IMG/VR virus record: IMGVR_UViG_3300036770_003657
Location: 335,797-399,796 of that record
Length of the DNA: 64,000 bases
Strand: one strand, 5' to 3'
In this document: positions 1 through 64,000 of the stretch, in pieces
How positions within the stretch are numbered: the first letter of the stretch is position 1
Layout of the letters: each line of letters begins with the position of its first letter
Made by a program: the position numbers and the translations under genes
Notes under the pieces: model-generated
The model's database searches: none
What the model was told of the DNA's origin: nothing
The model's input: only the letters and a program-made list of their open reading frames with translations

Positions 1-424
1 TAATGTCACCATCAAGATAAGTCAGTGTGTAGTCTGTGCTATCGCCAGTAAAGGTATATGTGTCAATGTCTAATTCATCACCTTCAACATCAACTAGGAT
101 GTCAATAACCCCATCACCTTTACGACCAGTACCTACAGTACCAAAGGTAGCAATTTTGCCACCCAAACCAACTGTGCCAACTGTTACGATTAAGTTGTTG
201 TCTGGTGCTACTCCACCTAAATTTGTACCAGCGATAGTAATAGTATCACCTGCTACATAATCAGAGCCTTGACTGGCAGTATCCAATGTAACTGCATATG
301 CCCCGTTAGTTTTAATAACATCAAACTCGGCACCTGTTCCAGCACCGCCACCACCAATCACTCCTGATACATTTTGGTAGGTTTCATTTATTGCTTTATC
401 TGTCACTGTAATTCTTACTGTCAT
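1..424 (-). CDS. Partial gene running off the window edge; Gly/Thr/Asp-rich virion or adhesin-like protein
   Basis: Not in the ORF track. ATG at 424 with AGGA upstream; open for 141 codons: MTVRITVTDKAINETYQNVSGVIGGGGAGTGAEFDV... The GxGAxFxV motif resembles one in the giant fibre (GTGARADL). Confidence 0.7.
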   Translation of the reverse strand, partial: MTVRITVTDKAINETYQNVSGVIGGGGAGTGAEFDVIKTNGAYAVTLDTASQGSDYVAGDTITIAGTNLGGVAPDNNLIVTVGTVGLGGKIATFGTVGTGRKGDGVIDILVDVEGDELDIDTYTFTGDSTDYTLTYLDGDI

Positions 425-525
425 ATTATTTTCCTTTCTGTGGGCTGTTACGCCTCTCTGTGTTTAATATATAGCAAACTAGGATAAAAAAGCAAGTAAA
501 ATGGCTAGATTTTAGTCATTAACTG

Positions 526-1143
526 CTAGTTTATTAGGCTATTCTTAATATCTTCAACGGTCCACAACGCCATACTCTTATCGTATGCGTCGCCCACTAA
601 ACCCTCATTTATAATGAATAATGGCTTAGGCAAGTTAAATGGCTCCGCCTCAAGATTCAATGCTCGCCACTTTCCCATTTCTATATCATTATTATTTACA
701 TGGTCTGGGAATGTGGTCATCAATACGTATTTACAATCGCTAAGACATATATTGTATAGGCTTTTGAATACTAGATCATTGGGGAAATGTACTAAACAAT
801 CCCTTATTAATACTAGGTCAGCATATGGTAGTTCACTATCTATTAAGTCTAATTCAATGAATTCTTTTTCTGGATATTTTATACGATTGTCCTTAATAAT
901 CTCAGTGACTAAATCGGCTCCAGTATAATCTATACCTGCAAGGTCAACAATCTTCATCCAATTAAAATCACCGCATGGTATATCCAATACACTGGTAATA
1001 TTAAATTGTTTGAAAAGTACAGGTAGTTGATCGGCCAGTTTACGTGTTTTTACTATGCTAGATCCTGTACCGCTACGACTTTCCTGATCACGCCAATAAT
1101 TTGTATTGTAGATATCTAAAAATATATCTGTATAATTCTTCAT
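526..1143 (-). CDS. Class I SAM-dependent methyltransferase
   Basis: ESRSGTGS, SVLDIPCGDFNWM (motif I) and ADLVLIRDCLVHF motifs. Confidence 0.8.
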   Translation of the reverse strand: MKNYTDIFLDIYNTNYWRDQESRSGTGSSIVKTRKLADQLPVLFKQFNITSVLDIPCGDFNWMKIVDLAGIDYTGADLVTEIIKDNRIKYPEKEFIELDLIDSELPYADLVLIRDCLVHFPNDLVFKSLYNICLSDCKYVLMTTFPDHVNNNDIEMGKWRALNLEAEPFNLPKPLFIINEGLVGDAYDKSMALWTVEDIKNSLIN

Positions 1144-1279
1144 AAAATTACTTATACTAGTTCTAACCTGTTACAATCTTTTTTAACACACCAAAAATAA
1201 TACCGATCATTGGTATGATCAATAGACTGAATCCAAATAATGCAATTAATCCTAATAAATATTTCATAAATAATTATAC

Positions 1280-1846
1280 ATGATTCTACAGATATTCACA
1301 CAGATTAATCGGCCCAATTTAGCCGATTCTTATAGTATTTGGATACCTTGCTTACGCACTGAGCCTGTAGAAATTTGTCCTATACAAACCACAAACATAT
1401 TTATTACTCATATTAATGCTGTAGAATACTGTAATCAAGACCTACACGACTATAAAATATATTGTATCGGACCCATTACTGAAGGTAGACTACGTGACAG
1501 AGGATATAATGTACATAGACTAGCAGATAAGGCCAGTGATGTAGCACTACCCGATGAACCTATAACTTGGCTACACGGGGATACTTATAGTAGAGATTTT
1601 AGCAGCAATCATAATGTGACTAGTCTACAGGATTACACTACCGTAGTGGATGAGGAAGCTATAGATAGATTAATATATTTAGAGTATAAATTTTTACACA
1701 TTTACAGCCCTAAAGTATTACGTGCCTACGAGAGCAGAAATCCTGAGCGTAAAATTCATTTATACTATACAGATAGCTGCATACCTAATCCAGACTTATA
1801 TGCTAGTATTACACGCTTTTATCCGGGTACTGATAAATACACTTAA
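1280..1846 (+). CDS. hemD: Divergent uroporphyrinogen-III synthase (HemD)-like protein
   Basis: HemD-like motifs in the expected order: WIPCLRTEP, IFITHINAVEY (cf. FTSxNAV), IYCIGPITEGRLRDRG (cf. vGxxTaxaLxxxG), ITWLHGD, VTSLQDYTT, HIYSPKVL (cf. ftSpsav). TAAATA at 1267-1272. Confidence 0.6.
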   Translation: MILQIFTQINRPNLADSYSIWIPCLRTEPVEICPIQTTNIFITHINAVEYCNQDLHDYKIYCIGPITEGRLRDRGYNVHRLADKASDVALPDEPITWLHGDTYSRDFSSNHNVTSLQDYTTVVDEEAIDRLIYLEYKFLHIYSPKVLRAYESRNPERKIHLYYTDSCIPNPDLYASITRFYPGTDKYT

Positions 1847-1849
1847 CAT

Positions 1850-1930
1850 ACCCTAGGACCGTTAGGGTTATGTGGCTTACCCCAAGCCTCAGTAAAGGAC
1901 TCGCTACCCTTTTACTGTAAATGGGGCCTA
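1850..1930 (+). promoter_or_regulatory. Candidate structured 5' leader RNA with three hairpins
   Basis: Stems ACCCTA/TAGGGT (1850-1868), GGCTT/AAGCC (1874-1888) and CAGTAAAGG/CTTTTACTG (1890-1917), lying between TAAATA (1834-1839) and the AGGAG RBS. Confidence 0.4.
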
Positions 1931-1942
1931 CAAGGAGCACAA

Positions 1943-2251
1943 ATGAAAATACTACTAGCGGCCCTACTCTTGATACCCGCAGTGGTATCTGCTCAACAGA
2001 TCAAGCCGGTCAATAAAGTTGTTAACTGTGGCGATGCAAAATTAATAATTGGTGAACTACGCAAGGTAAAAGAAGATCCTGTATGGGTTGGTGACGTAGA
2101 TGACAATACCAACAGTCGTATGAGTCTATGGATTAGTAAAGAAAATAATACTTGGACTTTACTACAGAATAATGACAAAATAGCCTGTGTTATAGACTAT
2201 GGTAATAAGAATGTGTTTAGTTCAGAGTTGTTTGGCGGCAAAGGGGTTTAG
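1943..2251 (+). CDS. Exported hypothetical protein
   Basis: Signal peptide MKILLAALLLIPAVVSA; AGGAG RBS; two Cys. Confidence 0.75.
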   Translation: MKILLAALLLIPAVVSAQQIKPVNKVVNCGDAKLIIGELRKVKEDPVWVGDVDDNTNSRMSLWISKENNTWTLLQNNDKIACVIDYGNKNVFSSELFGGKGV

Positions 2252-2338
2252 TATAGTCACTACTAATACCCATTATTAAAAATGGAAAAAACCATAGCAG
2301 TATAAAATTTTTAACTATTTCATCAAACATTGTAATCA

Positions 2339-3880
2339 TTATACTGCTCCTTGAGGTTGTGTTGTAGTAATAGGTTGTGGAGCTACTGGTTGTGGAGCTA
2401 TAGGTTGATTTGAAGTTACAGATCCAGGAATTCTAGTGCTTTGACCTTTTGTTAATTTTGGTTTAAGTTGAGGAATACGTCTTTCTAATTCATCTATTAT
2501 GTCTTTTGTAGGAAGTTTTTCAACAATAATAAGTTTCATTGTTGTGTCAATAATCTTATGTAAAATCCTTTCATTATTGATATTCCTTAATTTAGCTAAC
2601 TTTTGAGCCCAAGGAATAAGTTTTTCTACAAAATCGTCACTCTGTATATCTTTTGGCTTCTTAGCAAACTTACCTAATTCTTTGGCACTAACTTCACCGC
2701 CGAATGTTGTCGGCTGTACATAGATTTGTGGATACGCGGTTCTACCAGGATCATTTACCCCAGTCAAATAGATACTGTCTGCATGGAATCTTAATCCTTG
2801 GCTTATTAGATCTTCTGCACTATTATACCAAATTAAATTCCTATCATAAAGGTTGACAAATAGTACACCATCATCATGTTTAAGTGCCATATAGTTGTTA
2901 AAACTGGCCTGTGAATAGGCTTGTTTAGCTGCCCCTAGATCTCCATCTTGTATGGTCAATAAAATTTCTTTTATATTTCTTTTTAATCTAGCAGTATATT
3001 CTTTTCTTTCTGTTTGAGCGTTACCAAATATTTTTTCAACAACACTTTTTAATTTCTGCATAAAAGTACTTTGAATTTCACCAGTAACATTTTGATGAAA
3101 CTCTATAGCCTGTGTAAGACTTAGCCCTGATTTAGTTAATTGAAGTTTAAAACCTTTTCTATTTTTATAAGGTCCAGTACCTCGTACAAAGTCATTTAAA
3201 TCACGAGCAGCAGGATCCCAACCTTCAATTGGCCTAACTTCCTGATCTCCAAAACGAGCTGATGCTTTACTGGATTTTTCCTTGCCAGTTTCAGGATCTA
3301 CAGTGGTGGTCATACTGGCTGTTTTTACTTCAACTTGCCACATCCTACCATTCCATTCTGCTTTAAGGTCACCCTTACCATCATTAGGTTTGTTTATAGT
3401 TTTACTAAAAACATTTAGGGCAAATTCGCCTTTACCATGTCCCAATGTAGCTACATTCATTAGAGTATCCACTAACTCAGTGGTGATTGGGTTAGATCCG
3501 TAAGTATTAAAAACTTCTTCAAAGGAAACAGACTCACCTGAAAATAAAGCGTCTTTGTTTACAATTTTATCCTGTTTCCATAAACTAAACAGTTGATTAC
3601 GTTCTTCAGGAGTGCCATCTATGCTAAGAATATATCTTGTCAGATCTTTTTGTACTGCATTGACTGCAGGGTCATTAATACTTTGTAGGTCCTTTGCAAT
3701 TAAGCCTTTTCTTCCACCAGCATTTACATCACGTAATAAATCCTCAATCTCTCTTAAGGTTTTAATAGTGGCATCATCAGAAGGAAGGATTTTGATTTGG
3801 CTCGCAATCTTCTCCTTCCAATTATCCACAGCATCAGCTGCCATTTCAGCCAATAGTAATCTAAATTCTTTATATCGCAT
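2339..3880 (-). CDS. Putative head-associated protein with a PD-(D/E)XK nuclease-like motif
   Basis: 513 aa; N-terminus MRYKEFRLLLAE; GKGE...GD...EVK spacing; TAAATA at 3888-3893. Confidence 0.5.
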   Translation of the reverse strand: MRYKEFRLLLAEMAADAVDNWKEKIASQIKILPSDDATIKTLREIEDLLRDVNAGGRKGLIAKDLQSINDPAVNAVQKDLTRYILSIDGTPEERNQLFSLWKQDKIVNKDALFSGESVSFEEVFNTYGSNPITTELVDTLMNVATLGHGKGEFALNVFSKTINKPNDGKGDLKAEWNGRMWQVEVKTASMTTTVDPETGKEKSSKASARFGDQEVRPIEGWDPAARDLNDFVRGTGPYKNRKGFKLQLTKSGLSLTQAIEFHQNVTGEIQSTFMQKLKSVVEKIFGNAQTERKEYTARLKRNIKEILLTIQDGDLGAAKQAYSQASFNNYMALKHDDGVLFVNLYDRNLIWYNSAEDLISQGLRFHADSIYLTGVNDPGRTAYPQIYVQPTTFGGEVSAKELGKFAKKPKDIQSDDFVEKLIPWAQKLAKLRNINNERILHKIIDTTMKLIIVEKLPTKDIIDELERRIPQLKPKLTKGQSTRIPGSVTSNQPIAPQPVAPQPITTTQPQGAV

Positions 3881-3890
3881 AGTTAAGTAT

Positions 3891-4574
3891 TTACCTTAAC
3901 TCTGGAAACAAACACTCCTGTATGAATATACGTACATCTTCCTCATTCAATCCCAAACTGGTCATTACCTTAGGCGTATGTGGGTTCATCTTTTGGTTCT
4001 GTGCGTAAAAATTCTGTTGTTCGCTAGTATTAAGTACAGTGTTATTAGTTTCACCTACTGTGCTTAAGTAATGATCTACACCCTTGCGAGCCATTTCAAA
4101 GATTTGATCTAGTTCGTGTTCGTCCTGTACATTACCTGCTGCCACCATGCTCTTGCTGAATATACGGGTAGCCCAATCTGGTAGTGCTCTTTCCTTACGC
4201 CATTCCATCTTACTTACTTCGTTGGCAAACCATTCACACATAGGATGATTAGCATCCCCTGTAGGACTATAATCATAAAAACAGCCGGTAATTTTATTCT
4301 TACCGGCTATAACATCAAATCCAAAGATTGGGGCAGGGTTGTGTGTATGTGGAAATACGCAACAATGCATCATCCACAATCCCTTTTTCTCTCTAGCATC
4401 TACAACATCTACGTGAGCCCTACGATATGCTTCACTGGTCCAAACACGGTTTACCCATCCTGGTTGATTAAACCTATCCATACCTGGTTCAAATGCTTCA
4501 GTACCAGTGCGTTCAAAACTTTGCTCTAATAGGTGTTGTACATTAATTAGAGCGTCCCAAACTTTACTCTCCAT
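3891..4574 (-). CDS. pcyX: Ferredoxin-dependent bilin reductase, PcyX/PcyA type
   Basis: RRAHVDVVDAR, LWMMHCCVFP, PIFGFDVIAG and NQKMNPHT motifs; directly downstream of and overlapping heme oxygenase. Confidence 0.88.
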   Translation of the reverse strand: MESKVWDALINVQHLLEQSFERTGTEAFEPGMDRFNQPGWVNRVWTSEAYRRAHVDVVDAREKKGLWMMHCCVFPHTHNPAPIFGFDVIAGKNKITGCFYDYSPTGDANHPMCEWFANEVSKMEWRKERALPDWATRIFSKSMVAAGNVQDEHELDQIFEMARKGVDHYLSTVGETNNTVLNTSEQQNFYAQNQKMNPHTPKVMTSLGLNEEDVRIFIQECLFPELR

Positions 4575-5112
4575 TGTACAAATCCCTCATCATCTTAATG
4601 GCCCATTCAAAGGCCACACGAGCCTCATCACCTAACTCATCTGTGAGTTCGGCTCTGATTGCTACTTTAAGTTGATCAGGATTAGTAAACTCATAGAACT
4701 TGCCACTGCTAATGTGTGCTACTTGTTTCTTAATAATTAAGCCACCATTTAGGTCACCCATATGACGACAATACAAATGTGCCTTAAGTAAATGTCTACG
4801 TTCTAGGTCATTGGTTAGCTGGACCAAATAGTCATGATAGGCTAGGGTCTGTGGTAGCCAAACAAACTTGTGCTCTGGCCCAGCTAATTCCATAAAATCT
4901 TGATATATTGCTGGTAAACGCTCAATACCCTGTATGTTAGCAAAGTGTCCTAACATACGATTACCAAATTCAATTGGTCCGTATATGGGCAATAATTGGT
5001 ATAGATAATTTGCGTAATCTTCCTTACTAATTTTACCACTTAGTAATAGTTTAGCAAATTTAGTTGTTTCCGCCTCGTGATGTAAATCCTTAGTAATCTC
5101 TCTTAAACTCAT
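4564..5112 (-). CDS. hemO: Heme oxygenase
   Basis: TKDLHHEAE (proximal His) and HLYCRHMGDLNGG (distal helix). Confidence 0.92.
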   Translation of the reverse strand: MSLREITKDLHHEAETTKFAKLLLSGKISKEDYANYLYQLLPIYGPIEFGNRMLGHFANIQGIERLPAIYQDFMELAGPEHKFVWLPQTLAYHDYLVQLTNDLERRHLLKAHLYCRHMGDLNGGLIIKKQVAHISSGKFYEFTNPDQLKVAIRAELTDELGDEARVAFEWAIKMMRDLYNGE

Positions 5113-5438
5113 TCTTCCTCCATCTTCACTTGTAAGGGAAATCCGTTAGCCCTAGCCAAGCTAAATGTTTCACTTGATTTGACTTCTGCGATTTCATAAG
5201 TATATGTACCTGCAATACCACTTCCAGACTCGTGAATTTGAAGCGTAATATCTTTAGCTGTTTCGGGAGTATGTTTAAAAATTTCAATTAATATACTAAT
5301 TACAAACTCCATAGGAGTATGATTATCATTAAGGAAAACTACATGATATCGTTTGGGCTCAGACACCCTAATTTTAACTTTTTCATCTAGCACTACATCT
5401 GAGGTTACTTCTGTATCTACAGCCATTATTGACTCCAT
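5109..5438 (-). CDS. clpS: ATP-dependent Clp protease adaptor ClpS
   Basis: YHVVFLNDNHTPMEFV...IHESG...AEVK...ARANGFPL. Confidence 0.93.
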   Translation of the reverse strand: MESIMAVDTEVTSDVVLDEKVKIRVSEPKRYHVVFLNDNHTPMEFVISILIEIFKHTPETAKDITLQIHESGSGIAGTYTYEIAEVKSSETFSLARANGFPLQVKMEEE

Positions 5439-5444
5439 ATAAGT

Positions 5445-5462
5445 GGGGGAGTTTCCTCCCCC
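5445..5462 (-). other. GC-rich hairpin with GAAA loop between hsp20 and clpS (stabiliser or weak terminator)
   Basis: GGGGGAG-GAAA-CTCCCCC on the minus strand; no clear U-tract. Confidence 0.5.
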
Positions 5463-5468
5463 TGTTGA

Positions 5469-5906
5469 TCAAGCTACGTTGACTTGAATCTTCCTTGGCA
5501 ATAATGCTTCTGGAACGATTCGTTCGATTACTACAGTAAGTAATCCATTTTTAAGATCAGCACTCTTAACTTCCATATGTTCTGAAAGAGCAAATGTTCT
5601 ATCAAAACTACGATATGCTAGGCCCCTGTGAAGATATTCAATTTCTCCATCAGTTTCTACTGGCTTCTTTTCACCAGTAATGATTAACTGGTCCTGATCA
5701 ATACTTACATCAATTTCATCTCTACTAAAACCTGCTACTGCTAGGGTAATAGTGTAGATATCACCTTTGCGTTCTAGGTTATAGGGAGGATAGTTGTTAT
5801 TGGCCATACTGTTCCCCCAACTACGTTCCATAGTGTTAAAAATACGATCAAAACCAATCAGCGCTCTATTCAAAGCCGCTGTATCCATTCTAGCTAATTG
5901 TGTCAT
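5469..5906 (-). CDS. ibpA: Small heat shock protein (Hsp20/IbpA family)
   Basis: NYPPYNL, LAVAGF, YLHRGLAYRSFDRTFAL, A.LKNGLL. Confidence 0.93.
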   Translation of the reverse strand: MTQLARMDTAALNRALIGFDRIFNTMERSWGNSMANNNYPPYNLERKGDIYTITLAVAGFSRDEIDVSIDQDQLIITGEKKPVETDGEIEYLHRGLAYRSFDRTFALSEHMEVKSADLKNGLLTVVIERIVPEALLPRKIQVNVA

Positions 5907-5910
5907 AAAA

Positions 5911-5970
5911 TTTCTCCTTTATTAAGCAAGATGCGTGTAGCCTCACCTGAGCACTACACGACTATTTATA
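5911..5970 (-). promoter_or_regulatory. Late promoter TATAAATA plus ROSE-like RNA thermometer for hsp20
   Basis: TATAAATA at 5963-5970; 5' hairpin CGTGTAG/CTACACG; 3' hairpin UCUUGCUU-AAUA-AAGGAGA sequestering the SD. Confidence 0.7.
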
Positions 5971-5975
5971 AGGCA

Positions 5976-7853
5976 TTAGGCTGCGTTTTTAACTTCTGTA
6001 AAATCTACATCCGTAATGTCCTTATCCTGTTGTTGAGGCTGTGCGTTTTTAGCAGTGTAAATAACCTGTGCCGCAGCAGCTAGGTCACTCATCTTCTGTG
6101 TTATTGATTCCTTAGTACCTGTAGCAATCTCAGTTAATAGTGCTGTGATACTAGTTTCAATCTTATCTTTATCATCACTGCTAATCTTATCCTCAACTTC
6201 CTTCAAATCCTTACGAATTTGATGGACTTGTCCGTCTACGCTATTCCTTAAATCAACAATCTCACGCTGTTTGCGATCTTCCTCAGCGTTGGCTTCAGCT
6301 TCACGGATCATTTTTTCAATTTGATCCTTACTTAAACCACCATCTGATTTAATAGTGATCTTGTTTTCTTTGCCTGTAGTCTTATCCTTGGCACTAATTT
6401 TCATAATACCATTAGCATCTACATCAAAGGTTACTTCAATTTGAGGCATACCTCTGGGCTGTGGCATAATACCTTCTAGGTTAAACTCGCCTAGTAGTTT
6501 ATTATCCTTTACAAACTCACGTTCACCTTGGAATACCTTAATAGTGACAGCAGGTTGATTGTCATCTGCTGTGCTAAATGTTTGACTAGCCTTTGTGGGA
6601 ATAGTAGTATTCTTTTGAATGATCTTGGTCATTACTCCACCAAGTGTTTCAATACCAAGACTCAATGGTGTAACATCTAATAACAATACGTCATTGCGTT
6701 CGCCGCTTAGTACAGCACCTTGTACAGCAGCACCCACTGCCACTGCTTCATCTGGGTTAACATCCTTACGTGGCGCTTTACCAAATAACTTTTCTACAGC
6801 GTCCTGTACCTTGGGCATACGTGTCATACCACCAACTAAAATAATTTCATCAATATCTGCTGGTGTAACTCCTGCGTCTTTCATAGCAGTACGACAGGGA
6901 GCAATGCTACGTTCAATTAAATCTTCAACCAATGCTTCTAATTTAGCACGAGTAAGTTTTAGATTCATATGTTTTGGCCCGCTAGCATCAGCAGTAACAT
7001 ATGGTAGATTAATATCTGTTTGTTGGCTGCTACTTAATTCAATTTTAGCCTTTTCCGCTGCCTCTTTAAGACGTTGTAGAGCTAATACATCTTTAGTCAA
7101 GTCAATACCTTGATCCATCTTAAAAGTATCAACTAAGTAATCCATAATACGTTGGTCGAAGTCTTCACCACCTAAGAAAGTATCACCATTAGTGCTTAGT
7201 ACTTCAATTTGTTTGTCATTACCCAAGTTAGCAATTTCAATAATGCTAATATCAAAAGTGCCACCGCCCAAGTCATATACTGCTACCTTACGATCTTTTT
7301 TATCCGTCTTATCAACGCCGTAAGCCAACGCGGCAGCAGTCGGTTCATTAATGATGCGAAGAACTTCCAAGCCAGCAATACGGCCAGCATCTTTAGTAGC
7401 TTGACGCTGACTATCATTAAAATAGGCCGGAACAGTAATAACAGCTTGGGTAACATCATAACCTAAATAATCTTCAGCAGTCTTTTTCATTTTACGCAAT
7501 ACTTCTGCGCTGATTTGAGGAGGTGCTAACTCCTTGCCCTGTGCCTTAACCCAAGCATCACCACTTGAGTTTTCAATGATTTCATAGGGCATTAGATCTA
7601 AATCTTTTTGTACAGCCTCTTCTTTAAACTTACGTCCAATTAAGCGTTTGGCTGCGTATACTGTATTCTTTGGATTAGTAACAGCTTGTCTTTTAGCACT
7701 GGCACCTACAAGAATTTCTTCATCTGTATAGGCTACTATACTGGGAGTAGTACGTGCTCCTTCGCTGTTTTCAATTACTTTGGGATTGCCGCCTTCTATA
7801 ATGGCGACGCAACTGTTAGTAGTACCGAGATCGATACCGATTACCTTACTCAT
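5976..7853 (-). CDS. dnaK: Chaperone DnaK (Hsp70)
   Basis: [35 protein letters not shown]; 625 aa; betaproteobacterial-like segments ([25 protein letters not shown]). Confidence 0.98.
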
Positions 7854-7858
7854 ATGTA

Positions 7859-7913
7859 TCTCCTTAAATTAAGCAAGAATTAAATGGTCTTAGTTAAGCA
7901 CCATTATTATTTA
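7859..7913 (-). promoter_or_regulatory. Late promoter TAAATA plus ROSE-like RNA thermometer for dnaK
   Basis: TAAATA at 7908-7913; 5' hairpin AATGGT/ACCATT; 3' hairpin UCUUGCUU-AAUUU-AAGGAGA. Confidence 0.65.
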
Positions 7914-7915
7914 TT

Positions 7916-8446
7916 TCAATCAAATTTTCTACCCAGCTTTTTAAACATAGTTTGAACACCAATGACCTGCCTCAGAGCATCTTCAAGAGCATGATGCTTA
8001 TTGGCCTGAGGCATTTCAGGATCCATACCCAAATCAAATAGTGTGCGAGTATCTCTTACTTCCCAAAATTTCCAAGGATATGGTTTATTGACTTGTCTAA
8101 AATAGTGTTCTAATATGATAATATCAAATGTACTACCATGACTCCAAAATTTACTAGAGCCCATACAGAACTTGTAGAATTCGTCTAACATCCAACGAAC
8201 GTCTACTCTATCATTGGGATCGAATGCTTCCTCTTGAGCAGCAGGGTCTTGTTTACTCCACCACTCAATAGTATTATCATCAATAAAGCTATCCAATCCT
8301 TCAAAACTTTCTAATTCAATTTTGTAGTAGAAAGTATCGTAGACTTTGGAACTATTGGGGTCAAATGTAGCCGCTCCAATGCTCAATATAGTGGCATTAG
8401 GAGTGGTGGCTAAAGTTTCTAAATCTACCATCAGATGTTTTGTCAT
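7916..8446 (-). CDS. DEDDh 3'-5' exonuclease (Rv2179c / exonuclease VIII-like)
   Basis: HLMVDLETL, WSHGSTFD, RDTRT and HHALEDA motifs. Confidence 0.85.
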   Translation of the reverse strand: MTKHLMVDLETLATTPNATILSIGAATFDPNSSKVYDTFYYKIELESFEGLDSFIDDNTIEWWSKQDPAAQEEAFDPNDRVDVRWMLDEFYKFCMGSSKFWSHGSTFDIIILEHYFRQVNKPYPWKFWEVRDTRTLFDLGMDPEMPQANKHHALEDALRQVIGVQTMFKKLGRKFD

Positions 8447-8474
8447 AATAGTGATTATACAACTAATTTAAGAT

Positions 8475-8702
8475 TTAGTAAAGCTTTGTTGGTAATCTTT
8501 CTTTTTCTAATTTCTTTTTGTACCTATTAACAGCAGCACCATGACGACGTTTGCGTTCGGTAGTTGGTTTTTCAAAAAATTCACGTTTACGTAATTCGTC
8601 TAAAATACCACTATCTTCTACTTTATTTTTAAACTTGCGTAGAGCACGGTTGATATCTTCACCGTCTCTTAATTCCACTTTACGACCATTAAAATTATTC
8701 AT
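8475..8702 (-). CDS. rpsU: Ribosomal protein bS21
   Basis: GEDINRALRKFKNKV...ELRKREFFEKPTTERKR; start moved to the ATG at 8702 overlapping the upstream stop. Confidence 0.9.
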   Translation of the reverse strand: MNNFNGRKVELRDGEDINRALRKFKNKVEDSGILDELRKREFFEKPTTERKRRHGAAVNRYKKKLEKERLPTKLY

Positions 8703-9102
8703 CTTCACCTTCTTGTGTATCATCTACTCTCTTAAAAAATGGTATGCTATCTAAATCATAGATTCTGTTTTTACTTATCAGATGCCACGGAGTTATCTCA
8801 TCTTTAGTGATATAGTAAGAATCAGTCTGTGCTATCATAAATGTAACAAAACTCCTAGTAATTACATCACAATTGTCTATATCAATTATAGTAACATCTG
8901 CATAGCTATGTACACTTAATAACCAATCTAAATCCATTTCATTTTCGTCAAATACAAATACATTGAGTTCTTCAATAATTTCACAAATGTATTTTTGAAA
9001 AGCTTCTTTTACCTCGTTTGTTGGTTTAACCAAAAGTATACTAGGATTTTGATTAAACAACTTATCAGGTGGTGTAATTACGTTAATTTTTCCCAGATTC
9101 AT
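8695..9102 (-). CDS. Hypothetical protein
   Basis: 135-aa ORF tightly packed in the operon. Confidence 0.7.
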   Translation of the reverse strand: MNLGKINVITPPDKLFNQNPSILLVKPTNEVKEAFQKYICEIIEELNVFVFDENEMDLDWLLSVHSYADVTIIDIDNCDVITRSFVTFMIAQTDSYYITKDEITPWHLISKNRIYDLDSIPFFKRVDDTQEGEDE

Positions 9103-10603
9103 CTCTAGCTCTTATTCTTTCTAATTCATCTATTTGCCAAGGTAATCTATCTACTAAACCCATTTTTTTAAGTTTAATTTGTTGTTTGATAGTATCATTT
9201 GGATTAGAGTCTTTCCATGCTTTCATTAAATCTTTTTCACGTTGCTTTAGTTCATTTATATATCTTGTTTCATCATCTTCAACTAAAATAACACGATCTT
9301 CATCATCAGTAGCTACTCTTTTTTTTTCCGTATCGGTATCAGTCTCAGGCTTAGGTTCTGGAGCAGTAGCTACTGGAACAGGACTCAAATATGGTTTTTC
9401 TGTTTCTATTTTAATTTCAGTAGTATCTACAGTAATAATAGGTTGCTCTACTACTGGAACTATTTCTGGTTGTAAAACAATTGGTTCCTCTGTCTTAACT
9501 TCTATAATTGGTTCTGGGGGAACGATTATAGGCTCTTCTACTTTAATCTCCACAACTGGCGCTGGCTCGACGACGGGCTCTTCAATTTTAACTTCTTTGG
9601 CGGGTGCGGTTTCTTCATTAGGTGCTGGACGCCATTTAAAAAATACACCAGGTTTATCAAGATAACTTAATATTTTACTAGGTTCTGCTGGCTTAGGTGC
9701 AGTTTCCTTAATTTGTTCTATGACTTCTTCAGGTAAAGGCCCATCGTCCTTTTCGTACTTAGGTTCTTCAGGAGCGGGCTCATCCTTGCCCTTGGGACGC
9801 ATTTCTTCCTTGACCTTATCCCATAAACTGGCTTTTTCCTTACGTTCTTGGAAAGCCCATTGAAAACTCATTTGACTGGCTAGTAATAATAACACTGCCA
9901 AAGGATCAAATACAAATACAATGGTAAGAATTACCCAGACTACTGCTTTTTCTAGTAAATTAGTGTCAGGGTTATCACCATAGATTAAGGCTGCTATATA
10001 TTTGATTGGGCCAACTTCTGCTTCTACAGCACGAACTTCGGCACGTATTGGAGCAGCTTGTTCATTTAATTTTTGAATAACGCCCTGTTCAGTTTCAATC
10101 TCTTTTAATAGTCTTGCTCTATCTCTAGCCTGACTACGACGTATTTGATCTGACCTAGCAGCACCTTGTTCATTGGTACTACGGCTCATTACTTGATCTA
10201 CTGCTGCATCCAATTGTTTTAATTGATTTCTAGCAGATTCAATATTTTCTCTACTTATTTTGATCTTTTCGTCAATAAGGCTTATCTTGGCCTGTACGTC
10301 ACCACTGACTAGGCTTTGGTCACTATGTGCTTTACTAAGATAGCCAAAAATACCCATGCTAGTTATGAGCATTAGGGTAATGACTGCTATAGTAAGGTAG
10401 CCTTTTAAACTCCATGGAGTTCGATACCAATTAGCCTTAAGCCACCATGCTGTGACCAATTTACTAATTTCCAATACAGTGCCCATAATGATGACACTAA
10501 GGGCGGCGGCACTGAATATGCTAGCCAGCCCTAGAACCGAATAATATATAGCTATTGTTGAAATAGCTATACCTGTAAAGAATGTTAAAAATGCGAGAAC
10601 CAT
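9083..10603 (-). CDS. Membrane protein with coiled coil and Pro/Glu-rich tail
   Basis: Three N-terminal TM segments, a coiled coil, a further TM (VVWVILTIVFVFDPLAVLLLLA) and an EP-rich region; TAAATA upstream. Confidence 0.75.
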   Translation of the reverse strand: MVLAFLTFFTGIAISTIAIYYSVLGLASIFSAAALSVIIMGTVLEISKLVTAWWLKANWYRTPWSLKGYLTIAVITLMLITSMGIFGYLSKAHSDQSLVSGDVQAKISLIDEKIKISRENIESARNQLKQLDAAVDQVMSRSTNEQGAARSDQIRRSQARDRARLLKEIETEQGVIQKLNEQAAPIRAEVRAVEAEVGPIKYIAALIYGDNPDTNLLEKAVVWVILTIVFVFDPLAVLLLLASQMSFQWAFQERKEKASLWDKVKEEMRPKGKDEPAPEEPKYEKDDGPLPEEVIEQIKETAPKPAEPSKILSYLDKPGVFFKWRPAPNEETAPAKEVKIEEPVVEPAPVVEIKVEEPIIVPPEPIIEVKTEEPIVLQPEIVPVVEQPIITVDTTEIKIETEKPYLSPVPVATAPEPKPETDTDTEKKRVATDDEDRVILVEDDETRYINELKQREKDLMKAWKDSNPNDTIKQQIKLKKMGLVDRLPWQIDELERIRARDESGKN

Positions 10604-10612
10604 ATCAAATAT

Positions 10613-11074
10613 TTATTTGAAAAAGCTCCACATCCTTGTACTTTCATCTAGACAGGCCCAGTGTTCTTCTGTGTTACGACTACTGGTAGTTCGTATTTCA
10701 CTATATACTCTACGACATAGTCTACCGCTTAGACGTTGAGTCATAATAATTTCAATAATGCCGTGATTGTAACTGTCATCGCTATACCAACGTATGACCT
10801 CACCATTGTCCAAATTACCAAGAGCGGTAAACATTGCCTGTTGATGCTTTCTACGATCATCTTCATTTAGTCCATCCAACATTCTGATTACACTATTTTT
10901 AATAGACCAAATGCTCTCAGGTAAACGAATTGTAACCTGTGCATTAGCCTGTGTGCTAGCGATTAATGCCGCGGCCGTCAATAACTTCCCAACTACCATC
11001 ACGCTTTTGGCAAGCATAGTTAATTCCTTCAATAATACGCCCATTGGGCAATTGTTGTTTATAGGGATGTTCAA
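10613..11074 (-). CDS. Exported protein resembling the 17-kDa surface antigen (RT0821/Lpp0805) C-terminal domain
   Basis: Signal peptide, then ALGNLDNGEVIRW...LCRRV...WAC; start uncertain. Confidence 0.5.
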   Translation of the reverse strand: MNIPINNNCPMGVLLKELTMLAKSVMVVGKLLTAAALIASTQANAQVTIRLPESIWSIKNSVIRMLDGLNEDDRRKHQQAMFTALGNLDNGEVIRWYSDDSYNHGIIEIIMTQRLSGRLCRRVYSEIRTTSSRNTEEHWACLDESTRMWSFFK

Positions 11075-11288
11075 AGCACTTTGGGGCTACTCCCATTCTT
11101 TTAATAGGGATGGCTTCAATGGGATCGTCTGTACATCGCATAATGGTTTGACTGGCTACAGACTTACCATCTACTATAGTAACATCTTTAGTACCATAAC
11201 AAGCCGGTTTAGCCGGCTGGTGAATTTGTCTAGGAACAGAACCACAGCCAGCTAAAATCACTACTAAAGGTATTAGAATTACTTTCAT
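10956..11288 (-). CDS. Lipoprotein
   Basis: Lipobox LAGC; several Cys. Confidence 0.7.
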   Translation of the reverse strand: MKVILIPLVVILAGCGSVPRQIHQPAKPACYGTKDVTIVDGKSVASQTIMRCTDDPIEAIPIKRMGVAPKCFEHPYKQQLPNGRIIEGINYACQKRDGSWEVIDGRGINR

Positions 11289-11294
11289 TATAAA

Positions 11295-12056
11295 TCAACG
11301 AATAGTTGTATTCATTACTACAGCATTTGGATCCTTTAATACTTCGGCTACTCTTGCCTTTACTTTTTCATCTGTAATAGAATTAGTAATCATTCTACTT
11401 CGATCTAAACTTGCAACTGGAGTTACTATAATTCCATTAGAATTTTCCTTTTCATTTTTAGAAACTTCTTTAGGTTTTATCTCAGGTGTTTTTACTGGTT
11501 TTTTGTCTAATTCATTAAAAGCCTCTGTTTCAGCATCAACTTCTTTAACGGGCTCTTTAACTTCGACTTTTTGTTCATCTAATTTAATAGCCATAAGAAC
11601 AAATGCTCTATAAACATTAGTGCTTTCTAGTACGACTTTTGTATCTACAAGCTCTACACCAGTAAGACTTACGTTCTCAACTTTTTTTCTAGTAGCACTT
11701 TGATAACTTCCTACATAAGAGCCGTTTTTGTCTGCCTGGAACATTTTAGTTTGTTTATCAATTTTAGAATCCAATGTTTCTGCAATTTTAGATTGAGCAA
11801 GTGTTCTTGCTTTTTCCACAGCCATAGAATAATCTTGACTACGAGCACTTGCACTAGAATATAAAATACCTGGAGTCTTAGGCAACTTGTGCATCCATTC
11901 TGGAGAACTATCTATGGTTACGTTGGATGGATGTTTGTAGATTACTTTTTCAACTACTCTTTCAGTAACTTGTGGGACAGGAGTCTCTTTTTTAGTAACA
12001 AAAGTTTCACAACCTGCAAGAGCAACTACAATTGGCAAAATAACAAATTTTTTCAT
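11295..12056 (-). CDS. Lipoprotein, LPP20-like
   Basis: Lipobox LAGC; SPEW...SASARSQDYSMAVEKARTLAQSKIA. Confidence 0.6.
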   Translation of the reverse strand: MKKFVILPIVVALAGCETFVTKKETPVPQVTERVVEKVIYKHPSNVTIDSSPEWMHKLPKTPGILYSSASARSQDYSMAVEKARTLAQSKIAETLDSKIDKQTKMFQADKNGSYVGSYQSATRKKVENVSLTGVELVDTKVVLESTNVYRAFVLMAIKLDEQKVEVKEPVKEVDAETEAFNELDKKPVKTPEIKPKEVSKNEKENSNGIIVTPVASLDRSRMITNSITDEKVKARVAEVLKDPNAVVMNTTIR

Positions 12057-12178
12057 TTTGAAGCTTCCTGTAAAGTTGTCCCTGCCTTTTGGCTAATATT
12101 ATCTGTAAGTTTAAGTAAACCTGATATGTCTAATTTACCTACAACGAATCCAATTAGAAATACTGCAATATAACGCAT
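12053..12178 (-). CDS. Small membrane protein (41 aa)
   Basis: Not in the track. MRYIAVFLIGFVVGKLDISG...; ATGA overlap with the next gene; GAGGA RBS. Confidence 0.6.
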   Translation of the reverse strand: MRYIAVFLIGFVVGKLDISGLLKLTDNISQKAGTTLQEASK

Positions 12179-12259
12179 ATGATCCTCTATATCTGTGGGT
12201 TAATGTTTTACTACAAGTCAAATTATACAATCGTTCCTATATCTTGTCATTAATTTTGG

Positions 12260-12589
12260 TTATTTAAAAATGATCAATCCCATAAGTGTTGCTTGAACAA
12301 AGAAACCAAACCCAATTGTAATAATATTGAGTAAGTCCCTAGCAATTACACTACGGAGAAAGAACATAAACAGACCTAGCCAAACCAATCCAACCAAATC
12401 TACAGGTGGCATCTTTTCTGTTAATCCTGTTAATATGGCTATTAGTGTAGGAATAGTGGCCATATGTATTAGAATTACAGCTATCCAGTTCAATGTTTCT
12501 GCACTGATATGTCCAATATTTTCTACTAGATTATTTGCCATTTCCTTAAAATTGAACAATTCAAGTACTTTATCCCATTGTATTTTCAT
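12260..12589 (-). CDS. Membrane protein
   Basis: Three to four hydrophobic segments; GGAG RBS. Confidence 0.7.
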   Translation of the reverse strand: MKIQWDKVLELFNFKEMANNLVENIGHISAETLNWIAVILIHMATIPTLIAILTGLTEKMPPVDLVGLVWLGLFMFFLRSVIARDLLNIITIGFGFFVQATLMGLIIFK

Positions 12590-12597
12590 GTTTACTC

Positions 12598-13137
12598 CTA
12601 TTTGTAAAAAATATGTTGACCTATTACTGCTACTCGTTTACGATTCCACCGTGGATTCACATATTTGGCATGAAAGTACATGGCATCTTCCAAACTGGGT
12701 AATCTAAATCCTTCAAGTAAAACCATTTTGGCTACTTTTTCACTTTCCCTATATGTTTGCTCATGTTTAGGAATACGCTTAGAAGGATGTGTACAATACC
12801 AACTAAATTGGCAAAGCACTTTTTCATATACTACGTTCTTTTGGTAAACTACTTGACACAGGTCTGCTGGAAATTGTCCACTGTTGGCTCTATTCAATGT
12901 TACCTGTGCTACTGCTACCTTACCCTCAAATGGTTCTGTGCCTGCTTCATAATATACATTACGTGCCAAACACTCTAGTTGTCTACTCATTGACTCAGCT
13001 GGTATATGTTTAAAGGAACTCATTTTGATATTGATTTCCTTATTCTCATCCAACTTGAACATAACAACTTTATAACCTACCCACCCTAAACCAATTGCGG
13101 CAATAAGGATGGCTAGCATTTTAACAATGCGTATCAT
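12598..13137 (-). CDS. Cell wall hydrolase, SleB/Hydrolase_2 family, membrane-anchored
   Basis: CLARNVYYEAGTE...AVAQVTLNR...CQVVYQ...QFSW...YFHA...IGQHIFY. Confidence 0.9.
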   Translation of the reverse strand: MIRIVKMLAILIAAIGLGWVGYKVVMFKLDENKEINIKMSSFKHIPAESMSRQLECLARNVYYEAGTEPFEGKVAVAQVTLNRANSGQFPADLCQVVYQKNVVYEKVLCQFSWYCTHPSKRIPKHEQTYRESEKVAKMVLLEGFRLPSLEDAMYFHAKYVNPRWNRKRVAVIGQHIFYK

Positions 13138-13167
13138 TTTTATCTCCTTTACGCTGGATAATTAAGG

Positions 13168-13563
13168 CTATCTACGCATACTAGCAATGTCTTTAGCCTC
13201 ATCATCTGTAAAGATGGGCACAGCATTACTCTTATGCATGGTTCCAATACCCTTAATTTTAGTGCCGGTATAGAGCTTGGGTGCTGCCTTAGTAGCGGCG
13301 GCACTGTCTATACCTTTATTTAGGCTGGGAATACGTGGAGCATCCATTCCACGATATGTCAGTTTTGGTGGCTGATATACAGTACGATCCATGGCGGCAC
13401 GTTGTTTACGTTGCTCCTGTTCAATACCATATTTCTTTTGAAGCGCATGCCAATCCGCTTCAAGTTCCCTTGCCTTCCGTGCTTCATCGGCGTTGCGGAA
13501 TTTAGTTTTACCCTTACGCTTGCCTGTAGTACTGAGCCACGGACCTTCAAGATGCATACTCAT
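13168..13563 (-). CDS. Conserved phage hypothetical protein
   Basis: C-terminal YTGTKIKGIGTMHKSNAVP motif, recalled from T4-like phage hypotheticals. Confidence 0.7.
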   Translation of the reverse strand: MSMHLEGPWLSTTGKRKGKTKFRNADEARKARELEADWHALQKKYGIEQEQRKQRAAMDRTVYQPPKLTYRGMDAPRIPSLNKGIDSAAATKAAPKLYTGTKIKGIGTMHKSNAVPIFTDDEAKDIASMRR

Positions 13564-13709
13564 TAGTCTTCCCTTGTATAGTTTAACACATTGCCAACAC
13601 CATATTGTGCTTCTCCTAGCATTTTGGCAGCATAGTCATTCTCTGCGTATACAATGGTATTCACTGTTTGATATTCATTGATACGAACCCAAAGTTTGTA
13701 CTTGTACAT
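13563..13709 (-). CDS. Small hypothetical protein (48 aa)
   Basis: Not in the track. MYKYKLWVRINEYQTVNTIVYAENDYAAKMLGEAQYG...; GGAGG RBS; TTGACA-17-TACAAT promoter at 13734-13762. Confidence 0.7.
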   Translation of the reverse strand: MYKYKLWVRINEYQTVNTIVYAENDYAAKMLGEAQYGVGNVLNYTRED

Positions 13710-13772
13710 GGTACCTCCTATAGTAATTTATTTATTGTAGTAGAACTGTAATCAAATGTCAACTAAAAGCGA

Positions 13773-14108
13773 TTAAATGGCTGGCATTTGTTTACTTACT
13801 AGATTTAGTAAGTCCTGTAGGTCAAAATCCGCTAATTTCGCCCCTAATTCTACTGGTGAGTCAGGCAAATCTTCCCAATCTTTAATACAAAGTATTTCAA
13901 ATATTTCCCTACGACTTATAGGTTCTTCTCGCATATAACTTACCCATAAAACTGTAAGAAAACTCAGTGTGAATACTGTTTCATTGTTTATAATGTCGTT
14001 ATCTTCACAGTATTTTACAGTTTGGTTTAGGTAATAATCTATATCTTCAATACGATTTTCTAATTGATTAATCCAAAGTTTAGTATCGTATATATTCCAA
14101 TGTTTCAT
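13773..14108 (-). CDS. Hypothetical protein
   Basis: 111-aa ORF coupled to the upstream gene. Confidence 0.7.
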   Translation of the reverse strand: MKHWNIYDTKLWINQLENRIEDIDYYLNQTVKYCEDNDIINNETVFTLSFLTVLWVSYMREEPISRREIFEILCIKDWEDLPDSPVELGAKLADFDLQDLLNLVSKQMPAI

Positions 14109-14281
14109 TTTTGGTTATTCACATTTTGATATACATTACCTGCTATATAAGCACTGATGGCGGCCACTGCCACAACTGAATAGACTCCTGGATCTATTTT
14201 TCCAAACCATACCAGTAATTGGTTTCCAAGAATGGCCAACACGGCTACAATAAACTTGCGTTGTCCTATTAATTTATCCAT
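14105..14281 (-). CDS. Small two-TM protein, holin-like (58 aa)
   Basis: Not in the track. [50 protein letters not shown]...; overlaps both neighbours. Confidence 0.55.
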   Translation of the reverse strand: MDKLIGQRKFIVAVLAILGNQLLVWFGKIDPGVYSVVAVAAISAYIAGNVYQNVNNQK

Positions 14282-14607
14282 TAAACATTAAAACTTTCGC
14301 CACAACCACATTTGGCTTTTTCATTTGGATTGTTAAATTCAAAACCTTCGTTTAGGCCTTGTTTAACCCAATCCATTTCTAAACCATCTACATAGACTAG
14401 GCTACGTCCATCTACATATACTTTGACACCATAGTTATCATAGACAAATTGATCTCGTGTTACAGTCGGATTATCTACATATTCTAACACATAGGCTAGT
14501 CCACTACACCCTGTGGTTTTTACTCCAATACGTATACCAATACCTTTACCTCTACGTTCTAAATTATTTTTAACTTTTTCAGCGGCACGTTCAGTCAGTG
14601 TAATCAT
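14281..14607 (-). CDS. iscA: Iron-sulfur cluster assembly protein IscA
   Basis: [12 protein letters not shown]...EGF.F.NPN...CGCGESF; TATAAATA at 14613-14620. Confidence 0.95.
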
Positions 14608-14621
14608 AAAAATATTTATAT

Positions 14622-14642
14622 AAAAAAAGGGCCCTAAGGCCC
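14622..14642 (-). terminator. Rho-independent terminator
   Basis: GGGCC-TTAG-GGCCC followed by a T7 run on the minus strand. Confidence 0.75.
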
Positions 14643-14660
14643 AATTTGTAAAAGGCTAAA

Positions 14661-14789
14661 TTATTTTTTAGCTTCTTTTTTCTCTTCTTTCTTATCTACC
14701 TTCTTGTCATCCTTCTTAGCATCTGCTGCATAAGCGGTACCTACGGTTAAAGCAAAAAGAGCTGTCATCATTGCTGCAACGATTTTCAT
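14661..14789 (-). CDS. Small exported Lys/Asp/Glu-rich protein (42 aa)
   Basis: Not in the track. MKIVAAMMTALFALTVGTAYA then ADAKKDDKKVDKKEEKKEAKK; AGGA RBS. Confidence 0.65.
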   Translation of the reverse strand: MKIVAAMMTALFALTVGTAYAADAKKDDKKVDKKEEKKEAKK

Positions 14790-14854
14790 ACATGTTCCTT
14801 TCTAGTTAGTATGTATATATATTAACGCCTGTGTGTGTAAATGTGCTGACTTAT

Positions 14855-15250
14855 TTATTGAGCAGTTTGCTCAATCATATGTTTTTGTTTGTAGTCTGTT
14901 ATTGCGGCCTTAATGGCATCCTCTGCCAAAATGCTACAGTGAATTTTTACAGGTGGCAGAGCCAATTCTTCGGCTATATGCGTGTTTCTAATTTCCCCTG
15001 CTTGTTCAAGACTGCGTCCTTTGACCCATTCTGTAACAAGACTACTACTGGCTATGGCACTACCACATCCATATGTCTTAAACTTTGCGTCGGTAATAAT
15101 GCCATCTTCCACCTTGATTTGTAATTTCATTACATCACCACAAGCAGGTGCTCCCACCATGCCTGTTCCTATGCCAGATTCGTCTTTGGCAAAACTGCCT
15201 ACATTACGTGGGTTTTCGTAGTGGTCTAATACTTTTGTTGAATATGCCAT
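14855..15250 (-). CDS. iscU: Fe-S cluster scaffold IscU
   Basis: VLDHYENPRNVG, GAPACGDVMKLQ, YGCGSAIASSS, LPPVKIHCS. Confidence 0.97.
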   Translation of the reverse strand: MAYSTKVLDHYENPRNVGSFAKDESGIGTGMVGAPACGDVMKLQIKVEDGIITDAKFKTYGCGSAIASSSLVTEWVKGRSLEQAGEIRNTHIAEELALPPVKIHCSILAEDAIKAAITDYKQKHMIEQTAQ

Positions 15251-15373
15251 CTATAACTTTCTCCTCAATGTGTTTATGTGTTTTAGGGGTAGGTGGCAAT
15301 TTTAAATTCTCAAACTTCTTTAGAAACAATAACCAAGCCTCATCATCTTTCGAATCAGCATCAATTTTTGGAT

Positions 15374-15724
15374 CTATTGACATGAAAATACGGATCCGTA
15401 TATGGGACGACCGTGTTGGTCTTTAAACCAACCTTTTTCCTCTCTGAGCATGGTTCCTAATGGACAAGTCAATGTAGGAACAGCATTCATATCATAGATT
15501 ACACTAGGTTTAGGGTTCTCATTCATAATTATTGTTTGTGTATCGTTACGCTGATTGGCTATTACAGCACCAGCAATACCACCAATAATTAATGGGGCTA
15601 CCCAATGATGTGCGGGTGGACTATTCCAATGTCTATGGTGATGATGTCTGTGTCCATGATAAGGACCCGCATCTACACCAGTACTAAAAATTGTTAAAGC
15701 CAAACCTAGTATAATCTTTTTCAT
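15374..15724 (-). CDS. Exported His-rich hypothetical protein
   Basis: Signal peptide, HGHRHHHHRH, WVAPLIIGGIAGAVIA. Confidence 0.65.
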   Translation of the reverse strand: MKKIILGLALTIFSTGVDAGPYHGHRHHHHRHWNSPPAHHWVAPLIIGGIAGAVIANQRNDTQTIIMNENPKPSVIYDMNAVPTLTCPLGTMLREEKGWFKDQHGRPIYGSVFSCQ

Positions 15725-15749
15725 AATCTACCCCTTAAAGGTTGTAAAA

Positions 15750-15950
15750 TTATTTATCCTTGCTTTCTTTACGTGAGTTTTTGACTTCTGTAACGTGGTT
15801 TCTAACTTCTTTACATAATTTGGCTAATTCTTGAAGGTGTTTACGCACACGAGTTCCAGCGGCATTATTGCCTTTATTGTAAAACTTTTCAAAATCGTCC
15901 TGCATACCTTCCATTAAGGTCTTAAACTCATTAAATCTACTTGAATCCAT
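15750..15950 (-). CDS. Histone H1-like protein (Hc1 N-terminal family)
   Basis: FEKFYNKGNNAAGTRVRKHLQEL (cf. KGNKAAxxRxR); start moved to the ATG at 15950 after GGAG. Confidence 0.7.
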   Translation of the reverse strand: MDSSRFNEFKTLMEGMQDDFEKFYNKGNNAAGTRVRKHLQELAKLCKEVRNHVTEVKNSRKESKDK

Positions 15951-16006
15951 ATAAATCTCCTTGTACATAATTTAGCATAATCTATACTATAGTCAAAGAA
16001 AAACGA

Positions 16007-17482
16007 CTATTCCGCATCAAAAAAGAACATATGCCATAATCTACAATTGTCCTTGTTATAGCCAAAATATTCTTTAGCTGCGTGTATCAACCCACCATCA
16101 TAGATCACAAGTCGATTATATACATTGCCTACTACATCAACGTCTTCAAATCCAGTACCATCTAAAAATGTAATTTGATTAAAACAATCCATAATCCTAG
16201 GATCACTACAATGACGTACACGATTAGTTTTGTAAGCACTCATTCTTGTGCCTGCACTATAGGGAGCGTTTGGTGTAAGATATATTAGACCAGCAAACTT
16301 TTGAAAATCAGTGTGCCAAGTTATAGCTTCACCTGCTACATTATGTTGAAATCTGCCATTCATTCCATGGCTTTCCCAATTGGTTATACGCATACCCATA
16401 ACCTGTTCAAACTTTTCTTTCATTCCTGGAAAGAAAAACTGCTGTCTAGTACGTTTACCTATAAAACCAGGATCATCAAAGTAATGTTGATTTAAAGCGA
16501 ATTCACGCACACTATCGGGATCATCATAAAAATCCTCTACAATCCATAACCTAGGCTTTTTGTTAGCTCCCATAGTTACTCCACCCATCTGTGGGAAACT
16601 CCATACCAAGGATTGATGAGCGCCTTCTAATGTAGGTAAAAAGAACTCATTATTTCTAACAACTTCAGGTAACTTATCTGTATTGTAGGGTTTAAGATGA
16701 TGATCACGTACTGCTACAGGATCTTGACCATTGTCCGTAGGAACAAATGTGTTCATATAACTTTTACGTAATTCGTGCCCTAATGCGCTATGTTCACTGT
16801 AAAAGTGGCTATCTTCGTACATCTTCCACTTAAGTTCACGATTTCCCATCCATTGGAATTTCCAGCCTGCGTCCTGTATTTCGTTATTGTCTTGTAGGTA
16901 CATTCCAGGGAAGTCTACCCAAGTCCATTTACCGTCTCTAGTCTTTTCTCTACGAAAGTCGCTTAAACTATATATGGTAAAGTGTTCACTGCGACAAACA
17001 TAACCCTGACGATTTTGTACCATCTCTCCACTTTCTGCCTGTAATTGCCAAGCACTATGTCCGCTTAGATGTGCTAATGGTAATCTAATATTATGTACTG
17101 GACTATTATAGCTTATACTACGATAATAATCAACAAACCCATAATTAGGTATTTCATCTTCGTAGTTTACAAATACTATGCTATTTTGTGGTATGTGTTT
17201 ACGCATACAATCAAACAGCCAATCGCTGCGTTCTTCTACGCTATGTCCAAACTTTGGTAAATCGTTACGTTTAACTTGAACAATTTGAATTTTATCTGTT
17301 GGTAATCCAAGGTCAACTATATCTTGTTCTAGGGTAAAAGGTTTATCTTTCCCTGATAGTGCATAATCGGCTTCTGCTATAATAAACAAATCAAAGCGAT
17401 CATACAAGTATTCAATTCTTAATTTCAATAATTCCTTAACGCCAGTATAAACTGAGCAATTTACAACTGGTTTATCGTACAT
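16007..17482 (-). CDS. Fusion of a GT17-like glycosyltransferase N-domain and a DUF6445 / 2OG-Fe(II) oxygenase-like C-domain
   Basis: ELLKLRIEYLYDRFDLFIIAEA...SG..KP; IVEDFYDDPDSVREFAL...G.RT, HTD, NRLVIYDG..IH. Confidence 0.6.
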   Translation of the reverse strand: MYDKPVVNCSVYTGVKELLKLRIEYLYDRFDLFIIAEADYALSGKDKPFTLEQDIVDLGLPTDKIQIVQVKRNDLPKFGHSVEERSDWLFDCMRKHIPQNSIVFVNYEDEIPNYGFVDYYRSISYNSPVHNIRLPLAHLSGHSAWQLQAESGEMVQNRQGYVCRSEHFTIYSLSDFRREKTRDGKWTWVDFPGMYLQDNNEIQDAGWKFQWMGNRELKWKMYEDSHFYSEHSALGHELRKSYMNTFVPTDNGQDPVAVRDHHLKPYNTDKLPEVVRNNEFFLPTLEGAHQSLVWSFPQMGGVTMGANKKPRLWIVEDFYDDPDSVREFALNQHYFDDPGFIGKRTRQQFFFPGMKEKFEQVMGMRITNWESHGMNGRFQHNVAGEAITWHTDFQKFAGLIYLTPNAPYSAGTRMSAYKTNRVRHCSDPRIMDCFNQITFLDGTGFEDVDVVGNVYNRLVIYDGGLIHAAKEYFGYNKDNCRLWHMFFFDAE

Positions 17483-17523
17483 AGTAGTCCTTTAGTAGTA
17501 TAAGCTATTTACTATTCTATGCT

Positions 17524-17820
17524 TTAGTCACCTGCATAAACGTTAGGACTGCCCTGTGCTGACGCACTTCCACAAGCCACAGGGTCACCTACTCTACAAA
17601 CATCCAAATAATTGGCAAATACTGTTCCACTACCTTTAGCTAAATTACTAGAATGACAACTTGATCCGCAGCAGTGTACAATCCAGTGATCAGTTCTTCT
17701 ATGTACATTTAAAAAATTTGCATAAACATTAGGACTACCTTGACTATTTGGTCTTGGAGGCCAACATCCATGTCCCGTACAAACGTCGCCTAATCTTGTA
17801 ACATTTTTACTATTAGCCAT
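17524..17820 (-). CDS. PAAR-repeat spike tip protein (T4 gp5.4-like)
   Basis: TRLGDVCTGHGCWPPRP...GSPNVYAN...RVGDPVACGS...GSPNVYAG. Confidence 0.9.
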   Translation of the reverse strand: MANSKNVTRLGDVCTGHGCWPPRPNSQGSPNVYANFLNVHRRTDHWIVHCCGSSCHSSNLAKGSGTVFANYLDVCRVGDPVACGSASAQGSPNVYAGD

Positions 17821-17821
17821 T

Positions 17822-18706
17822 TTACCATGTAGTAGTATTTTTACCACTATCTCCTATTATTTGTCCAATACTATATGCAGCAGGAGCAGCTACAAATTCC
17901 ACTGGATTATTATGATGTTGTGTTACCCAATCTCTTATTCTAGTCCAGTCTTGAAATAAGCTTTGTGTAGTTGTATATGTTCTTTTAGTACCTTTATTAG
18001 TCGTTAATTCGTAGCTATATGTAATTGTGTAAGTTAAATCATTGGTCCAATAATATATTTCAGATTCAGGTCTTGTTGGACATTCAGTTATATCATACTC
18101 TGTTAAAATTCTAGGAGTAGTGTGTGGAGCAGAGTCAGAAGTAGTAGCACTTGATAAATGATCAACATATTTCATTGTTCCAGTCGGTATCATATCATAA
18201 AATCCACTGGCTTCACAATTATCTGCATTGATAGTCAATGTAATATGATCTAAAAATCTTGGGCGTCTTGGCATACTAATATCAGTACATTGTACTTCAA
18301 TAATTTCTTCATCTTCTTCATCATTATACCATAAGTAAGGTATAGGATCATAATCTGGATTTGGTACTTCTCCTGCATAATTGCCATCACCATCATATGC
18401 AGCTATAGTTTGGGGTAAAAAATGTGCTGGGTTAGGGATATGTGGTGGTTTTACTATTGATGCTCCAACTGTAAAACTAAAATTAGCATAAATTTCTACA
18501 CTGCCTCCAGAACCAGACCAATTAAAAGTATTTCTATAGTCATAGCTATAACTAACACTGTCTCCAGGTTTATCATTACTAGAAGGAGTAAATGTTTCTG
18601 GAGCACGCCACTCTGCTCCATTTTTAAATGGAAAAATAAATGGAAAATCTGTATTAGGTGGAGGAGGTGACTGTATCAGTGTATAGCCATCTATTATCAC
18701 ACTCAT
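17822..18706 (-). CDS. Hypothetical protein, probably baseplate/tail-associated
   Basis: 294 aa, coupled between the giant fibre and PAAR genes. Confidence 0.6.
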   Translation of the reverse strand: MSVIIDGYTLIQSPPPPNTDFPFIFPFKNGAEWRAPETFTPSSNDKPGDSVSYSYDYRNTFNWSGSGGSVEIYANFSFTVGASIVKPPHIPNPAHFLPQTIAAYDGDGNYAGEVPNPDYDPIPYLWYNDEEDEEIIEVQCTDISMPRRPRFLDHITLTINADNCEASGFYDMIPTGTMKYVDHLSSATTSDSAPHTTPRILTEYDITECPTRPESEIYYWTNDLTYTITYSYELTTNKGTKRTYTTTQSLFQDWTRIRDWVTQHHNNPVEFVAAPAAYSIGQIIGDSGKNTTTW

Positions 18707-21700
18707 TATAGTCTCCCTACAACTACTTCAATAACGCCTTCATCACCATCAAAATCTTCTAGTGCTTTACCTATTACCATACCCATACGTGGATCATCAT
18801 GTGCCTTGGCATAGCCATCTCCTGCACTGACCAACATATCACCTTTGCTTATCTTACCACGTACCTTAACTGGTACACGACCTTGTAGAGCAACTGCTAC
18901 AACGTGTTCACCTTCTAGTTCACTGTTCATTAAGTGTGCTGGGTTCTTACTAACTACACCTACTACTTTACGTGTTAAATCTGTACCTATGGTAACTTCA
19001 TTTACTCCACCAATCATTAGAACTGTGCCTTCTTCGTATTTTGCATCAGCAAGATAGTTCTCTGCCAAGTCAGCATATTTTGCTTGTGTAGCTACACCAT
19101 TGAATACAGAAGCATATAATGTATCAGTAGCAGGATTACAGTATATACCACCTGTTCCATAAACACTGTTACCGCTACCCCATAGCATTTGGTATGTAGA
19201 ATTACTATCGTTATTGTAATTGATAGTAACTTGCGAGGAAGTGGAAGCTGAAGCAGCATTACCTGTACAGCTTCCTGAACTTCCACTTACATTACCTGTT
19301 ACATTTCCTGTTAGATTACCAGAAAATGTGGCAGTTATAGTACCTGCACTGAAATTACCACTTGCATCACGTTTGACTAATGTACTTGCTGTATTTGCTG
19401 TAGCACTTGATACATTAAAGGTAGTTCCACTTAATGAAAGATCGGTTCCGGCACTGTAAGTAGTATTAGTATCTGGATTAGCTGGCATAGTCAATGTTAT
19501 TGAACTAGTTCCTGTGATGTGTCCGTTTGCATCATAAGTAACACTAGGTATTTTAAATGTACCACCAAATGCCAGTGTTCTTGTTGCTCCTCCATCACTT
19601 ATTGTACCAGCTGTTACTGAATTACTATGATTAAACGTAGTTCCACTTAGAGATAATCCAGTTCCAGCACTATAGGTAGTATTAGTATCTGGATTAGCTG
19701 GCATAGTCAATGTAATAGTATTGGTACCAGTAATATGTCCATATGCATCATAAGTAACACTAGGTATTTTAAATGTACCACCAAATGCCAGTGTTCTTGT
19801 TGCTCCACCATCACTTACTGTACCAGCTGTTATTGCACTATTGGCATGCCCTAAAGTTATTGTACCTGCTGTACTTTGATTAGCAGTAAACGTACCGGTA
19901 CCAGTTAATCCATTATTACCCTGTACAGTAAGTGTACCATTGCCTATACTGACTGTAGCTGTAGCTACACTAGCAGCAGTAACGTGACCATAACCATCAA
20001 ACTCAAAACTAATATCTTGTATAAATGTATTATCACTGTTATCACTGCTTAAATTACCTACACTGCTAGTGTCAGCATGACTTAGTGTAATAGTACCTGC
20101 TGTACTTTGATTAGCTGTAAATGTACCACTACCAGTTAATCCATTGTTACCCTGTACAGTAAGTGTACCGTTACCTATACTAACTGTGGCAGTAGCTACA
20201 CTAGCACTAGTAACGTGTCCAAATCCATCAAAATCAAAACTAATATCTTGTATAAATGTATTACCACTATTATCACTGCTTAAATTACCTACACTGCTAG
20301 TGTCAGCATGAGAAATATTAACAGTGACACCTTCACCACTTCCTGAAATAGTTAACCCACTAGTTCCAGTTTGACTACCTGGAGTTCCAGAACTTACTGC
20401 TGCTATATAATTACCAGTAGTATCAGTTCCTAGTGCTACACTATCAATTCCAATAGTTGTAGTCATGCTAACATTGTTAGATCCATCAAATGTCACACTA
20501 CCACTAACATCACCAGTTAAGGCAATAGTTCTGGCTGTAGCTAATTTTGTAGCAGTGTCAGCGTTCCCACTCAATCCACCACTTACACTACCTTGGAAAG
20601 TTCCTGCGATAACAGTTGACCCTGCTCCAAATGTCCATTTATCAACACTTTCATCCCATAATAAACTTACGTTGGTATCAGTACCTCTTTCTATTTCTAT
20701 ACCAGCATTTTGTGTTGGTTCAGCAGTTTCGTTACTATTCAGTACAATGATATTATCAGCTAACTCAATAGTTTCAGTATTGATTGTAGTAGTTGTGCCA
20801 CTTACTGTTAGATTACCACCAATAACAGTATTACCTGTAACGTTAAAGTTTCCACCAACATTAAGGTTTTCAGTTACCGCTACTCCACCAGTAACAATTA
20901 AAGTACCAGTTGACGTATTTGTACTGGATATATTACCTGCCATTTCAATACGGCCAGTCCCAAATACCTTAAACTTATCTGCACTGGCTAAATTAGTAGG
21001 TCCACCATAAGTAAAGGCTATGTAGCTGGTAGTATCAGTTACCGTAATAACCTTATCTATAGCCCAATGACTCTTTAGGTTATTATCCTTTACAAACGCA
21101 CTACCATTCCAATTTAAATTAGTTAACCAACTAAATCTATTGGTTGTTCCTACACTAGTAAATCTAGTTTTAAAATCTGTAGTATAAGCACTTTGTAAAG
21201 TAACACTAGTTAATGCCCCACTGCCATTGTAGGTAATATTAAAAGTTGGATCATCTATAGTAGGTGCTGCTTTATAAATCACCTGTCCACCAGTAGTAAA
21301 GTTAATAGTGCTACCATCAGTGGCTTGGAACGTCATGGTGTTACTTGCTGTTAATGTCTTAGCATTAGCCAATGTAAATGTACCTGTGCTGTTGGAAATA
21401 GTCATTCCATTTACAGTCTTATTGGTCAATGCTTCTGTACCTGCCAATGTAGCCAATGTACCTGTCGTTGGGAAGGTTACACTGGTTGCAGCAGTCATAG
21501 TAAATGTGCTGGCATATGCTCCTGATGTAGTTAAGTTACCTCCTAAGGTTATAGTCTTTGTACCATTGTTAACACCAGTGCCACCATATGTTGGGCTAAT
21601 TATGCTGGCTTGCCAAGTACCTGTACTAATAGTGCCTACTCCAGTTAGACTACTATTGACAACACCTGAACCTAATGTTGTACTACTCAATACATCTACA

Positions 21701-24700
21701 CCGTTGATCTTATAAGTTTTACCTGTGGCAAGATCCATGTTCTCACTACTGGTCCAGCTACTTGTAGATTGTATCCAACGGAAAAGTTTATCAGTGGTGC
21801 CTTTTATTGTTATACCACCTCCAGCTGCTGTAGCATCAGTAATTCCACCAGTGTTGAAAACTACAGCCACTCCATTTGGACTAATTTGATCTGGTGGTGT
21901 ATCAGCTGTAAACGTAAACAAATTAGCACCATTAATAGCAGTTACTCTTGGATTGGCACCTAATTGACCACCACTTACTCTACTCAATGTCATCCCAGGA
22001 ATCATTCCTGCTGTACTAGCAGTAATTGTAGTTGTCAGTGCTCCAATAGCGGTAAAGTTAATATTGCCACTACGACTTGATATTGGTTCTACTGAGCCTA
22101 ATTCAATATTGTTATCATCCATTTGGATGTCATATGCATTAAGAGTGCTGGCAGCACCGGTAATATTAACATTACCATTTACAGTGAGCCCGTTTAAGGT
22201 TATGCTGTCGGTCCAAACTGGACGTTTATTAGCACTGCCTAAACTCACTGGCTGAACATTTAACACAGAATTAGTATCACCTATAGGTAATTTTTGTATT
22301 ATGGTGGAGCCACTGGCATATAACATGTCCCCGACAGTATAACTGGCAATATTAGTACCACCCTTATCTACAGGAACTTGACCAATAATATTACTTGGTG
22401 TTAGATAATATAATCCATCTTGTCCATCTAGAGTACCTGCATCTACTACACCTGATTTAATACCAACAGCACCCTGACTACCTCCGGTACCTACTTCAAA
22501 TTGACTCTTATTAAATGACGCTACACCTAAGTTTGTATGGCCAGGGATATTTGCATTTTCCTGTCCTCCACTGACTACATCCACACCAACAGTAACTTCA
22601 TTGTAGAATTCTTGTATGCCTCCAGGTCCTGGATCAAAGAATGGGCCAGTTATAGTAATAGCACTATCAACACTTGGTTTTTTGATCTTTTGTACGGCCT
22701 TGGCCCATGTACTATCGCCTCTTAAAAAGGTGTTACTATTAGCAGTACCAATAGCTAATCTAGTAGTGCTCATTATACCACTAACAATATTAGTTGTATC
22801 TATATTACTGGCGCTTAGACTACTCCAGTTTTCTGCCAGTATACTAGCATTATCTACAACACCAATAATTTTAATGCTTTGCTTTCTAAAACTAGCAACC
22901 CCAGTACCAGTATTAGTAAAATTAAATGCACCAATAGTAAGACCTAATGTACTGGCCACTGCATCAGCTCTACCTTCATGTATAGTAAAGGTGTTAGTAG
23001 TCACACTTCCTACAAAGAATATGCTGTTAGTTAGTATACCGTATGGTGGATCTGCTGCAATAATTTTTACTGCATCACCAGTAGCAAATCCATGATCTGG
23101 AATATAAACTGTATCTTTGGTGATATCTAATATAGATAATGTTAAAGTTTGATTACCTGCACCAGAGTTAACAATTGTTAACTTGGTTGATAGACTATAA
23201 GTTGTATAAAGTTCAATAGTATCAGCATCAATACTTTTCACATAATAGATGCTATTATTAACAATCCCACCTAATGGTGTTCCAAATCCTGCATTATATT
23301 GTACAGCATCACCATCATCAAATGGGTGACCAACGATAGTTATACGACTTAGCGCAGTATTAACATTGCCTCCTGAACCTGTACTAGCAGCATTAAATGT
23401 AGCAACTACAGTACTGTCTAATTGATCAGTTGTTTTCGTTACAACATTTGCATCTTCTGTAAATTCTGGGGCTATACTATTTGCATTAAACTTCAATGCG
23501 CCAACAATATCAACATACACACGATTTTGTATTTGGCTAACCTTAACACTAAATGCGCTTCCACCTGTACGTCCATTCAAATTTGCATCATTTGCACTGA
23601 GTCTATCTACTGTGGTATACCCACTTCCACCGGCAGTTAGTACTACATTAGTAACGACTCCACCACTTAGGAACAGGTCTGCCCTAGCTCCAGTTCCTGA
23701 TCCTCCTGTTAAAGGCACATCAGTATAAAATCCTGAAGGTGGTTGAGTATATCCACTACCCCCTGCTAATCCTGTTACTGGATCATTGCTATTATCTAGT
23801 GCATTAGCAACACCTTCTACAATATATTCTATAGTGCCTTGTGCTTGACTATTACTACCTGTTACACTAGTTACTCCTGTAAAATCATAAGTTTGAGTTG
23901 GGTCTAATAGTAATATCTGTTTACTATCTAATTCACTTAAAATGTAATTGGTATTTTGATCTGGAATAATACCTCCTACTAGGGTAGGTGTTAATCCAGT
24001 GCTTGCACCATTAAGAGTTATTTCTCCTACAGTATCAAATGTATCGTCAAAAAATTCACCTAAACTTCCAATGACTACAGTAGTAGAATTATTGCCACCG
24101 ACTACTCGACCAGTTGCTCCAGAACTGGCTTGTAGGATTAAGTCACCATCAACGGCCACTAATACACCATCTAGAGTCAACGATACTCCACTATATGTTT
24201 CAATGGCTAAATCACCATTTAAAATACTAGTAGGAGGTACTGTATTGACCAAGTTTAGTCTACTACGATATCCATTACTTCTATATACTAAGAAGTTTCT
24301 TAATGGTGGTATCTGATCAGCACTTAATTTTCCTAGTGCATTTAACTGAGGGATACCACCTGGTTGAGTAGTAGTTGTAAGTTCTTTGTCAATAAAGTCT
24401 CCTAGTCTATTTTCTAAGAAACTTCTAACAGCCAACTGTGTGCTTAATCTATTATGACTTGGTCCGCCTACTTCATTATCACCGAGATCAATATCAGCAC
24501 TAAATTCTTCAATAGTAATATTACCAACAGCCAACTTCAACGCATCTAAAGCAGCAATACTAACAGTGTTTGTAAATTGTACATTACCTGTTTTGTTTTC
24601 AGCTTTAATAAAATCACCAACTTTAAAGTCACCAAGTTCATTGGTTCCTGAACTATATACACGCCCTGGTAATTCACTGACTTGTTCATATTCAACTCTA

Positions 24701-27700
24701 GTACGTCCACCGTTTTGTGGTAATGCATTATAGTCAGTTCCGCTACCTGCATATTCCCAAGTGTGGCTACTGCTGTTAACAATACTAGGTCTATGCAACC
24801 ATATCTGTTTACTTGGCAGTGTTTCTAAATTGATTAGTTCATTACCACTGGTAGTGGCCAATATCTTAAATGTTGCCGTGTATAAGTTATCTACGTTTTG
24901 GACATCAGTTACATCAATATTTAAAATAGCAGGGCTACCATTGTCATATTGAATAACAGTATCTAAGGTAAAGTTATTTCTAATAAAATTTTCCCCAACT
25001 AATACTTTTTCTACGCTAACAACTAGGCTTCGTGTTGTTGGATCCCAACTGAATATATATGCTCTATTTGGTGTTATACCACTGGTTGTACCTTCGATTA
25101 CTCTACCTGGAATAAATGTATAACTTTGTCCTATAGGAGGAGGTTCTACTTGTAATTTTTGATATACAACGTGACTTTCAGTGAGATCATCAATAAAAAA
25201 TTCTTTAATATTCTTTAATAAAAGATGTTCACCTGTTGGTAGTGGAGCAGTAAATTTTGCCTTTATTTCAAAACCATCGTCCAAATATAATTCAAATTGA
25301 TTGGCATTTAAAATTTTAATTACATAAGTTTGTTCGTCATAAAGACCTTTAATTAAACTATTTCCATTAGCTCTATAAACTATTTTCTCTGTATTTTGAA
25401 AACCGTGAGCAGGAATTGTTATGACATTAGTATTGACATTTATAACTGGTTCGATTTGTGCAGGACTAGTTCCTGGAATGGTGACATTATTACTTGGTGT
25501 AAAAGGTACCTGATCATCCACCTGTTTGTAACTATTAGTTACATCTCCAATATTACTATAGTCAACTATTTCTGGAACATTAATGATACTGTCAATAATA
25601 TCTATAATGATATCAAATAAATCACCAACTCTACTCTGTGCATCAGGATGTACTAGCGCAATAGTTAACGATTTTAGTTCTTGGAAGGCAGCAATATTTT
25701 GAGTTCTTTGATTTATTAGAGCTGCCACAGTGCTTGTAGAATAGGCTACACCAGCTTCAACGCTTTTACTATTGCCTCCTGTTAGTACATCATATGCTAC
25801 TGCCTCTAATACTAGTAAAGTATCTCTTCTACAAGTATCTTGATCATATGTAAATCCTGTATAATATGGCGCTGTGTTGGCAGTTACTTGGCTGTCAATC
25901 CAAGTTATTAGTGCATCTCTTAATTCTTCTTTGTTATTTAAAATTGTACTATATGTTTCTCTATATACAGGATTTCTAAATCTTATTACATAGTGCTGTA
26001 CTGGTAGGTCCCCAAAACCAATAGCAGTAATAGTTTGTTGTGCTCCTGCGCTGCCTGTAGCAACTACAATACCTTTATTAAAATCAAAAGCATTAGGACT
26101 ATAACCATTGGCCCTTAAAGCAAATTGACCAAAGTTAGTAGCACTATTGGTAATACTTAGATATCCACCGCTTTGACAATAACTACCATTTAAACAGAAG
26201 ATCTGGAAACAGCTAACAATCTGTGCATATGCATCATTAATAACACGATATCCTGTACCCCCAAAGCTCAACATAGTAAATGCATTACCTACCATTGATT
26301 TACCTTGTTGCGGAGCAGGTCCTTCTACTGGGTTCTCTGCTTCAATTTGATTAACAGGTATATTTGGTGTACGTACTTTACTACCATCAACCAATACACC
26401 ATTACCACCTAAGAAGCTGATTATACTACAGTTCTGCACATATGGGCTAATACTAATAACTGGTTTATTATTTGGTAGTCTAGTATATCCTACACGACTA
26501 CATTCTGGATCAGCTGGATCATCAAACGCCACTGCATAGTCAAATGTAAAGCTAGGTATATTGTTTACATCCAGTGCATCTCTGAAAGTTATCTCTGTAA
26601 AATAACAGCCATTACGTACACGTAGCATATCCTTACCAGCATTAAGTGGTCTAATATTACAGGCACGTAGACCAGCTCCTACTACACTAACGTTATCTGG
26701 AATAATAATTGGATTATCTTCGTAATAGTCTCCACTAGCAACTGCTATAACAATACGCTTTTCGTTTGGAATGTAGTCAGCAACAAAAGCTACAGTTTCG
26801 GTTTGAATGATTTCCTTGTCTGCTAGTAATGCTGCTCTAGCATCACTCTTAGTTGGACTTATTGGTGTAGCATTAGGATATTCTGTATTTGGTGCTTGAC
26901 TGGGTCCTTGATCTATAATTGTTACTACATATCCTAAAAGTTCCTGAGCTTTATCTATGGCAGCACTGCTGGCTGGATCTCCTACACCAAATGCGTTGAG
27001 ATCATTTTCTAATACTAAATTGATTATTTCTTCTTTCAAATATCTATATGTTATTGCACTGGCTTGTCTATCATTGAATATAGGTAATCCCATTCCATAA
27101 CTAAAATATTTTTTAGCAGCATCTATAGTTTGACTATTGCCACCATACATTAGGTCATAGGCTAAACTGTAGACTAGATATCTTATATCACGAGCGCACT
27201 TTTCTTCATTATAAGTAAAGTTATTAAACTCAACAGTAATAAATTGACTTACTCCAGTAATAATAGCAGCTTTGTTTTCCTGTATCAGTCCAAAATTAAG
27301 TTGCGTTGTTGGATTAGCCGAACTAATGTCTGGAAATACTTTATTGTTTAAAGAACTAGTATTTTCATCTGTAATAACATCAATGATTATATCAACTAAA
27401 TCTTGGCATTTGATAGTTTGTTCAGAATTAGTAGCAGGATATAATGAAGTATCTTGTGTAAGAAGATTGGTACTAGATTTAGTAATTGGTACTGCGTTAA
27501 CAATATCACCAATAATCTCTTGTAGTCTTGTATATGCTGCTAGTGTTTGTGCCTTCTCACCAGCACCTAATTGTAGCACGGCTCCAAATATATAAGCTTC
27601 TGCATTAGAATAGGTTGCACTATTACCGCCATATAATACATCGTATGTTATAGCATCAACTATAAATTCTACATCACGTCTACATTTATCTATTATACTT

Positions 27701-30700
27701 CCTGGGGTGCTGGCATATGATGGATAAGTATCAATTAACCAAGCAATGACTTCCTCTCTAATAAATGCTTTATTTGTTTGTAATTGATTTTTAGCATTTA
27801 AAACTGCAACTTCTGCATTACTGGGATCAGTGAAAGACACTGCATCAATAGCAGGATAACCTTCCTCAAGAAAATCAATTATTTCCTGTACTTTATTTTT
27901 ATAGCTTAAGAAGAATGTGCCACTGGTTACATATTGTTCACTTTCTCTGTATAATTGTTTTAATGCTGCTGCTGTCTGTATCTTTTGATTATAGAAAGTG
28001 CCTAATTGATTCTGTCTATCATAACTATATTGATTTTGTCTAGTATTTAAGTTAGTTCCCAGTACTATGTCATATATAGCTCCTTCAATGACTAGACTCA
28101 TATCTCTTTCACATTTGGTTACTGTGGGGCCAGTATAACTAAATCCTAAAAATGTATTATTGACATAGTTAGTACCTTGATCAACTATATATTCAATATT
28201 ATCTAATAATAAGTCTTTGGCATTGACATAACCTACTGGCAATCCTGCAGGAGTTGGCATAGTAATTGCAGGTAATATTGTAGGTATTTTAGCAATACCA
28301 TCTCCAGTACCAGGTACAGCGGCTACAAAGGTATCTCCTACTGTATAAGATTCACCAGTAGTACCAGCTACAGCGTTCCAATCAGTGCTTCCTAATACTT
28401 CAATTTCATACGTAATACCCGCAACTAAATCTGTTACAGGATATGATACATCAACTACGTTGATTAAGTCACCAGCATATGTATTCGCCAGTATGTTTGT
28501 AATACTTTGAATACTGGCAGCTACTTCAGTTGCCTCAGTTCCACTTTGAGTATCTACAGCCTTTAACAATAGATAGTTTAAAGCTCTAATGGTAATATCT
28601 TTTTGACTAATTAGTACTGCACTGGCTGTGGCATTGCTATAGGTAAATCCTGCCTTTACGCTTTGCCAATTACTGCCATAGATAAGATCATATCCAATAG
28701 CATCAATAATTAAACCAACATCTCTAAAACAAGTTTGATCATTAAATTCATTTCTTTGTTTATAGACTAAATTACTGGCTATTTGTAGGGCACGTTTAAT
28801 AGTTTTTACTGGTTTATTAATGCCATCAAAATTATCATCACCATTAGTTGCACTAACAGCTACTTGTCCACCACCAAATAAATCAGCACTAACAAATTCT
28901 AATTTATTTCCATCTCGATTAAGTGATAATATTGATCCATCTACACCTAAAACTCTTGGAAATGTTAATGTATAACTGTTTACAAACTCTTCCGGTGTTG
29001 TTCCTGCTGGGGCACGTAATCCTACATAGTTATTGCCGTTTGAAGTTAACTCTTTTAATCTAATCTCGCCTTGATTATTAACATTAAGACCGTCAGTGTT
29101 GATTAAGGTAGATCTTATTGTAGATGGAGTTGTCTCACCTATCCTAGTATTATCAATAGTTCCACTGTTGATATCTACGTTGGCTAATGTGCTAGTGCCA
29201 TCTACAGTAAGATCTTCAGCAATATACACATTGTTGTTTACTGTAATATTATTTACTGTAATATCATCTAATAACAAACTGCCTAAAGTTGCTTGGCCAG
29301 TAACATCGAGGTCACCACCAATATTAACATTACCAGTAGTATCAAGTGTATTGGCATCAATGTTATCAGCATTTATATCATTACTTGTTATTGTGCCTGT
29401 GAAATTACTAGTACCAGTAACATCTAGATTGCCACCTACATGTAAGTTTTCGCTTATTCCTACACCACCTGTTACTACGACGGTTCCAGTAGTTGTATCG
29501 GTAGAACCTATATTAGCCTTTGCATATACCTGTCCATCTAAATTAGTCTCTAAATTAACTGTTAAGTTTTCAATAGTAGCATTATCAAGTACATCTAATA
29601 TATCAGTTTCTATATTAGTGGCATCAACGTCACCAGTCAAATCACCTGTAACATCACCTGTAACATTACCAGTATACATAGCATCGGTACCTGTAGTACC
29701 TCTATCCAATATTACAGTTTCAGTGACTACACCACCAGTGTCCTTATAAAGAATAATATCTGTGTATGCTTTTGCATCAAACCCATTAGTACCATTTTCA
29801 AAAACTTTTACACTTACATTTTCAGCAAATATATCACCAGTGCTTGGTCCAATAATAGTACCTTCAAACTCACCAATAAATCTTTCAGTGGCTTCGATTA
29901 TTGTTCCTGTTATGGCTCTAGGTTCTTCTGCTCCAATTACAGTGGCATCAATATTCCCACCATTTATATCAACTTGATCTAACCTACTAAGCCCATAACT
30001 GGTTATATTACCACTTACCTTACCGATAAACTCAGCTTCTACATAACCTGAATCTAAGGGTGCTCCACCTGTACCATTCTCCAATACTTTTGTAATACCA
30101 TCTTCAGCATAGATATCACCAGCAAAATTTCCGCTTATGCTACCTTCAACATTACCATAGAATACAGGTGGTTGATAACTTAATACATTTGTTGGGCCAC
30201 CTGTTCCATTATCTAATATTTTAGTAGTGCCATCAGCAGCATATAAATCACCAACTACATTACCTTCTAGTTTACCAACAAATTTTACACTGGCAGTAAT
30301 TACAGTTCCTGTGATTAAGGTAGGACCGCTATTACCAATTATAGTGCTGTTAATAAATCCACCGTTTAATAACAAACTACTTATTTGACTGGTTCCAGTA
30401 GTTTGAGTTATTCGACCTAACAATTCACCTGTAAAAGTTGCATCTGTTCCATTGGTGCCATTCTCTAAAACTTTTACTCCACTATCGCTATAAATATCAC
30501 CAAAAACATCACCAAACAAGTTACCAGTAATATTGCCTTGAATGTTAGCTAGAATTTCTTCTTCTACATTTATACTATTGGCTACTATATCGCCAGCTAC
30601 ATTAAGATCGCCTCCAATACCTACTCCACCAGATACAATCAATGTTCCTGTATATGGGTCTAAACTAGGCGTATTATCAGAAAGTATTGTTTTAACATTA

Positions 30701-31035
30701 ACAGTAATTATTTCTGGATCAGCTACTAGGGTTTCTACAGTATTGTTTGTCATGACAATACTATTGATTCTATCTTCAGGGCCAATGCTTAGAAAAGTAT
30801 AGGGATTGAATTCGGAAACAACTTCACCTAAAGTAACAATATAGGATAAGTTGTTCCACCTAGTAAAACCATCACCTATTTTAAAGTTTTTTTGATCTAG
30901 GTCAACCCCAATCTCGCCCTGTGCAAGAATCGGGTTAATATCTATCCAGTTTTGTCTTGAATCTCTTCTTAATTGAATCCTTTTGGCCATTATTGTCTCC
31001 AACTGTAGTTTGGAGATAGCCTCCAAACCGCCCAT
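18706..31035 (-). CDS. Giant tail fibre / receptor-binding protein (4,109 aa; alternative start at 30990)
   Basis: Mtd_N-like RIQLRRD...W...NPILAQGEIG...KIGDG; G/T/N-rich beta repeats; pectin-lyase-like beta-helix; C-terminal ADLAENY...VALQGRVP fibre tail; TAAATA at 31041-31046. Confidence 0.9.
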   Translation of the reverse strand: MGGLEAISKLQLETIMAKRIQLRRDSRQNWIDINPILAQGEIGVDLDQKNFKIGDGFTRWNNLSYIVTLGEVVSEFNPYTFLSIGPEDRINSIVMTNNTVETLVADPEIITVNVKTILSDNTPSLDPYTGTLIVSGGVGIGGDLNVAGDIVANSINVEEEILANIQGNITGNLFGDVFGDIYSDSGVKVLENGTNGTDATFTGELLGRITQTTGTSQISSLLLNGGFINSTIIGNSGPTLITGTVITASVKFVGKLEGNVVGDLYAADGTTKILDNGTGGPTNVLSYQPPVFYGNVEGSISGNFAGDIYAEDGITKVLENGTGGAPLDSGYVEAEFIGKVSGNITSYGLSRLDQVDINGGNIDATVIGAEEPRAITGTIIEATERFIGEFEGTIIGPSTGDIFAENVSVKVFENGTNGFDAKAYTDIILYKDTGGVVTETVILDRGTTGTDAMYTGNVTGDVTGDLTGDVDATNIETDILDVLDNATIENLTVNLETNLDGQVYAKANIGSTDTTTGTVVVTGGVGISENLHVGGNLDVTGTSNFTGTITSNDINADNIDANTLDTTGNVNIGGDLDVTGQATLGSLLLDDITVNNITVNNNVYIAEDLTVDGTSTLANVDINSGTIDNTRIGETTPSTIRSTLINTDGLNVNNQGEIRLKELTSNGNNYVGLRAPAGTTPEEFVNSYTLTFPRVLGVDGSILSLNRDGNKLEFVSADLFGGGQVAVSATNGDDNFDGINKPVKTIKRALQIASNLVYKQRNEFNDQTCFRDVGLIIDAIGYDLIYGSNWQSVKAGFTYSNATASAVLISQKDITIRALNYLLLKAVDTQSGTEATEVAASIQSITNILANTYAGDLINVVDVSYPVTDLVAGITYEIEVLGSTDWNAVAGTTGESYTVGDTFVAAVPGTGDGIAKIPTILPAITMPTPAGLPVGYVNAKDLLLDNIEYIVDQGTNYVNNTFLGFSYTGPTVTKCERDMSLVIEGAIYDIVLGTNLNTRQNQYSYDRQNQLGTFYNQKIQTAAALKQLYRESEQYVTSGTFFLSYKNKVQEIIDFLEEGYPAIDAVSFTDPSNAEVAVLNAKNQLQTNKAFIREEVIAWLIDTYPSYASTPGSIIDKCRRDVEFIVDAITYDVLYGGNSATYSNAEAYIFGAVLQLGAGEKAQTLAAYTRLQEIIGDIVNAVPITKSSTNLLTQDTSLYPATNSEQTIKCQDLVDIIIDVITDENTSSLNNKVFPDISSANPTTQLNFGLIQENKAAIITGVSQFITVEFNNFTYNEEKCARDIRYLVYSLAYDLMYGGNSQTIDAAKKYFSYGMGLPIFNDRQASAITYRYLKEEIINLVLENDLNAFGVGDPASSAAIDKAQELLGYVVTIIDQGPSQAPNTEYPNATPISPTKSDARAALLADKEIIQTETVAFVADYIPNEKRIVIAVASGDYYEDNPIIIPDNVSVVGAGLRACNIRPLNAGKDMLRVRNGCYFTEITFRDALDVNNIPSFTFDYAVAFDDPADPECSRVGYTRLPNNKPVISISPYVQNCSIISFLGGNGVLVDGSKVRTPNIPVNQIEAENPVEGPAPQQGKSMVGNAFTMLSFGGTGYRVINDAYAQIVSCFQIFCLNGSYCQSGGYLSITNSATNFGQFALRANGYSPNAFDFNKGIVVATGSAGAQQTITAIGFGDLPVQHYVIRFRNPVYRETYSTILNNKEELRDALITWIDSQVTANTAPYYTGFTYDQDTCRRDTLLVLEAVAYDVLTGGNSKSVEAGVAYSTSTVAALINQRTQNIAAFQELKSLTIALVHPDAQSRVGDLFDIIIDIIDSIINVPEIVDYSNIGDVTNSYKQVDDQVPFTPSNNVTIPGTSPAQIEPVINVNTNVITIPAHGFQNTEKIVYRANGNSLIKGLYDEQTYVIKILNANQFELYLDDGFEIKAKFTAPLPTGEHLLLKNIKEFFIDDLTESHVVYQKLQVEPPPIGQSYTFIPGRVIEGTTSGITPNRAYIFSWDPTTRSLVVSVEKVLVGENFIRNNFTLDTVIQYDNGSPAILNIDVTDVQNVDNLYTATFKILATTSGNELINLETLPSKQIWLHRPSIVNSSSHTWEYAGSGTDYNALPQNGGRTRVEYEQVSELPGRVYSSGTNELGDFKVGDFIKAENKTGNVQFTNTVSIAALDALKLAVGNITIEEFSADIDLGDNEVGGPSHNRLSTQLAVRSFLENRLGDFIDKELTTTTQPGGIPQLNALGKLSADQIPPLRNFLVYRSNGYRSRLNLVNTVPPTSILNGDLAIETYSGVSLTLDGVLVAVDGDLILQASSGATGRVVGGNNSTTVVIGSLGEFFDDTFDTVGEITLNGASTGLTPTLVGGIIPDQNTNYILSELDSKQILLLDPTQTYDFTGVTSVTGSNSQAQGTIEYIVEGVANALDNSNDPVTGLAGGSGYTQPPSGFYTDVPLTGGSGTGARADLFLSGGVVTNVVLTAGGSGYTTVDRLSANDANLNGRTGGSAFSVKVSQIQNRVYVDIVGALKFNANSIAPEFTEDANVVTKTTDQLDSTVVATFNAASTGSGGNVNTALSRITIVGHPFDDGDAVQYNAGFGTPLGGIVNNSIYYVKSIDADTIELYTTYSLSTKLTIVNSGAGNQTLTLSILDITKDTVYIPDHGFATGDAVKIIAADPPYGILTNSIFFVGSVTTNTFTIHEGRADAVASTLGLTIGAFNFTNTGTGVASFRKQSIKIIGVVDNASILAENWSSLSASNIDTTNIVSGIMSTTRLAIGTANSNTFLRGDSTWAKAVQKIKKPSVDSAITITGPFFDPGPGGIQEFYNEVTVGVDVVSGGQENANIPGHTNLGVASFNKSQFEVGTGGSQGAVGIKSGVVDAGTLDGQDGLYYLTPSNIIGQVPVDKGGTNIASYTVGDMLYASGSTIIQKLPIGDTNSVLNVQPVSLGSANKRPVWTDSITLNGLTVNGNVNITGAASTLNAYDIQMDDNNIELGSVEPISSRSGNINFTAIGALTTTITASTAGMIPGMTLSRVSGGQLGANPRVTAINGANLFTFTADTPPDQISPNGVAVVFNTGGITDATAAGGGITIKGTTDKLFRWIQSTSSWTSSENMDLATGKTYKINGVDVLSSTTLGSGVVNSSLTGVGTISTGTWQASIISPTYGGTGVNNGTKTITLGGNLTTSGAYASTFTMTAATSVTFPTTGTLATLAGTEALTNKTVNGMTISNSTGTFTLANAKTLTASNTMTFQATDGSTINFTTGGQVIYKAAPTIDDPTFNITYNGSGALTSVTLQSAYTTDFKTRFTSVGTTNRFSWLTNLNWNGSAFVKDNNLKSHWAIDKVITVTDTTSYIAFTYGGPTNLASADKFKVFGTGRIEMAGNISSTNTSTGTLIVTGGVAVTENLNVGGNFNVTGNTVIGGNLTVSGTTTTINTETIELADNIIVLNSNETAEPTQNAGIEIERGTDTNVSLLWDESVDKWTFGAGSTVIAGTFQGSVSGGLSGNADTATKLATARTIALTGDVSGSVTFDGSNNVSMTTTIGIDSVALGTDTTGNYIAAVSSGTPGSQTGTSGLTISGSGEGVTVNISHADTSSVGNLSSDNSGNTFIQDISFDFDGFGHVTSASVATATVSIGNGTLTVQGNNGLTGSGTFTANQSTAGTITLSHADTSSVGNLSSDNSDNTFIQDISFEFDGYGHVTAASVATATVSIGNGTLTVQGNNGLTGTGTFTANQSTAGTITLGHANSAITAGTVSDGGATRTLAFGGTFKIPSVTYDAYGHITGTNTITLTMPANPDTNTTYSAGTGLSLSGTTFNHSNSVTAGTISDGGATRTLAFGGTFKIPSVTYDANGHITGTSSITLTMPANPDTNTTYSAGTDLSLSGTTFNVSSATANTASTLVKRDASGNFSAGTITATFSGNLTGNVTGNVSGSSGSCTGNAASASTSSQVTINYNNDSNSTYQMLWGSGNSVYGTGGIYCNPATDTLYASVFNGVATQAKYADLAENYLADAKYEEGTVLMIGGVNEVTIGTDLTRKVVGVVSKNPAHLMNSELEGEHVVAVALQGRVPVKVRGKISKGDMLVSAGDGYAKAHDDPRMGMVIGKALEDFDGDEGVIEVVVGRL
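19420..20313 (-). repeat. Two in-frame tandem duplications in the fibre gene (2x231 nt and 2x216 nt)
   Basis: cactgctagt at 20061 and 20292 (231 apart); atctggattagctggcatagtcaatgt at 19471 and 19687 (216 apart). Confidence 0.9.
25580..28780 (-). repeat. Five phycobiliprotein-like helical repeats within the fibre
   Basis: Cys codons of the C-x-R-D motifs at 28729, 28111, 27682, 27196 and 25831; each followed by I/L..A/S..YD...G[GST]N. Confidence 0.75.
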
Positions 31036-31074
31036 AATAGTATTTATTAGGAACGATTTGGATAGTAAACTAGT

Positions 31075-31365
31075 TTAATTCAATGCGATTCCTGAGGTTT
31101 TACTTAGATATTGCTTGGCAATCTCTGTGTCTGTTATAGCATGTGTGATAATTCCACTTTTATTAATTGCATATTCATCATCTGGATTTACTGTAAACAT
31201 AAAAGGAACCATGCCCATTCCTTGTTGATTCATCATTAATACACTGGGTTTAGTTATGTACATTGTAGTGTCATCCTCACGTACAAACCTACCTAATATT
31301 TCTTCACCGCTGCTTAATTTAAAGCTTACTACGTCATTATCTTTGTATTTTTTTGCTAATAGCAT
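31075..31365 (-). CDS. Conserved phage protein, possibly Sm-like fold
   Basis: VVSFKLSSGEEILGRF...YITKP. Confidence 0.55.
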   Translation of the reverse strand: MLLAKKYKDNDVVSFKLSSGEEILGRFVREDDTTMYITKPSVLMMNQQGMGMVPFMFTVNPDDEYAINKSGIITHAITDTEIAKQYLSKTSGIALN

Positions 31366-31595
31366 TATGCCGCCTTTTGAAAGTATTTTGCTAGTTCATT
31401 ATAACCACCAATATGTTGTTCATCTAAAAATATTTGTGGTACCGTACGAGCTGTTGGTACTGCTTCTAATAACTCTTCCTTAGTCCATCCATCACCAATT
31501 TTACGTTCTTCAAACTCAATGCCTTTTAATTCTAATAGGCTCTTGGCCTGATCACAATAGGGGCAATGATACTTACTCCAGATAATAGCCTTCAT
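31365..31595 (-). CDS. nrdC: Glutaredoxin
   Basis: CPYC active site, TVPQIF, IGGY; downstream of nrdB. Confidence 0.92.
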   Translation of the reverse strand: MKAIIWSKYHCPYCDQAKSLLELKGIEFEERKIGDGWTKEELLEAVPTARTVPQIFLDEQHIGGYNELAKYFQKAA

Positions 31596-31607
31596 CTTAG
31601 TTCCTTT

Positions 31608-32705
31608 CTAGAATTGAGGAAGTTCATCATAGTTAATAGCATCACTCATGACACCAATAACATAGTTAGTTGATTCGTTTTCCTGTAATGCTGTTTGTTT
31701 CTTACTAGTATCGCTATGTTTGTTAAACCACGGAATAGGATTGGTCTTGATGTGTGTAGCATATTTTAATCCTATTTCCTTTAGTGCTGATACTGCTGTA
31801 TAATCAACAAAATCCTTTAGAATGTTAGCATTAAGTCCAATAACAGGTCCACGCTTAAACAAGTAGTCAGCCCAAGCCTTTTCTTCTCGTATAACATCCA
31901 TATATAAGGCATAGACTTCTGCTTCACATTCTACTTTGGCCTGTGCGAACCTTGGATCTTCCTTGACCACTTGATTGATCAACCAGCCTGTCCATCCCTT
32001 GTGTAATAATTCATCCTGTAGGATAAGACTGATAATGTTGCCATTTCCAATAAAGATCTTGTTCTCTACCATGGCTAGGCTAGTAGCAAAACTTACCATA
32101 AATCGTAGTGCCTCAAGAGCATAACTGGCATTAAGTGCTAGCCAAATTGCTTTGATATGATGGTCTACAGCGACTTCTGTACCTGTTTCTTTGAAGCAAT
32201 TTAATTGATGTAACTGCTCATAGTATCGACCTACACTAGCAGCCATATCCACAATCTCTTGTGTGTCATGTATGGTGTTAAACACATCTTTAGGTACATT
32301 ATAAATGTTACGAATGATATGACTGTAGCTACGACTATGTATATTAGTCTCGAAGAATGTCCAGTTGTACACTAATGCTTCTAGTTCAGGTAAACTTACT
32401 ACTGGAGTAAAGATTTGACTGGGCCCACGTCCTTGTAAACTATCCAATGCTGTTTGACGCAATAAGTTACTAGTGAAAATATGTTTTACTGCTTCACTGG
32501 CTTCTTTAAAATCCTGAGCATCTTTAACTAGGCTGATCTCCTCTGGTACCCAAAAGAAACCACGTGCTGTTTTTTCAAAGTCTGCTATTTTATTATATTT
32601 GACTTCTTCAAATCGTTGTATTGTCACTGGACCTGCTGGGTCAAGGAACATTTTACGATGTAGGTAGTCTGTCTTTGTGTGTAAGTTATATTGTTGTTTG
32701 CTCAT
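31608..32705 (-). CDS. nrdB: Ribonucleotide reductase class Ia beta subunit
   Basis: FFWVPEE, D/E/H iron ligands (ETNIHSRSY, EALRF, QDELLH), ENESTNY. Confidence 0.97.
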   Translation of the reverse strand: MSKQQYNLHTKTDYLHRKMFLDPAGPVTIQRFEEVKYNKIADFEKTARGFFWVPEEISLVKDAQDFKEASEAVKHIFTSNLLRQTALDSLQGRGPSQIFTPVVSLPELEALVYNWTFFETNIHSRSYSHIIRNIYNVPKDVFNTIHDTQEIVDMAASVGRYYEQLHQLNCFKETGTEVAVDHHIKAIWLALNASYALEALRFMVSFATSLAMVENKIFIGNGNIISLILQDELLHKGWTGWLINQVVKEDPRFAQAKVECEAEVYALYMDVIREEKAWADYLFKRGPVIGLNANILKDFVDYTAVSALKEIGLKYATHIKTNPIPWFNKHSDTSKKQTALQENESTNYVIGVMSDAINYDELPQF

Positions 32706-35035
32706 AATACGCAGGAATCGCAGTCCTCCTCCATTTCTATCTCTGTGTAATCCATTTTACTTTCTATACTAGCACCATTGGTATACTTAATATCTGCCTT
32801 GGCGCCTTGTTTATCTATTAGGCTGTAATAGAATGTTTTGATTCCCCAAATATGTGCCTGCATAAGGTTTTTCGCTATCAATGTACTAGGTACTTTACGA
32901 TCAGGAAAATGTTTGGGACTATAAAATGTGTTTGTACTAATGCTTTGATCCACATAGGCTGCTAGAACTGCTGCTGTTTTAATATAGCCAACGCAGTCTG
33001 TTTGTTCCCACATTAGTTGATACTTGTTTTTAAGTTTGTGGTATTCTGGAACTACCTGTGTAAAACTACCTGCCTTACTTTCCTTAGTACTAATAAGGCT
33101 CATGGGTAATTCTATACCATTAGTGCTGTTGATTACTACACTGCTAGATTCAACAGGAGCAATAGCCATTAAGGTAGCATTACGCACACCATACTGTATC
33201 ATATTTTGTCTAAGTGGTTCCCAGTCTAGTTCTGGAGTAAAGTCTGCTAGTTCATTAACACCCTTGGCTCTACGCTCCCACGGAAAGACTCCTTTGCCAT
33301 AGTGGGTTAGTCTACTATCCTTGCATGGACCACGTTCTTTGGCTAATTCAACTGTGGCTTCTGTTAGATAAAATGCTTGATGTTCCATCCAACTTTTAAC
33401 TTCTGCTAGAGCATCCTTATCACCATACTTTAGGCCACGTTTGGCATGCCAGTAGGCCAAATTAGTAACACCAATACCTAATGGCTGTATTTCATCATTG
33501 CTTAATTTGCTCTGTATGCTTAAGTAATCTTGGTAATCAAGAATGTTACAAAGGCTACGCTGGAGTATACGGCAAGCACGACGCATATCCTCAGGGTTGC
33601 GGAAGCAGCCCCAGTTAATTGACCCCAAGGTGCATAAAGCGATGCGGCCTTCTTGATCATCAAGTCTTTTGAATGTGCGTGTAGGAAGCAGGATTTCACA
33701 GCATAAGTTACTTTGGTATATGGGATGATGCAGGGGATCAAATGGTCCTTGGTTCAATACGTTATCTATGAACACAAGGTATATGCGTCCTGTATCAGTT
33801 CGTTCCTTAAGTATGCCTCCCTTAAATACTTCCTCGGCACTCATAGTCTTTTTGCGTAGACCTGGTGTCTTCTCGTATTTAACATACAATTCTTCAAATA
33901 GTTCAACATCTCTATAAAATGCTTCATAGAGATCTGGAACTTCATTGGGGTCAAAAAATGTTATGTCTTTTTGTTCTCTGAATCTTCGCCAGAAGAAACT
34001 CGAAAGCACAACCCCATAATCCATATGTCGTACCCTGGTTTCCTCTGTTCCTTGGTTGTTTTTGAGAACAATGAGATCATCAAACTGATGATGCCAAATA
34101 GGATAAAACACAGTGGCACTAGCATTGCGTATTCCACCTTGACTGCAACTCCTTAAATCGCCGAACCACTTTTTGAGGAAAGGTAGCATGCCTGTATGCA
34201 TGATCTCTCCACCCCTAATCGGACTACCTAATGGTCTGAGGCGTCCTATTTCCAAACCTATACCAGCACGTTTGCTGGCATATTTAGCCATCATTTCGCC
34301 GCTAGCAAATATACTGTCAAGATCATCGTCACTGCGGATAAGCACACAGCTAGAAAACTGTTTGGTAGGAGTACCAAGACCAGCAAGCACAGGAGTGGCA
34401 AGAGTAAAGAGCCCATCAGAGGCAGCATTGTAATATTCCCTTATGTAACGCATACGAGCAGTGTTAGGTTCTTCCTTATGAAATATAGTGGCAGCGGCTA
34501 CCATATAACGTACTTGTGGAGTTTCGTAGGTTTCTTTTGTACTACGATTCTTTACAAGATACTTTTCAATAAGTTGTTCAATAGCAGCATAGCTATATTG
34601 GAAGTCTTTGTCGTGATCAATCATATCATTCATACGATTCCAATCAGCTTCAGTATACCACTCTAGTAGTTCTTTAGTATACAGACCAGTAGCTATGTTG
34701 CGTTTAATGATTTCATAAAGATGAGGTATTTCGCTACTACCATATACATCTTTACGTAGCATATGGTATCGTTGACGACCTGCTACATATTGATAGTTAG
34801 TGTTACCAATGTCTGGATTTGACTCCACATCAATAAGATCAACAATAGCACGTAAGGTAATTTCATCTATCTCTCTAGTAGTAATACCATCATAGAAATG
34901 AGGGTTACTACGTATTTCAATCATACTTTGGCTTACATCAGCAATGCCATTACATATTCTTGATACTTGGGCTTGCCATTTTGTGAGATCTAAAGGCTCT
35001 CGGCTACCATTACGTTTTACTACAGTTATATTCAT
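32702..35035 (-). CDS. nrdA: Ribonucleotide reductase class Ia alpha subunit
   Basis: ATP-cone VVKRNG, QFSSCVL, QSNLCCEI, C-terminal CDSC. Confidence 0.97.
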   Translation of the reverse strand: MNITVVKRNGSREPLDLTKWQAQVSRICNGIADVSQSMIEIRSNPHFYDGITTREIDEITLRAIVDLIDVESNPDIGNTNYQYVAGRQRYHMLRKDVYGSSEIPHLYEIIKRNIATGLYTKELLEWYTEADWNRMNDMIDHDKDFQYSYAAIEQLIEKYLVKNRSTKETYETPQVRYMVAAATIFHKEEPNTARMRYIREYYNAASDGLFTLATPVLAGLGTPTKQFSSCVLIRSDDDLDSIFASGEMMAKYASKRAGIGLEIGRLRPLGSPIRGGEIMHTGMLPFLKKWFGDLRSCSQGGIRNASATVFYPIWHHQFDDLIVLKNNQGTEETRVRHMDYGVVLSSFFWRRFREQKDITFFDPNEVPDLYEAFYRDVELFEELYVKYEKTPGLRKKTMSAEEVFKGGILKERTDTGRIYLVFIDNVLNQGPFDPLHHPIYQSNLCCEILLPTRTFKRLDDQEGRIALCTLGSINWGCFRNPEDMRRACRILQRSLCNILDYQDYLSIQSKLSNDEIQPLGIGVTNLAYWHAKRGLKYGDKDALAEVKSWMEHQAFYLTEATVELAKERGPCKDSRLTHYGKGVFPWERRAKGVNELADFTPELDWEPLRQNMIQYGVRNATLMAIAPVESSSVVINSTNGIELPMSLISTKESKAGSFTQVVPEYHKLKNKYQLMWEQTDCVGYIKTAAVLAAYVDQSISTNTFYSPKHFPDRKVPSTLIAKNLMQAHIWGIKTFYYSLIDKQGAKADIKYTNGASIESKMDYTEIEMEEDCDSCVL

Positions 35036-35076
35036 AATTTATTTTAACAACTTTACTAGTATAATACAAGAACAAA

Positions 35077-36816
35077 TTAAGTCAAAACCTTATATGTATA
35101 GGTCAATGTGCCTTCTTCAAAAGGTTGTTGATCAACACTAAGTGATTGATGTTGGTATGTCAATACAATTTCCTTTTGGTTCTGTATTGAATTTATCTGT
35201 TCTACAGCCCTAAAGATTAATTTTTCATCCTCAGGAGTAATATTTCCAGTAGCGTTAGTAGTTAATCCATACCCTATATATTCATAATCATCGTATAAAT
35301 TAATAATAGGAAGCGTCAAAGTGTTAGCTCTAAAATCTACAATTACTGTAAGAGTTCCTTTTCTTATTCTTCTTGATTTTTCATATATTGCAGGACTACC
35401 TGATGTGGTGTCAAAAGTTTTACTTTGATACAAATAATCTATTTCTATACTCATAGATTCTGGACCAATACCAGTGGTATTGCTCAAAGGAATAGGAAAT
35501 CTTACAAAATTAACAGGATTAGTAGAATAGGTAATCTTTTTTGTTTGGGTAATAAAGTTTTGATTTAATCCATAGCCAGTAAATTCACTAACATATGGTC
35601 TAGTACTTAGACTGTTGGCTCCGTATTTTGATAATTCTTTATGTCTTAAACTGCTATAATCTAAATTAATATTTCCTGGTACGTCAAATTCAATTTGTCC
35701 GTAAGCAGCATTTTGTATTCCACCATATATATTTCCCACACTTAGAAGATTATTGCTAGAACACATATTACTATATCCTTGTCTAATCTTCACAGCCTGT
35801 TTTTCAATATTGTCAAAGAAGCATGATTTTATTAAATTATGTCTAGGACCTTCATTTGAATTTGCAGATCCTAAAACAACACCTTGACTTAGCGTGATAA
35901 ATCGACTTTCTGATATTGAATTTTTATTGATTGGTCTTGAAGCATAAAACCCAATTTTAAAATTTTTAAATGTTACATTATTTATAGAGCATAAATTAGT
36001 ATAGGTAAAAGGTGATAGATCATTTACGTTTCCATTTCTAGGTTCATCAACTCGAAAAGCTATACTATCTATAGCATCTGGAACTACTGCACTTGTTACT
36101 AACGGCCCAATCAGTTCTAGATTACTAAATTCACATTTGGTTACACCGTAAAGATCAAATATTACTGATGGAGTATCAAGATACGATTGAGTTATTGGGT
36201 TTGGTCTAACAATTTCAATAGTTAAATTTGAAATACTTAAATTTCTACATTGATTTACTATCTCAATAGCATTGTTATCATCATGTATACTTTCAAATAC
36301 ATTTCCTGAACCTATGTATTTTAATATAGTATTTCCTTTTCCTGCACCTTGAATTCTAGTAAAGCTTGGTAATTGTACTGTACTATCAAATATAAAAATA
36401 CCTGGACCAATATCTATAACATTTTTACTATCATTTGATGTACCTATGTATAATTTTTCCATTAAAGCATTTAATACATCAGTATTTCTTGATGCATAAC
36501 TTAGGTTATCTCCTTCTAATAATCCAAAGTCATTGGCACTTACTCTATCTTCTAGTCTATCAGTAAAACTTCTAAAGATTCCATTATTTTTATAGGTATA
36601 TCTTCCTAGGCTAAAGATATCACTATTCTCTGTTAAAATTTCAACATTTTCTAATTGACTAGCACTTCCAATAATGGAAGATCCTATATATAACTGTTTG
36701 GTATCTATACACCAAGCGAACTCACCGTTGCTTAACTTGATAGGAAGATCACTACTAGGGCTAGCATCTTTAATATCTCTACGTATTTGTATTTTACTTA
36801 TTTGAACTACGGCCAT
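35077..36816 (-). CDS. Virion structural protein with a beta-helix domain
   Basis: MAVVQISKIQIRR...GEFAWCIDTKQLYIG; RLEDRVSANDFG; TAAATA at 36836-36841. Confidence 0.7.
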   Translation of the reverse strand: MAVVQISKIQIRRDIKDASPSSDLPIKLSNGEFAWCIDTKQLYIGSSIIGSASQLENVEILTENSDIFSLGRYTYKNNGIFRSFTDRLEDRVSANDFGLLEGDNLSYASRNTDVLNALMEKLYIGTSNDSKNVIDIGPGIFIFDSTVQLPSFTRIQGAGKGNTILKYIGSGNVFESIHDDNNAIEIVNQCRNLSISNLTIEIVRPNPITQSYLDTPSVIFDLYGVTKCEFSNLELIGPLVTSAVVPDAIDSIAFRVDEPRNGNVNDLSPFTYTNLCSINNVTFKNFKIGFYASRPINKNSISESRFITLSQGVVLGSANSNEGPRHNLIKSCFFDNIEKQAVKIRQGYSNMCSSNNLLSVGNIYGGIQNAAYGQIEFDVPGNINLDYSSLRHKELSKYGANSLSTRPYVSEFTGYGLNQNFITQTKKITYSTNPVNFVRFPIPLSNTTGIGPESMSIEIDYLYQSKTFDTTSGSPAIYEKSRRIRKGTLTVIVDFRANTLTLPIINLYDDYEYIGYGLTTNATGNITPEDEKLIFRAVEQINSIQNQKEIVLTYQHQSLSVDQQPFEEGTLTYTYKVLT

Positions 36817-36841
36817 TGACTTTCCCCTTATCGGGTATTTA

Positions 36842-37558
36842 TCATAGGCTGGTGTAGTATTGCTCTACCCTATCAAACCAACGATGGCTCCAATAATCAA
36901 AGTCCTTAGCCCCTAGTATAAACTGTTGATATACAGGCTCACCCCATTGTCCAGGACTTGTTTCAGGGGGTCTAACACACATCATAATAACACCTTTACG
37001 TATATCAGTACCATATACAGCATTATGAGCCAGTGCGTAGGCAGTGATCTGTAGGTAATAATCCTCAATCCATTCTAGCTTTTTAGGCTTATTGGTCTGC
37101 TTGAAGTCTAATATACTAGGCTCACCATCATGTAATCCTACGCAATCTGTAGTACCTGCATACATTTCAGGATAGTATAAGGGAACTTCATTGCCCCATA
37201 TTTCATTAATGGCACCAAATCCTTCATCAATTACCTTACGTGCCATTAATAGGCTTTGTTGAGCATATGGGTTACTCACACTGTCCTTGATGCCTTCACC
37301 CTTAATGTAGCGTTCTAGGAAGGTGTGCATCCTTGTGCCACGAGCAGCGGCTTCTGTAGTAATGGCCTGTGCCTGTGCATGTCCCACACGATTACGCCAT
37401 TCCTTCAATGCCTGTTTGGCTTCTTCTGGTTTGGTACGATCAAGTATAGTAGTTACACTGGGTACACGATGTCCATCTGGTGTGGCGTATAAGCGTTTGC
37501 CTGATGATTCATCTCTGGTTAAGTTTTTATATTGGAATTTTTCTATTAGTAGTGTCAT
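36842..37558 (-). CDS. PD-(D/E)XK exonuclease (Cas4/MGME1-like)
   Basis: RLYATPDG..VPSVTTIL, RGT.MH, YAGTTDC, ILDFKQT, QITAYA; TTGACA-16-TATAAT at 37565-37592. Confidence 0.88.
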   Translation of the reverse strand: MTLLIEKFQYKNLTRDESSGKRLYATPDGHRVPSVTTILDRTKPEEAKQALKEWRNRVGHAQAQAITTEAAARGTRMHTFLERYIKGEGIKDSVSNPYAQQSLLMARKVIDEGFGAINEIWGNEVPLYYPEMYAGTTDCVGLHDGEPSILDFKQTNKPKKLEWIEDYYLQITAYALAHNAVYGTDIRKGVIMMCVRPPETSPGQWGEPVYQQFILGAKDFDYWSHRWFDRVEQYYTSL

Positions 37559-37588
37559 TAAGGAATTATAGCAGAAATTTTTATAATG

Positions 37589-37912
37589 TCAACGTCTTCG
37601 GTTAAGTGCGCTCTTTGCCATACTTTTTGTAAGATTGCCTTTTCCAGGATCACCACCTGACTGTTGTGGTTCTTCACTGGCTCTTGTCTTAAGACGTACA
37701 CCTTGTGGGTCAAAGCTACAAATTTCAGCAAAGCTTGGATTGGCTTCAAAGCGTGGACCAAATTTGCTAGGGCTGTCTATACGTTGCCCTAGCACATTTT
37801 GTGTTATATCTCCAAAAGCGGCCCAGTTAATAACTTCTGGGTTGTCTGCACTATCAGCAGAGTTACGCTTGGCTACTAGTAAATCAAATAACTTATCTTG
37901 GTTTTCAGTTAC
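37589..37912 (-). CDS. 107-codon C-terminal extension of the upstream gene, probably reached by -1 frameshift
   Basis: Open -1 frame begins at the A9 run, has two TAG stops just upstream and no ATG/GTG/TTG for its first 39 codons. Confidence 0.65.
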   Translation of the reverse strand, partial: VTENQDKLFDLLVAKRNSADSADNPEVINWAAFGDITQNVLGQRIDSPSKFGPRFEANPSFAEICSFDPQGVRLKTRASEEPQQSGGDPGKGNLTKSMAKSALNRRR

Positions 37913-38853
37913 TTTTTTTTTGTAAGTATGGCAGCAAGTCTACGGCTATAAGCAGCAGTTTCTCTCATAGCACGACCTGCTGGTTCCGCTGCCCCTGCTG
38001 CACCAAGTTCATCTTCCATACCTGCTGCTGCTTCTGGAGCACCTACTTCTGGAGCACCCATACCACCCATACCCATGCCTGCGCCACCTGGAGCTTCTGT
38101 GCCTGTTAATACTGCTACTGCCTGTGCTAGTGCTTGACGATTTTTCTCTAAGGCCAAATATATTTCATCTAGAGCAGGACGAACTGTTTGTTCAAAACTG
38201 CTACTAATATCGGTGCCCATCTCATCTCTTATAGAGTCTAATAAGTCTAACATGGCTTCGGACTTCATGCTTGCTACATCCTCTAGCCAGCCTGTGATAC
38301 GATCTGTCATGTCCTTAGCGGCCATGATTAACTCTGCCTTTTCTTCTTCGCCTTCTGTTAACATAAGGTCACGTACTACACCTTTAGCACTGGTCTCATC
38401 TAGGTCGTAACGAATGATTAGTTCACTAATGATTTCCTCGCCAGCATCACGTTCCATCATAAGACGTTGACGAGCATTGGTAGTCCATTGTTGTGGTAGT
38501 TTATGACTGCGTAGTCTACGCTGTGCCATATGATATTCTTTTAAGTTCTTTGCCTTGCGCTCTTTCTTTGCCTTCTTGTCTTTATCTTCTTCGCCTTTCA
38601 TTTCACGCTCAGCAATTTCTTGATTAATTACATCAAGCATTCTTTGATTCTTTTGGTATCTGTGATCACCTAATACACTGTCATAACTGTTGCTACTTTC
38701 AAATTGGCTTTGACTAGTACGTAGTTTATTACGAGCATCATGTAGTTGCTCCATTGTAAACTTTTCTAAGACTAGTTTATATCCAAACTGTTTACCTAGG
38801 TTTTCGTTTAATTTACGACTTGTAATGGGTTTTTGAAGATCATTGATATTCAT
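37909..38853 (-). CDS. Acidic helical protein, possibly prohead core / scaffold-like
   Basis: 314 aa; several L/I-x-E sites; Gly/Ala/Met-rich tail; ends ACA AAA AAA AAG TAA; TAAATA upstream. Confidence 0.6.
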   Translation of the reverse strand: MNINDLQKPITSRKLNENLGKQFGYKLVLEKFTMEQLHDARNKLRTSQSQFESSNSYDSVLGDHRYQKNQRMLDVINQEIAEREMKGEEDKDKKAKKERKAKNLKEYHMAQRRLRSHKLPQQWTTNARQRLMMERDAGEEIISELIIRYDLDETSAKGVVRDLMLTEGEEEKAELIMAAKDMTDRITGWLEDVASMKSEAMLDLLDSIRDEMGTDISSSFEQTVRPALDEIYLALEKNRQALAQAVAVLTGTEAPGGAGMGMGGMGAPEVGAPEAAAGMEDELGAAGAAEPAGRAMRETAAYSRRLAAILTKKK

Positions 38854-38878
38854 ACCGAGTTCCTAATATTTAAGATAT

Positions 38879-39346
38879 TTATCTAAATGAGTGATTAAAC
38901 GCCTGCGTTATTTCGTTGCGATACCACTGGCTTCTGTCTCTGGATTGCTCATATCTCCATAAGAACACATCCCTTTTAACTTCATCTTTGGTCTTGCCAA
39001 ATAATTCTTTAAAATGTACGCTGTCTGTATAACTACTCCAATAACGTTGATCTAGGTCTTTGGTTCTACTTAGTTCCATTATTCTATTATGTTTGTGCTG
39101 TTTAGCCGCTATTAATGCGCTGCTTTTTAAGTAGAAGGTGTATATGCTGTTCTTATAGCGTTTACCGTGTTGTATAAGATCCCATTGGCCATTACGATTT
39201 TTTCTTATTACATAGTTATAATAGCCTACACTGCCATCACTTAGTACCACTGTGGGCATAATGTTTTTAACTTCACCAAGTAATCGTTCAAACCTTTTAA
39301 CTGCTTTATCTATTGACATTGGCCACAACCTTTGGATTAACCTCAC
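38879..39346 (-). CDS. Hypothetical protein
   Basis: 155-aa ORF in a late operon; start uncertain. Confidence 0.65.
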   Translation of the reverse strand: MRLIQRLWPMSIDKAVKRFERLLGEVKNIMPTVVLSDGSVGYYNYVIRKNRNGQWDLIQHGKRYKNSIYTFYLKSSALIAAKQHKHNRIMELSRTKDLDQRYWSSYTDSVHFKELFGKTKDEVKRDVFLWRYEQSRDRSQWYRNEITQAFNHSFR

Positions 39347-39509
39347 CTATCTTGATCAGTAGGCTTTTACGTATTAGGCCTTCTGCTACTTGCTGATCTC
39401 GCTCAGGTAACATACTTAGCAGAGTAGGCCTAGTCAGCTTGGTCAATAAGGCACGCTCCTCATTAGTTGTCCAAATTTCAAAACTACGTACTAGTTCGTT
39501 TATTTTCAT
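39306..39509 (-). CDS. Hypothetical protein with MKINEL N-terminus
   Basis: 67 aa; ATGA overlap. Confidence 0.7.
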   Translation of the reverse strand: MKINELVRSFEIWTTNEERALLTKLTRPTLLSMLPERDQQVAEGLIRKSLLIKIGEVNPKVVANVNR

Positions 39510-40390
39510 AGTCCAGCTAATTTTTTAAGGTTGATAACATCCTGGCTTTGATTAGTATTGGCCTTTGGCTGTATGTTAGATACTCTGCGGGCTAGTGCGA
39601 CTATATCATTGGTCTCGCCGACAAATTTTTTGTCCTGTGTAATCTGTTGCATGGCCTTACGCATCATGGCCTTCTCTCTATTCTTATCGTTATAGCCTGT
39701 AGGCACATAATCTTCACGAGGTAAGCCCTGTTGGAATTTAGCAAAGGCTCTTGGATCAACTCCCATACGTTGAGCACTGGCATCTGTGCCCATTAAATGT
39801 GCTATATCATCTGGATCAGCTGCTTGTCCAACCATTTTAGTAATTCCCTTTTGACCGTTATTAAAAGGAGTATCTGTAGATATAGATGCGTTTTTGTTTA
39901 CTCTATAAGTACCACCGGTGTGTACAGGTTGTCCTTGAGCATTTTTAGTCATTGACATATCTATAGGCCCGGCTTGATATCTATCCGTAGTGTTACCTGC
40001 CTTATCAGTCCTTCTACTCAATCCTGCTATTGGTGTAGTTGCTTGGGGCTCATCAAATATTTCCTCTGTTGCTGCTTGATCCTGTGGTTTAGGATTAGGA
40101 GTTAATGGGCTTCCTGGCTGACTGGGAGCATCCGTTCCACCAGCCATGTTTACTTCACTGCCTGGCTGTAATTGCGGCATTGGTGATGGTGCATTTGGAT
40201 CAGCTGTAGGGTTTACCATTACGCCTTGTGGCCCTTGCTGTATAGTGTTAGGATTTTTACTAGGATCAAATGTAGTCTGTGTTTGGGGATTATTAGGATC
40301 CTGTAGTGTTACCTTATTAGGCGTAGCCTGTATTACCTTCATCTTAGTCATTTGCTGAGGTTGTTGCCCAGTTACTTCAAATATTTTCAT
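39506..40390 (-). CDS. Pro/Gln-rich putative internal head protein
   Basis: MKIFEV N-terminus; C-terminal DVINLKKLAGL. Confidence 0.55.
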   Translation of the reverse strand: MKIFEVTGQQPQQMTKMKVIQATPNKVTLQDPNNPQTQTTFDPSKNPNTIQQGPQGVMVNPTADPNAPSPMPQLQPGSEVNMAGGTDAPSQPGSPLTPNPKPQDQAATEEIFDEPQATTPIAGLSRRTDKAGNTTDRYQAGPIDMSMTKNAQGQPVHTGGTYRVNKNASISTDTPFNNGQKGITKMVGQAADPDDIAHLMGTDASAQRMGVDPRAFAKFQQGLPREDYVPTGYNDKNREKAMMRKAMQQITQDKKFVGETNDIVALARRVSNIQPKANTNQSQDVINLKKLAGL

Positions 40391-41087
40391 CGTTCATCTC
40401 CAGGCTTAAACCGCCAGCCTCTAATTTACTTATATGATTTCGTAGCTTTTCAATAAGACCTTTGGCACGTAATACCTTAAATGCTACATTCTCTACACCT
40501 AACTCACCTGTTTGGCTCAGTCCATGTTGACGCATCTTTCTAATATCATCATAGACATTTTGTACAGCATTGATATCTTTACTCTTTAGGGCCAGTTTAA
40601 TTTTACCCTTAAAATGTTTGTACTTTTCACCGACCAGTTGTCTATCTAAATTATCATGCACTGCTTGTGGAGTCTTAAGCCAACGATCATCTAGTATGCT
40701 ATATATTCCTGCACTAGTATGAGGCTGTTCGCTGTCCTGTACATATACTTCTACATCAATACCTTTGACTTGAATATCATAGGTAAAATTGTACAAGTTC
40801 TTCTTAGCATCAAATAGCTGCTTATATACTTCCTTGCGCTCGGGGTCGATGTCAACGATTAGGTGTAGGTCAATATCACTAGCACGACTATAAGTATACC
40901 CTGCATTACTGCCGCTTATGGTTATATCTTGTAAGTTAAGAGGTTTAATATCTATAAAGTTAATAAAGTTACGAGCTATTTTTAGTAATAGATATCTTAC
41001 TTCTGGCTTGAGTTTACCTTTACGCCATAGTTTACTGTTAAGTCTATTATGAAATATGACTGCTGTACTGACCAGGTCTTCGTGCAT
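40377..41087 (-). CDS. Nucleotidyltransferase (Pol beta superfamily)
   Basis: ITISGSNAGYTYSRASDIDLHL (GS...DxD) and DVEVYVQD. Confidence 0.75.
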   Translation of the reverse strand: MHEDLVSTAVIFHNRLNSKLWRKGKLKPEVRYLLLKIARNFINFIDIKPLNLQDITISGSNAGYTYSRASDIDLHLIVDIDPERKEVYKQLFDAKKNLYNFTYDIQVKGIDVEVYVQDSEQPHTSAGIYSILDDRWLKTPQAVHDNLDRQLVGEKYKHFKGKIKLALKSKDINAVQNVYDDIRKMRQHGLSQTGELGVENVAFKVLRAKGLIEKLRNHISKLEAGGLSLEMNDENI

Positions 41088-41094
41088 TCCATAT

Positions 41095-41490
41095 TTATCT
41101 TAACATTTCAAAACTAATGTTGACACCAGGCATCCATAAAGCTGGTGTACAATCAACTGTTTCTGTAAGGTTAGGTATATAAGGAACTAGTTTAAAGTCC
41201 TTTTTAAGCAGAGCGACATCATCATGTTCTTCTAAGAATACAAACTCCATTTCAACACGCCATTCAAATAGCCAAATATTGCTAAGTTTTTTTCCTACCA
41301 TACCGTATGTTTCAGGTATACCAATAATCACTTTAGGATCATGATCAAATTGGATGTTCGATCTCATTCCAATGGTATTGAGTAATGTGTCAAAGTTTTG
41401 TTGTTGGCTTCGAGCCTGTTCTTTGCCTTCTTCGTTACGATATTGTTTTGTATGGCTAATGTCTACAGTGGTATAAAGTCTATATTGCAT
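41095..41490 (-). CDS. Hypothetical protein
   Basis: 131 aa; TAAATA upstream. Confidence 0.7.
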   Translation of the reverse strand: MQYRLYTTVDISHTKQYRNEEGKEQARSQQQNFDTLLNTIGMRSNIQFDHDPKVIIGIPETYGMVGKKLSNIWLFEWRVEMEFVFLEEHDDVALLKKDFKLVPYIPNLTETVDCTPALWMPGVNISFEMLR

Positions 41491-41509
41491 CCACTATTTA
41501 CTACGTAGA

Positions 41510-41875
41510 TTATTTTCCCATTATCATCTTGATTATATTGTCACCATGAGCACCTACCCAACCAATAACAATAGCAGCGCCGCTTATAATGTATACCCAC
41601 TTCATCTTAAATTGTTCTAGGCTACTGATCTTTTTACTTAGAGCACGATCTGCTTCATCCTGTTCAAGTTTACGCTGGTCCAATTTTTGATAAAAGGCAT
41701 TACGATTAACTTCGTACTTTTCTTCCATGTCATCAAGCTTCTTCATCATGGTCTCATGATTATCCTTGATACTAGTTTTAGTATCTTTTACGTCCTGCTT
41801 GATGTCATCTACTTTTTCATTTAAGTGTTCGACTTTCGTCTCCACAACACCCATTCTTTCTTCCATGGTAGGCAT
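41510..41875 (-). CDS. Coiled-coil protein with C-terminal TM
   Basis: Heptad region, then WVYIISGAAIVIGWVGA; GAGG RBS; TATAAATA upstream. Confidence 0.7.
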   Translation of the reverse strand: MPTMEERMGVVETKVEHLNEKVDDIKQDVKDTKTSIKDNHETMMKKLDDMEEKYEVNRNAFYQKLDQRKLEQDEADRALSKKISSLEQFKMKWVYIISGAAIVIGWVGAHGDNIIKMIMGK

Positions 41876-41956
41876 ATGGTAACCTCTTTAATTGTTCTCC
41901 AAATATTTATAATGGTGATAGACAAAAGTTTTATACGCATAAAAGTTTTTTAAACA

Positions 41957-41981
41957 AATAAAAAGGGCTCCGAAGAGCCCT
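41957..41981 (-). terminator. Rho-independent terminator with a C(UUCG)G tetraloop
   Basis: AGGGCTC-TTCG-GAGCCCT-TTTATTT on the minus strand. Confidence 0.85.
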
Positions 41982-42015
41982 AGTTTCCCATCCCGAATGA
42001 GAATTTTAAATCTTA

Positions 42016-42489
42016 TTATACACCTAGTAGAGTTGTTAGTCTAGCTACAGTTAGTGTACCGTCTACAACTGTGACTTCATCACCAACGATTCCATCTACA
42101 CCACCACCAGCACCACTGCTGTAACCATCATCAATATAGTCATCTAACTCACCTGTGCCACCTAATGCTCTATTGGCACGACGTGCAATAATGTTTGCAT
42201 CTAATGCGTGTGCATCACCAACAAAGATCATTTGAGTTGATGTTACTGGACTACCAATACGCTTGAATTCAAGCAATGCGCCTGTAGTACCAAACTCTTG
42301 AGCTAGTTTTTCTAAATTACTAGCAATACCGCCTGTGCCTAGATCACCGTTATATGTGATTAACCATGGGCGAATTTGTAAATGATCATATAGTGTACCT
42401 GGTACTTGACCAATACCATTTTGTCTACCTGTTACTAGGCCGGGTGTTCCTGGAAATCCTTCCTCGGCCCACATTTTCATTTCTGGCAT
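42016..42489 (-). CDS. Probable abundant virion (head decoration-like) protein
   Basis: Own TAAATA, 5' hairpin (CCCGT/ACGGG), strong GAGGAG RBS and UUCG terminator; Gly-rich. Confidence 0.5.
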   Translation of the reverse strand: MPEMKMWAEEGFPGTPGLVTGRQNGIGQVPGTLYDHLQIRPWLITYNGDLGTGGIASNLEKLAQEFGTTGALLEFKRIGSPVTSTQMIFVGDAHALDANIIARRANRALGGTGELDDYIDDGYSSGAGGGVDGIVGDEVTVVDGTLTVARLTTLLGV

Positions 42490-42589
42490 AATATTCTCCT
42501 CGTTGCCTTTGCCCGTTAACTCTACGGGACTTGTAAATTTATTTATCGAATTTTGGAAAAACTAACCAGATAGGGTAGATTTTGGTAGT

Positions 42590-42850
42590 TTAAGATTTTA
42601 CCTTACGGCTCTCGTGTACTTTACCCATACCACGTTTGAACTTATCACTGTCACCACTACGTATAGCGTTGATAAAGCGTCTTTCTAATTCAGTAGCAGT
42701 TTCTAAATCATAGTTTTCACGTATGAGTTTGAGAAGATTGATAGCACTGGCTACTAGGTTTACACCTTTAGTCTCTATAAGGTGGTCCTTATTTCTTATT
42801 AAACTAATTTCGTTAAGCTCTTCTAAGATACTTCTAGTGCTTTTTTTCAT
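42590..42850 (-). CDS. Conserved phage hypothetical protein
   Basis: MKKSTRSILEELNE...ERRFINAIR; TATAAATA upstream. Confidence 0.7.
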   Translation of the reverse strand: MKKSTRSILEELNEISLIRNKDHLIETKGVNLVASAINLLKLIRENYDLETATELERRFINAIRSGDSDKFKRGMGKVHESRKVKS

Positions 42851-42881
42851 AGCATCCTCTCACCTTTTATTTATAGTTGAC

Positions 42882-42911
42882 TTGACACCCATACTAATAG
42901 TTTATTATAAT
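42882..42911 (+). promoter_or_regulatory. Sigma70-type promoter
   Basis: TTGACA (42882) -18- TATAAT (42906). Confidence 0.7.
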
Positions 42912-42963
42912 GCTGCATTGCCACATAAATACACATATAGACATATACACATGGAGAATAACA

Positions 42964-43137
42964 ATGACTATTTCCTCTTTCATGCTCAATATCCTTGAGC
43001 GTCTGGTAGAAATGTTTCCAAAGGATGGTTACCAAAGTCGTTTGGAACGTTATCTTAGTACCAAAAGCATTACCGATGCTGCAACTCTTGACACATACAT
43101 CAAAGAGTTTGAATATAAATCTCACAAGGACAATTAA
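42964..43137 (+). CDS. Small protein, DUF3563-like
   Basis: MTISSFMLNILERLVEMFP...QSRLERYLS.KSITDAATLD; GGAG RBS. Confidence 0.5.
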   Translation: MTISSFMLNILERLVEMFPKDGYQSRLERYLSTKSITDAATLDTYIKEFEYKSHKDN

Positions 43138-43138
43138 A

Positions 43139-43249
43139 ATGATCTCAATTATTACATCAATCGCATATCGTATTTTTAAGGCATTAGAGCAGAGTGGGCA
43201 AGCTCGTGCTCGTAGATACCTCAGTTTACATAAAGGAACTTGGCAATGA
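43139..43249 (+). CDS. Small hypothetical protein (36 aa)
   Basis: MISIITSIAYRIFKALEQSGQARARRYL...; AAGGA upstream. Confidence 0.55.
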   Translation: MISIITSIAYRIFKALEQSGQARARRYLSLHKGTWQ

Positions 43250-43353
43250 AAATTATTAACTTACTAAGAGAAGTCTTATGCCAGGCCTTACTAGCTAGCC
43301 ATCTTACTCGTAGAGGACGTTGGCAAAGTGCTGTTCGTCTAATGGGGAAATAA
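43246..43353 (+). CDS. Small hypothetical protein (35 aa)
   Basis: Not in the track. ATGA overlap; MKIINLLREVLCQALLASHLTRRGRWQSAVRLMGK. Confidence 0.55.
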   Translation: MKIINLLREVLCQALLASHLTRRGRWQSAVRLMGK

Positions 43354-43354
43354 T

Positions 43355-43489
43355 ATGATATTCTCTTTTTTAACTTTAAGTCTACTGGCTTTTGCTGCTT
43401 GGCTGGATGAACGATTGGAACACAAAGTTAATCCAGCATTAGGAGAAGAATGGGATTTCACTCATCCAGTTATTAAGAAAAAGCATTGA
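43355..43489 (+). CDS. Small hypothetical membrane protein (44 aa)
   Basis: Not in the track. MIFSFLTLSLLAFAAWLDERLE... Confidence 0.4.
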   Translation: MIFSFLTLSLLAFAAWLDERLEHKVNPALGEEWDFTHPVIKKKH

Positions 43490-43513
43490 CATAATTAAAT
43501 AATACTATATAAT
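43486..43513 (+). promoter_or_regulatory. Sigma70-type promoter
   Basis: TTGACA (43486) -16- TATAAT (43508). Confidence 0.65.
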
Positions 43514-43535
43514 ACACACACAGGGAGGAGTAGTA

Positions 43536-43814
43536 ATGATTTTATTTGGTCCAGATACAGTAATTGATGCTGTACAGAATATGAAACGCATGGTAGTAAA
43601 TCAGTTTATCACTGATGAAGTCGTGCGTACGGCTGCTCATAACTACATTGACAGTCAAACACAATTTGCCAGGATGTTGGTCAAGAATACATTTGATCTT
43701 GCTGCCAACACTCTAGGCCAATGCGGGACTTTGTTCCCAGAAGTAAAGGTATCCAAGGTGGATGCCGCCAATAATGACACACACTCAGAGGAGAATGAAA
43801 ATGTCAGAATTTAA
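43536..43814 (+). CDS. Phasin-like protein
   Basis: Amphipathic helical IDAVQNMKRMVVNQF...YIDSQTQFARMLVK, recalled from phage phasin-like proteins; GGAGG RBS. Confidence 0.5.
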   Translation: MILFGPDTVIDAVQNMKRMVVNQFITDEVVRTAAHNYIDSQTQFARMLVKNTFDLAANTLGQCGTLFPEVKVSKVDAANNDTHSEENENVRI

Positions 43815-44082
43815 CGGTTTACAACAAAAAATCAGCATGCCAGAAGTTAAGTTTAATAAAAATGGATATGAGATCCGCACAGAGATCTTAGGTATGGCCA
43901 AACAACTTGCCGAGTTTGAATACAGTGCTAAATTCCAAGGTTGGGAAATGAGCGCTACTCGTGATGAGAAGACAGGTCAAATCGTAACTACGGTAGGGAT
44001 GCCGCAGGTTCCAGGTTTGGAGCAGATTCTAACCACTGCACAGAAGATGTATGAATTTGTTAATCAGGGTACTAAACGATAA
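43801..44082 (+). CDS. Conserved phage hypothetical protein
   Basis: KNGYEIRTEILGMAK...ILTTAQKMYEFV; GAGGAG RBS. Confidence 0.7.
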   Translation: MSEFNGLQQKISMPEVKFNKNGYEIRTEILGMAKQLAEFEYSAKFQGWEMSATRDEKTGQIVTTVGMPQVPGLEQILTTAQKMYEFVNQGTKR

Positions 44083-44113
44083 AACAACTGCATAGCAGAT
44101 AAAATAATAATAC

Positions 44114-44135
44114 GGGGCCCTTGTGCCCCTTTTTT
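44114..44135 (+). terminator. Rho-independent terminator
   Basis: GGGGC-CCTTGT-GCCCC-TTTTTT. Confidence 0.8.
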
Positions 44136-44763
44136 ATTCGTAACTTACAGTGTTAGTATCACCCAATGCCCACTTAGGATTAGTTTCAACCCTATACACT
44201 TTGGTACATACCTTAAAGTCTGGAAACTTAAGTTCTTTTGGATTGCTGGCAGCGTCTAAAAATATACAACGATTGTTAGGCTGTGCCGCATATTGTCCGT
44301 TATCCAATTCTATAAAATTATAACTCTTGTGATCTTCTGGCCATTCACTATATGTAGTATCGATTACATTAGGATCAGCGTGTGCTTGATCCACTGTGAA
44401 CATATATGATCCACTATAGAATTGTTTATCCTTAGCATAGAACTTACAACTTAGATTTTTTAAAAAACTTTTTTGTATAACAGTCATATCGTAACTAAAG
44501 CAGTCCCATATCTGTAAAGTGTCTAATTCAAGTTGTGCGCCTAAGTTGTCTGTTCTACTTACAAATGCATTGATGGGCAACTTGTCATACAGTGCTCCAT
44601 AATTAGGCAAGTAAGCTTCTATCCTAAATGCCTGTCCTCTTATACTTTTAAGACTTACCCATATACAAGGCTCATAATCTCCTTGACCCTGTTCAAAATC
44701 ATATAAGAATTCACGTTTGATATAGCAGTGTATTGGAGGTATGTTGGCAACTAGAAAACTCAT
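44134..44763 (-). CDS. Conserved phage hypothetical protein
   Basis: 209 aa; LYDKLPINAF, LQIWDCFSY and QPNNRC motifs. Confidence 0.75.
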   Translation of the reverse strand: MSFLVANIPPIHCYIKREFLYDFEQGQGDYEPCIWVSLKSIRGQAFRIEAYLPNYGALYDKLPINAFVSRTDNLGAQLELDTLQIWDCFSYDMTVIQKSFLKNLSCKFYAKDKQFYSGSYMFTVDQAHADPNVIDTTYSEWPEDHKSYNFIELDNGQYAAQPNNRCIFLDAASNPKELKFPDFKVCTKVYRVETNPKWALGDTNTVSYE

Positions 44764-45461
44764 CTTAGTTTGGCCAAACCTAATAGCATTAGCATTTTAA
44801 GATATACATAGCCTATGTCTATTTCCCACCACTTTTCGCTGAGCTTGACACTGCTGGGCTTGTTATGGTGGTTGTTGTGGAGTTCCTCTCCTCCGATAAT
44901 GAATCCAAACGGTATAATATTTCTACTGCGATCAGAAGTTGAACTATTGCGATAGCCCCAATAATGCCCAATACCATTGATAACGCCCGCTGCCCAAAAT
45001 GGTATCCACGCCATCTGAATAAGCCAAATAAGAATACCCCAGCCATTAAAACATAAAGTGTTGATGATAAGAAGTGATAGTATGCCATGACAAGTATATT
45101 TACTATAAATGTTGCGTTCTACCCAATCATCAGGAGTACCTACTCCATATTGATCTATCATTGTACGATCTCTACTGGCTATATCATATAACCAAGCACC
45201 TTTAAACAGTACATTGCATATACCGTATACATGTGGACTATGTGGATCATTAAACTGATCTGTGAACCTATGATGCTTACGATGTATGGCTACCCATTCC
45301 TTAGTATTCATACCTGTTGTAAACCATAACCAAAAACGCATAAAGTGACTGACCACAGGATTGAACACTATACCCTTATGTGCCTGTCCACGATGTAAAA
45401 ATAATGTTACACATACTATAGTAATATGTGTAGCCGTTAAAAGATATAATAGTTCAATCAT
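44760..45461 (-). CDS. desA: Fatty acid (acyl-CoA delta-9-like) desaturase
   Basis: His boxes HRGQAH, HRKHH and HNNHH; TM segments. Confidence 0.92.
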   Translation of the reverse strand: MIELLYLLTATHITIVCVTLFLHRGQAHKGIVFNPVVSHFMRFWLWFTTGMNTKEWVAIHRKHHRFTDQFNDPHSPHVYGICNVLFKGAWLYDIASRDRTMIDQYGVGTPDDWVERNIYSKYTCHGILSLLIINTLCFNGWGILIWLIQMAWIPFWAAGVINGIGHYWGYRNSSTSDRSRNIIPFGFIIGGEELHNNHHNKPSSVKLSEKWWEIDIGYVYLKMLMLLGLAKLR

Positions 45462-46351
45462 AAGTGGTGTTTCACTCCAAGCTTGGCACCTAACATGTTC
45501 AAACTCATTAGGTATTTCTTTTGACTACTAGCAGCACGCTCTGGATCCCAACTGCTTTTATCTCCAGTATAGTTTTCATAATTGTCAGCATACTTAACCA
45601 TCATGGCTAATGGATTACCACTGTTAATTATAGCTTCTATATTTTGTCTATAGGTTAGGCTCTTGTTCTTTGTTAGTAGGCCCACTGCCTGTATGACCTG
45701 TGGTGTAAATTCTAACTTGGCCAGCTCATCTATACCAATATGTGTATCTTCTACCACATCGTGTAGGAAGGCTGTTTTCACTGCATCACTGTTAAACCTA
45801 CTGCCAAATATCTTCTTACCAGTTAAGGCCACTGCTCTAGGATGACGCCAATATGGTAGACTACCATATAGTTGATCACCGTGTGCTTGTTTAATAAACT
45901 TAAGAGTTTGTGCTACATTGAGTTCGTTAAGAGGTTCTATACTTTCAGCAAGTAGAGCAGCATGTTGAAATAGCTCTGGGTTCATCTTACCCCATAGTCT
46001 CATTATTACAGCAGCCTTAGCATTAGCTTCATTCTCATGTTCACTACCATCCTCTCCACTATCTGGAGTGAGCACTCCCATACTATCTTGTTTATAGTGG
46101 ACTAGTTCATGTGCTAGAGTTCTAAGTACATCCATAATGTGTCTATTTCCCACATTAAGCTCTATACGTCCACCCATATAGCCACCAAAGCTACGACGAC
46201 TACTGGCCAGTTTGGGATCACTATATAATTTAATCTTAGGTAGGTCGTTCAATTTTATGTGTTTACTAGCGAACCTTAAAAAGTTTTGAATAATAGACTT
46301 GGTTTCATCATCTACCCTAGGTGGTTTTTCTTTTAGCTCTTTAAAGTTCAT
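45458..46351 (-). CDS. Two-domain protein: HExxH zincin-like domain plus RelA/SpoT-type HD hydrolase
   Basis: TLAHELVHYKQ; PYWRHPRAVA...AFLHDVVEDT...VKYADNYEN. Confidence 0.75.
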   Translation of the reverse strand: MNFKELKEKPPRVDDETKSIIQNFLRFASKHIKLNDLPKIKLYSDPKLASSRRSFGGYMGGRIELNVGNRHIMDVLRTLAHELVHYKQDSMGVLTPDSGEDGSEHENEANAKAAVIMRLWGKMNPELFQHAALLAESIEPLNELNVAQTLKFIKQAHGDQLYGSLPYWRHPRAVALTGKKIFGSRFNSDAVKTAFLHDVVEDTHIGIDELAKLEFTPQVIQAVGLLTKNKSLTYRQNIEAIINSGNPLAMMVKYADNYENYTGDKSSWDPERAASSQKKYLMSLNMLGAKLGVKHHL

Positions 46352-46560
46352 ATGAATCTTTTATTCTTATTTTGTTCTATAAATGCCTGGTGCTTTATTG
46401 CTCTACAATTATCACAATCACATTCTTTACACTCACATTCTACACATTGTTCTTTACTACAATGATGTGCGTGTCCGCAAGTATGACATGGAGTAAACAA
46501 TCTCTGAGTATTTCCATCTAATGCATCTAATATAGTAAACATGCTCATTTTTAACTCCAA
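46348..46560 (-). CDS. Small Cys/His-rich metal-binding protein
   Basis: CHTCGHAHHCSKEQCVECECKECDCDNC (9 Cys, 4 His). Confidence 0.55.
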   Translation of the reverse strand: MELKMSMFTILDALDGNTQRLFTPCHTCGHAHHCSKEQCVECECKECDCDNCRAIKHQAFIEQNKNKRFI

Positions 46561-46751
46561 GGCCTCCCTTGTTCTAATCCTCCTATATTAGGATTATCTA
46601 CTATATCATTACCATCGTATTGTGTGGGCAATTTAGTTATATCATAAGTGCTAGGTCTGTCTGTTGCTGCTCTTTTTATTGCTGCTAGATCTAGTTTAGC
46701 TTTTTGACGTAGCTCTTTGGTAGCTAGTGTACTGATTCCATTTTGCGCCAT
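46551..46751 (-). CDS. Small hypothetical protein
   Basis: MAQNGISTLATKELRQKAKLDLA...GRPW; GGAG RBS. Confidence 0.65.
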   Translation of the reverse strand: MAQNGISTLATKELRQKAKLDLAAIKRAATDRPSTYDITKLPTQYDGNDIVDNPNIGGLEQGRPWS

Positions 46752-46768
46752 AGCAACTCCATTTTGAA

Positions 46769-46784
46769 TATTTATCAATAAATA
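46769..46784. promoter_or_regulatory. Back-to-back late promoter cores
   Basis: TAAATA on minus (46769-46774) and on plus (46779-46784, 8 nt before the hemA ATG). Confidence 0.65.
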
Positions 46785-46792
46785 CTAGTACT

Positions 46793-47989
46793 ATGATAGA
46801 TAAAATCCACTTCAAACGCTTAATCGGCGACTTAAAAGATTCGGGCAAATATCGTGTGTTCAACAATATAGTCCGTGAAAAAGGTAAATTTCCAAACTCA
46901 ATATGGTACGGTCCATACGCAATCAAGAACATCGTTAACTGGTGCTCTAACGATTACCTCGGAATGGGTCAGCACAAAGTTGTCATAGACGCAATGCACA
47001 CTGCACTAGATCAAACTGGTTCAGGGTCAGGTGGTACTAGAAACATCGGCGGGACCAGTACTTATCACGTTGCTTTGGAAACAGAACTAGCATTCTTACA
47101 TCGTAAGGATCGTGCTTTATTATTCAGCAGTGCTTATGTGGCTAATGAATGGAGTCTTATAGCACTGAGTAAAATTGTACCTAATATACACTTTGTGAGC
47201 GATAGTAAAAATCACAATAGTCTAATAGTAGGTATCAGTCATAGTAAGGCTCCGAAAACCGTGTTCACACACAACGATATGGAAAACCTTGAAAGCATAC
47301 TTAAAGCAGTTAGAGATGCTGGAGAGACTCCTTGCGTAGTGTTTGAAAGCGTATACAGTATGGATGGCGATGTTAGCACGATGACTGAAATATGTGACCT
47401 TGCTGACAAATACGAAGCCATTACCTATATTGATGAAGTACACGCAGTAGGCCTATATGGTGAACGTGGTGCAGGTAAGTTGGAAGAACTTAAACTACAA
47501 CATCGTGTGGACATTGTAAATGGTACATTAGGTAAAGCATATGGTGTACAAGGCGGATATATAGCGGCAGATAGTGAAGTGGTAGATGCTATACGCAGTG
47601 TAAGTCATGGCTTTATCTTTACTACAAGTATGAGCCCTGTTAGTTGTGCTGGTGCATTATCAGCAGTTAAATTTCTTAAAGAACATAATGAAATAAGAGA
47701 AAAGCATCAGGAGCGTGCCAATAGACTAAAAACATTATTGAAACAAAATGATCTTCCACTTATGAATACTAGTACACATATTGTGCCAGTGCTTGTAGGC
47801 AATGCTGTTCGTGCTAAGGCAATGAGCGATGCCCTACTAGAAGATCATAACATATATGTTCAACCTATAAATTATCCTACAGTGGCAGTAGGCACAGAGA
47901 GACTACGTTTTGCTCCAACTCCATATCATGATGATGGTATGATGGAGAAGTTAATTGTGGGATTGAAGGATATTTTTAGTCGGATTTAA
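46793..47989 (+). CDS. hemA: 5-aminolevulinate synthase (C4/Shemin pathway)
   Basis: [56 protein letters not shown] (PLP Lys), [15 protein letters not shown]. Confidence 0.93.
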
Positions 47990-48416
47990 GACTAGCACGT
48001 AACATCCATCCGTGTTTGTTATGTGCATCAATCCTACCAGCAATGAAGTCACTAAAGCCATATTCATTATGGCTTTCACTTGCTTGAAATACTAATTTCA
48101 ATAATTTTATAATTCTTAAATTATCTTCTAATAGAGTAGCCACCATTTGCTCTTTGGGCAATATACTGACTTCATCCTCTATTTGGGTTAACATACTAAA
48201 TCTGCTAAAACTAGCTGGTACGTATGTGCCTAATCCTCTGATCTGTTCGGCAAAAACATCTATACTTTCAAATACTTCCTCGTATATATCCCCAAACAAT
48301 TGATGATATTGAGCAAAATCAGGACCTTCTACATTCCAATGAAAGTTATGTGCCTTTAGGTAAAAGGCAAATGTAGTACTAAAAGCTACTTTGGCTGCTT
48401 TGTGTAGTTCGTCCAT
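47976..48416 (-). CDS. dps: Dps / ferritin-like protein
   Basis: [24 protein letters not shown]...D..AEQIR. Confidence 0.92.
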
Positions 48417-48848
48417 TTAGCACCAACTCTGCTTGGCCTCACCGTAATACTCACGGGCAAATCCGTTTTTAATTAATTGACTGCGTAGGCTTACACCATT
48501 TAGTACGATATCACCTAGTACACGACCACCATATTTGTCCCAACCATATAGTATGACTTGGTGCTTTTGCGTACTGGCCACAGCATTTTGTGTAAACTTG
48601 CTGGCTGCTTGTCCACGTTGATCTTCACTGGCACATTGTGCTCTATGTCCTTTCTCTGGAGTATCTACTCCAAATATACGCACACTTAATTGTGGCTTTA
48701 GGGGAGCGGGTAAGAAAGGTGCTTCAATGACCACTGTGTCACCATCAGTGACTTTTAATATTTTGGCATCGTAGGTTACGCCATTAGGCATCTTTTGTGC
48801 CATGGCCATTAAGGGTAAAAAGAATAGGGCTATTAGTAATTTTTTCAT
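48417..48848 (-). CDS. Exported thermonuclease (SNase family)
   Basis: Signal peptide; VTDGDT, VRIFGVDTPE, DKYGGRVLG. Confidence 0.9.
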   Translation of the reverse strand: MKKLLIALFFLPLMAMAQKMPNGVTYDAKILKVTDGDTVVIEAPFLPAPLKPQLSVRIFGVDTPEKGHRAQCASEDQRGQAASKFTQNAVASTQKHQVILYGWDKYGGRVLGDIVLNGVSLRSQLIKNGFAREYYGEAKQSWC

Positions 48849-48859
48849 AGTAATATTTA

Positions 48860-49279
48860 TTAAAAACTGTTATTGAACCATCCAACTTTGCGTCCTTCTG
48901 CTATACGGCGATCATGCTCTTCTGGTGTACTAGGATAACGCCAGGCCCATACAGCCACACAGAGCATAAACACACTAGTATATATTATGCCGCGTATGGG
49001 CACTCCTCCTGTGTACATAAGTACTAGGCTCAACGTCATACTGGCCAGCATAAAGAATTTTAACTTTAAGGGAAACACACGTTTAGTATTCCAGTCTGTT
49101 AGAAACTTACCAAATATACGATGATTCATAATCCAAGCATGTAAGCGTGGACTGGATCTAGCAAAGCAATAAGCAGCACCTACTACGAATGGACTATATG
49201 GTAATCCTGGAGTAATGACTCCTATATAGGCCATGCCTACGCTAATAAATCCCAAACACATCCATAGATACTTTTTCAT
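48860..49279 (-). CDS. ybaN: YbaN/DUF454 inner membrane protein
   Basis: GVITPGLPYSPF..AAYCFARSSPRLHAWIMNHRIFG. Confidence 0.88.
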   Translation of the reverse strand: MKKYLWMCLGFISVGMAYIGVITPGLPYSPFVVGAAYCFARSSPRLHAWIMNHRIFGKFLTDWNTKRVFPLKLKFFMLASMTLSLVLMYTGGVPIRGIIYTSVFMLCVAVWAWRYPSTPEEHDRRIAEGRKVGWFNNSF

Positions 49280-50145
49280 AATCTTCCCCAACTATTTTCG
49301 CTCTTGCGTGCCTGTAGATCAAAGCCATTTGAACATAAACGTCGCTGACACATTATAGGATCTGTAGGCCAGTTTATATTGTCCATATATAAATTACCTA
49401 TTGATCCACCTTGCTCACACCATCCTCGGTACACGTCACCAAACTTATCTATTACAAATTGTTCAACTCCGGCCCAACACATATGTCCGTGATACTCGTT
49501 TAATCTATGTAACTTTTTATACTCAATTTGATCAACTATTTGTTCTTCACCTACATCTTTATCTCTGTAATAAAAATTTAATTGTTGTTCGCTGTACTGA
49601 TAATAGTCATTATTACCTTTAGTAAAATTTTTATACAATAATTGTATTTCAGGTGTATATCCTCTGACTTCTAGTAAGTCTTTTATCTTTATGATGTCAT
49701 TCCAATATTTGGGAGTAATCGGTAGTTTCACTGTAACATCTACATTTTTCTCTTTAAGTTTTTCTAATACAAAGATCAAGTGTTCAACTGGTAGGAAGTG
49801 TAGATGATAACTTATGTTTACTCTATTGAAAAATTTACCATACTGATCCCACCAACTAATTTCTCTACTTCCGTTGGTTTCTAAAACAATTCGTTTATTT
49901 GGATTTGGTATAGAATTATTTAATGCCCATTCTAGTCCTCTGAACACTGTGGGCTCACCACCTATTAGGCTTAATTCAAAACTATCAAAATGGTCATAGA
50001 CTTTGGCAAAGCCTCTGACAAATACTAAGGGATCTGGTAGGCCAATACTGCCAGACTTTAGTATGTCTGGACAGTATTCGCAGTTGAAATTACAATGATT
50101 GGTAAAGTTCCACTGTATTCTTATTGGTTGATATATGCCAGCCAA
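49276..50145 (-). CDS. Radical SAM protein with SPASM/twitch-like C-terminus
   Basis: CNFNCEYC, GGEPT, CWAG...GDVYRGWC...C....C. Confidence 0.88.
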   Translation of the reverse strand: MAGIYQPIRIQWNFTNHCNFNCEYCPDILKSGSIGLPDPLVFVRGFAKVYDHFDSFELSLIGGEPTVFRGLEWALNNSIPNPNKRIVLETNGSREISWWDQYGKFFNRVNISYHLHFLPVEHLIFVLEKLKEKNVDVTVKLPITPKYWNDIIKIKDLLEVRGYTPEIQLLYKNFTKGNNDYYQYSEQQLNFYYRDKDVGEEQIVDQIEYKKLHRLNEYHGHMCWAGVEQFVIDKFGDVYRGWCEQGGSIGNLYMDNINWPTDPIMCQRRLCSNGFDLQARKSENSWGRL

Positions 50146-50633
50146 GAGTCCTGCCTTACATTGAATGGTATTGCTCTACGCTTATTTACCAATTCAAAGT
50201 ATGCTGGCTTGTAGGGCTTGACCTTAGGCTTCATCCTAGTATCACTGCCCTTGGCTGCATTGCAGGGTCCACAGGCTGTGACAGTGTTATCGAACACAGT
50301 CTTGCCACCTTGGCTCACAGGCTTAACATGATCCAATGTACAGTCTTTTTTCTGTAGGTGTTTGTCACAGTATAGGCAAGTATAATTGTCTCTTAGGAAC
50401 ACATTGCTCTTACTGAATCTTACATAGCTTTTTGGCTTAGTATATTCTCTGAGCATGATAATACTGGGCACAAAGGTTTCCCAATTAACACTGCGTACAA
50501 TCCAATTCTCATACCATTCAATCACAGAAGCCTTATCCAATACCATATAGCGGATTGACTCTTGCCAATTAATTGTGCTAAGAGGAAGATAGTTTAAAGG
50601 TTGTCCGTCTGCGTTAAGAACTAGTGTGTCCAT
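50121..50633 (-). CDS. HNH endonuclease
   Basis: RDNYTCLYC, TLDHVKP..QGG, TACGPCNAAKG; TTGACT-17-TATAAT at 50656-50684. Confidence 0.92.
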   Translation of the reverse strand: MDTLVLNADGQPLNYLPLSTINWQESIRYMVLDKASVIEWYENWIVRSVNWETFVPSIIMLREYTKPKSYVRFSKSNVFLRDNYTCLYCDKHLQKKDCTLDHVKPVSQGGKTVFDNTVTACGPCNAAKGSDTRMKPKVKPYKPAYFELVNKRRAIPFNVRQDSWLAYINQ

Positions 50634-50676
50634 AATTTACTACTCAAAAAATTGTATTATACTACCGGTCCTGTGT

Positions 50677-51225
50677 TTAGTCAAATATTGATTGGACGAA
50701 ATCGTTGCTACTACGTTCTAAACTTTGGAGCCATTGATCCTTAAGGTCGTGATGAAATACCAAATCATAATTAGCACTGCTTATTAACCAACTAGCATTA
50801 CGATCTCTAGGTGGAGCACCATCATATTCTTCTTGTAGTTGTTCTGGGCTCCAACCACATAGGCCTAAGAATAACCTAAAGTGTTTAGGAGCATCACCTT
50901 CACCCAATCTTGGCAATAGGTCATCACTGCTACTGATACTAAACTCTTTATTAATACGCATGGTATTAGATCCTGCCCATTCACTGCTATGCAACATGGT
51001 AAGTGCCTTAATATTAACAGGACCGCCCACATATATATAACCTGGTATGTTTAATCTTTCACCTATTTGCTCTGTAAACTCAGCAGTACTAACGCTACTG
51101 CGTTTGTTCAAAAGTAAACCCATACTGCCGTTTACGTGATCTTCTGTGACAAAAATAACACTTTTATACCAAAATCCTGTTTTCATTTTTGGTGGGGCAA
51201 TTAATAATTTTCCGGTAAAATCCAT
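50677..51225 (-). CDS. yqgE: YqgE/AlgH (DUF179) family protein
   Basis: LLIAPP, SVIF..E..GSMGLLLNK, GGPV, LGLCGWSPEQLQEE. Confidence 0.88.
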   Translation of the reverse strand: MDFTGKLLIAPPKMKTGFWYKSVIFVTEDHVNGSMGLLLNKRSSVSTAEFTEQIGERLNIPGYIYVGGPVNIKALTMLHSSEWAGSNTMRINKEFSISSSDDLLPRLGEGDAPKHFRLFLGLCGWSPEQLQEEYDGAPPRDRNASWLISSANYDLVFHHDLKDQWLQSLERSSNDFVQSIFD

Positions 51226-51227
51226 TG

Positions 51228-52049
51228 TTATCCTATATCACTTATATTAGAAATAAGAGCTTGAGCAAAGGCTATTCTTTGATTTTTATGTAATCCTGCA
51301 CTTCTTTCATAATGTTTATCAAAAATAATTGCTGCTTCCTCTGCTGTCCTAGCTGTACTTAGCATTGATGCTGCTTTCTTTTCAGTATTTTCTAATTCCC
51401 ATTGTACAAATGCTAATTGCTCGCCTAAACTACTCTGTCTAATATCCTTACCAAATGCTTTTCTAAATAGCTGTTGCCTATCTGGATGCCACTGAGCAAT
51501 CCCGTATGCTCTACCTTTATCACCTACAGCATCAATTTGTAAATCCCTTCCGCTCTCTGCCTGTAGATTACCCACTATACCTGCTGCTTGTTCTGGACTC
51601 CATCCTTTACTGATAAAATATTTTACTGCATCTTTAGTATTTTTTGCAGAGTCTAATGATGCCACACTGGCCTTGGCACGTGCTCTAGTATCTTTATCTA
51701 TTCTACTATTTGGACCTTGTTTTACTTGGCTAACAACCTTTCCTGGTTTGACATCTGCTTCAGTACTTTTGACAAAACTAATCTTTTGATCTTTTAATTT
51801 TTTATTAATTAAGTCAATCATGGCCTTGTCTGGACTACCATCTTGAGTAAGAGCATTATCCTTTTCAAATTGTTTTATAGCATTATTAGTTTCTGGACCC
51901 CTGAACCCATCTACTCCATGTATAGGCAACTTATATCCTAGGGCCAATAATGCCTTTTGTAAATCTGCCACTGCTGGACCGCGTGTTCCTCTTGGTACCA
52001 TAATTTGTGAAGTTGATTGTACAAAATCAACAAACTCTTTTAACCTCAT
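51228..52049 (-). CDS. Peptidoglycan-binding domain plus phage tail lysozyme domain
   Basis: VADLQKALLALGY...VDG..GPET..AIKQF; AAGIVGNLQAESG, YGIAQW...R. Confidence 0.88.
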   Translation of the reverse strand: MRLKEFVDFVQSTSQIMVPRGTRGPAVADLQKALLALGYKLPIHGVDGFRGPETNNAIKQFEKDNALTQDGSPDKAMIDLINKKLKDQKISFVKSTEADVKPGKVVSQVKQGPNSRIDKDTRARAKASVASLDSAKNTKDAVKYFISKGWSPEQAAGIVGNLQAESGRDLQIDAVGDKGRAYGIAQWHPDRQQLFRKAFGKDIRQSSLGEQLAFVQWELENTEKKAASMLSTARTAEEAAIIFDKHYERSAGLHKNQRIAFAQALISNISDIG

Positions 52050-52288
52050 TCCCCATTACCTTTCCAAACTGGCAATGGACCTCCATAATTGCCACCTTTG
52101 ACTTTTTTACCTTTAATGCTTTTACGCTTTTTGTTTATGGTAAATTGTTTTTCCGTATCCCTAGCACGAAACCCTTGGCTCTTACAGCTACTTAGTTGGC
52201 TGGCACCTAACTCACTATCAGGCTTAGTACTCTTACATAAGGTTCTGCTGGCTTTACCACTTTCTGTAATAATTTCATCTATTTTCAT
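52046..52288 (-). CDS. Basic hypothetical protein with MKIDEIITE N-terminus
   Basis: Start moved to the ATGA overlap at 52288. Confidence 0.65.
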   Translation of the reverse strand: MKIDEIITESGKASRTLCKSTKPDSELGASQLSSCKSQGFRARDTEKQFTINKKRKSIKGKKVKGGNYGGPLPVWKGNGE

Positions 52289-52581
52289 TCGCAATTCCAA
52301 CGGCGTAAAGCTTTGTTAATTGGGCTATTTGGATCTCTTTTAGTTTTAGCACTAGCATGGGCTTTTTTCATACCTCCCATTCTAGCACAAAAACTACTTC
52401 TACGTTTATCACTTTTACTACCTTTCTTAATCTTACTTGGCTTTGTTGTCACTGCTGTTTTTAACTTACTACCTGGATTTTCCCTACGGTACGCTTTTAC
52501 AGCCTTATTACTCATACCATCAGTATTGTCATTCTTATTGACTTTTTGCCAATCTTCGTTTAAGATTTCGTAGATTTTCAT
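52285..52581 (-). CDS. Basic conserved T4-like hypothetical protein
   Basis: MKIYEILNE; SFCARMGGMKK...SPINKALRRWNC; TAAATA at 52587-52592. Confidence 0.7.
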   Translation of the reverse strand: MKIYEILNEDWQKVNKNDNTDGMSNKAVKAYRRENPGSKLKTAVTTKPSKIKKGSKSDKRRSSFCARMGGMKKAHASAKTKRDPNSPINKALRRWNCE

Positions 52582-52585
52582 AACA

Positions 52586-53407
52586 TTATTTATCGTAGTC
52601 TAACCATTCGTATAGATTCAGCCAACTACGACGACCTATAGTTTCTTTAAGGTGTTTTAGATCAGCCTGTGCATTATCTCTATAAAAGGGGCGTAATTCA
52701 GCATCTACGTCGTTATATTCTAAAGTGGCTCCTTCTTGTTCGGCTATGTATTCCGCTATGTCCATGTAACTATGATTGAGTCCAGTGCCTACATTCCATA
52801 TACCACTGCCCTTTACAGTATTGATAAAGTCCCAATGTAGTCGTACAACATCACCTACCCATACCCAATCACGTTTGATCTTATCTGCCCCACGCCATAC
52901 TGTGATCTTGCCTTCTTTACGAGCCTGTTGACGCCATTTGTGTAGGGCATTAGGGTCACTCTTAACATTTTGCCATTTACCATATACAGTGAAATACCTA
53001 AAACCCTGTACAAAACTACTATGACTTCGACTAAAAGCGTATCTATCAAACAAGTATTTGCTCCAAGCATAGGGTCCTTGTGGCACACAGGCAGCACCTT
53101 CTTCAAAGTTATTAGTATTGCCATATACTTTATGTGAACTAGCATATTGAAGATTAACTCCATGATGCTGACATTCATCTAATAGCCAATGACTAAAATC
53201 ATAGTTCTGTGCTAGTACAGTTTCAACATCAAGGGTATGCGTATCTGTTATGGCACCCAAATGTATGACCCAATCATAATGTCTAACTATAGGTCTGTTA
53301 ATAGGATCCCATTCATATCCATCTACATGTACACCTTCTTGTTTATGGAGAAAGGCACACATATTACGTCCTATAAAACCAAGATGCCCGGTGACCAATA
53401 TACGCAT
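52586..53407 (-). CDS. hldD: NAD-dependent epimerase, ADP-L-glycero-D-manno-heptose 6-epimerase-like
   Basis: LVTGHLGFIG, YASS, YAWSK (YxxxK), RYFTVYG, KRDWVWVGD; start moved to 53407. Confidence 0.7.
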   Translation of the reverse strand: MRILVTGHLGFIGRNMCAFLHKQEGVHVDGYEWDPINRPIVRHYDWVIHLGAITDTHTLDVETVLAQNYDFSHWLLDECQHHGVNLQYASSHKVYGNTNNFEEGAACVPQGPYAWSKYLFDRYAFSRSHSSFVQGFRYFTVYGKWQNVKSDPNALHKWRQQARKEGKITVWRGADKIKRDWVWVGDVVRLHWDFINTVKGSGIWNVGTGLNHSYMDIAEYIAEQEGATLEYNDVDAELRPFYRDNAQADLKHLKETIGRRSWLNLYEWLDYDK

Positions 53408-53424
53408 TTTACACCTCCTTGGTG

Positions 53425-53453
53425 TTGACATATACTTTAATATATAGTAGTAT
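53425..53453 (+). promoter_or_regulatory. Sigma70-type promoter at the strand switch
   Basis: TTGACA -17- TAGTAT. Confidence 0.55.
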
Positions 53454-53460
53454 TTACAAC

Positions 53461-53943
53461 ATGGACAAATATAAAGACTTTCCAGAAAAGCCAAGGCGTA
53501 TGACCGACGCTGAGGGTGAGGAATACTTCGGTCGAATTGTTAGGGCTATTGAACACTTTAATCCCACAATGATCGTGGGTGTGGCACGTACTGGTTTGAT
53601 ATATGCTACTTGGGTAAGCCAGGTATTAGCAATACGTGATATAGGTATCTACTACCCAGGTAAGGATAAATTATTAATGCCAAATATGAATCCAGAACGT
53701 GTGGCCTTTGTGGATGATAACACGGTCACTGGAGGTAGTTATCTCAAGTGTAAACAGTTAATGGCACGTGATTATCCACAAACTGAATTTGTTTGGGCAG
53801 TATTGTATACAGATTGGAATACTCCTGAACACATAAGAAATGAATTAATACAAGGGACTAGGCTTCCTTATTTTGCCGAGGAACCTTTTTGGGGTAGTAA
53901 GAAAATAAGCAAAGACTATGGAGTAAGATTTAGAGATGAGTAA
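53461..53943 (+). CDS. Type I phosphoribosyltransferase
   Basis: IVGVARTGL; VAFVDDNTVTGGS (PRPP loop). Confidence 0.8.
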   Translation: MDKYKDFPEKPRRMTDAEGEEYFGRIVRAIEHFNPTMIVGVARTGLIYATWVSQVLAIRDIGIYYPGKDKLLMPNMNPERVAFVDDNTVTGGSYLKCKQLMARDYPQTEFVWAVLYTDWNTPEHIRNELIQGTRLPYFAEEPFWGSKKISKDYGVRFRDE

Positions 53944-54370
53944 AGGCAGCAATTTAACAGCATTTGATTTGGATGGAGTATTCATTCCTGATTGTGACCA
54001 AATTCCAGATTTAGGTGATCACGAAGCCTATTTGAATTTGACTATGTATATGCAACCCGTATTCAAACCAGTAGGTGAATGGATCCTACTAACAGGTAGA
54101 CCAGCAGAATATGAGCACGTTACCAAAAGTTGGTTGCTCAAATATTTTACTAATCAACCCAAAATGATCCTTCATCAAAGAGATGCTGAAAAGGAAACTA
54201 ACGAAGAATACAAATTGCGTATGATTAAGGAACATGATATTGATGTCTATATAGAAAGTGATAAAAAAATCGTGGATCACTTAAAAGGTAATTTGGATGT
54301 GGATAAAAAGACTATACAGCATTTCAGCGAGTTCTGTGAGTTGTATTTGAACTACAACGCAGGAGCTTGA
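53936..54370 (+). CDS. HAD-superfamily phosphatase-like protein
   Basis: AFDLDGV, LLTGRP, K...IDVYIESD. Confidence 0.78.
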   Translation: MSKGSNLTAFDLDGVFIPDCDQIPDLGDHEAYLNLTMYMQPVFKPVGEWILLTGRPAEYEHVTKSWLLKYFTNQPKMILHQRDAEKETNEEYKLRMIKEHDIDVYIESDKKIVDHLKGNLDVDKKTIQHFSEFCELYLNYNAGA

Positions 54371-54395
54371 CAATATCTAAGTTTTCGCATATAAT
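54367..54395 (+). promoter_or_regulatory. Consensus sigma70 early promoter
   Basis: TTGACA (54367) -17- TATAAT (54390). Confidence 0.85.
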
Positions 54396-54423
54396 AGACT
54401 ATGGTTAACAAATAGGTGATTGT

Positions 54424-54675
54424 ATGCGAAAACTTGCCGCTTTTTTACTATCAATGAGCATTACTGGATGCTCTAGTATCCAATTTAAAGAGCCATTATG
54501 TCCTGGCACTAGAAGCTATGATGTACAACTCTGTAGGGGTGAAAAACCTTATATCATTCCTAATCCACCTGGATTCGCTTTTCAACAAGAAGCCAAATGC
54601 AACAAGTGTATAGACATAGATCAAAACTGTGTCTGGGGTGTACCACAACATTGTAAACCCAAATGGAGACAATGA
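54424..54675 (+). CDS. Cys-rich lipoprotein-like protein
   Basis: Lipobox-like ITGC; several Cys. Confidence 0.55.
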   Translation: MRKLAAFLLSMSITGCSSIQFKEPLCPGTRSYDVQLCRGEKPYIIPNPPGFAFQQEAKCNKCIDIDQNCVWGVPQHCKPKWRQ

Positions 54676-55043
54676 TGAAAATTACTGTGCGTAATCCATT
54701 ATATCCTATTCGTGATCGTTATTTCTTTGACATACCAGAGTTTAGGGAATATGAAGGTGTGGAAACTACGCTCAAACACATTGACAGCGTACAATACCTA
54801 TGCCTCACTACAGGCATAAAAGATTTTCCCGTTCGTGTAATTGATAGGAGTACGATAGTGAATAGCGAAAAACAACCACTTTTCGCCCTTGATGAATTTT
54901 TTGGTGTCACCGAACGTCTTAAGGTGGAAGGTAGTAAAGGTGCTGTATACGAACTAACTAAGACCAATGGCAAATGGGCCTGTACCTGTCCTGGTTTTGA
55001 ATACCGTAAGGATTGTAAGCATGTTAGAAACGCCGGAACATAA
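54672..55043 (+). CDS. SWIM zinc-finger protein
   Basis: VEGSKGAVY...WACTCPGF...CKHV. Confidence 0.8.
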   Translation: MMKITVRNPLYPIRDRYFFDIPEFREYEGVETTLKHIDSVQYLCLTTGIKDFPVRVIDRSTIVNSEKQPLFALDEFFGVTERLKVEGSKGAVYELTKTNGKWACTCPGFEYRKDCKHVRNAGT

Positions 55044-55269
55044 AGACCTATTGGGTCGTAAGGTTGGGGTTGGATCATTTGTGGCCTTTACCCAAAACAA
55101 TAGACTGTTCGTTGGTCGTGTAATAAAATTAAACAGACAAATGCTGCGTATTGAACGTATTAAACATACCAAATGGATGGCTGATCAGACCAATAAGTAT
55201 TCATATGATTGTGTGGTCATTCCAGATAAGGATGTGGACTTTTATATACTGAGGAATATTACAAAATGA
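55021..55269 (+). CDS. Hypothetical protein (SH3/KOW-like)
   Basis: DLLGRKVGVGSFVAF...GRVIK. Confidence 0.6.
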   Translation: MLETPEHKDLLGRKVGVGSFVAFTQNNRLFVGRVIKLNRQMLRIERIKHTKWMADQTNKYSYDCVVIPDKDVDFYILRNITK

Positions 55270-55466
55270 AAATGAGTAGCGTGGAAGTTGGCCTATTCAA
55301 ACTGCCTGGTGTAGTATTTGAGCGTGATGTTCTCACTCCAGAGAAAGTAGAACAGATCAATGCTTGGTGTGCGGAAAATAACTGCGGCAAGCAAATGACT
55401 GACCTACTTTGGAGTTTTAAAAAGCCCACACAGCGTGACATGTTCATACTACGGTGGAGTGAATAA
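55266..55466 (+). CDS. WFxLRW-family small protein
   Basis: Central AWC; ends RDMFILRWSE. Confidence 0.75.
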   Translation: MKMSSVEVGLFKLPGVVFERDVLTPEKVEQINAWCAENNCGKQMTDLLWSFKKPTQRDMFILRWSE

Positions 55467-55654
55467 TGTATACGATTAAGTCTGAGCACATCTTACTTCG
55501 TGCATCAACACACTATTATTCAGAAGTATGGCAGGGTGGTAAGTTAGGAATGCTAGATTGGCTTGATAAGGAGTTTGGTGCTAGAACAAATGACGGTGTT
55601 ATTTATTTTAAAACAGAAGCCAAGCGTAATTGGTTTGCTCTAAGATTCTCATGA
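55466..55654 (+). CDS. WFxLRW-family small protein
   Basis: Ends RNWFALRFS. Confidence 0.75.
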   Translation: MYTIKSEHILLRASTHYYSEVWQGGKLGMLDWLDKEFGARTNDGVIYFKTEAKRNWFALRFS

Positions 55655-55941
55655 GCGGATCCAGTTTAAAAAAAGTTGTGGATGACCTTTATCGTATACT
55701 TAATCGTAAGGCAAGATATTATTGGAGTGAATCTGGGCTAGAATTGAAACTAATTGCCGAAATGGATTGGGAAGATGGAACTGGTATCCACGCACCAGAT
55801 CAGCACGTAGTTGAACGTATAGCAGAATGGTGTTATAAGAATCGTTGTGGACGTCGTACTAGTTATGATACATTTAAGTTTCGTAATCGTAAACAAATTA
55901 CTTTGTTCCTACTACGTTGGGGTGAAGTAAAGGATGAGTAA
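55651..55941 (+). CDS. WFxLRW-family small protein
   Basis: EWC; ITLFLLRWG; ATGA start. Confidence 0.75.
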   Translation: MSGSSLKKVVDDLYRILNRKARYYWSESGLELKLIAEMDWEDGTGIHAPDQHVVERIAEWCYKNRCGRRTSYDTFKFRNRKQITLFLLRWGEVKDE

Positions 55942-56134
55942 GGATTGGCAGGGTTGGGAAATAGTTAGTATACAACAACCCGCTAATAGTCTAGTTGGCT
56001 GGAGTGAATGCTTGGCTTGGTGTGACCATACCCTAAAGCCTCATACCTATTACTATATGGGCGAGGGTGTGTTTACTTTTAAAAATGAATGTGATGCTAC
56101 ATGGTTTAAACTAAGGTGGGATAATGGAAATTAA
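55934..56134 (+). CDS. WFxLRW-family small protein
   Basis: AWC; DATWFKLRW. Confidence 0.75.
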   Translation: MSKDWQGWEIVSIQQPANSLVGWSECLAWCDHTLKPHTYYYMGEGVFTFKNECDATWFKLRWDNGN

Positions 56135-56285
56135 AAGACTAATGATTCCTTTGGATGATGATAGAATTGCCAGTTTGCTATTTAGGCGAGTCAACGATGG
56201 CAATGATTGGGTATGTGTGATGAACGATGAGTTTATGACAGATCTATCTGATTTATTGGAAGTAGAAGAACATACACTACAATGA
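56124..56285 (+). CDS. Small hypothetical protein (53 aa)
   Basis: Not in the track. MEIKRLMIPLDDDRIASLL...; coupled at both ends. Confidence 0.6.
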   Translation: MEIKRLMIPLDDDRIASLLFRRVNDGNDWVCVMNDEFMTDLSDLLEVEEHTLQ

Positions 56286-56542
56286 ACTACGACGACGTTA
56301 AATTCAATAACAAATTAGATGAGATGATAGAGCGAGCAGGTGGTCGTCTATATCTTGCTCACTTGGATCGTCCAGCACTAGAACGCTTTGTTAGAATAAT
56401 GCTGGAGGATATTGAAGAAGATATTAAAGGTTGGCGTGATAGTAAGGATGATAGTATGTATGGTGACTACTGGGAAGGCTATGCTCAAGGCTGTGCGGAT
56501 AGTATAGTAGCGGTGAGACTATGGGCACAAGACATAACCTAG
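56282..56542 (+). CDS. Hypothetical protein
   Basis: 86 aa; ATGA overlap. Confidence 0.7.
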   Translation: MNYDDVKFNNKLDEMIERAGGRLYLAHLDRPALERFVRIMLEDIEEDIKGWRDSKDDSMYGDYWEGYAQGCADSIVAVRLWAQDIT

Positions 56543-56796
56543 ATCACTTGCCCAGACAGGGGCAATATGAATTATTCATCAGTGCCAATCATATCTATTG
56601 TTTTGATGATCTTGATCATGTTAAATGGCCTAATAACGAGCAAACTCAGAGTTGGCTAGCCAAGCAAAATAGTGTACTATGTAGAGCATACATAACTCAA
56701 GATAATAACAAGCCCAGTGCTTATTATTTGGATCCTAAATTATATTTTATGTGGAAATTGGCTTGGAGTGAATATGCGAAACCGATCCGGATATAG
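56521..56796 (+). CDS. Diverged WFxLRW-family protein
   Basis: SWL; YFMWKLAWS; start uncertain. Confidence 0.55.
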   Translation: MGTRHNLDHLPRQGQYELFISANHIYCFDDLDHVKWPNNEQTQSWLAKQNSVLCRAYITQDNNKPSAYYLDPKLYFMWKLAWSEYAKPIRI

Positions 56797-56974
56797 TCTT
56801 CCTGATTATGCCTTATATCGTTATAAGTGGCAGTATAACGGCATAGCACCATTTGAGGAAATAAGCGATTGGTGTAGGAATAATCTTAAAGGCCATACTT
56901 ATATACCATATGAAACTATTTGGTTCAGTAATGAGCGGGACTATCATTGGTTTTTATTACGGTGGAGTTCATGA
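56774..56974 (+). CDS. WFxLRW-family small protein
   Basis: DWC; YHWFLLRWSS. Confidence 0.75.
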   Translation: MRNRSGYSLPDYALYRYKWQYNGIAPFEEISDWCRNNLKGHTYIPYETIWFSNERDYHWFLLRWSS

Positions 56975-57228
56975 AATATATAGAAGATCCTGACATCTGG
57001 TACAATCTACAGACACACTTTTCAAATAATTTTATTCCCCGCTTGGAGAATGATGATAAGGTTTGGGCAATGGCATTTAAACGGTGGCTAAAAGATCAAG
57101 GTGCTGACATTGAAATGAAATTGGGTTATAGATTAATTCGTAATAGTTTGGGCATAGCACCTCACTATGATCGATTGGTCTTTGAAGATGATCGAGATGC
57201 CACAATGTTTATATTGAGGTGGTCATGA
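56971..57228 (+). CDS. WFxLRW-family small protein
   Basis: RWL; DATMFILRWS. Confidence 0.78.
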   Translation: MKYIEDPDIWYNLQTHFSNNFIPRLENDDKVWAMAFKRWLKDQGADIEMKLGYRLIRNSLGIAPHYDRLVFEDDRDATMFILRWS

Positions 57229-57476
57229 AGCCAAGTGAATTACTGGCCATAGCAGAAAAATACTGGCTCACGGAGTATGATTTTAACAAGCCCGTAGCAC
57301 CGGATACGCCCTTTGTCACAGGTGACGGCCGCTATGATGCTATATTATATGACATGCTCGTTCAACATGGTGTAGAATTGATATTGAAACAGAGTAGACA
57401 TAGAAATTGGAAATTGGAAGATTACCGTGTGGTTGATAACAAAAAGTTTATGTGGTTTTTGATGAGGTGGTCATGA
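57225..57476 (+). CDS. WFxLRW-family small protein
   Basis: FMWFLMRWS. Confidence 0.78.
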   Translation: MKPSELLAIAEKYWLTEYDFNKPVAPDTPFVTGDGRYDAILYDMLVQHGVELILKQSRHRNWKLEDYRVVDNKKFMWFLMRWS

Positions 57477-57679
57477 AATTCCGTATGATCGATATGGGCT
57501 ATCGTCAGAGTCCCGACTATCCTTATAACTATAGGATTGAACTCTTTGATTATGGTTTCGAAGAACGCCGGCAGTTAAGTCTGTGGTTAAATGATCTTAA
57601 AATTCCCCATACCACAACTGGCAGTGTGATATACTTGGGCGAGAAATATGCTAATTGGTTTGCTTTGAGGTGGTCATGA
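57473..57679 (+). CDS. WFxLRW-family small protein
   Basis: LWL; ANWFALRWS. Confidence 0.78.
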   Translation: MKFRMIDMGYRQSPDYPYNYRIELFDYGFEERRQLSLWLNDLKIPHTTTGSVIYLGEKYANWFALRWS

Positions 57680-57894
57680 GTGAAAGAATTGATCATGTCA
57701 TTGACAAAAGAGGGTATGTGCTTATGGGAGATAGTAGGGGCATAGTCACACCATATGAACTAAGACAAGAGATTTATGAATGGGCTCAAAAGAATAACAT
57801 AGAAATAGAATACCATGGCAGTCTTGATAGAAAAGATCTATGGTATGTAAAAAACGATCAGCATCGTAATTGGTTTACTTTGAGGTGGTCATGA
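57676..57894 (+). CDS. WFxLRW-family small protein
   Basis: EWA; RNWFTLRWS. Confidence 0.78.
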   Translation: MSERIDHVIDKRGYVLMGDSRGIVTPYELRQEIYEWAQKNNIEIEYHGSLDRKDLWYVKNDQHRNWFTLRWS

Positions 57895-58232
57895 AAATAC
57901 AGGGAATAAAAAAACTTAGGGATGATCAAAAGATTTTTGTGTTGGGCAAGATTACTCCGCATGCGTTTCGTCAATATATGGATCGCTACTCAGATTTTGG
58001 TTGGGCTATGGAAACGAGAGCACATCATGCTATTAAACGTTTAATAAAACATGAGCATATGGAATTATACCAATGGTTGTTGAGTCAAAATTGTCAAACA
58101 ACCAATTGGATTGATGATGAAATATTTTCACTTCCATATCAATTCCGTAATCAGGTAGATTATTTTGATTGGGGTATAGGGTTTAAGTTTAATGATCCTG
58201 CAGAAACTTGGTTTACTTTGAGGTGGTCATGA
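57891..58232 (+). CDS. WFxLRW-family small protein
   Basis: QWL; ETWFTLRWS. Confidence 0.78.
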   Translation: MKIQGIKKLRDDQKIFVLGKITPHAFRQYMDRYSDFGWAMETRAHHAIKRLIKHEHMELYQWLLSQNCQTTNWIDDEIFSLPYQFRNQVDYFDWGIGFKFNDPAETWFTLRWS

Positions 58233-58462
58233 TGACTAGGTTAGTTTGTTTGCCTGCTCACGAAGGACCTGTGCTAAATGCTGCTATTTGGTTGAGACAG
58301 CACTTAAACATACCCCAGTATGAAACTATGGAAAGTCAGTTTGAAGAATATTTTAATTGTCGGGTGGTAAGAGAGCCACCACACGATTTGGTCTATGGTA
58401 AAATATTTGCTGTGTTTGACTGTGAGCGGGATGCTAATTGGTTCGTATTGAGGTGGTCGTGA
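58229..58462 (+). CDS. WFxLRW-family small protein
   Basis: IWL; DANWFVLRWS. Confidence 0.78.
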   Translation: MMTRLVCLPAHEGPVLNAAIWLRQHLNIPQYETMESQFEEYFNCRVVREPPHDLVYGKIFAVFDCERDANWFVLRWS

Positions 58463-58662
58463 GACAATTGAAGAAAGAACTATGGCCCTGTAGTGTTAGA
58501 GTAAACTTGCCACCCGAGGATATAACACCTGTTGAACTATGGTTAGCCCTACAGTTTGGTGCATTAAAGGATAGATGGAATGTGATTTATAGATTCAATC
58601 ATACAGAGTACTATTTTCGTAATCAAAAAGACGCTAATTGGTTCGCATTGAGGTGGGCGTAA
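58459..58662 (+). CDS. WFxLRW-family small protein (GTG start)
   Basis: LWL; DANWFALRWA; GTGA overlap. Confidence 0.75.
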   Translation: MRQLKKELWPCSVRVNLPPEDITPVELWLALQFGALKDRWNVIYRFNHTEYYFRNQKDANWFALRWA

Positions 58663-58925
58663 TGGCAGAAACTATACGCAAGTTCGCTGAACAAAGGAAA
58701 GTAAAGAACTGGGACCACACCACTGCCAAAAATGTACAAGAAGAATACCAAGCCTCTGGCTACTATCCTGTGCAGTTAGGCATGCTGGGCCTAGTGGGTG
58801 AATGGCAGGAATGCCATCGGTGGTGTCGTGACTATATAGGTGAGGATCACTATAGTTGGACAGGATCAACATTTTGGTTTGAAACAGAGCAAGCGGCTAT
58901 GTGGTTCGCATTGAGGTGGGCATGA
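58662..58925 (+). CDS. WFxLRW-family small protein
   Basis: RWC; AAMWFALRWA. Confidence 0.78.
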   Translation: MAETIRKFAEQRKVKNWDHTTAKNVQEEYQASGYYPVQLGMLGLVGEWQECHRWCRDYIGEDHYSWTGSTFWFETEQAAMWFALRWA

Positions 58926-59128
58926 GTAAAAGAGATTGGTGTAATATCGCTGTTAGTGTGCCTTGGCGTAGCCCTGGACAATGGCGTGACCTGCGTATTT
59001 GGCTACAGGAAAATGTCAACGATATGGACTACGATGCTGCCGGTGTAGATTTACAGCGTTACGATCAAAGAGTATTTTATTTTGCTAGACCGAAGGATGC
59101 AATGTGGTTCGCACTGAGATGGAGTTAA
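58922..59128 (+). CDS. WFxLRW-family small protein
   Basis: IWL; DAMWFALRWS. Confidence 0.78.
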   Translation: MSKRDWCNIAVSVPWRSPGQWRDLRIWLQENVNDMDYDAAGVDLQRYDQRVFYFARPKDAMWFALRWS

Positions 59129-59129
59129 T

Positions 59130-59519
59130 ATGATTGATAAAACAGTAGAAGAGTTCTGTAAGAGATATGAAGCAAGAATAGTACGCACCGGCCAGTATCA
59201 TCGTAGGGCAGAACCGAGTCCTTGGCGTATACCTGGCTATTATGAAACAAGTACCATAAAAAATGTCGACTTCTTCAATATTACTGAAGTGCCTATAACA
59301 AGTATTACCCTGCCAGAAGATCGGCTTGGTGCATTGGTAGAACACGAACAGCGTGTATCTGATTTTGTAGAACCTTTCCACCGAGGCCATGTTGGCAAAT
59401 ATCAACACATAGAAGCCCATATAGCAGAACAAGAAATTGAATGTCGCCTGCGTCATACTAATCCTGCACTGAAGAAGGCCTGGGACAATTATCAAATGCT
59501 ATTGAGGCTGGTAAGATGA
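59130..59519 (+). CDS. Hypothetical protein
   Basis: 129 aa; ends NPALKKAWDNYQMLLRL. Confidence 0.7.
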   Translation: MIDKTVEEFCKRYEARIVRTGQYHRRAEPSPWRIPGYYETSTIKNVDFFNITEVPITSITLPEDRLGALVEHEQRVSDFVEPFHRGHVGKYQHIEAHIAEQEIECRLRHTNPALKKAWDNYQMLLRLVR

Positions 59520-59746
59520 AGTGTGGCTGTTATGAGTGTGTAAAGAATGATTTACTTCTAGTTATGAGCACTATTATAGTGTGTGGTACCTGTGGTAATA
59601 AACGCTGTCCACATGCTACTAATCATTTACTGCCCTGTACCAATAGCAATGAGCCAGGACAATTAGGATCAAGGTATGGCACTTGGCCACATCCTGATCT
59701 GCCTTTTTATGAATTCATATCTAAAGGTCAAAAGGATAAAATCTAA
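59516..59746 (+). CDS. Cys-rich zinc-binding phage protein
   Basis: CGCYEC...CGTCGNKRCPHATNH...CTNSNEPGQ. Confidence 0.7.
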   Translation: MKCGCYECVKNDLLLVMSTIIVCGTCGNKRCPHATNHLLPCTNSNEPGQLGSRYGTWPHPDLPFYEFISKGQKDKI

Positions 59747-59756
59747 TATATAGTGT

Positions 59757-59975
59757 ATGAGCATACAAGTCACTGTGCCTAATCAACATACTGGTCAACT
59801 CATAGACATGGTAAGAGAATTAAAAAAACAGGGACTAGAACAAGGGCGGGATTTCGATTTTAGGTTTATGCCTGCTGTATATGATTTTGCTAACAATCAT
59901 AGTGAGCCAAGGCATGCGGTATTTGTTTTCTACGAGGAAAAATGGGCAACTTGGTTCACACTAAAATGGCTTTGA
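59757..59975 (+). CDS. WFxLRW-family small protein
   Basis: WATWFTLKWL. Confidence 0.75.
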   Translation: MSIQVTVPNQHTGQLIDMVRELKKQGLEQGRDFDFRFMPAVYDFANNHSEPRHAVFVFYEEKWATWFTLKWL

Positions 59976-60181
59976 ACAATTTAGGCTATCCTGATATATA
60001 TCCTGGTTGGCATTACTTACATAAGAAGTATAACATAAATCCTAAAGAAACAGACATTTATGAAATGTTTGCTTGGTGTGATGATAACATTGGTGAGTTT
60101 GGTGTAGACTGGGATTGGCACATTGATACCTTTTGCTTTCGTAGAGCCAAGGATGCTACAATATTTGGACTGAGGTGGTAA
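59972..60181 (+). CDS. WFxLRW-family small protein
   Basis: AWC; DATIFGLRW; TTGA overlap start (alternative ATG at 59966). Confidence 0.72.
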   Translation: MNNLGYPDIYPGWHYLHKKYNINPKETDIYEMFAWCDDNIGEFGVDWDWHIDTFCFRRAKDATIFGLRW

Positions 60182-60182
60182 T

Positions 60183-60485
60183 ATGGCTGGATTTAAAAGT
60201 AAACGAGCATTGTCATCAAGTAAGATGTTTAATATGCCTATGGTCATGGCTGACCCCAGTGTAAACATATTATATCGTACACCGGATGGTTGGTACACTG
60301 TGGCCTTTAACAAGGAAACTATAGACTGGTTCCGTAAAACCTATGATGACAAACAAGGAATAACCTGGCGTGAGACAGATGATGACAGTTATATCATATA
60401 TCGTCGTAGGTTAGAACTAACTGAAGAAATGGTCACTCTACTAAAACTAAAATACAGTGACACGCTGGATAATACAGATATATAA
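60183..60485 (+). CDS. Diverged WFxLRW-family protein
   Basis: DWF; VTLLKLKYS. Confidence 0.55.
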   Translation: MAGFKSKRALSSSKMFNMPMVMADPSVNILYRTPDGWYTVAFNKETIDWFRKTYDDKQGITWRETDDDSYIIYRRRLELTEEMVTLLKLKYSDTLDNTDI

Positions 60486-60491
60486 TACATC

Positions 60492-60776
60492 ATGTTAAAC
60501 AAAGTTAAAGCCTTTTGGCACCATAGTTATACCACAGATCGTAAGGCCTTCTATTTAGAAATGATGGCCAGTATATGTGTAGTAAGCACTACATTTGCCA
60601 TTGCTTGGATGGCCTATCATCCACCAATGCACTATATCTATCCTGTAAGTTTTGTAGGTGCTGTATTCAGTATCCTAGCATATTGGCGTAGACAATTGGC
60701 CTGGCCATTTTTACTTACTTGTTATTTTGCCTGTATTCATGTATTTGGATTTGGGCGTGCATTGGGGTATTGGTAA
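60492..60776 (+). CDS. Three-TM membrane protein
   Basis: Three hydrophobic segments. Confidence 0.7.
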   Translation: MLNKVKAFWHHSYTTDRKAFYLEMMASICVVSTTFAIAWMAYHPPMHYIYPVSFVGAVFSILAYWRRQLAWPFLLTCYFACIHVFGFGRALGYW

Positions 60777-61591
60777 TGCCTATAGCCATACAATTACCTG
60801 AAGTATTGAGTCGTGAGGAATTCGTTAATATGATTCCTAAAACAGCTCGCACTTTGGAAATAGGACCATATAACAACCCTACTCTTAAGCGTAGTGAATT
60901 TCCCAATGTCAAATATATGGATATGTTCACCGCAGAACAAATACTAGAGGATAAAGAACGTTATACTAATATAGGTGAGATGCCAGATCAAATAGATATT
61001 TTAGTTGATCCTGAACAGCGTCCTACATTTACTACTGATCTTAAGTTTGATTTTATCTACAGTGCTCATAACATTGAACATCATCCTGATATAGTATACC
61101 ATTTAAATGAAATAGCTAGCCTAGCACAAGGCATGCACAGTAGATACTTTCTCACTGTCCCAGATAAAAGATATTGTTTTGATTATTATCAACATGCTAG
61201 TGAATATACTGATATGATTGAAGCATATTTAGAACAGCGTCGCACTCATAGTTTTGGCAGCTATCTACGTCATACTGTATATGCTACACATAATAACATA
61301 TATGAGCATTGGATGGGTAGTCATGGATTGGATCCTAGAAGTATAGAAATTAATATTAATCATGCTACCACAATAAGACATAAAATTGATAATGCCAGAG
61401 ATGAACGTCATCGTAAGTTTGCTGACATACATGCTTGGTATTTTACCAATGAAAGTTTTATGTACACAATTAATATGTTGAATCAACTAGGCCTACAGCC
61501 TTGGAGGGTAGATGCTGTGACTCCTCCACAACATATGACACCAGAGTTCCACGCCGTTATGAGTCTAACACGCTATGTCAACAGAAGTTGA
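60776..61591 (+). CDS. Class I SAM-dependent methyltransferase-like protein
   Basis: LEIGPYNNP, YMD, FDFIYSAHNIEH, LTVPDKRYCFD; start moved to the TAATG overlap. Confidence 0.7.
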   Translation: MPIAIQLPEVLSREEFVNMIPKTARTLEIGPYNNPTLKRSEFPNVKYMDMFTAEQILEDKERYTNIGEMPDQIDILVDPEQRPTFTTDLKFDFIYSAHNIEHHPDIVYHLNEIASLAQGMHSRYFLTVPDKRYCFDYYQHASEYTDMIEAYLEQRRTHSFGSYLRHTVYATHNNIYEHWMGSHGLDPRSIEININHATTIRHKIDNARDERHRKFADIHAWYFTNESFMYTINMLNQLGLQPWRVDAVTPPQHMTPEFHAVMSLTRYVNRS

Positions 61592-61880
61592 AATTAAACT
61601 AACAGAAGGCATCACCCCTATGTATAAACTCATAGAGGGTGAATGCTATGACTGGATTGTATTGGCCCGTGTACCAATTGGTAATGAAGATCCAACCTAC
61701 TTTGCCCAAGTCTATTTAGAAAGCTTTAAAAAAAGTGACTATGGACGCTGGTGCATAAAACATATCAAAGATATAGAATATAAGTACAAACCAGGCAGTA
61801 AAAGTATATTTGACTTTGAGCTATTTGGTTATATCAAACCAATTAAGCTAACTGAAATGCGTATAAGATTCCAGCAGTGA
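61575..61880 (+). CDS. Hypothetical protein (possibly diverged array family)
   Basis: GRWC; LTEMRIRFQ. Confidence 0.6.
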   Translation: MSTEVEIKLTEGITPMYKLIEGECYDWIVLARVPIGNEDPTYFAQVYLESFKKSDYGRWCIKHIKDIEYKYKPGSKSIFDFELFGYIKPIKLTEMRIRFQQ

Positions 61881-62131
61881 AACGTCACTATAATTTCTTT
61901 TTTACAATGCTTAAGGCATTTGCGGATTATAAAAAAGAATATGACATTAAAGAAGGTGCTATGACAGCAAAATTCTTTACATATATGGAAGAACGTTATG
62001 GCATTGAAATATTATTAGAAGCACATACTGGTTATATGCGAGCTGCATATAATATCAAAGACCTTGCTAAACACAGCCTGTTTATATTAAAATACGGTGA
62101 TTATTTACAGGACACATATTATAATGATTAA
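61877..62131 (+). CDS. Diverged WFxLRW-family protein
   Basis: HSLFILKYG. Confidence 0.55.
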   Translation: MKRHYNFFFTMLKAFADYKKEYDIKEGAMTAKFFTYMEERYGIEILLEAHTGYMRAAYNIKDLAKHSLFILKYGDYLQDTYYND

Positions 62132-62486
62132 AACTATTAACTCAGGAAAATATATTACCGTACAACAAGCATATACTAGTCAACCATATATTAGCCCAGG
62201 ATCATCAGGCGCTGGTATGATACGGTGGAATCCCAATATGCAGTGTTTTGAAGTTAATGATGGTGCAGTATGGCAACAATATACAATGGCCAGCCCTACT
62301 ATTGAATTGAATACGGAAGCACAAGAACTGTTGGACTATGTTAGAAAACTACGTGATAGACAAAGACTAGTAGAACAAAATCCTAGTTTAGAAAAGGCTC
62401 TAGAGGCTATTACTCGTGCTGAGGATAACTTTGATACTTTGGCCAAACTAGTTGATACCAAACCAATAGATTATCATCATGTCTAA
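62124..62486 (+). CDS. Hypothetical protein
   Basis: GAGMIRWNPNMQCFEVNDGAVW; C-terminal helices. Confidence 0.7.
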   Translation: MIKTINSGKYITVQQAYTSQPYISPGSSGAGMIRWNPNMQCFEVNDGAVWQQYTMASPTIELNTEAQELLDYVRKLRDRQRLVEQNPSLEKALEAITRAEDNFDTLAKLVDTKPIDYHHV

Positions 62487-62799
62487 TTATTGGGTAAAAA
62501 TAGAAGGCGATGAAGCTGTAGAATATCGTAAAGTACACGTTCATACAATCACTATGGGTGATGTAGAAGATCCTGAAATATATATAGCAGGACCCATATT
62601 AGAATGGCAACAAAGTGAAGTGGGTCGTTGGATAATGGAACATAGTGCTGAACAGCCTGTATTTCATAGATGGGCTGATCCTCACCATTATGGCTATACC
62701 TATAAAATCACTGCTGTACTACGAGGCAGGGATTATACTTATTGGACATTGAAGTGGGGCAAGGCGACCAATCACAAAGATATCTTGAAGAGTATTTAG
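62479..62799 (+). CDS. Diverged WFxLRW-family protein
   Basis: GRWI; YTYWTLKWG. Confidence 0.6.
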   Translation: MSNYWVKIEGDEAVEYRKVHVHTITMGDVEDPEIYIAGPILEWQQSEVGRWIMEHSAEQPVFHRWADPHHYGYTYKITAVLRGRDYTYWTLKWGKATNHKDILKSI

Positions 62800-63023
62800 G
62801 AGCCTTCCACATATATCACGTGGATGACGACAGTGCTGAACGCATTAGTCTATGGTTGGCTCAGCAGGGTAGACAATATAGAGATTGGATAGTCATACAC
62901 GGTAGGATGTATGAAAGCAACACTTTTGTTCATATCAAAAGCCATAAGGTATGTTTGTTGTTCGAACTAGCATTTAGTCAATCAATAATACGCAGATTTG
63001 TTGACAGGAAAACAATGCCGTAG
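62742..63023 (+). CDS. Diverged WFxLRW-family protein
   Basis: LWL; CLLFELAFS; start uncertain. Confidence 0.45.
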   Translation: MDIEVGQGDQSQRYLEEYLGAFHIYHVDDDSAERISLWLAQQGRQYRDWIVIHGRMYESNTFVHIKSHKVCLLFELAFSQSIIRRFVDRKTMP

Positions 63024-63029
63024 TATACT
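63001..63029 (+). promoter_or_regulatory. Sigma70-type promoter
   Basis: TTGACA -17- TATACT. Confidence 0.7.
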
Positions 63030-63038
63030 TGCTGTATT

Positions 63039-63455
63039 ATGAATACACGAGAACCTTTATTCAGCGTGACCGCACGTGACTGTGAATGGTCTTATACCAG
63101 AGGTACAGGAGCAGGTGGTCAAAAACGAAACAAGACATCCAGTGCTGTGCATTGTAGTCATCGTCCGTCAGGTGCTCACGGATATAGTGAAGCCAGTCGT
63201 AGCCAATTGGACAATCGTCGTGATGCCTTTCGTAAAATGGGAGAGAGTGCTAAATTCCAAACTTGGGCTAAGATGGAAATGATGCGGCGTACTGGTGAAG
63301 CCTTGGAGATTGAGCGTTGGCTGGAAAATGAAATGCGTAAGGTTAAAATAGAGATTAAGGTGGATGGTCGTTGGCGTGAAGTTAAACCTCATATGCTGGT
63401 GGATGATCCAGATGATTTTAGAATTGAATACTTAGCGGAGATGGGCGATGAATAA
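63039..63455 (+). CDS. Class I peptide release factor GGQ-domain protein (ArfB/PrfH-like)
   Basis: YTRGTGAGGQKRNKTSSAVHCSHRPSG...SRSQLDNRRDAFRKM. Confidence 0.88.
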   Translation: MNTREPLFSVTARDCEWSYTRGTGAGGQKRNKTSSAVHCSHRPSGAHGYSEASRSQLDNRRDAFRKMGESAKFQTWAKMEMMRRTGEALEIERWLENEMRKVKIEIKVDGRWREVKPHMLVDDPDDFRIEYLAEMGDE

Positions 63456-63669
63456 TGAAAGTCAAGCAAGATGGTATGCTATAAGGTTAATCTTAGTATA
63501 CCTCAGCATCATATCAATCTTTGCTGTTATAGCATATATTGATCTATTTTGGTTGTTGGTTGTACTTGTGTCTATGTTTGTGTTTATGGTAACAGGTGCC
63601 ATATATAGTGAAGCATATGATCGTAAACTTATGGAGTTAGAAAGAAATGACCAATCAAGAACTAATTAA
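63448..63669 (+). CDS. Two-TM membrane protein
   Basis: Two hydrophobic segments. Confidence 0.65.
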   Translation: MNNESQARWYAIRLILVYLSIISIFAVIAYIDLFWLLVVLVSMFVFMVTGAIYSEAYDRKLMELERNDQSRTN

Positions 63670-63784
63670 TACTCTGCGTAAGGCCAGTGCGAGCCAAGAT
63701 AACATAGCATTGAAGATGTTATTGATTTATGCTGCTGAAAGAATGGAAAGACTACACCTTGCTCTATATGGAGATACAGAATGA
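63647..63784 (+). CDS. Small hypothetical protein (45 aa)
   Basis: Not in the track. MTNQELINTLRKAS...; ATGA overlap with the next gene. Confidence 0.5.
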   Translation: MTNQELINTLRKASASQDNIALKMLLIYAAERMERLHLALYGDTE

Positions 63785-63969
63785 ACGAACGAATTAAAGA
63801 ACTTGCTGAACAGGCTGAACAGTGGGCAGATAATCAAAACTTTTATGCTAGCGATTACCAAGATTATATGATGGAAAAGTTCGCCGAGTTGATTGTCAGG
63901 GAATGTGCCAGCAAGGTCACCCGCAATGAAGCATTGAATATCTTTGAACATTTCGGAGTTGAAGAATGA
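63781..63969 (+). CDS. Conserved phage hypothetical protein
   Basis: MNERIKELAEQA...EKFAELIVREC...HFGVEE. Confidence 0.75.
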   Translation: MNERIKELAEQAEQWADNQNFYASDYQDYMMEKFAELIVRECASKVTRNEALNIFEHFGVEE

Positions 63970-64000
63970 CAACGATTAAAAATCCATTTCCCGGTGTTAC

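Follow-up and report, generated by a model that had tools for sequence, protein, structure and literature searches.

We analyzed a stretch of 64,000 nucleotides (the window) that forms the last 64 kb of a 399,796-bp IMG/VR virus record (IMGVR_UViG_3300036770_003657, hereafter G000), which is estimated complete and encodes a T4-type major capsid protein (Pfam Gp23, E 1e-98). Near-identical DNA occurs in a subsurface metagenome, and related DNA occurs in lake and freshwater metagenomes. Near the start of the window lies an ORF of 188 codons that resembles uroporphyrinogen-III synthase (UroS/HemD), preceded by two ATAAATA motifs and followed by a small protein with a signal-peptide-like N-terminus, an unknown protein, a ferredoxin-dependent bilin reductase and a haem oxygenase (Table 1). 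The 513-aa unknown protein belongs to large virus-only clusters and shows faint structural likeness to PD-(D/E)XK nucleases, and is probably unrelated to tetrapyrroles.

Table 1. Features of the window, of the rest of the record (C1) and of related loci (L), with supporting scores.
Location	Strand	Feature	Score or remark
Window 1255-1261 and 1266-1272	+	Two ATAAATA motifs resembling the T4 late promoter	The second ends 7 nt before the ATG
Window 1280-1846	+	Compact HemD-like gene, 188 aa	ATG at 1280, stop at 1844-1846
Window 1943-2251	+	102-aa protein with signal-peptide-like N-terminus	Strong AAGGAG ribosome-binding site
Window 2339-3880	-	513-aa unknown protein	
Window 3891-4574	-	Ferredoxin-dependent bilin reductase (PcyA/PcyX-like)	Pfam Fe_bilin_red E 1.2e-15; weak match to the NCBIfam PcyA model
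Window 4564-5112	-	Haem oxygenase (HemO)	Pfam Heme_oxygenase E 5.5e-21
Window 5109-7853		ClpS, small heat-shock protein and DnaK cluster	Directly beside HemO and the bilin reductase, on the same strand
Window 10610-10616, 31041-31047, 41092-41098		ATAAATA motifs	
Window 18706-31035	-	Single ORF of 4109 codons	
Window 46778-46784		ATAAATA motif	Ends 8 nt before the AlaS start
Window 46793-47989	+	5-aminolevulinate synthase (AlaS)	TIGR01821, 557.9 bits (cut-off 338.55); Pfam Aminotran_1_2
C1:7980-8981		Porphobilinogen synthase (HemB)	447 bits (cut-off 297)
C1:21812-22684		Oxygen-dependent coproporphyrinogen oxidase (HemF)	416 bits (cut-off 297)
C1:271383-272003 (L016:3384-4004)	- (in L016)	Unknown ORF of about 190-207 aa, downstream of hemC-hemE	No Pfam family
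C1:272081-273184		Uroporphyrinogen decarboxylase (HemE)	435 bits (cut-off 303)
C1:273181-274194		Hydroxymethylbilane synthase (HemC)	339 bits (cut-off 164)
C1:274423-274983 (L016:6424-6984)	- (in L016)	Unknown ORF of 187 aa, upstream of hemC-hemE	No Pfam family
C1:293247-294329		Ferrochelatase (HemH)	308 bits (cut-off 125)
L005:15048-15296		Ribosomal protein S21 homologue in a relative	
L085:1501-2334	-	Divergent ALAD/HemB	About 149 bits
L087:828-2018 and L088:828-2018		RuBisCO large-subunit-like gene, 396 aa	

The ORF and its upstream motifs

The ORF starts at the first possible start codon after an upstream stop. The initial annotation had described six HemD-like motifs in this ORF, and we confirmed that all six are present in the order given: P23-C-L25-R-T-E-P29, I42-T43-H-I-N46-A-V48, C62-I-G64-P-I-T67-E-G-R-L71-R-D-R-G75, L98-H-G100, Y119-T-T121 and Y142-S143-P144. 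The motifs are not chance, as they fall on the equivalent HEM4 columns in a profile-profile alignment (TSxNAV, ciGxxT...g, the Gly of LxG, Yxt and fS) and are also the most conserved columns of the family. Seventeen metagenomic proteins of 179-189 aa are 43-90% identical to the ORF and share its start, MILQIF or M(K/R)QIY, while one 224-aa entry looks like a mis-called start. Nei-Gojobori dN/dS was 0.08-0.13 for the pairs whose synonymous distance (dS) is below 1, showing purifying selection. The G+C of the ORF is 0.358, close to the 0.366 of the genome.

The impression that the gene is unannotated also holds. No PHROG family matched the ORF or ten relatives, no source gives a name beyond 'hypothetical protein', and tblastn of four family members against 50,697 GenBank phage records found no match. 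The family of roughly 190 aa has so far been found only in uncultured aquatic phage contigs.

The TAAATA noted upstream lies at 1267-1272 with 7 nt to the ATG, and is part of CATAAATA, while a second copy, AATAAATA, ends at 1261. No Shine-Dalgarno sequence is evident for the ORF, and a scan for sigma-70 promoters and terminators around it was at chance level. ATAAATA is depleted in the window overall (26 seen against 37 expected), yet 41 of its 90 copies in the genome lie within 40 nt upstream of 327 ORFs of at least 100 aa, and in 20 of those 41 ORFs it ends within 10 nt of the ATG (4-8 nt in the window examples checked). So it is a real gene-start signal, although calling it a late promoter, as the initial annotation did, is an inference from T4. 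The shared signal 7-8 nt before the starts of both the HemD-like gene and AlaS, together with its concentration in front of genes, suggests common, probably late, T4-style transcription giving leaderless or near-leaderless mRNAs.

Homology to HEM4 and predicted fold

The only Pfam hit of the ORF is HEM4 (PF02602), at 20.9 bits (E 2e-4) over residues 49-86 only. This is below the gathering score of 27.5, and the NCBIfam UroS equivalogs, with cut-offs of 240-400 bits, gave only 11.7-17.8 bits. A profile of the close family searched against PDB sequences found no hit at E <= 10. However, when the same kind of profile was searched without a word filter against 1.84 billion representative proteins, only 39 proteins were found at E <= 1e-3, comprising relatives of roughly 180-200 aa, some fragments and, in the tail, proteins of 203-241 aa. 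These tail proteins were retrieved at E 2e-6 to 6e-4 and are recognized by Pfam as full-length HEM4 at E 1e-11 to 1e-57. Twelve of 20 scanned proteins hit HEM4 at E <= 0.01, seven of them short-family members and five canonical, and further short-family relatives gave sub-threshold hits on different segments; no family member passes the cut-off. Comparing profiles of 15 diverse short-family members and the five canonical proteins with hhalign gave 98.5% probability and E 2e-15 over 151 columns (ORF residues 18-168). Additionally, 85 of the 100 nearest ESM Atlas clusters by language-model features carry HEM4. Homology to HemD is therefore close to certain.

The AlphaFold2 model built on the family alignment has a mean pLDDT of 85 and a pTM of 0.76, and predicts the two alpha/beta lobes of HemD, connected by a beta-ladder hinge and with a cleft between them. 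Foldseek places uroporphyrinogen-III synthases in the first 13 PDB ranks and the first 21 Swiss-Prot ranks, all at probability 0.99-1.00, after which probabilities collapse. The global TM-scores are modest, which is expected for an enzyme whose two lobes swing. Solved UroS structures include those of P. aeruginosa (4es6), P. syringae (3re1), T. thermophilus (1wcx/3d8x series), H. pylori (3p9z) and human (1jr2).

In the alignments, T43-H-I-N-A-V matches the canonical T-S-x-N-A-V loop, G64-P-I-T67 matches the first G-x-x-T, Y119 matches the conserved Tyr, which in the human enzyme is found within V-Y-Q-T, and S143 matches the F-S-S position. The phage protein is nevertheless about 55 residues shorter than the canonical enzyme of about 240 aa (240-260 aa, 25-30 kDa). 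Counted between these anchors against a canonical 241-aa protein (P0053), it is shorter in every segment, by 10, 7, 6, 7, 5, 2 and 16 residues (53 in all), with the largest losses in the first helix and the C-terminal part. There, the second G-x-x-T motif of lobe 1 is replaced by an invariant T164-D-S-C-x-P-N. Positions conserved across the family also include W97-L-H-G-D, R105-D-F-S and F180-Y-P, which have no known role.

The Tyr implicated in loss of the hydroxyl group of hydroxymethylbilane (Roessner 2002, cited in PMC7242693) is replaced by Phe and His in two subfamilies of the short family (P0020 and P0090, respectively). [quoted passage not shown] The variation of the Tyr therefore weakens the case for activity but does not exclude it.

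A shared fold does not prove a shared reaction, and the protein might instead be a relic or regulatory member of the HEM4 superfamily with no role in tetrapyrrole chemistry. Uncharacterized HemD-like proteins such as B. subtilis YjjA and Rickettsia RP474 do appear among the fold matches, the protein scores below the curated thresholds, and the subfamilies in T4-like phages lie beside structural and replication genes. However, we consider this unlikely given the strong purifying selection, the conserved HemD motif positions, and the genomic context described below.

Tetrapyrrole genes in the phage genome and its relatives

The whole record was searched with Pfam models and the ORFs were then scored with NCBIfam. 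AlaS, HemB, HemC, HemE, HemF and HemH all score above the equivalog cut-offs (Table 1), i.e., the phage carries six of the eight canonical haem-pathway steps. With haem oxygenase and the bilin reductase, eight recognized enzymes of tetrapyrrole metabolism are present. The initial annotation had proposed a second phage-encoded step of tetrapyrrole synthesis feeding heme/bilin production; this reading is supported, and the pathway context is stronger than it supposed. Two steps of the classical pathway have no recognized gene. For UroS, the only HEM4-like place in the record is the ORF under study, while the same search gave a signal in 14 of 14 control genomes. For protoporphyrinogen oxidase, no HemY, HemJ or HemG was found, and this step is either left to the host, non-enzymatic, or done by an unrecognized protein. 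HemN, uroporphyrinogen methyltransferase and CobS were not found either.

The haem genes are scattered among phage genes, and their G+C of 0.375-0.434 fits the 0.365 +/- 0.04 of the genome. The hemC-hemE pair also recurs in independent phage-like contigs with the same neighbours, so contamination or chimerism is unlikely. The phage HemC clade is nearest to betaproteobacterial enzymes (Methylophilaceae, Chitinibacter, Fluviibacter) at 55-57% identity, which hints at the host group. Among GenBank phages, HemB, HemC and HemE matched only records at 26-58% identity that, from their names (Salmonella enterica WGS contigs, multi-contig 'phage' assemblies), look like host DNA filed as phage, and searches of IMG/VR for related loci with single phage HemE and HemC proteins found nothing. 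In phage contigs related to G000 (L087 and L088), the RuBisCO large-subunit-like gene lies about 8 kb upstream of hemC.

As bacteria habitually place hemD beside hemC, the true UroS of the phage could be one of the two unknown ORFs flanking hemC-hemE, which keep their place in relatives down to 66% HemC identity (also in L087-L090). However, neither resembles the short family or canonical HEM4, with hhalign probabilities of 0.06-0.5%, both sequences look helical rather than alpha/beta, and the nearest Atlas clusters of the 187-aa ORF are viral hypothetical proteins and DUF6847. We therefore regard them as very unlikely UroS enzymes, although they could be further pathway components and remain candidates for the missing oxidase.

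Within the clade of G000, the HemD-like gene stays within about 2.5 kb of the bilin reductase and HemO, down to 43% identity, while the flanking methyltransferase and a small secreted protein change sides. A 102-aa ORF follows the gene in the related loci L005-L007, and a 106-aa ORF precedes it in L002. Relatives also carry the ribosomal protein S21 homologue nearby. More distant subfamilies (25-38% identity) lie elsewhere: between a baseplate gene and a homing endonuclease / 2OG-Fe(II) oxygenase / gp46-gp47 block in T4-like contigs, among small ORFs in a 286-kb contig, and in an 11-kb contig with no haem gene nearby. At the level of whole records, however, they still travel with tetrapyrrole genes. 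The record of the P0090 subfamily (82.6 kb) has an AlaS-like gene and HemO, that of the P0072 subfamily (69.9 kb) has an ALAD about 11 kb away, and 11 of the 12 longest records of the P0055 subfamily have a very divergent ALAD about 10 kb away. The latter is 26-30% identical to the HemBs matched by tblastn, and some copies contain one in-frame TAA. No HemC or AlaS was seen in the P0055 set, but these records are only 7-37% complete, so nothing follows from the absence. Without a measure of how often T4-like phages lacking the gene carry ALAD, the association is suggestive rather than quantified. Notably, three or four divergent lineages thus combine the gene with otherwise rare phage tetrapyrrole genes, which argues against a role outside tetrapyrrole chemistry.

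Proposed function and comparison with known systems

Collectively, our results suggest that the ORF probably encodes a compact, phage-specific form of uroporphyrinogen-III synthase (EC 4.2.1.75), with catalysis, timing of expression and physiological purpose inferred from homology and context. HemC releases hydroxymethylbilane, which cyclizes within minutes to the useless I isomer unless UroS is present, and UroS is a cofactor-free monomer that closes the ring through a spiro intermediate with inversion of ring D (PMC7242693; PMC13564367). The phage protein appears to keep the hinge, both lobes and three of the four loop motifs. We propose that it takes hydroxymethylbilane made by the HemC of the phage and the host, holds it in the cleft between its two small lobes, and closes the ring to give uroporphyrinogen III. 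This product would feed phage HemE, HemF, a protoporphyrinogen oxidase that is host-supplied or unrecognized, and HemH, and the resulting haem could be converted to a bilin by haem oxygenase and the bilin reductase. A phage that drives flux with its own AlaS, HemB and HemC would need matching UroS capacity, as the extra flux would otherwise spill into the dead-end uroporphyrinogen I, and phage AlaS is reported to lack the haem feedback site (PMC11480375).

Alternatively, the HemD fold might have been repurposed to bind, deliver, chaperone or isomerize another linear tetrapyrrole, for example the biliverdin or bilin made by the neighbouring haem oxygenase and bilin reductase. The gene lies 2-3 kb from these two genes but 63 kb from hemC-hemE, it has lost the second GxxT motif, and its Tyr varies within the family. 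The role of phage HemO and bilin reductases in non-cyanobacterial hosts is unexplained (PMC11480375), and such a protein would give the HemO/PcyX cassettes of phages of non-photosynthetic hosts a partner. However, the phage would then have HemC and HemE with nothing between them, distant subfamilies sit far from any HemO or bilin reductase while a HemB lies about 10 kb away in the same records, and proximity within one phage clade may simply be inherited gene order. We therefore find this reading unlikely, though not excluded.

Phage tetrapyrrole genes are known from similar large aquatic phages as valaS, hemO and pcyA/pcyX cassettes (Wegner et al., 2024, PMC11480375; Chen et al., 2020, bioRxiv 10.1101/2020.02.13.942896), and pebS, cobS, cobL and bchE have also been published. 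These two papers report the first step and the catabolic steps, and do not mention hemB, hemC, hemD, hemE, hemF or hemH. A 'ferrochelatase' has been reported in pelagiphages (PMC11561400), and a coproporphyrinogen oxidase in one temperate phage (bioRxiv 10.64898/2026.05.02.722434). In the literature searched, which does not prove absence, we found no report of a phage hemD or of a phage with the intermediate steps. The HemD-like gene would thus close the gap in what appears to be the first nearly complete virus-encoded route from glycine and succinyl-CoA to haem.

Compact size and the HEM4 fold are shared with short bacterial HEM4 proteins, i.e., ESM Atlas clusters of about 183 and 202 aa and the H. 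pylori HemD of 213-229 aa, which are among the nearest clusters by features and by structure. Those proteins carry a Pfam HEM4 hit, whereas the phage family does not reach the cut-off. If active, the phage protein would be the smallest natural uroporphyrinogen-III synthase and a minimal scaffold for an enzyme whose catalytic residues are still undefined. As some haem-making organisms still lack an annotated UroS (PMC13564367), a profile of this family could also help to find their missing enzyme. The family is widespread in uncultured aquatic T4-like phages, with 50 IMG/VR loci for one subfamily, and with no name, no PHROG and no cultured representative it is missed by AMG surveys.

What the first reader, a model, noticed from the sequence alone, without database searches (positions are those of the whole stretch)
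2339..52581. Shared N-terminal M-[KRN]-x-x-[ED]-hydrophobic tag resembling the T4 capsid-targeting sequence
Seen in sequence: eight late-region proteins begin MRYKEFRLLLAE (3880), MNINDL (38853), MKINEL (39509), MKIFEV (40390), MNFKELKE (46351), MRLKEF (52049), MKIDEIITE (52288) and MKIYEILNE (52581), several followed by L/I-x-E. Established knowledge: T4 internal proteins start MKTYQEFIAE or similar, are packaged into the head and are cleaved after I/L-x-E by gp21. Inference: these are packaged and possibly injected cargo, including a lysozyme, an HD hydrolase and a nuclease-like protein.
Basis: partly seen in the sequence, partly recalled or inferred. Interest (0 to 1): 0.6.

Follow-up and report, generated by a model that had tools for sequence, protein, structure and literature searches.

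The report
Capsid-targeting-like tag in jumbo phage
A 400-kb T4-related jumbo phage puts the same short N-terminal tag, closely resembling phage T4's capsid-targeting sequence, on about 15 otherwise unrelated proteins, so its packaged and probably injected proteins could be predicted from sequence alone.

Summary
All eight N-termini are as quoted, and the motif exceeds chance. Genome-wide, M-[KR]-Φ-x-[ED]-Φ occurs 13 times against 1.4 expected; the 9-residue form M-[KR]-Φ-x-[ED]-Φ-Φ-x-E occurs 6 times against 0.02.

The carriers are not paralogs. The enrichment recurs in two related 364- and 383-kb phage genomes.

In large homolog families the tag is kept while the rest diverges. In the 513-aa family, 109 of 120 members start with it. 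An invariant Glu follows, and indels fall only between the tag core and Φ-x-E.

The window is the end of a 399,796-bp jumbo phage. It encodes a T4 gp21-type prohead protease and a gp23-type capsid protein, whose propeptide ends in L-A-E. The conserved tag positions match the T4 IPIII residues mapped for targeting (4, 7) and processing (8, 10).

Best reading: a T4-type capsid-targeting propeptide, one residue shorter, carried by a lysozyme, an HD hydrolase, a kinase-like protein and small basic proteins. Packaging, cleavage and injection are inferred, not shown. "Late region" and "nuclease-like" are not supported.

The parts
2339..3880 (-). 513-aa basic protein of unknown function. Its propeptide-like N-terminus is MRYKEFRLLLAE|MAADAVDN: tag core, spacer, then L-A-E.
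   Evidence: N-terminus. No Pfam or PHROG family. In its family, 109 of 120 homologs start with the tag. An invariant E precedes the conserved MAADAVDNLK block, and indels fall only between the tag core and Φ-x-E. TAAATA box 7 nt before the ATG.
37909..38853 (-). 314-aa protein starting MNINDLQKPITSRKLNE|N: tag core with N at position 2, and L-N-E at residues 15-17.
   Evidence: phrog_14154 'virion structural protein', 1.8e-12. Homolog of 121Q gp27, annotated 'structural protein'. Across 40 distinct N-termini the family pattern M[NQ]I.[DE][LF].KP..S..LNE is near-invariant.
39306..39509 (-). 67-aa basic protein starting MKINELVRSFE. It sits in the position of 121Q gp25.
   Evidence: The G002 ortholog keeps MKINELISNFE. 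The positional orthologs 121Q gp25 ('structural protein', MRTVLNVHG) and Vibrio MKMVKNVHG lack the motif. This is the weakest member.
39506..40390 (-). 294-aa basic protein starting MKIFEVTGQQ. It has the tag core only; the sole Φ-x-E is I-F-E at residues 3-5.
   Evidence: Sits in the position of 121Q gp24 ('structural protein'). Positional counterparts start MKIFEVDTF (G001), MKVRQVNEG (G002) and MRITELEQLNE (Vibrio). No family hit.
45458..46351 (-). 297-aa HD-type phosphohydrolase starting MNFKELKE|KPP (L-K-E at residues 6-8).
   Evidence: phrog_990 metal-dependent phosphohydrolase, 1.2e-27; Pfam HD 0.0016, below cutoff. Its N-terminal region recurs inside tagged proteins of G001 (1389 aa, MNINELDSF) and G002 (236 aa, MKAHQIVDE).
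51228..52049 (-). 273-aa peptidoglycan-binding lysozyme starting MRLKEFVDFV (tag core only).
   Evidence: PG_binding_1 1.3e-11 and Phage_lysozyme2 1.4e-32. Relative L060 starts MRFNEFVTS. G002 has a 477-aa protein with another N-domain, the same PG-binding domain, and MRFNEFKIVLKE.
52046..52288 (-). 80-aa very basic protein (pI about 10) with the full 9-residue tag MKIDEIITE|SGK.
   Evidence: Orthologs start MKIREIISE (L060) and MKVRDIITE (G002): the pattern is kept and the x positions are free.
52285..52581 (-). 98-aa very basic DUF6321 protein (pI about 10.4) with the full tag MKIYEILNE|DWQ.
   Evidence: DUF6321 2.5e-11 starting at residue 18; PHROG models align from residue 6-12 on. Orthologs: MKVSEIISE (G002, 97 aa), MKLNDVILE (G001, 463 aa with DUF6321 at its C-end) and MRAKQFITE|DWNKVN (L124). 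TAAATA box 5 nt before the ATG.

Best explanation
The shared N-terminus is a capsid-targeting propeptide of the T4 kind, used by a distant jumbo branch of the T4 superfamily (the Rak2/121Q-like supergroup).

It has two parts:
- A core, M-[KR]-Φ-x-[ED]-Φ. By analogy with T4 IPIII residues 4 and 7, this would dock the newly made protein onto the scaffolding core of the prohead.
- A Φ-x-E site, either directly adjoining (the 9-mer M-K-Φ-x-E-Φ-Φ-x-E) or after a spacer of up to about 8 residues. The phage's gp21-type serine protease would cut here once the shell is closed.

The mature, mostly basic proteins would stay in the head with the DNA and probably leave with it at infection. In this genome about 15 proteins carry the tag. 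They include a peptidoglycan-binding lysozyme, an HD phosphohydrolase, a kinase-like protein, a 752-aa multidomain protein and several small basic proteins.

Shown here: the tag is real, modular, conserved at the protein level, and co-occurs with a T4-type protease and Φ-x-E maturation sites. Inferred: targeting, cleavage, residence in the head and injection.
For: Statistics and replication:
- 13 vs 1.4 expected, and 6 vs 0.02 for the 9-mer.
- Replicated in related complete genomes: G001 9 vs 1.7 and 3 vs 0.03; G002 14 vs 2.2 and 6 vs 0.07.

Modularity:
- Carriers share no similarity beyond the tag.
- Homologs with different domain architectures still start with it.
- Of 39 distinct IMG/VR proteins that share only a C-terminal domain, ranging from 64 to 1536 aa, 33 start with it.

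Propeptide anatomy: in the 513-aa family, 109 of 120 members have the tag. An invariant E precedes the conserved mature block, and indels fall only between the core and Φ-x-E. A few gene models start exactly at the residue after that E.

Protein-level selection: positions 3, 6 and 7 use ten or more codons with different first bases.

Machinery:
- PF03420 protease with conserved His and GVSSRG Ser, and conserved Φ-x-E sites near both of its own ends as in T4 gp21.
- The gp23-type capsid protein has ...YLAE|TASAG. This is my manual placement at the position of T4's LTE|AEIGG, and it is conserved as L-x-E in five phages.

Link to the prohead core: the small gene between portal and protease, in T4 gp67's position, begins MILRELF (G000, G002), MLLQEFF (G001), MKLVELFE (Vibrio) and MLKDIFE (121Q).

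T4 positive control: the same heptad Φ-x-E-Φ-Φ-x-E starts at residue 4 of ipII, ipIII, gp24 and Alt. In IPIII, residues 4 and 7 act in targeting and 8 and 10 in processing (PMC9026906). These are exactly the conserved tag positions 3, 6 and 7, 9.

Virion link: window genes 37909-40390 are syntenic with 121Q genes 24-27, three of which (24, 25, 27) are annotated 'structural protein'. The 314-aa protein hits a PHROG 'virion structural protein'.

Charge: 12 of 15 tagged proteins have pI above 8, against 27% of the others (p = 4e-5), like T4 internal proteins.
Against: - No proteomic or N-terminal data exist for this phage or its close relatives, so packaging, cleavage and injection are untested.
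- Four of the eight window proteins lack a canonical Φ-x-E close behind the core (39509, 40390 and 52049; in 38853 it lies at residues 15-17).
- 121Q, the cultured relative used here whose record carries structural annotations, shows no enrichment with the original pattern (2 vs 2.1). Its orthologs of 39306-39509 and 39506-40390 lack the motif.
- In G001 the tagged proteins are not basic.
- The register differs from T4 by one residue.
- The tagged genes lie among replication and nucleotide-metabolism genes, not in the head module.
- The complex prediction of protease with tag gave no answer.
Confidence: 0.7

Rival explanations
1. The tag is a real, conserved N-terminal signal, but for a destination or partner other than the prohead core. 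Candidates are recognition by the phage's own DnaK/DnaJ chaperones or a Clp-type protease, targeting to the tail or baseplate, or a regulatory degron. The resemblance to the T4 CTS would then be convergent.
For: The phage encodes DnaK (window 5976-7853) and a DnaJ-like protein. Several tags lack a nearby Φ-x-E. A lysozyme with a Phage_lysozyme2 'tail lysozyme' domain could be tail-borne. No direct virion data exist.
Against: The tag's conserved positions coincide with the mapped T4 CTS positions. An invariant Glu with a hydrophobic P3 ends the propeptide in the large family alignment. The same Φ-x-E motif marks the capsid protein and the protease's own ends. The gp67-position head-core gene carries the tag.
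Confidence: 0.17
2. The similarity reflects an mRNA-level requirement rather than a peptide signal. Examples would be efficient initiation on leaderless or weakly led transcripts, or an A-rich second codon.
For: Five tagged genes have a TAAATA box 4-7 nt before the ATG and no Shine-Dalgarno sequence. AAA is the commonest second codon.
Against: Positions 3, 6 and 7 are filled by I, L, F, V, A or Y through ten or more different codons with all four first bases. Conservation is of residue class, not of bases. Most TAAATA-adjacent genes (24 of 29) have no tag. Tagged genes occur with and without a Shine-Dalgarno sequence. The invariant Glu can lie up to 14 residues downstream, after variable spacers.
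Confidence: 0.04
3. The match is chance, composition, or common descent of a duplicated N-terminal exon-like piece with no present function.
For: Some hits are clearly chance, such as a DnaJ starting MNYYDILGV. Two plus-strand early-block ORFs (window 56282 and 57225) have no orthologs in G001/G002.
Against: No shuffle out of 2000 reaches the observed counts. Three genomes replicate the enrichment. The pattern is kept over 40-50% proteome divergence with free x positions. 109 of 120 and 33 of 39 members of independent families carry it.
Confidence: 0.02

Closest known systems
Capsid targeting sequence (CTS) of phage T4 internal proteins IPII/IPIII (MKTYQEFIAE), and the short N-terminal propeptides of gp24 (MAKINELLRE) and Alt (MELITELFDE), all removed by the gp21 prohead protease
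   Same: - It sits at the extreme N-terminus of otherwise unrelated, mostly basic proteins.
- It shares the core Φ-x-E-Φ-Φ-x-E.
- The hydrophobic positions equal T4 residues 4 and 7 (targeting), and Φ-x-E equals residues 8-10 (processing).
- The phage encodes a gp21-family protease and a gp23-family capsid protein with an L-x-E maturation site.
- An enzyme cargo is present, as Alt is in T4.

   Different: - It is one residue shorter (the heptad starts at residue 3, not 4).
- It is often bipartite, with a variable spacer before Φ-x-E.
- About 15 carriers per genome, against a handful in T4.
- The cargo has no BLASTP similarity to any T4 protein, internal proteins included.
- Many carriers in the clade also end in an ultra-conserved basic 57-aa domain unknown in T4.
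- Function here is untested.
Propeptides of head and ejection proteins of phiKZ-like giant phages (phiKZ, 201phi2-1, SPN3US), cut by their prohead protease
   Same: These are giant phages with many internal or ejected head proteins. Cleavage is C-terminal to Glu in an x-x-E motif by a protease of related function (PMC5694885).
   Different: There the motif is A/S/G-x-E and most propeptides are longer than 100 residues. Here P3 is L, I or F, and propeptides are 9-17 residues, as in T4.
Inner body of Rak2-like jumbo phages (phAPEC6, 121Q), seen by bubblegram imaging
   Same: Same supergroup by capsid protein (65-70% identity). phAPEC6 and 121Q hold radiation-sensitive proteins embedded in the DNA whose identity is unknown (PMC7247149). 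The tagged basic proteins are candidates for such internal proteins.
   Different: No link between the tag and inner-body proteins has been shown. 121Q itself shows little tag enrichment.

Membership tests
T4-type capsid targeting sequence (CTS) propeptide | Short signal (about 10-19 residues) at the extreme N-terminus, starting at Met1 | tested here: met
   All eight begin at the called ATG. No internal Met in the genome carries the 9-mer.
T4-type capsid targeting sequence (CTS) propeptide | Hydrophobic residues at the positions that act in targeting in T4 IPIII (residues 4 and 7) | tested here: met
   Tag positions 3 and 6 are hydrophobic or Ala by the definition of the search pattern. Their fit to the T4 heptad comes, and the functional mapping from PMC9026906.
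T4-type capsid targeting sequence (CTS) propeptide | Processing site Φ-x-E (T4 residues 8-10) at the end of the propeptide | tested here: inconclusive
   Present within 12 residues in 4 of the 8 window proteins, and at residues 15-17 in 38853. In 39509, 40390 and 52049 only the core's own Φ3-x-E5 exists. Across three genomes, Φ-x-E at residues 7-9 occurs in 15 of 44 tags against 1.4% background. It is invariant in the 513-aa family.
T4-type capsid targeting sequence (CTS) propeptide | The same genome encodes a gp21-family (Peptidase_S77) prohead protease with catalytic His and Ser | tested here: met
   PF03420 at 89.7 bits, genome 91575-92201. His74 and GVSSRG align with T4 gp21.
T4-type capsid targeting sequence (CTS) propeptide | Other head proteins of the same phage carry L/I-x-E maturation sites | tested here: met
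   The capsid protein has YLAE|TASAG, conserved as L-x-E in G001, G002, Vibrio 2.275.O and 121Q. The protease has VVIE near its N-end, and I-x-E near its C-end aligned with T4. This is sequence-level evidence only.
T4-type capsid targeting sequence (CTS) propeptide | The tag is carried by otherwise unrelated proteins (it is modular) | tested here: met
   No BLASTP similarity among carriers. Tag retained across different architectures.
T4-type capsid targeting sequence (CTS) propeptide | Carriers are physically in the head, and the tag is removed by the protease | not testable with these tools
   This needs virion mass spectrometry or N-terminomics. The only indirect support is synteny or homology to 121Q 'structural protein' genes and a PHROG virion protein. 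The complex prediction gave no answer.
T4-type capsid targeting sequence (CTS) propeptide | The tag alone suffices to package a foreign protein | not testable with these tools
   This needs a fusion experiment.
T4 internal proteins IPI/IPII/IPIII (sequence family) | Sequence homology of the mature protein to a T4 internal protein | tested here: not met
   BLASTP of the tagged proteins against the T4 proteome gave no hit at E <= 1e-3.
phiKZ-type head or ejection protein propeptides | A/S/G-x-E cleavage motif and long (over 100 aa) propeptides | tested here: not met
   P3 here is L, I or F, and propeptides are 9-17 residues. The phiKZ/SPN3US motif is taken from PMC5694885.

The most novel reading that the evidence does not exclude
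An abundant clade of roughly 350-400-kb environmental jumbo phages may run a modular cargo system. In this reading, any protein placed between the N-terminal CTS-like tag and, often, an ultra-conserved 57-aa basic C-terminal domain is loaded into the prohead, trimmed by the gp21-type protease, held with the DNA and injected. The tag would then read out a sequence-predictable 'ejectome' of 15 or more proteins per phage: kinase-like, GNAT/multidomain, HD hydrolase, lysozyme and histone-like basic proteins. It would also identify the so far unknown inner-body proteins of Rak2-like phages.
Probability: 0.35. Interest if true: 0.8.

Novelty: new variant of a known kind. Interest (0 to 1): 0.62.

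Why it matters
Internal and injected phage proteins are the first phage products to meet host defences; T4's IPI* and Alt are examples. They are usually found only by proteomics of cultured phages.

A recognisable tag would let injected-protein repertoires be predicted directly from metagenomic jumbo-phage genomes. It would point to candidate anti-defence and host-takeover enzymes, here a kinase-like protein, a GNAT-containing multidomain protein, an HD hydrolase and a lysozyme. It would also give testable candidates for the unidentified inner body of Rak2-like phages.

In addition, it would extend the T4 'expression-packaging-processing' idea of CTS fusions to a second, much larger capsid. 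In the library I could search (PubMed Central open subset plus bioRxiv), no paper describes a CTS in Rak2-like or related environmental jumbo phages. That is a limited search, not proof of novelty.

Tried and rejected
- **First locus search with the lysozyme.** This mostly found domain-level relatives. Only L060 was a true relative.
- **Locus search with the kinase-like protein.** One partial locus, not informative for the N-terminus.
- **BLASTP against 121Q, Vibrio 2.275.O and T4.** Only three weak hits, so orthology there rests mainly on synteny.
- **Complex prediction of protease with residues 1-40 of the 80-aa tagged protein.** No answer (score 0.00, controls not run). This is not evidence either way.
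- **Atlas search for the 513-aa protein.** Only unnamed viral clusters. The restriction-enzyme lead at 0.80 is below the useful level, so 'nuclease-like' was dropped.
- **C-terminal 57-aa domain versus DUF6321.** Not significant (E 2.3), and no Pfam hit.
- **Exact T4 late promoter TATAAATA upstream of tagged genes.** None found. Only the shorter TAAATA or ATAAATA box abutting the ATG is present.
- **Protease search in ten further carrier contigs.** No hits, but all are 18-55% complete fragments, so this is uninformative.
- **Paralogy, chance and mRNA-level explanations.** Considered and rejected.
- **Not used.** Read-mapping tools and the large representative protein search; one word-search remained unspent.

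Full report
**1. What the window is**

The window is the last 64 kb of a single 399,796-bp virus record (36.6% G+C). The genome encodes:
- a T4 gp21-type prohead protease (Pfam Peptidase_S77, E 3.5e-26, genome 91575-92201);
- a gp23-type major capsid protein (Pfam Gp23, E 1.1e-98, genome 93329-94507);
- between them and the portal, a T4-like head module: portal, small core protein, acidic protein, protease, scaffold, capsid protein.

The capsid protein is 65-70% identical to those of the Rak2/121Q-like jumbo phages: Escherichia phages 121Q and PBECO4, Vibrio phage 2.275.O and Sinorhizobium phage Phosso. This is therefore a jumbo member of the T4 superfamily.

**2. The observation**

All eight N-termini are exactly as quoted. 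I called 450 genes crudely from ORFs and compared motif counts with column shuffles of residues 2-9.

| Pattern | Observed | Expected |
|---|---|---|
| M[KR]Φ.[ED]Φ | 13 | 1.4 |
| M[KR]Φ.[ED]ΦΦ.E | 6 | 0.02 |

No shuffle out of 2000 reaches any observed count. The 9-mer never occurs at the 2179 internal Met residues.

Controls and further checks:
- The same test is null in T4 (2 vs 1.1) and 121Q (2 vs 2.1), so it is not biased upward.
- The window holds half of the loose hits in 22% of the genes (p = 0.005).
- The carriers show no BLASTP similarity to each other, so they are not paralogs.
- Some loose hits are chance. One is a DnaJ beginning MNYYDILGV.

**3. Replication and conservation**

*Related genomes.* Two related virus records also carry the Peptidase_S77 protease. 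G001 is 364 kb with terminal repeats and is complete. G002 is 383 kb. Their proteomes are only 45% and 53% identical to this one. They show the same enrichment:

| Genome | Core pattern | 9-mer |
|---|---|---|
| G001 | 9 vs 1.7 | 3 vs 0.03 |
| G002 | 14 vs 2.2 | 6 vs 0.07 |

*Orthologs.* Orthologs keep the pattern while the x positions drift:
- MKIDEIITE / MKVRDIITE / MKIREIISE
- MKIREILAE / MKVTEIISE / MRAQEFIAE
- MKIYEILNE / MKVSEIISE / MKLNDVILE

*Different architectures.* Homologs with different domain layouts still start with the tag:
- The DUF6321 domain of window 52285-52581 sits at the C-end of a 463-aa tagged protein in G001.
- The PG-binding domain of the lysozyme sits in a 477-aa tagged protein in G002.

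*Large families.*
- 513-aa protein (2339-3880): 109 of 120 database homologs begin with the tag.
- Their alignment shows a conserved M-R-[FV]-x-[DE]-[FI]-K block, a spacer of 0-5 residues, and a Φ-x-E with an invariant Glu. The conserved mature block MAADAVDNLK follows. Five gene models start exactly at the residue after that Glu.
- 314-aa protein (37909-38853): its family keeps M-[NQ]-I-x-[DE]-[LF] and an L-N-E at residues 15-17 in nearly all of 40 distinct N-termini.

*Level of selection.* Tag positions 3, 6 and 7 are encoded by ten or more different codons with all four first bases. Selection therefore acts on the peptide, not on the mRNA.

**4. Link to the T4 mechanism**

From the T4 genome record itself, ipII and ipIII begin MKTYQEFIAE, gp24 begins MAKINELLRE and Alt begins MELITELFDE. 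All carry the heptad Φ-x-E-Φ-Φ-x-E starting at residue 4. Here the same heptad starts at residue 3.

According to the review PMC9026906, the first 10 residues of IPIII suffice for packaging. Residues 4 and 7 matter for targeting, and residues 8 and 10 for processing. These map exactly onto the conserved tag positions 3 and 6, and 7 and 9.

Supporting features in this genome:
- The protease keeps His and the GVSSRG serine. It also keeps Φ-x-E sites near both ends that align with those of T4 gp21: VVIE/LLIE near the N-end and I-x-E near the C-end.
- The capsid protein has YLAE|TASAG. I placed this by eye at the position of T4's LTE|AEIGG. It is conserved as L-x-E in G001, G002, Vibrio 2.275.O and 121Q.
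- The small gene between portal and protease, in the place of T4's core protein gp67, itself starts with the tag core: MILRELF, MLLQEFF, MKLVELFE, MLKDIFE.
- Tagged proteins are mostly basic. 12 of 15 have pI above 8, against 27% of the rest (p = 4e-5). The same holds in G002 but not in G001.

**5. Link to virions**

Window genes 41490-37909 are syntenic with 121Q genes 23-27, between a helicase and an exonuclease/nrdA. The 121Q record annotates genes 24, 25, 27 and 28 as 'structural protein'.
- The 314-aa protein is a detectable homolog of 121Q gp27 and hits a PHROG 'virion structural protein'.
- 121Q gp28 (MRFRDLTEE) and its Vibrio counterpart (MRYKDLCEG) carry the tag core, but I found no clear counterpart of gp28 in this window.
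- 121Q gp25 and gp24 do not carry it. That weakens the case for window 39306-39509 and, less so, 39506-40390.

phAPEC6 and 121Q have an inner body of unidentified proteins embedded in the DNA (PMC7247149). The Rak2, CBB and phAPEC6 papers I could read do not mention a targeting sequence.

**6. Cargo**

In the window:
- a PG_binding_1 + Phage_lysozyme2 lysozyme (51228-52049);
- an HD-type phosphohydrolase (45458-46351);
- a DUF6321 protein (52285-52581);
- five proteins without a functional family assignment.

Elsewhere in the genome:
- a kinase-like protein, MKITDIISE (phrog_15752, 1.3e-7);
- a 752-aa multidomain protein, MRFKEIITE (DUF6934, weak GNAT);
- a 299-aa protein next to the head module, MKLNELITE;
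- a run of three tagged genes at about 220-222 kb.

No nuclease was found among the eight. The block is not purely 'late': it also holds nrdA/B, an exonuclease, DnaK and an aminotransferase.

**7. Beyond the finding**

The last 57 residues of the 752-aa protein recur in about 197 IMG/VR stretches, on proteins from 64 to more than 1500 aa.
- Of 39 distinct complete carriers, 33 start with the tag, and three of the remaining six start with near-variants.
- The smallest carriers are tag plus domain only: MKIHELLE|NFADGKNPQDKG...
- The domain is a median 53 of 57 residues identical. DNA identity is only 78%, and 25 of 57 codons are changed synonymously. That indicates very strong purifying selection.
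- Carrier contigs I checked are either complete genomes with the protease, or fragments estimated 18-65% complete. The completeness estimates of the ten contigs imply genomes of about 340-420 kb (my arithmetic).

So the tag belongs to one abundant jumbo-phage clade, not to many phage types.

**8. Verdict**

That the tag is a functional, modular N-terminal signal is close to certain. That it is a T4-type capsid-targeting and processing propeptide is the best-supported reading (about 0.7). Packaging, cleavage and injection remain inferences.

The main rival (about 0.17) is a real signal with another partner. mRNA-level and chance explanations are contradicted by the data.

Against known systems this is a variant of the T4 CTS. 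It is one residue shorter, often bipartite, and carried by far more and different cargo. In this clade it is frequently paired with a conserved C-terminal domain. 

Noticed in passing
window ATGs at 1280(+), 3880(-), 14607(-), 41087(-), 41490(-), 52581(-); 29 genes genome-wide: A TAAATA box (often ATAAATA) ends exactly 4-5 nt, sometimes 6-7 nt, before the ATG, with no Shine-Dalgarno sequence. There are 25 cases at 4-5 nt, against about 2-3 per position at distances of 13-30 nt. The same is seen in relatives G001 and G002 but not in 121Q, Vibrio 2.275.O or T4. It looks like a T4-late-type promoter abutting the start codon, which would give leaderless or nearly leaderless mRNAs. Five tagged genes and the gp67-position head gene have it.
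   Followed up: partly
outside the window: genome 285181-287439(-) = L073:5181-7439(-), last 57 residues: A basic C-terminal domain (ENFADGRNPQDKGDSKRHGVPTKAS...AHWMANMKAGKAKK) is a median 53 of 57 residues identical across 40 distinct IMG/VR copies. DNA identity is only 78%. It has no Pfam family. It sits on proteins from 64 to more than 1500 aa that almost all begin with the tag. Its function is unknown; a DNA- or portal-binding module is a guess.
   Followed up: partly
outside the window: genome 220296-220502(-); 121Q 18227-18391; Vibrio 2.275.O 16459-16635; T4 18966-19130 (gp61.1): Small proteins carry a tag or basic N-terminus followed by a copy of the mature N-terminus of the capsid protein. 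For example MRLRELYE|TASGGATSAGNV compares with the capsid protein's YLAE|TASAGTTSAGNV. T4 gp61.1, annotated hypothetical, begins MKTFKEFIKE (CTS-like) and contains TTSGAV. In 121Q and Vibrio these genes lie next to the helicase gene; in T4, gp61.1 lies next to the primase gene.
   Followed up: no
window 18706-31035 (-): A 4109-aa ORF has a Major tropism determinant N-terminal domain at residues 20-57. Oddly, it also has a Phycobilisome-protein (PF00502) match at residues 1732-1812 (E 1.5e-10, above the curated cutoff). It is probably a giant fibre protein. The genome also has a 6682-aa ORF at 103124-123172.
   Followed up: no
window 5976-7853 (-); genome 227928-228770 (-): The phage encodes a full-length DnaK, up to about 70% identical to bacterial-type DnaK and also found in Lak and other huge phages. 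It also encodes a protein whose N-terminus (MNYYDILGV...HPD) looks like a DnaJ J-domain, identified by eye.
   Followed up: no
window 51228-52581 (-): The gene order here is small basic tagged protein, small basic tagged protein, lysozyme. This mirrors T4's ipII-ipIII-e (internal proteins next to the lysozyme gene). It may be coincidence.
   Followed up: no
window 46793-47989 (+): A class I/II aminotransferase (E 3.9e-63) sits alone on the plus strand inside the minus-strand block.
   Followed up: no
window 53400-64000 (+): A dense run of about 30 small plus-strand ORFs looks like an early-gene block. Two of them (56282 MNYDDVKF, 57225 MKPSELLAIAE) match the loose motif. They have no orthologs in G001 or G002, and the one whose pI was computed (56282) is acidic; these are probably chance matches.
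   Followed up: partly

Follow-up and report, generated by a model that had tools for sequence, protein, structure and literature searches.

A freshwater jumbo phage of 399,796 bp, related to T4, carries a conserved block of chaperone, ClpS, heme oxygenase and PcyX-type bilin reductase genes, and its giant tail-fibre proteins hold about 41 phycobiliprotein-like modules that keep the cysteine of the pigment-binding site. This may suggest that the phage makes a bilin for its own virion, a reading to which we assign a probability of roughly 0.45. The DNA analysed here (the window) comprises the last 64,000 nucleotides of this genome (IMG/VR record IMGVR_UViG_3300036770_003657, positions 335,797 to 399,796). 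The features considered are the following.

3891..4574, minus strand: PcyX-type ferredoxin-dependent bilin reductase (FDBR, 227 aa), overlapping hemO by 11 nt (4564-4574)
4564..5112, minus strand: hemO, heme oxygenase (182 aa)
5109..5438, minus strand: clpS, ClpA adaptor (109 aa), its stop overlapping the hemO start as ATGA (5109-5112)
5445..5462, minus strand: intercistronic hairpin between hsp20 and clpS, GGGGGAG-GAAA-CUCCCCC, a 7-bp G+C stem with a GAAA tetraloop and no U tract
5469..5906, minus strand: hsp20, IbpA-like small heat-shock protein (145 aa)
5913..5931, minus strand: ROSE-like element, UCUUGCU, a short loop, then AGGAGA (Shine-Dalgarno, SD), 6 nt before the AUG of hsp20
5934..5960, minus strand: 5'-proximal stem-loop of the hsp20 leader (hairpin 1)
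5963..5970, minus strand: T4-type late-promoter-like box TATAAATA, 56 nt upstream of the hsp20 start
5976..7853, minus strand: dnaK (625 aa), immediately upstream and part of the conserved block
7854..7915, minus strand: dnaK leader with a AATAAATA box, a hairpin, then UUCUUGCU...AAGGAGA, of the same architecture as the hsp20 leader
18706..31035, minus strand: giant tail-fibre protein P0001 (4109 aa), with an ATAAATA box upstream
25531..28881, minus strand: region of P0001 (aa 719-1835) with five phycobiliprotein-like modules, Cys at aa 769, 975, 1118, 1280 and 1735
46793..47989, plus strand: 5-aminolevulinate synthase (vAlaS), first enzyme of tetrapyrrole synthesis

A preliminary description of the sequence had listed the promoter box, the hairpin, the gene order, the overlapping junctions and seven reductase residues, and all of these observations were confirmed. 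Its interpretation, a single late and possibly heat-gated operon in which bilin synthesis is timed with virion morphogenesis and serves a structural acceptor rather than host photosynthesis, is only partly supported (see below).

Pfam profiles identify each gene of the block above the curated cut-off. The small heat-shock protein matches HSP20 (61.8 bits) and PHROG 432; its best NCBIfam models are IbpA and IbpB, below their cut-offs. ClpS matches at 94.7 bits, whereas the NCBIfam equivalog cut-off is not reached (91.7 against 149); the phage also encodes ClpP and a 757-aa Clp_N protein as a possible partner. The heme oxygenase matches Heme_oxygenase (75.8 bits), and its alignment to HO-1 places H11 on the proximal His25 and GDLNGG on GDLSGG. 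The reductase matches Fe_bilin_red (58.2 bits, cut-off 31), is much closer to the solved PcyX (5OWG, E 2.7e-66) than to the best PcyA (3.1e-13), and is 48% identical to the FDBR of pelagiphage Mosig. Residues D56, M68, H70, C72, D87, N197 and H199 align with identical residues of 5OWG and are invariant in 81 sequences. D56 corresponds to PcyX Asp55, named as the PcyX-specific catalytic residue (PMC11480375), and H70 and D87 to His69 and Asp86. A related freshwater phage enzyme lacking Asp55 makes PCB instead (PMC11480375). DnaK matches HSP70 (865.8 bits), and its nearest cellular homologues are from Betaproteobacteria (66-76% identity), which points to a betaproteobacterial host. No alternative genetic code was needed.

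The genes hsp20-clpS-hemO-pcyX are collinear in 74 of 79 related IMG/VR contigs, and dnaK precedes hsp20 in 72 of 79. The 513-aa ORF just downstream of pcyX (2339-3880) has no Pfam or PHROG hit and is present in only 5 of 79 relatives, hence it is not part of the conserved unit. Megablast of the locus against 50,697 phage records gave no match. Adjacent, overlapping hemO and PcyX-type FDBR genes are known from T4-related aquatic phages, as is a 'broken cassette' with a valaS gene (Ledermann et al. 2016/2018; PMC11480375, Nat Commun 2024). The present genome resembles these in the cassette, the freshwater setting, the Asp55 equivalent and a 5-aminolevulinate synthase gene elsewhere on the genome, found by a Pfam Aminotran_1_2 search and confirmed by NCBIfam TIGR01821 (557.9 bits, cut-off 338.6). 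It differs in that the cassette is fused into a fixed dnaK-hsp20-clpS-hemO-pcyX block in a clade of ~400-kb jumbo phages. In Mosig, the cassette sits next to neck genes and 2OG-Fe oxygenases, and Mosig has its own ferredoxin. The published work names no acceptor, whereas this genome offers a candidate.

Late expression is plausible for this genome. Variants of NATAAATA, also known from cyanomyoviruses, are the most enriched 8-mers upstream of ORFs, and a gp55 homologue exists, along with MCP, portal, TerL and sheath homologues. The box TATAAATA is the octamer of T4-type late promoters, which work with gp55, gp33 and gp45. By itself it is not enriched, as the window has 6 copies against 12.3 expected; what exceeds chance is its placement. 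Genome-wide, 53 of 90 ATAAATA copies lie within 80 nt upstream of an ORF start in sense orientation, in about 4.6% of the sequence space, with strong enrichment 15-60 nt upstream of ORFs that include structural genes. Such a box precedes hsp20, dnaK and the fibre gene. However, the box before hsp20 is not conserved: only 12 of 73 relatives have ATAAATA there, while in the other 61 the box is TTGACAC-N17-TAACAT of sigma-70 type (the closest relatives) or TATAAT (most others). No gp33 homologue was detected by BLAST with the Mosig protein. Late timing is an inference from motif statistics and the gp55 homologue.

The suggestion of heat gating has a concrete candidate in the leaders of hsp20 and dnaK, which resemble the ROSE and ROSE_2 RNA thermometers of proteobacterial small heat-shock genes (Rfam RF00435, RF01832) in location before an ibpA-like gene, in having two hairpins, and in U(U/C)GCU opposite AGGAG with a potential bulged G; the U/C variation is as in the ROSE consensus. 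Only two such sites exist in 400 kb, before hsp20 and before dnaK, and the motif is kept in 100 of 108 unique leaders of relatives. Relatives also keep hairpin 1 of the hsp20 leader with different stem sequences, i.e. with compensatory changes. In contrast to known ROSE elements, this one is phage-encoded and also precedes dnaK. ROSE_2 is the best Rfam family for the dnaK leaders, but its scores of 17.7 bits (window) and 23.9 bits (the sequence labelled L083) are far below the gathering score of 65. The predicted dnaK hairpin sequesters the SD, with unpaired probability rising from 0.03 at 5 C to 0.30 at 45 C, whereas the hsp20 leader fold is ambiguous and its MFE structure does not show the ROSE-like hairpin below 45 C; SD occlusion of hsp20 and dnaK ranks only 29th and 32nd among 51 genes, which gives no support to a thermometer. 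Moreover, elements of this type act on translation of the gene they precede. Since clpS starts 30 nt after the hsp20 stop, behind a stable hairpin, and is not coupled to hsp20, heat gating of hemO and pcyX is not supported, and a switch of the whole block by heat appears very unlikely.

The reading as one operon is compatible with the sequence but unproven. The genes lie on the same strand with short gaps or overlaps, no promoter-like box is present between hsp20 and clpS in the window, and sigma-70-like and terminator-like sites are at chance level. The -4 overlap of clpS and hemO is found in 57 of 75 relatives. The intercistronic hairpin is not scored as an intrinsic terminator; it is conserved in most relatives with compensatory stem changes and mostly GNRA loops, with a predicted energy of about -16 kcal/mol in relatives' equivalents. 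Four metatranscriptome libraries hold only short pieces of relatives, 80-95% identical, of hsp20, clpS, hemO and pcyX; none of these contigs bridges a junction, and contig depth cannot rank genes. Alternatively, dnaK and hsp20 may be stress- or sigma-70-driven chaperone genes, expressed early or throughout infection, and clpS-hemO-pcyX a separate, translationally coupled unit fed by read-through or by its own promoter. The sigma-70-like boxes of most relatives, the stable hairpin, the separate short RNA contigs covering hsp20, and an ATAAATA or TATAAT box between hsp20 and clpS in several relatives favour this view, whereas the conserved order and spacing, the lack of a U tract and the late-type boxes of this genome speak against it. 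We consider it a doubtful alternative.

The inference of a structural acceptor was strengthened most. P0001 matches Pfam Mtd_N and Phycobilisome (PF00502, 41.7 bits, cut-off 22.2) as well as PHROG tail-fibre families, and together with two more giant proteins it carries the about 41 modules. In 39 aligned modules Cys and Asp are invariant; the module HMM scores a third protein as well. Profile hits in PDB are almost only phycocyanin alpha chains, with Cys-x-Arg-Asp in register with C84/R86/D87, although the E-values are marginal (0.005 and up). An AF2 model, with a globin-type fold, reached pLDDT 90. The top ~50 Foldseek hits of the model are all phycobiliproteins (E-values 0.008-0.07), as are the top seven hits in VIA, which gives Z scores of 15.8, 14.2 and 13.9 to APC and the ApcE bilin domain (Z 15.8 with rmsd 2.1 A over 122 residues to allophycocyanin). 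Across 1,639 modules in 149 public proteins, Cys is kept in 95.3%, Arg in 95.3% and Asp in 98.8%. The modules differ from true phycobiliproteins in several respects. The model aligns only from about residue 30 of allophycocyanin, as the N-terminal X-Y helices are lacking; further invariant residues (Asp +14, Tyr +30) are not shared with phycobiliproteins; and instead of free ~17-kDa subunits forming (alpha-beta)3 discs, there are 5 to 37 tandem units inside tail-fibre-like proteins of 1,000-6,700 aa.

The preliminary description had recognised no ferredoxin or bilin lyase gene in the window and had proposed a search of the rest of the genome; profile searches of the whole genome for Fer2, CpeT and CpeS found none. 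Further searches for psbA (Photo_RC), AmoC, phytochrome PAS_2 and GAF were likewise negative. The lack of psbA and of phytochrome-type domains counts in favour of a structural acceptor, the lack of a ferredoxin gene against the model. The absence of a lyase gene parallels the self-attaching ApcE and the bilin biosynthesis-associated globins (BBAGs, PMC10151467).

Based on this dataset, we hypothesize that dnaK and hsp20 each have their own promoter box and a two-hairpin leader, the second hairpin pairing UYGCU with the SD in the manner of a ROSE thermometer, and that the GNRA hairpin probably acts as an RNA-stability or attenuation element. In this view, clpS, hemO and pcyX would be read from the same transcript and translationally coupled by their overlaps. 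HemO would open heme to biliverdin, with heme supply backed by the phage's own 5-aminolevulinate synthase, and the reductase, using host ferredoxin, would reduce biliverdin to a phycobilin, predicted to be phycoerythrobilin because the PcyX-specific Asp is present. The most likely consumers would be the giant tail-fibre proteins, whose modules could attach bilin at the Cys-x-Arg-Asp triad without a lyase, as ApcE and BBAGs do. The gene identities, the architecture and its conservation, the fold (as modelled) and motif of the modules, and the co-occurrence in the clade rest directly on the data, while late timing, thermosensing, co-transcription, the reaction product and activity of the reductase, and bilin attachment to the fibres are inferred.

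On the other hand, hemO, pcyX and vAlaS may be ordinary host-directed auxiliary metabolic genes, which keep tetrapyrrole flux going and recycle heme iron, detoxify heme, or supply an antioxidant or a host bilin sensor, the modules being a structural helical domain that merely descends from a phycobiliprotein-like ancestor and binds no pigment. Iron supply and host photoreceptors have been discussed for the phage cassettes, whose purpose is called 'still enigmatic' (PMC11480375). Mosig carries hemO-pcyX without any module, even in a search with a broad HMM at E 50, so modules cannot explain all phage pcyX genes. Most cyanophages with modules lack an FDBR of their own, and cyanophage virions have not been reported as pigmented. 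Only 1 of 50 module-bearing IMG/VR records holds an FDBR; we regard this count as uninformative, since these records are 1-52% complete and pcyX lies 27-75 kb or more from module genes in the five large pcyX-bearing relatives, all of which carry multi-module giant ORFs. However, iron release needs only HemO, yet the predicted four-electron reductase is kept with all catalytic residues invariant in 81 sequences; no phytochrome-type domain is encoded; and the host is probably a betaproteobacterium without phycobilisomes. A purely structural role does not explain the 95-99% retention of a single Cys plus Arg and Asp, exactly at the chromophore site, in modules that otherwise share about 25% identity. 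We consider this alternative possible, though somewhat less likely than the acceptor model.

Phage hemO-FDBR cassettes in phages of non-photosynthetic hosts have been known since 2016. The present genome makes the question of their purpose directly testable, as it pairs a complete heme-to-bilin route (AlaS, HemO, PcyX) with phage-encoded proteins that have the predicted fold and the Cys-Arg-Asp site of phycobiliproteins, and with no other bilin-binding domain type among those searched for (PAS_2, GAF). If the fibres bind bilin, these would be the first pigmented, potentially light-responsive virion fibres and a new source of self-assembling fluorescent modules. Independently, ROSE-like leaders on phage dnaK and hsp20 would be a case of phage-encoded RNA thermosensing. 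More tentatively, phycoerythrobilin made late in infection might give virions dozens to hundreds of covalently bound bilins, acting as a photoreceptor, a light-dependent adsorption switch or a photoprotective coat. The same module in the fibres of cyanomyoviruses (S-PM2, P-HM2) would then use host bilins, which could underlie the unexplained light-dependent adsorption of those phages.

The module family is large, with 1,531 representative proteins in public data; all named relatives are called 'hypothetical protein', and no paper describing the family was found. All 120 hits of a degenerate DNA pattern for the module proved to be true modules. Among the 50,697 phage records, modules occur only in cyanophages, whose hosts make phycobilins, which counts in favour of the acceptor model. 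Homologous large fibre proteins of cyanomyoviruses contain far fewer modules per protein, five in S-PM2 p091 and two each in P-HM2 096 and S-MbCM7 083, whereas the jumbo phage has up to 34 modules in one protein and brings its own bilin pathway.

The window represents the last 64 kb of a single 399,796-bp IMG/VR virus record (G000:C1:335797-399796). It has 36.6% G+C, and CheckV rates the record 100% complete. The record encodes homologues of T4-type major capsid, portal, large terminase, sheath and gp55 late sigma proteins, at 27-38% identity to pelagiphage Mosig, and is therefore a distant T4-like jumbo phage. The locus is found in DNA of freshwater, lake and subsurface metagenomes. All features of the gene block that had been noted in the preliminary description were found in the sequence, on the minus strand, and are listed here together with dnaK, its leader and the neighboring open reading frame:

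5976-7853 (-), dnaK
7854-7915 (-), dnaK leader
5970..5963 (-), the box TATAAATA
5469-5906 (-), hsp20
5445-5462 (-), 7-bp G+C stem with a GAAA loop
5109-5438 (-), clpS
4564-5112 (-), hemO, with the clpS stop and the hemO start sharing ATGA at 5109-5112
3891-4574 (-), the bilin reductase (FDBR), overlapping hemO by 11 nt
2339-3880 (-), a 513-aa ORF starting 10 nt after pcyX

All five genes (dnaK, hsp20, clpS, hemO and pcyX) are confirmed by Pfam and PHROGs. The reductase matches the solved PcyX (5OWG) at E 2.7e-66, as compared to 3e-13 for PcyA, and is 48% identical to the FDBR of Pelagibacter phage Mosig. The residues D56, M68, H70, C72, D87, N197 and H199 are present, identical in the alignment with 5OWG, and invariant in 81 sequences. 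D56 corresponds to Asp55, which is named as the PcyX-specific catalytic residue (PMC11480375), and the absence of which makes a related freshwater phage enzyme a true PcyA. HemO keeps the proximal His and the GDL-GG motif.

A scan of IMG/VR with the reductase found 334 relatives, of which 79 loci at 73-98% identity were examined. The genes hsp20-clpS-hemO-pcyX are collinear in 74 of these 79 loci, preceded by dnaK in 72. The -4 overlap of clpS and hemO occurs in 57 of 75 loci, and hemO and pcyX overlap in 76 of 79. The hairpin after hsp20 is kept in most relatives, with compensatory stem changes and mostly GNRA loops. The 513-aa ORF after pcyX, on the other hand, is variable: it is present in only 5 of 79 loci, displays no Pfam or PHROG match, and has a Pro/Gln-rich C-terminus. 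In Mosig, the cassette lies among 2OG-Fe oxygenase and neck genes, without hsp20 or clpS. The phage also encodes a 757-aa Clp_N (ClpA-like) protein, a DnaJ-domain protein and ClpP (G000:C1 about 227 kb, 228.6 kb and 268.5 kb), and together with dnaK, hsp20 and clpS it therefore carries much of a proteostasis kit.

The preliminary description had proposed that the block is expressed late. By itself, TATAAATA is not enriched, as the window has 6 copies against 12.3 expected; it is the placement of the motif that stands out. Variants of NATAAATA are the most enriched 8-mers in the 70 nt upstream of ORFs, and of 90 genomic ATAAATA copies, 53 lie within 80 nt upstream of an ORF in sense orientation. 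Such a box precedes hsp20, dnaK and the gene of a 4109-aa fibre protein. Together with the gp55 homologue, this makes a late promoter plausible in this genome. However, the box is not conserved: only 12 of 73 relatives have ATAAATA before hsp20, whereas most have TATAAT, and the closest relatives have TTGACAC-N17-TAACAT. The genome also uses sigma-70-like promoters elsewhere. Hence, the timing of expression remains an inference.

Heat gating of the block had also been proposed as a possibility. In the whole genome, the pattern T[CT]TTGCT-N3-12-AGGAG occurs only twice, in the leaders of hsp20 and dnaK. Both leaders follow the same plan, i.e. a promoter box, a 5' hairpin that covaries among relatives, and then UCUUGCU, a short loop and AAGGAGA just before the AUG (UUCUUGCU...AAGGAGA in the dnaK leader). 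The motif, with U/C variation as in the ROSE consensus UYGCU, is kept in 100 of 108 unique leaders of relatives. ROSE_2 is the best-scoring Rfam family for dnaK leaders in two independent searches, but with 17.7 and 23.9 bits it remains far below the gathering score of 65. The dnaK leader is predicted to form the SD-sequestering hairpin with a bulged G and to open with temperature, the predicted fold of the hsp20 leader is ambiguous, and neither is exceptional among 51 genes. We therefore call the element ROSE-like, and not a member of ROSE. Such an element would gate only the translation of hsp20 and dnaK, as clpS starts behind the hairpin and is not coupled to hsp20. In one related contig (L088, 943-1017, plus strand), a weak match to the Rfam 'freshwater-2' cis-regulatory RNA was seen (30.7 bits, E 0.89, gathering score 49.9), ending at an AAGGAGA-AUG start.

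Between hsp20 and the end of pcyX, no sigma-70-like or terminator-like site was found beyond chance, and the hairpin has no U tract. Read-through from the hsp20 promoter is thus the simplest reading for this window. However, some relatives do carry a promoter-like box between hsp20 and clpS. Contigs from four freshwater and aquaculture RNA libraries contain short pieces of relatives of all four genes, none of which bridges a junction, and a single transcript is unproven.

Regarding a possible acceptor of the bilin, searches of the whole genome for Fer2, CpeT, CpeS, PAS_2, GAF and psbA found no such gene. The Phycobilisome family (PF00502), however, displays hits inside giant ORFs, of which the following were considered:

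18706-31035 (-) in the window, the 4109-aa protein (P0001), with five modules of about 140-165 aa
G000:C1:103124-123172 (+), also designated L008, a 6682-aa protein (P0002) with 34 modules, 28 with C-x-R-D and 6 with C-x-E/Q/S-D
G000:C1:248244-255383 (-), a 2379-aa protein, in which the HMM scores two more modules

P0001 has an Mtd_N domain, matches to PHROG tail-fibre families, and PF00502 at 41.7 bits against a cut-off of 22.2. Ribonucleotide reductase small and large subunits (31608-35035, minus strand) lie directly upstream of its gene, and the fibre therefore sits among replication-type genes and not in a classical tail module. The genome also has ORFs of 6000 aa and 4801 aa without modules. 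An alignment of 39 modules at about 25% identity has invariant Cys, Asp (+3), Asp (+14) and Tyr (+30). In the PDB, the module profile finds almost only phycocyanin alpha chains (32 of 34 hits, E from 0.005), with Cys, Arg and Asp falling on C84, R86 and D87. An AlphaFold model of P0001 aa 1685-1835 has pLDDT 90 and pTM 0.83. The best ~50 Foldseek matches of this model are all phycobiliproteins (TM 0.6-0.7), and an exhaustive structural search puts allophycocyanin (Z 15.8, 2.1 A over 122 residues), the ApcE bilin-binding domain (Z 14.2) and phycoerythrin first, ahead of globin sensors.

The module family is broad. The profile finds 1,531 representative proteins in 1.84 billion, most of which are giant proteins with 5-37 modules. 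In 1,639 modules from 149 of these proteins, Cys is kept in 95.3%, Arg in 95.3% and Asp in 98.8%. All public names are 'hypothetical protein', and literature searches found no description of such a domain in phages.

All five large pcyX-bearing relatives (215-280 kb) carry multi-module giant ORFs. In the collection of 50,697 phage records, modules occur only in cyanophages, namely in 197 records with a module-only query and in 339 with a wider one. These include cyanomyovirus tail-fibre proteins: S-PM2 p091 (L298, 1554-11570) with five modules, P-HM2 096 (L299, 408-11441) with two modules bearing C-x-D-D, and S-MbCM7 083 (L009, 5062-14196), which contains the same modules. S-PM2 and P-HM2 are the phages whose adsorption is reported as light-dependent by an unknown, photosynthesis-independent mechanism (PMC6628666). 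The nearest cellular homologues of the dnaK of the phage described here are Betaproteobacteria at 66-76% identity, and psbA is lacking; its host probably makes no phycobilin. The phage brings HemO and PcyX as well as AlaS, a bona fide 5-aminolevulinate synthase (46793-47989, plus strand; TIGR01821 557.9 bits against a cut-off of 338.6) with an ATAAATA box just upstream of its gene, which together with hemO-pcyX forms the 'broken cassette' described previously (PMC11480375). On the other hand, Mosig has the cassette but no module, which speaks against a link between the two. A sample of module-bearing fragments rarely shows an FDBR, but as these records are fragmentary, this sample is uninformative.

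Taken together, the observations made in the preliminary description are confirmed, while the interpretation offered there, a late and possibly heat-gated operon serving a structural acceptor, is supported in part. The analysis supports a conserved and tightly coupled block. Late expression is plausible but the box is not conserved, heat sensing is plausible only for hsp20 and dnaK, and these points, as well as the single transcript and any attachment of bilin to the fibres, are inferred from sequence and predicted structure. The suggestion of a structural acceptor now has a specific and testable candidate. The cassette itself and the valaS 'broken cassette' are already known (PMC11480375), whereas the fixed chaperone/ClpS context, the ROSE-like leaders, and above all the phycobiliprotein-like modules in phage tail fibres are new. 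We assign a probability of about 0.7 to the architecture as described, whereas bilin attachment to the fibres, at about 0.35-0.4, is a tentative hypothesis.

The window further contains a run of small plus-strand ORFs (53936-63669), some of which are preceded by sigma-70-like promoters. An extended motif, GGTTGACAGGTCTTTG, is enriched upstream of ORFs genome-wide and is probably the early promoter class.
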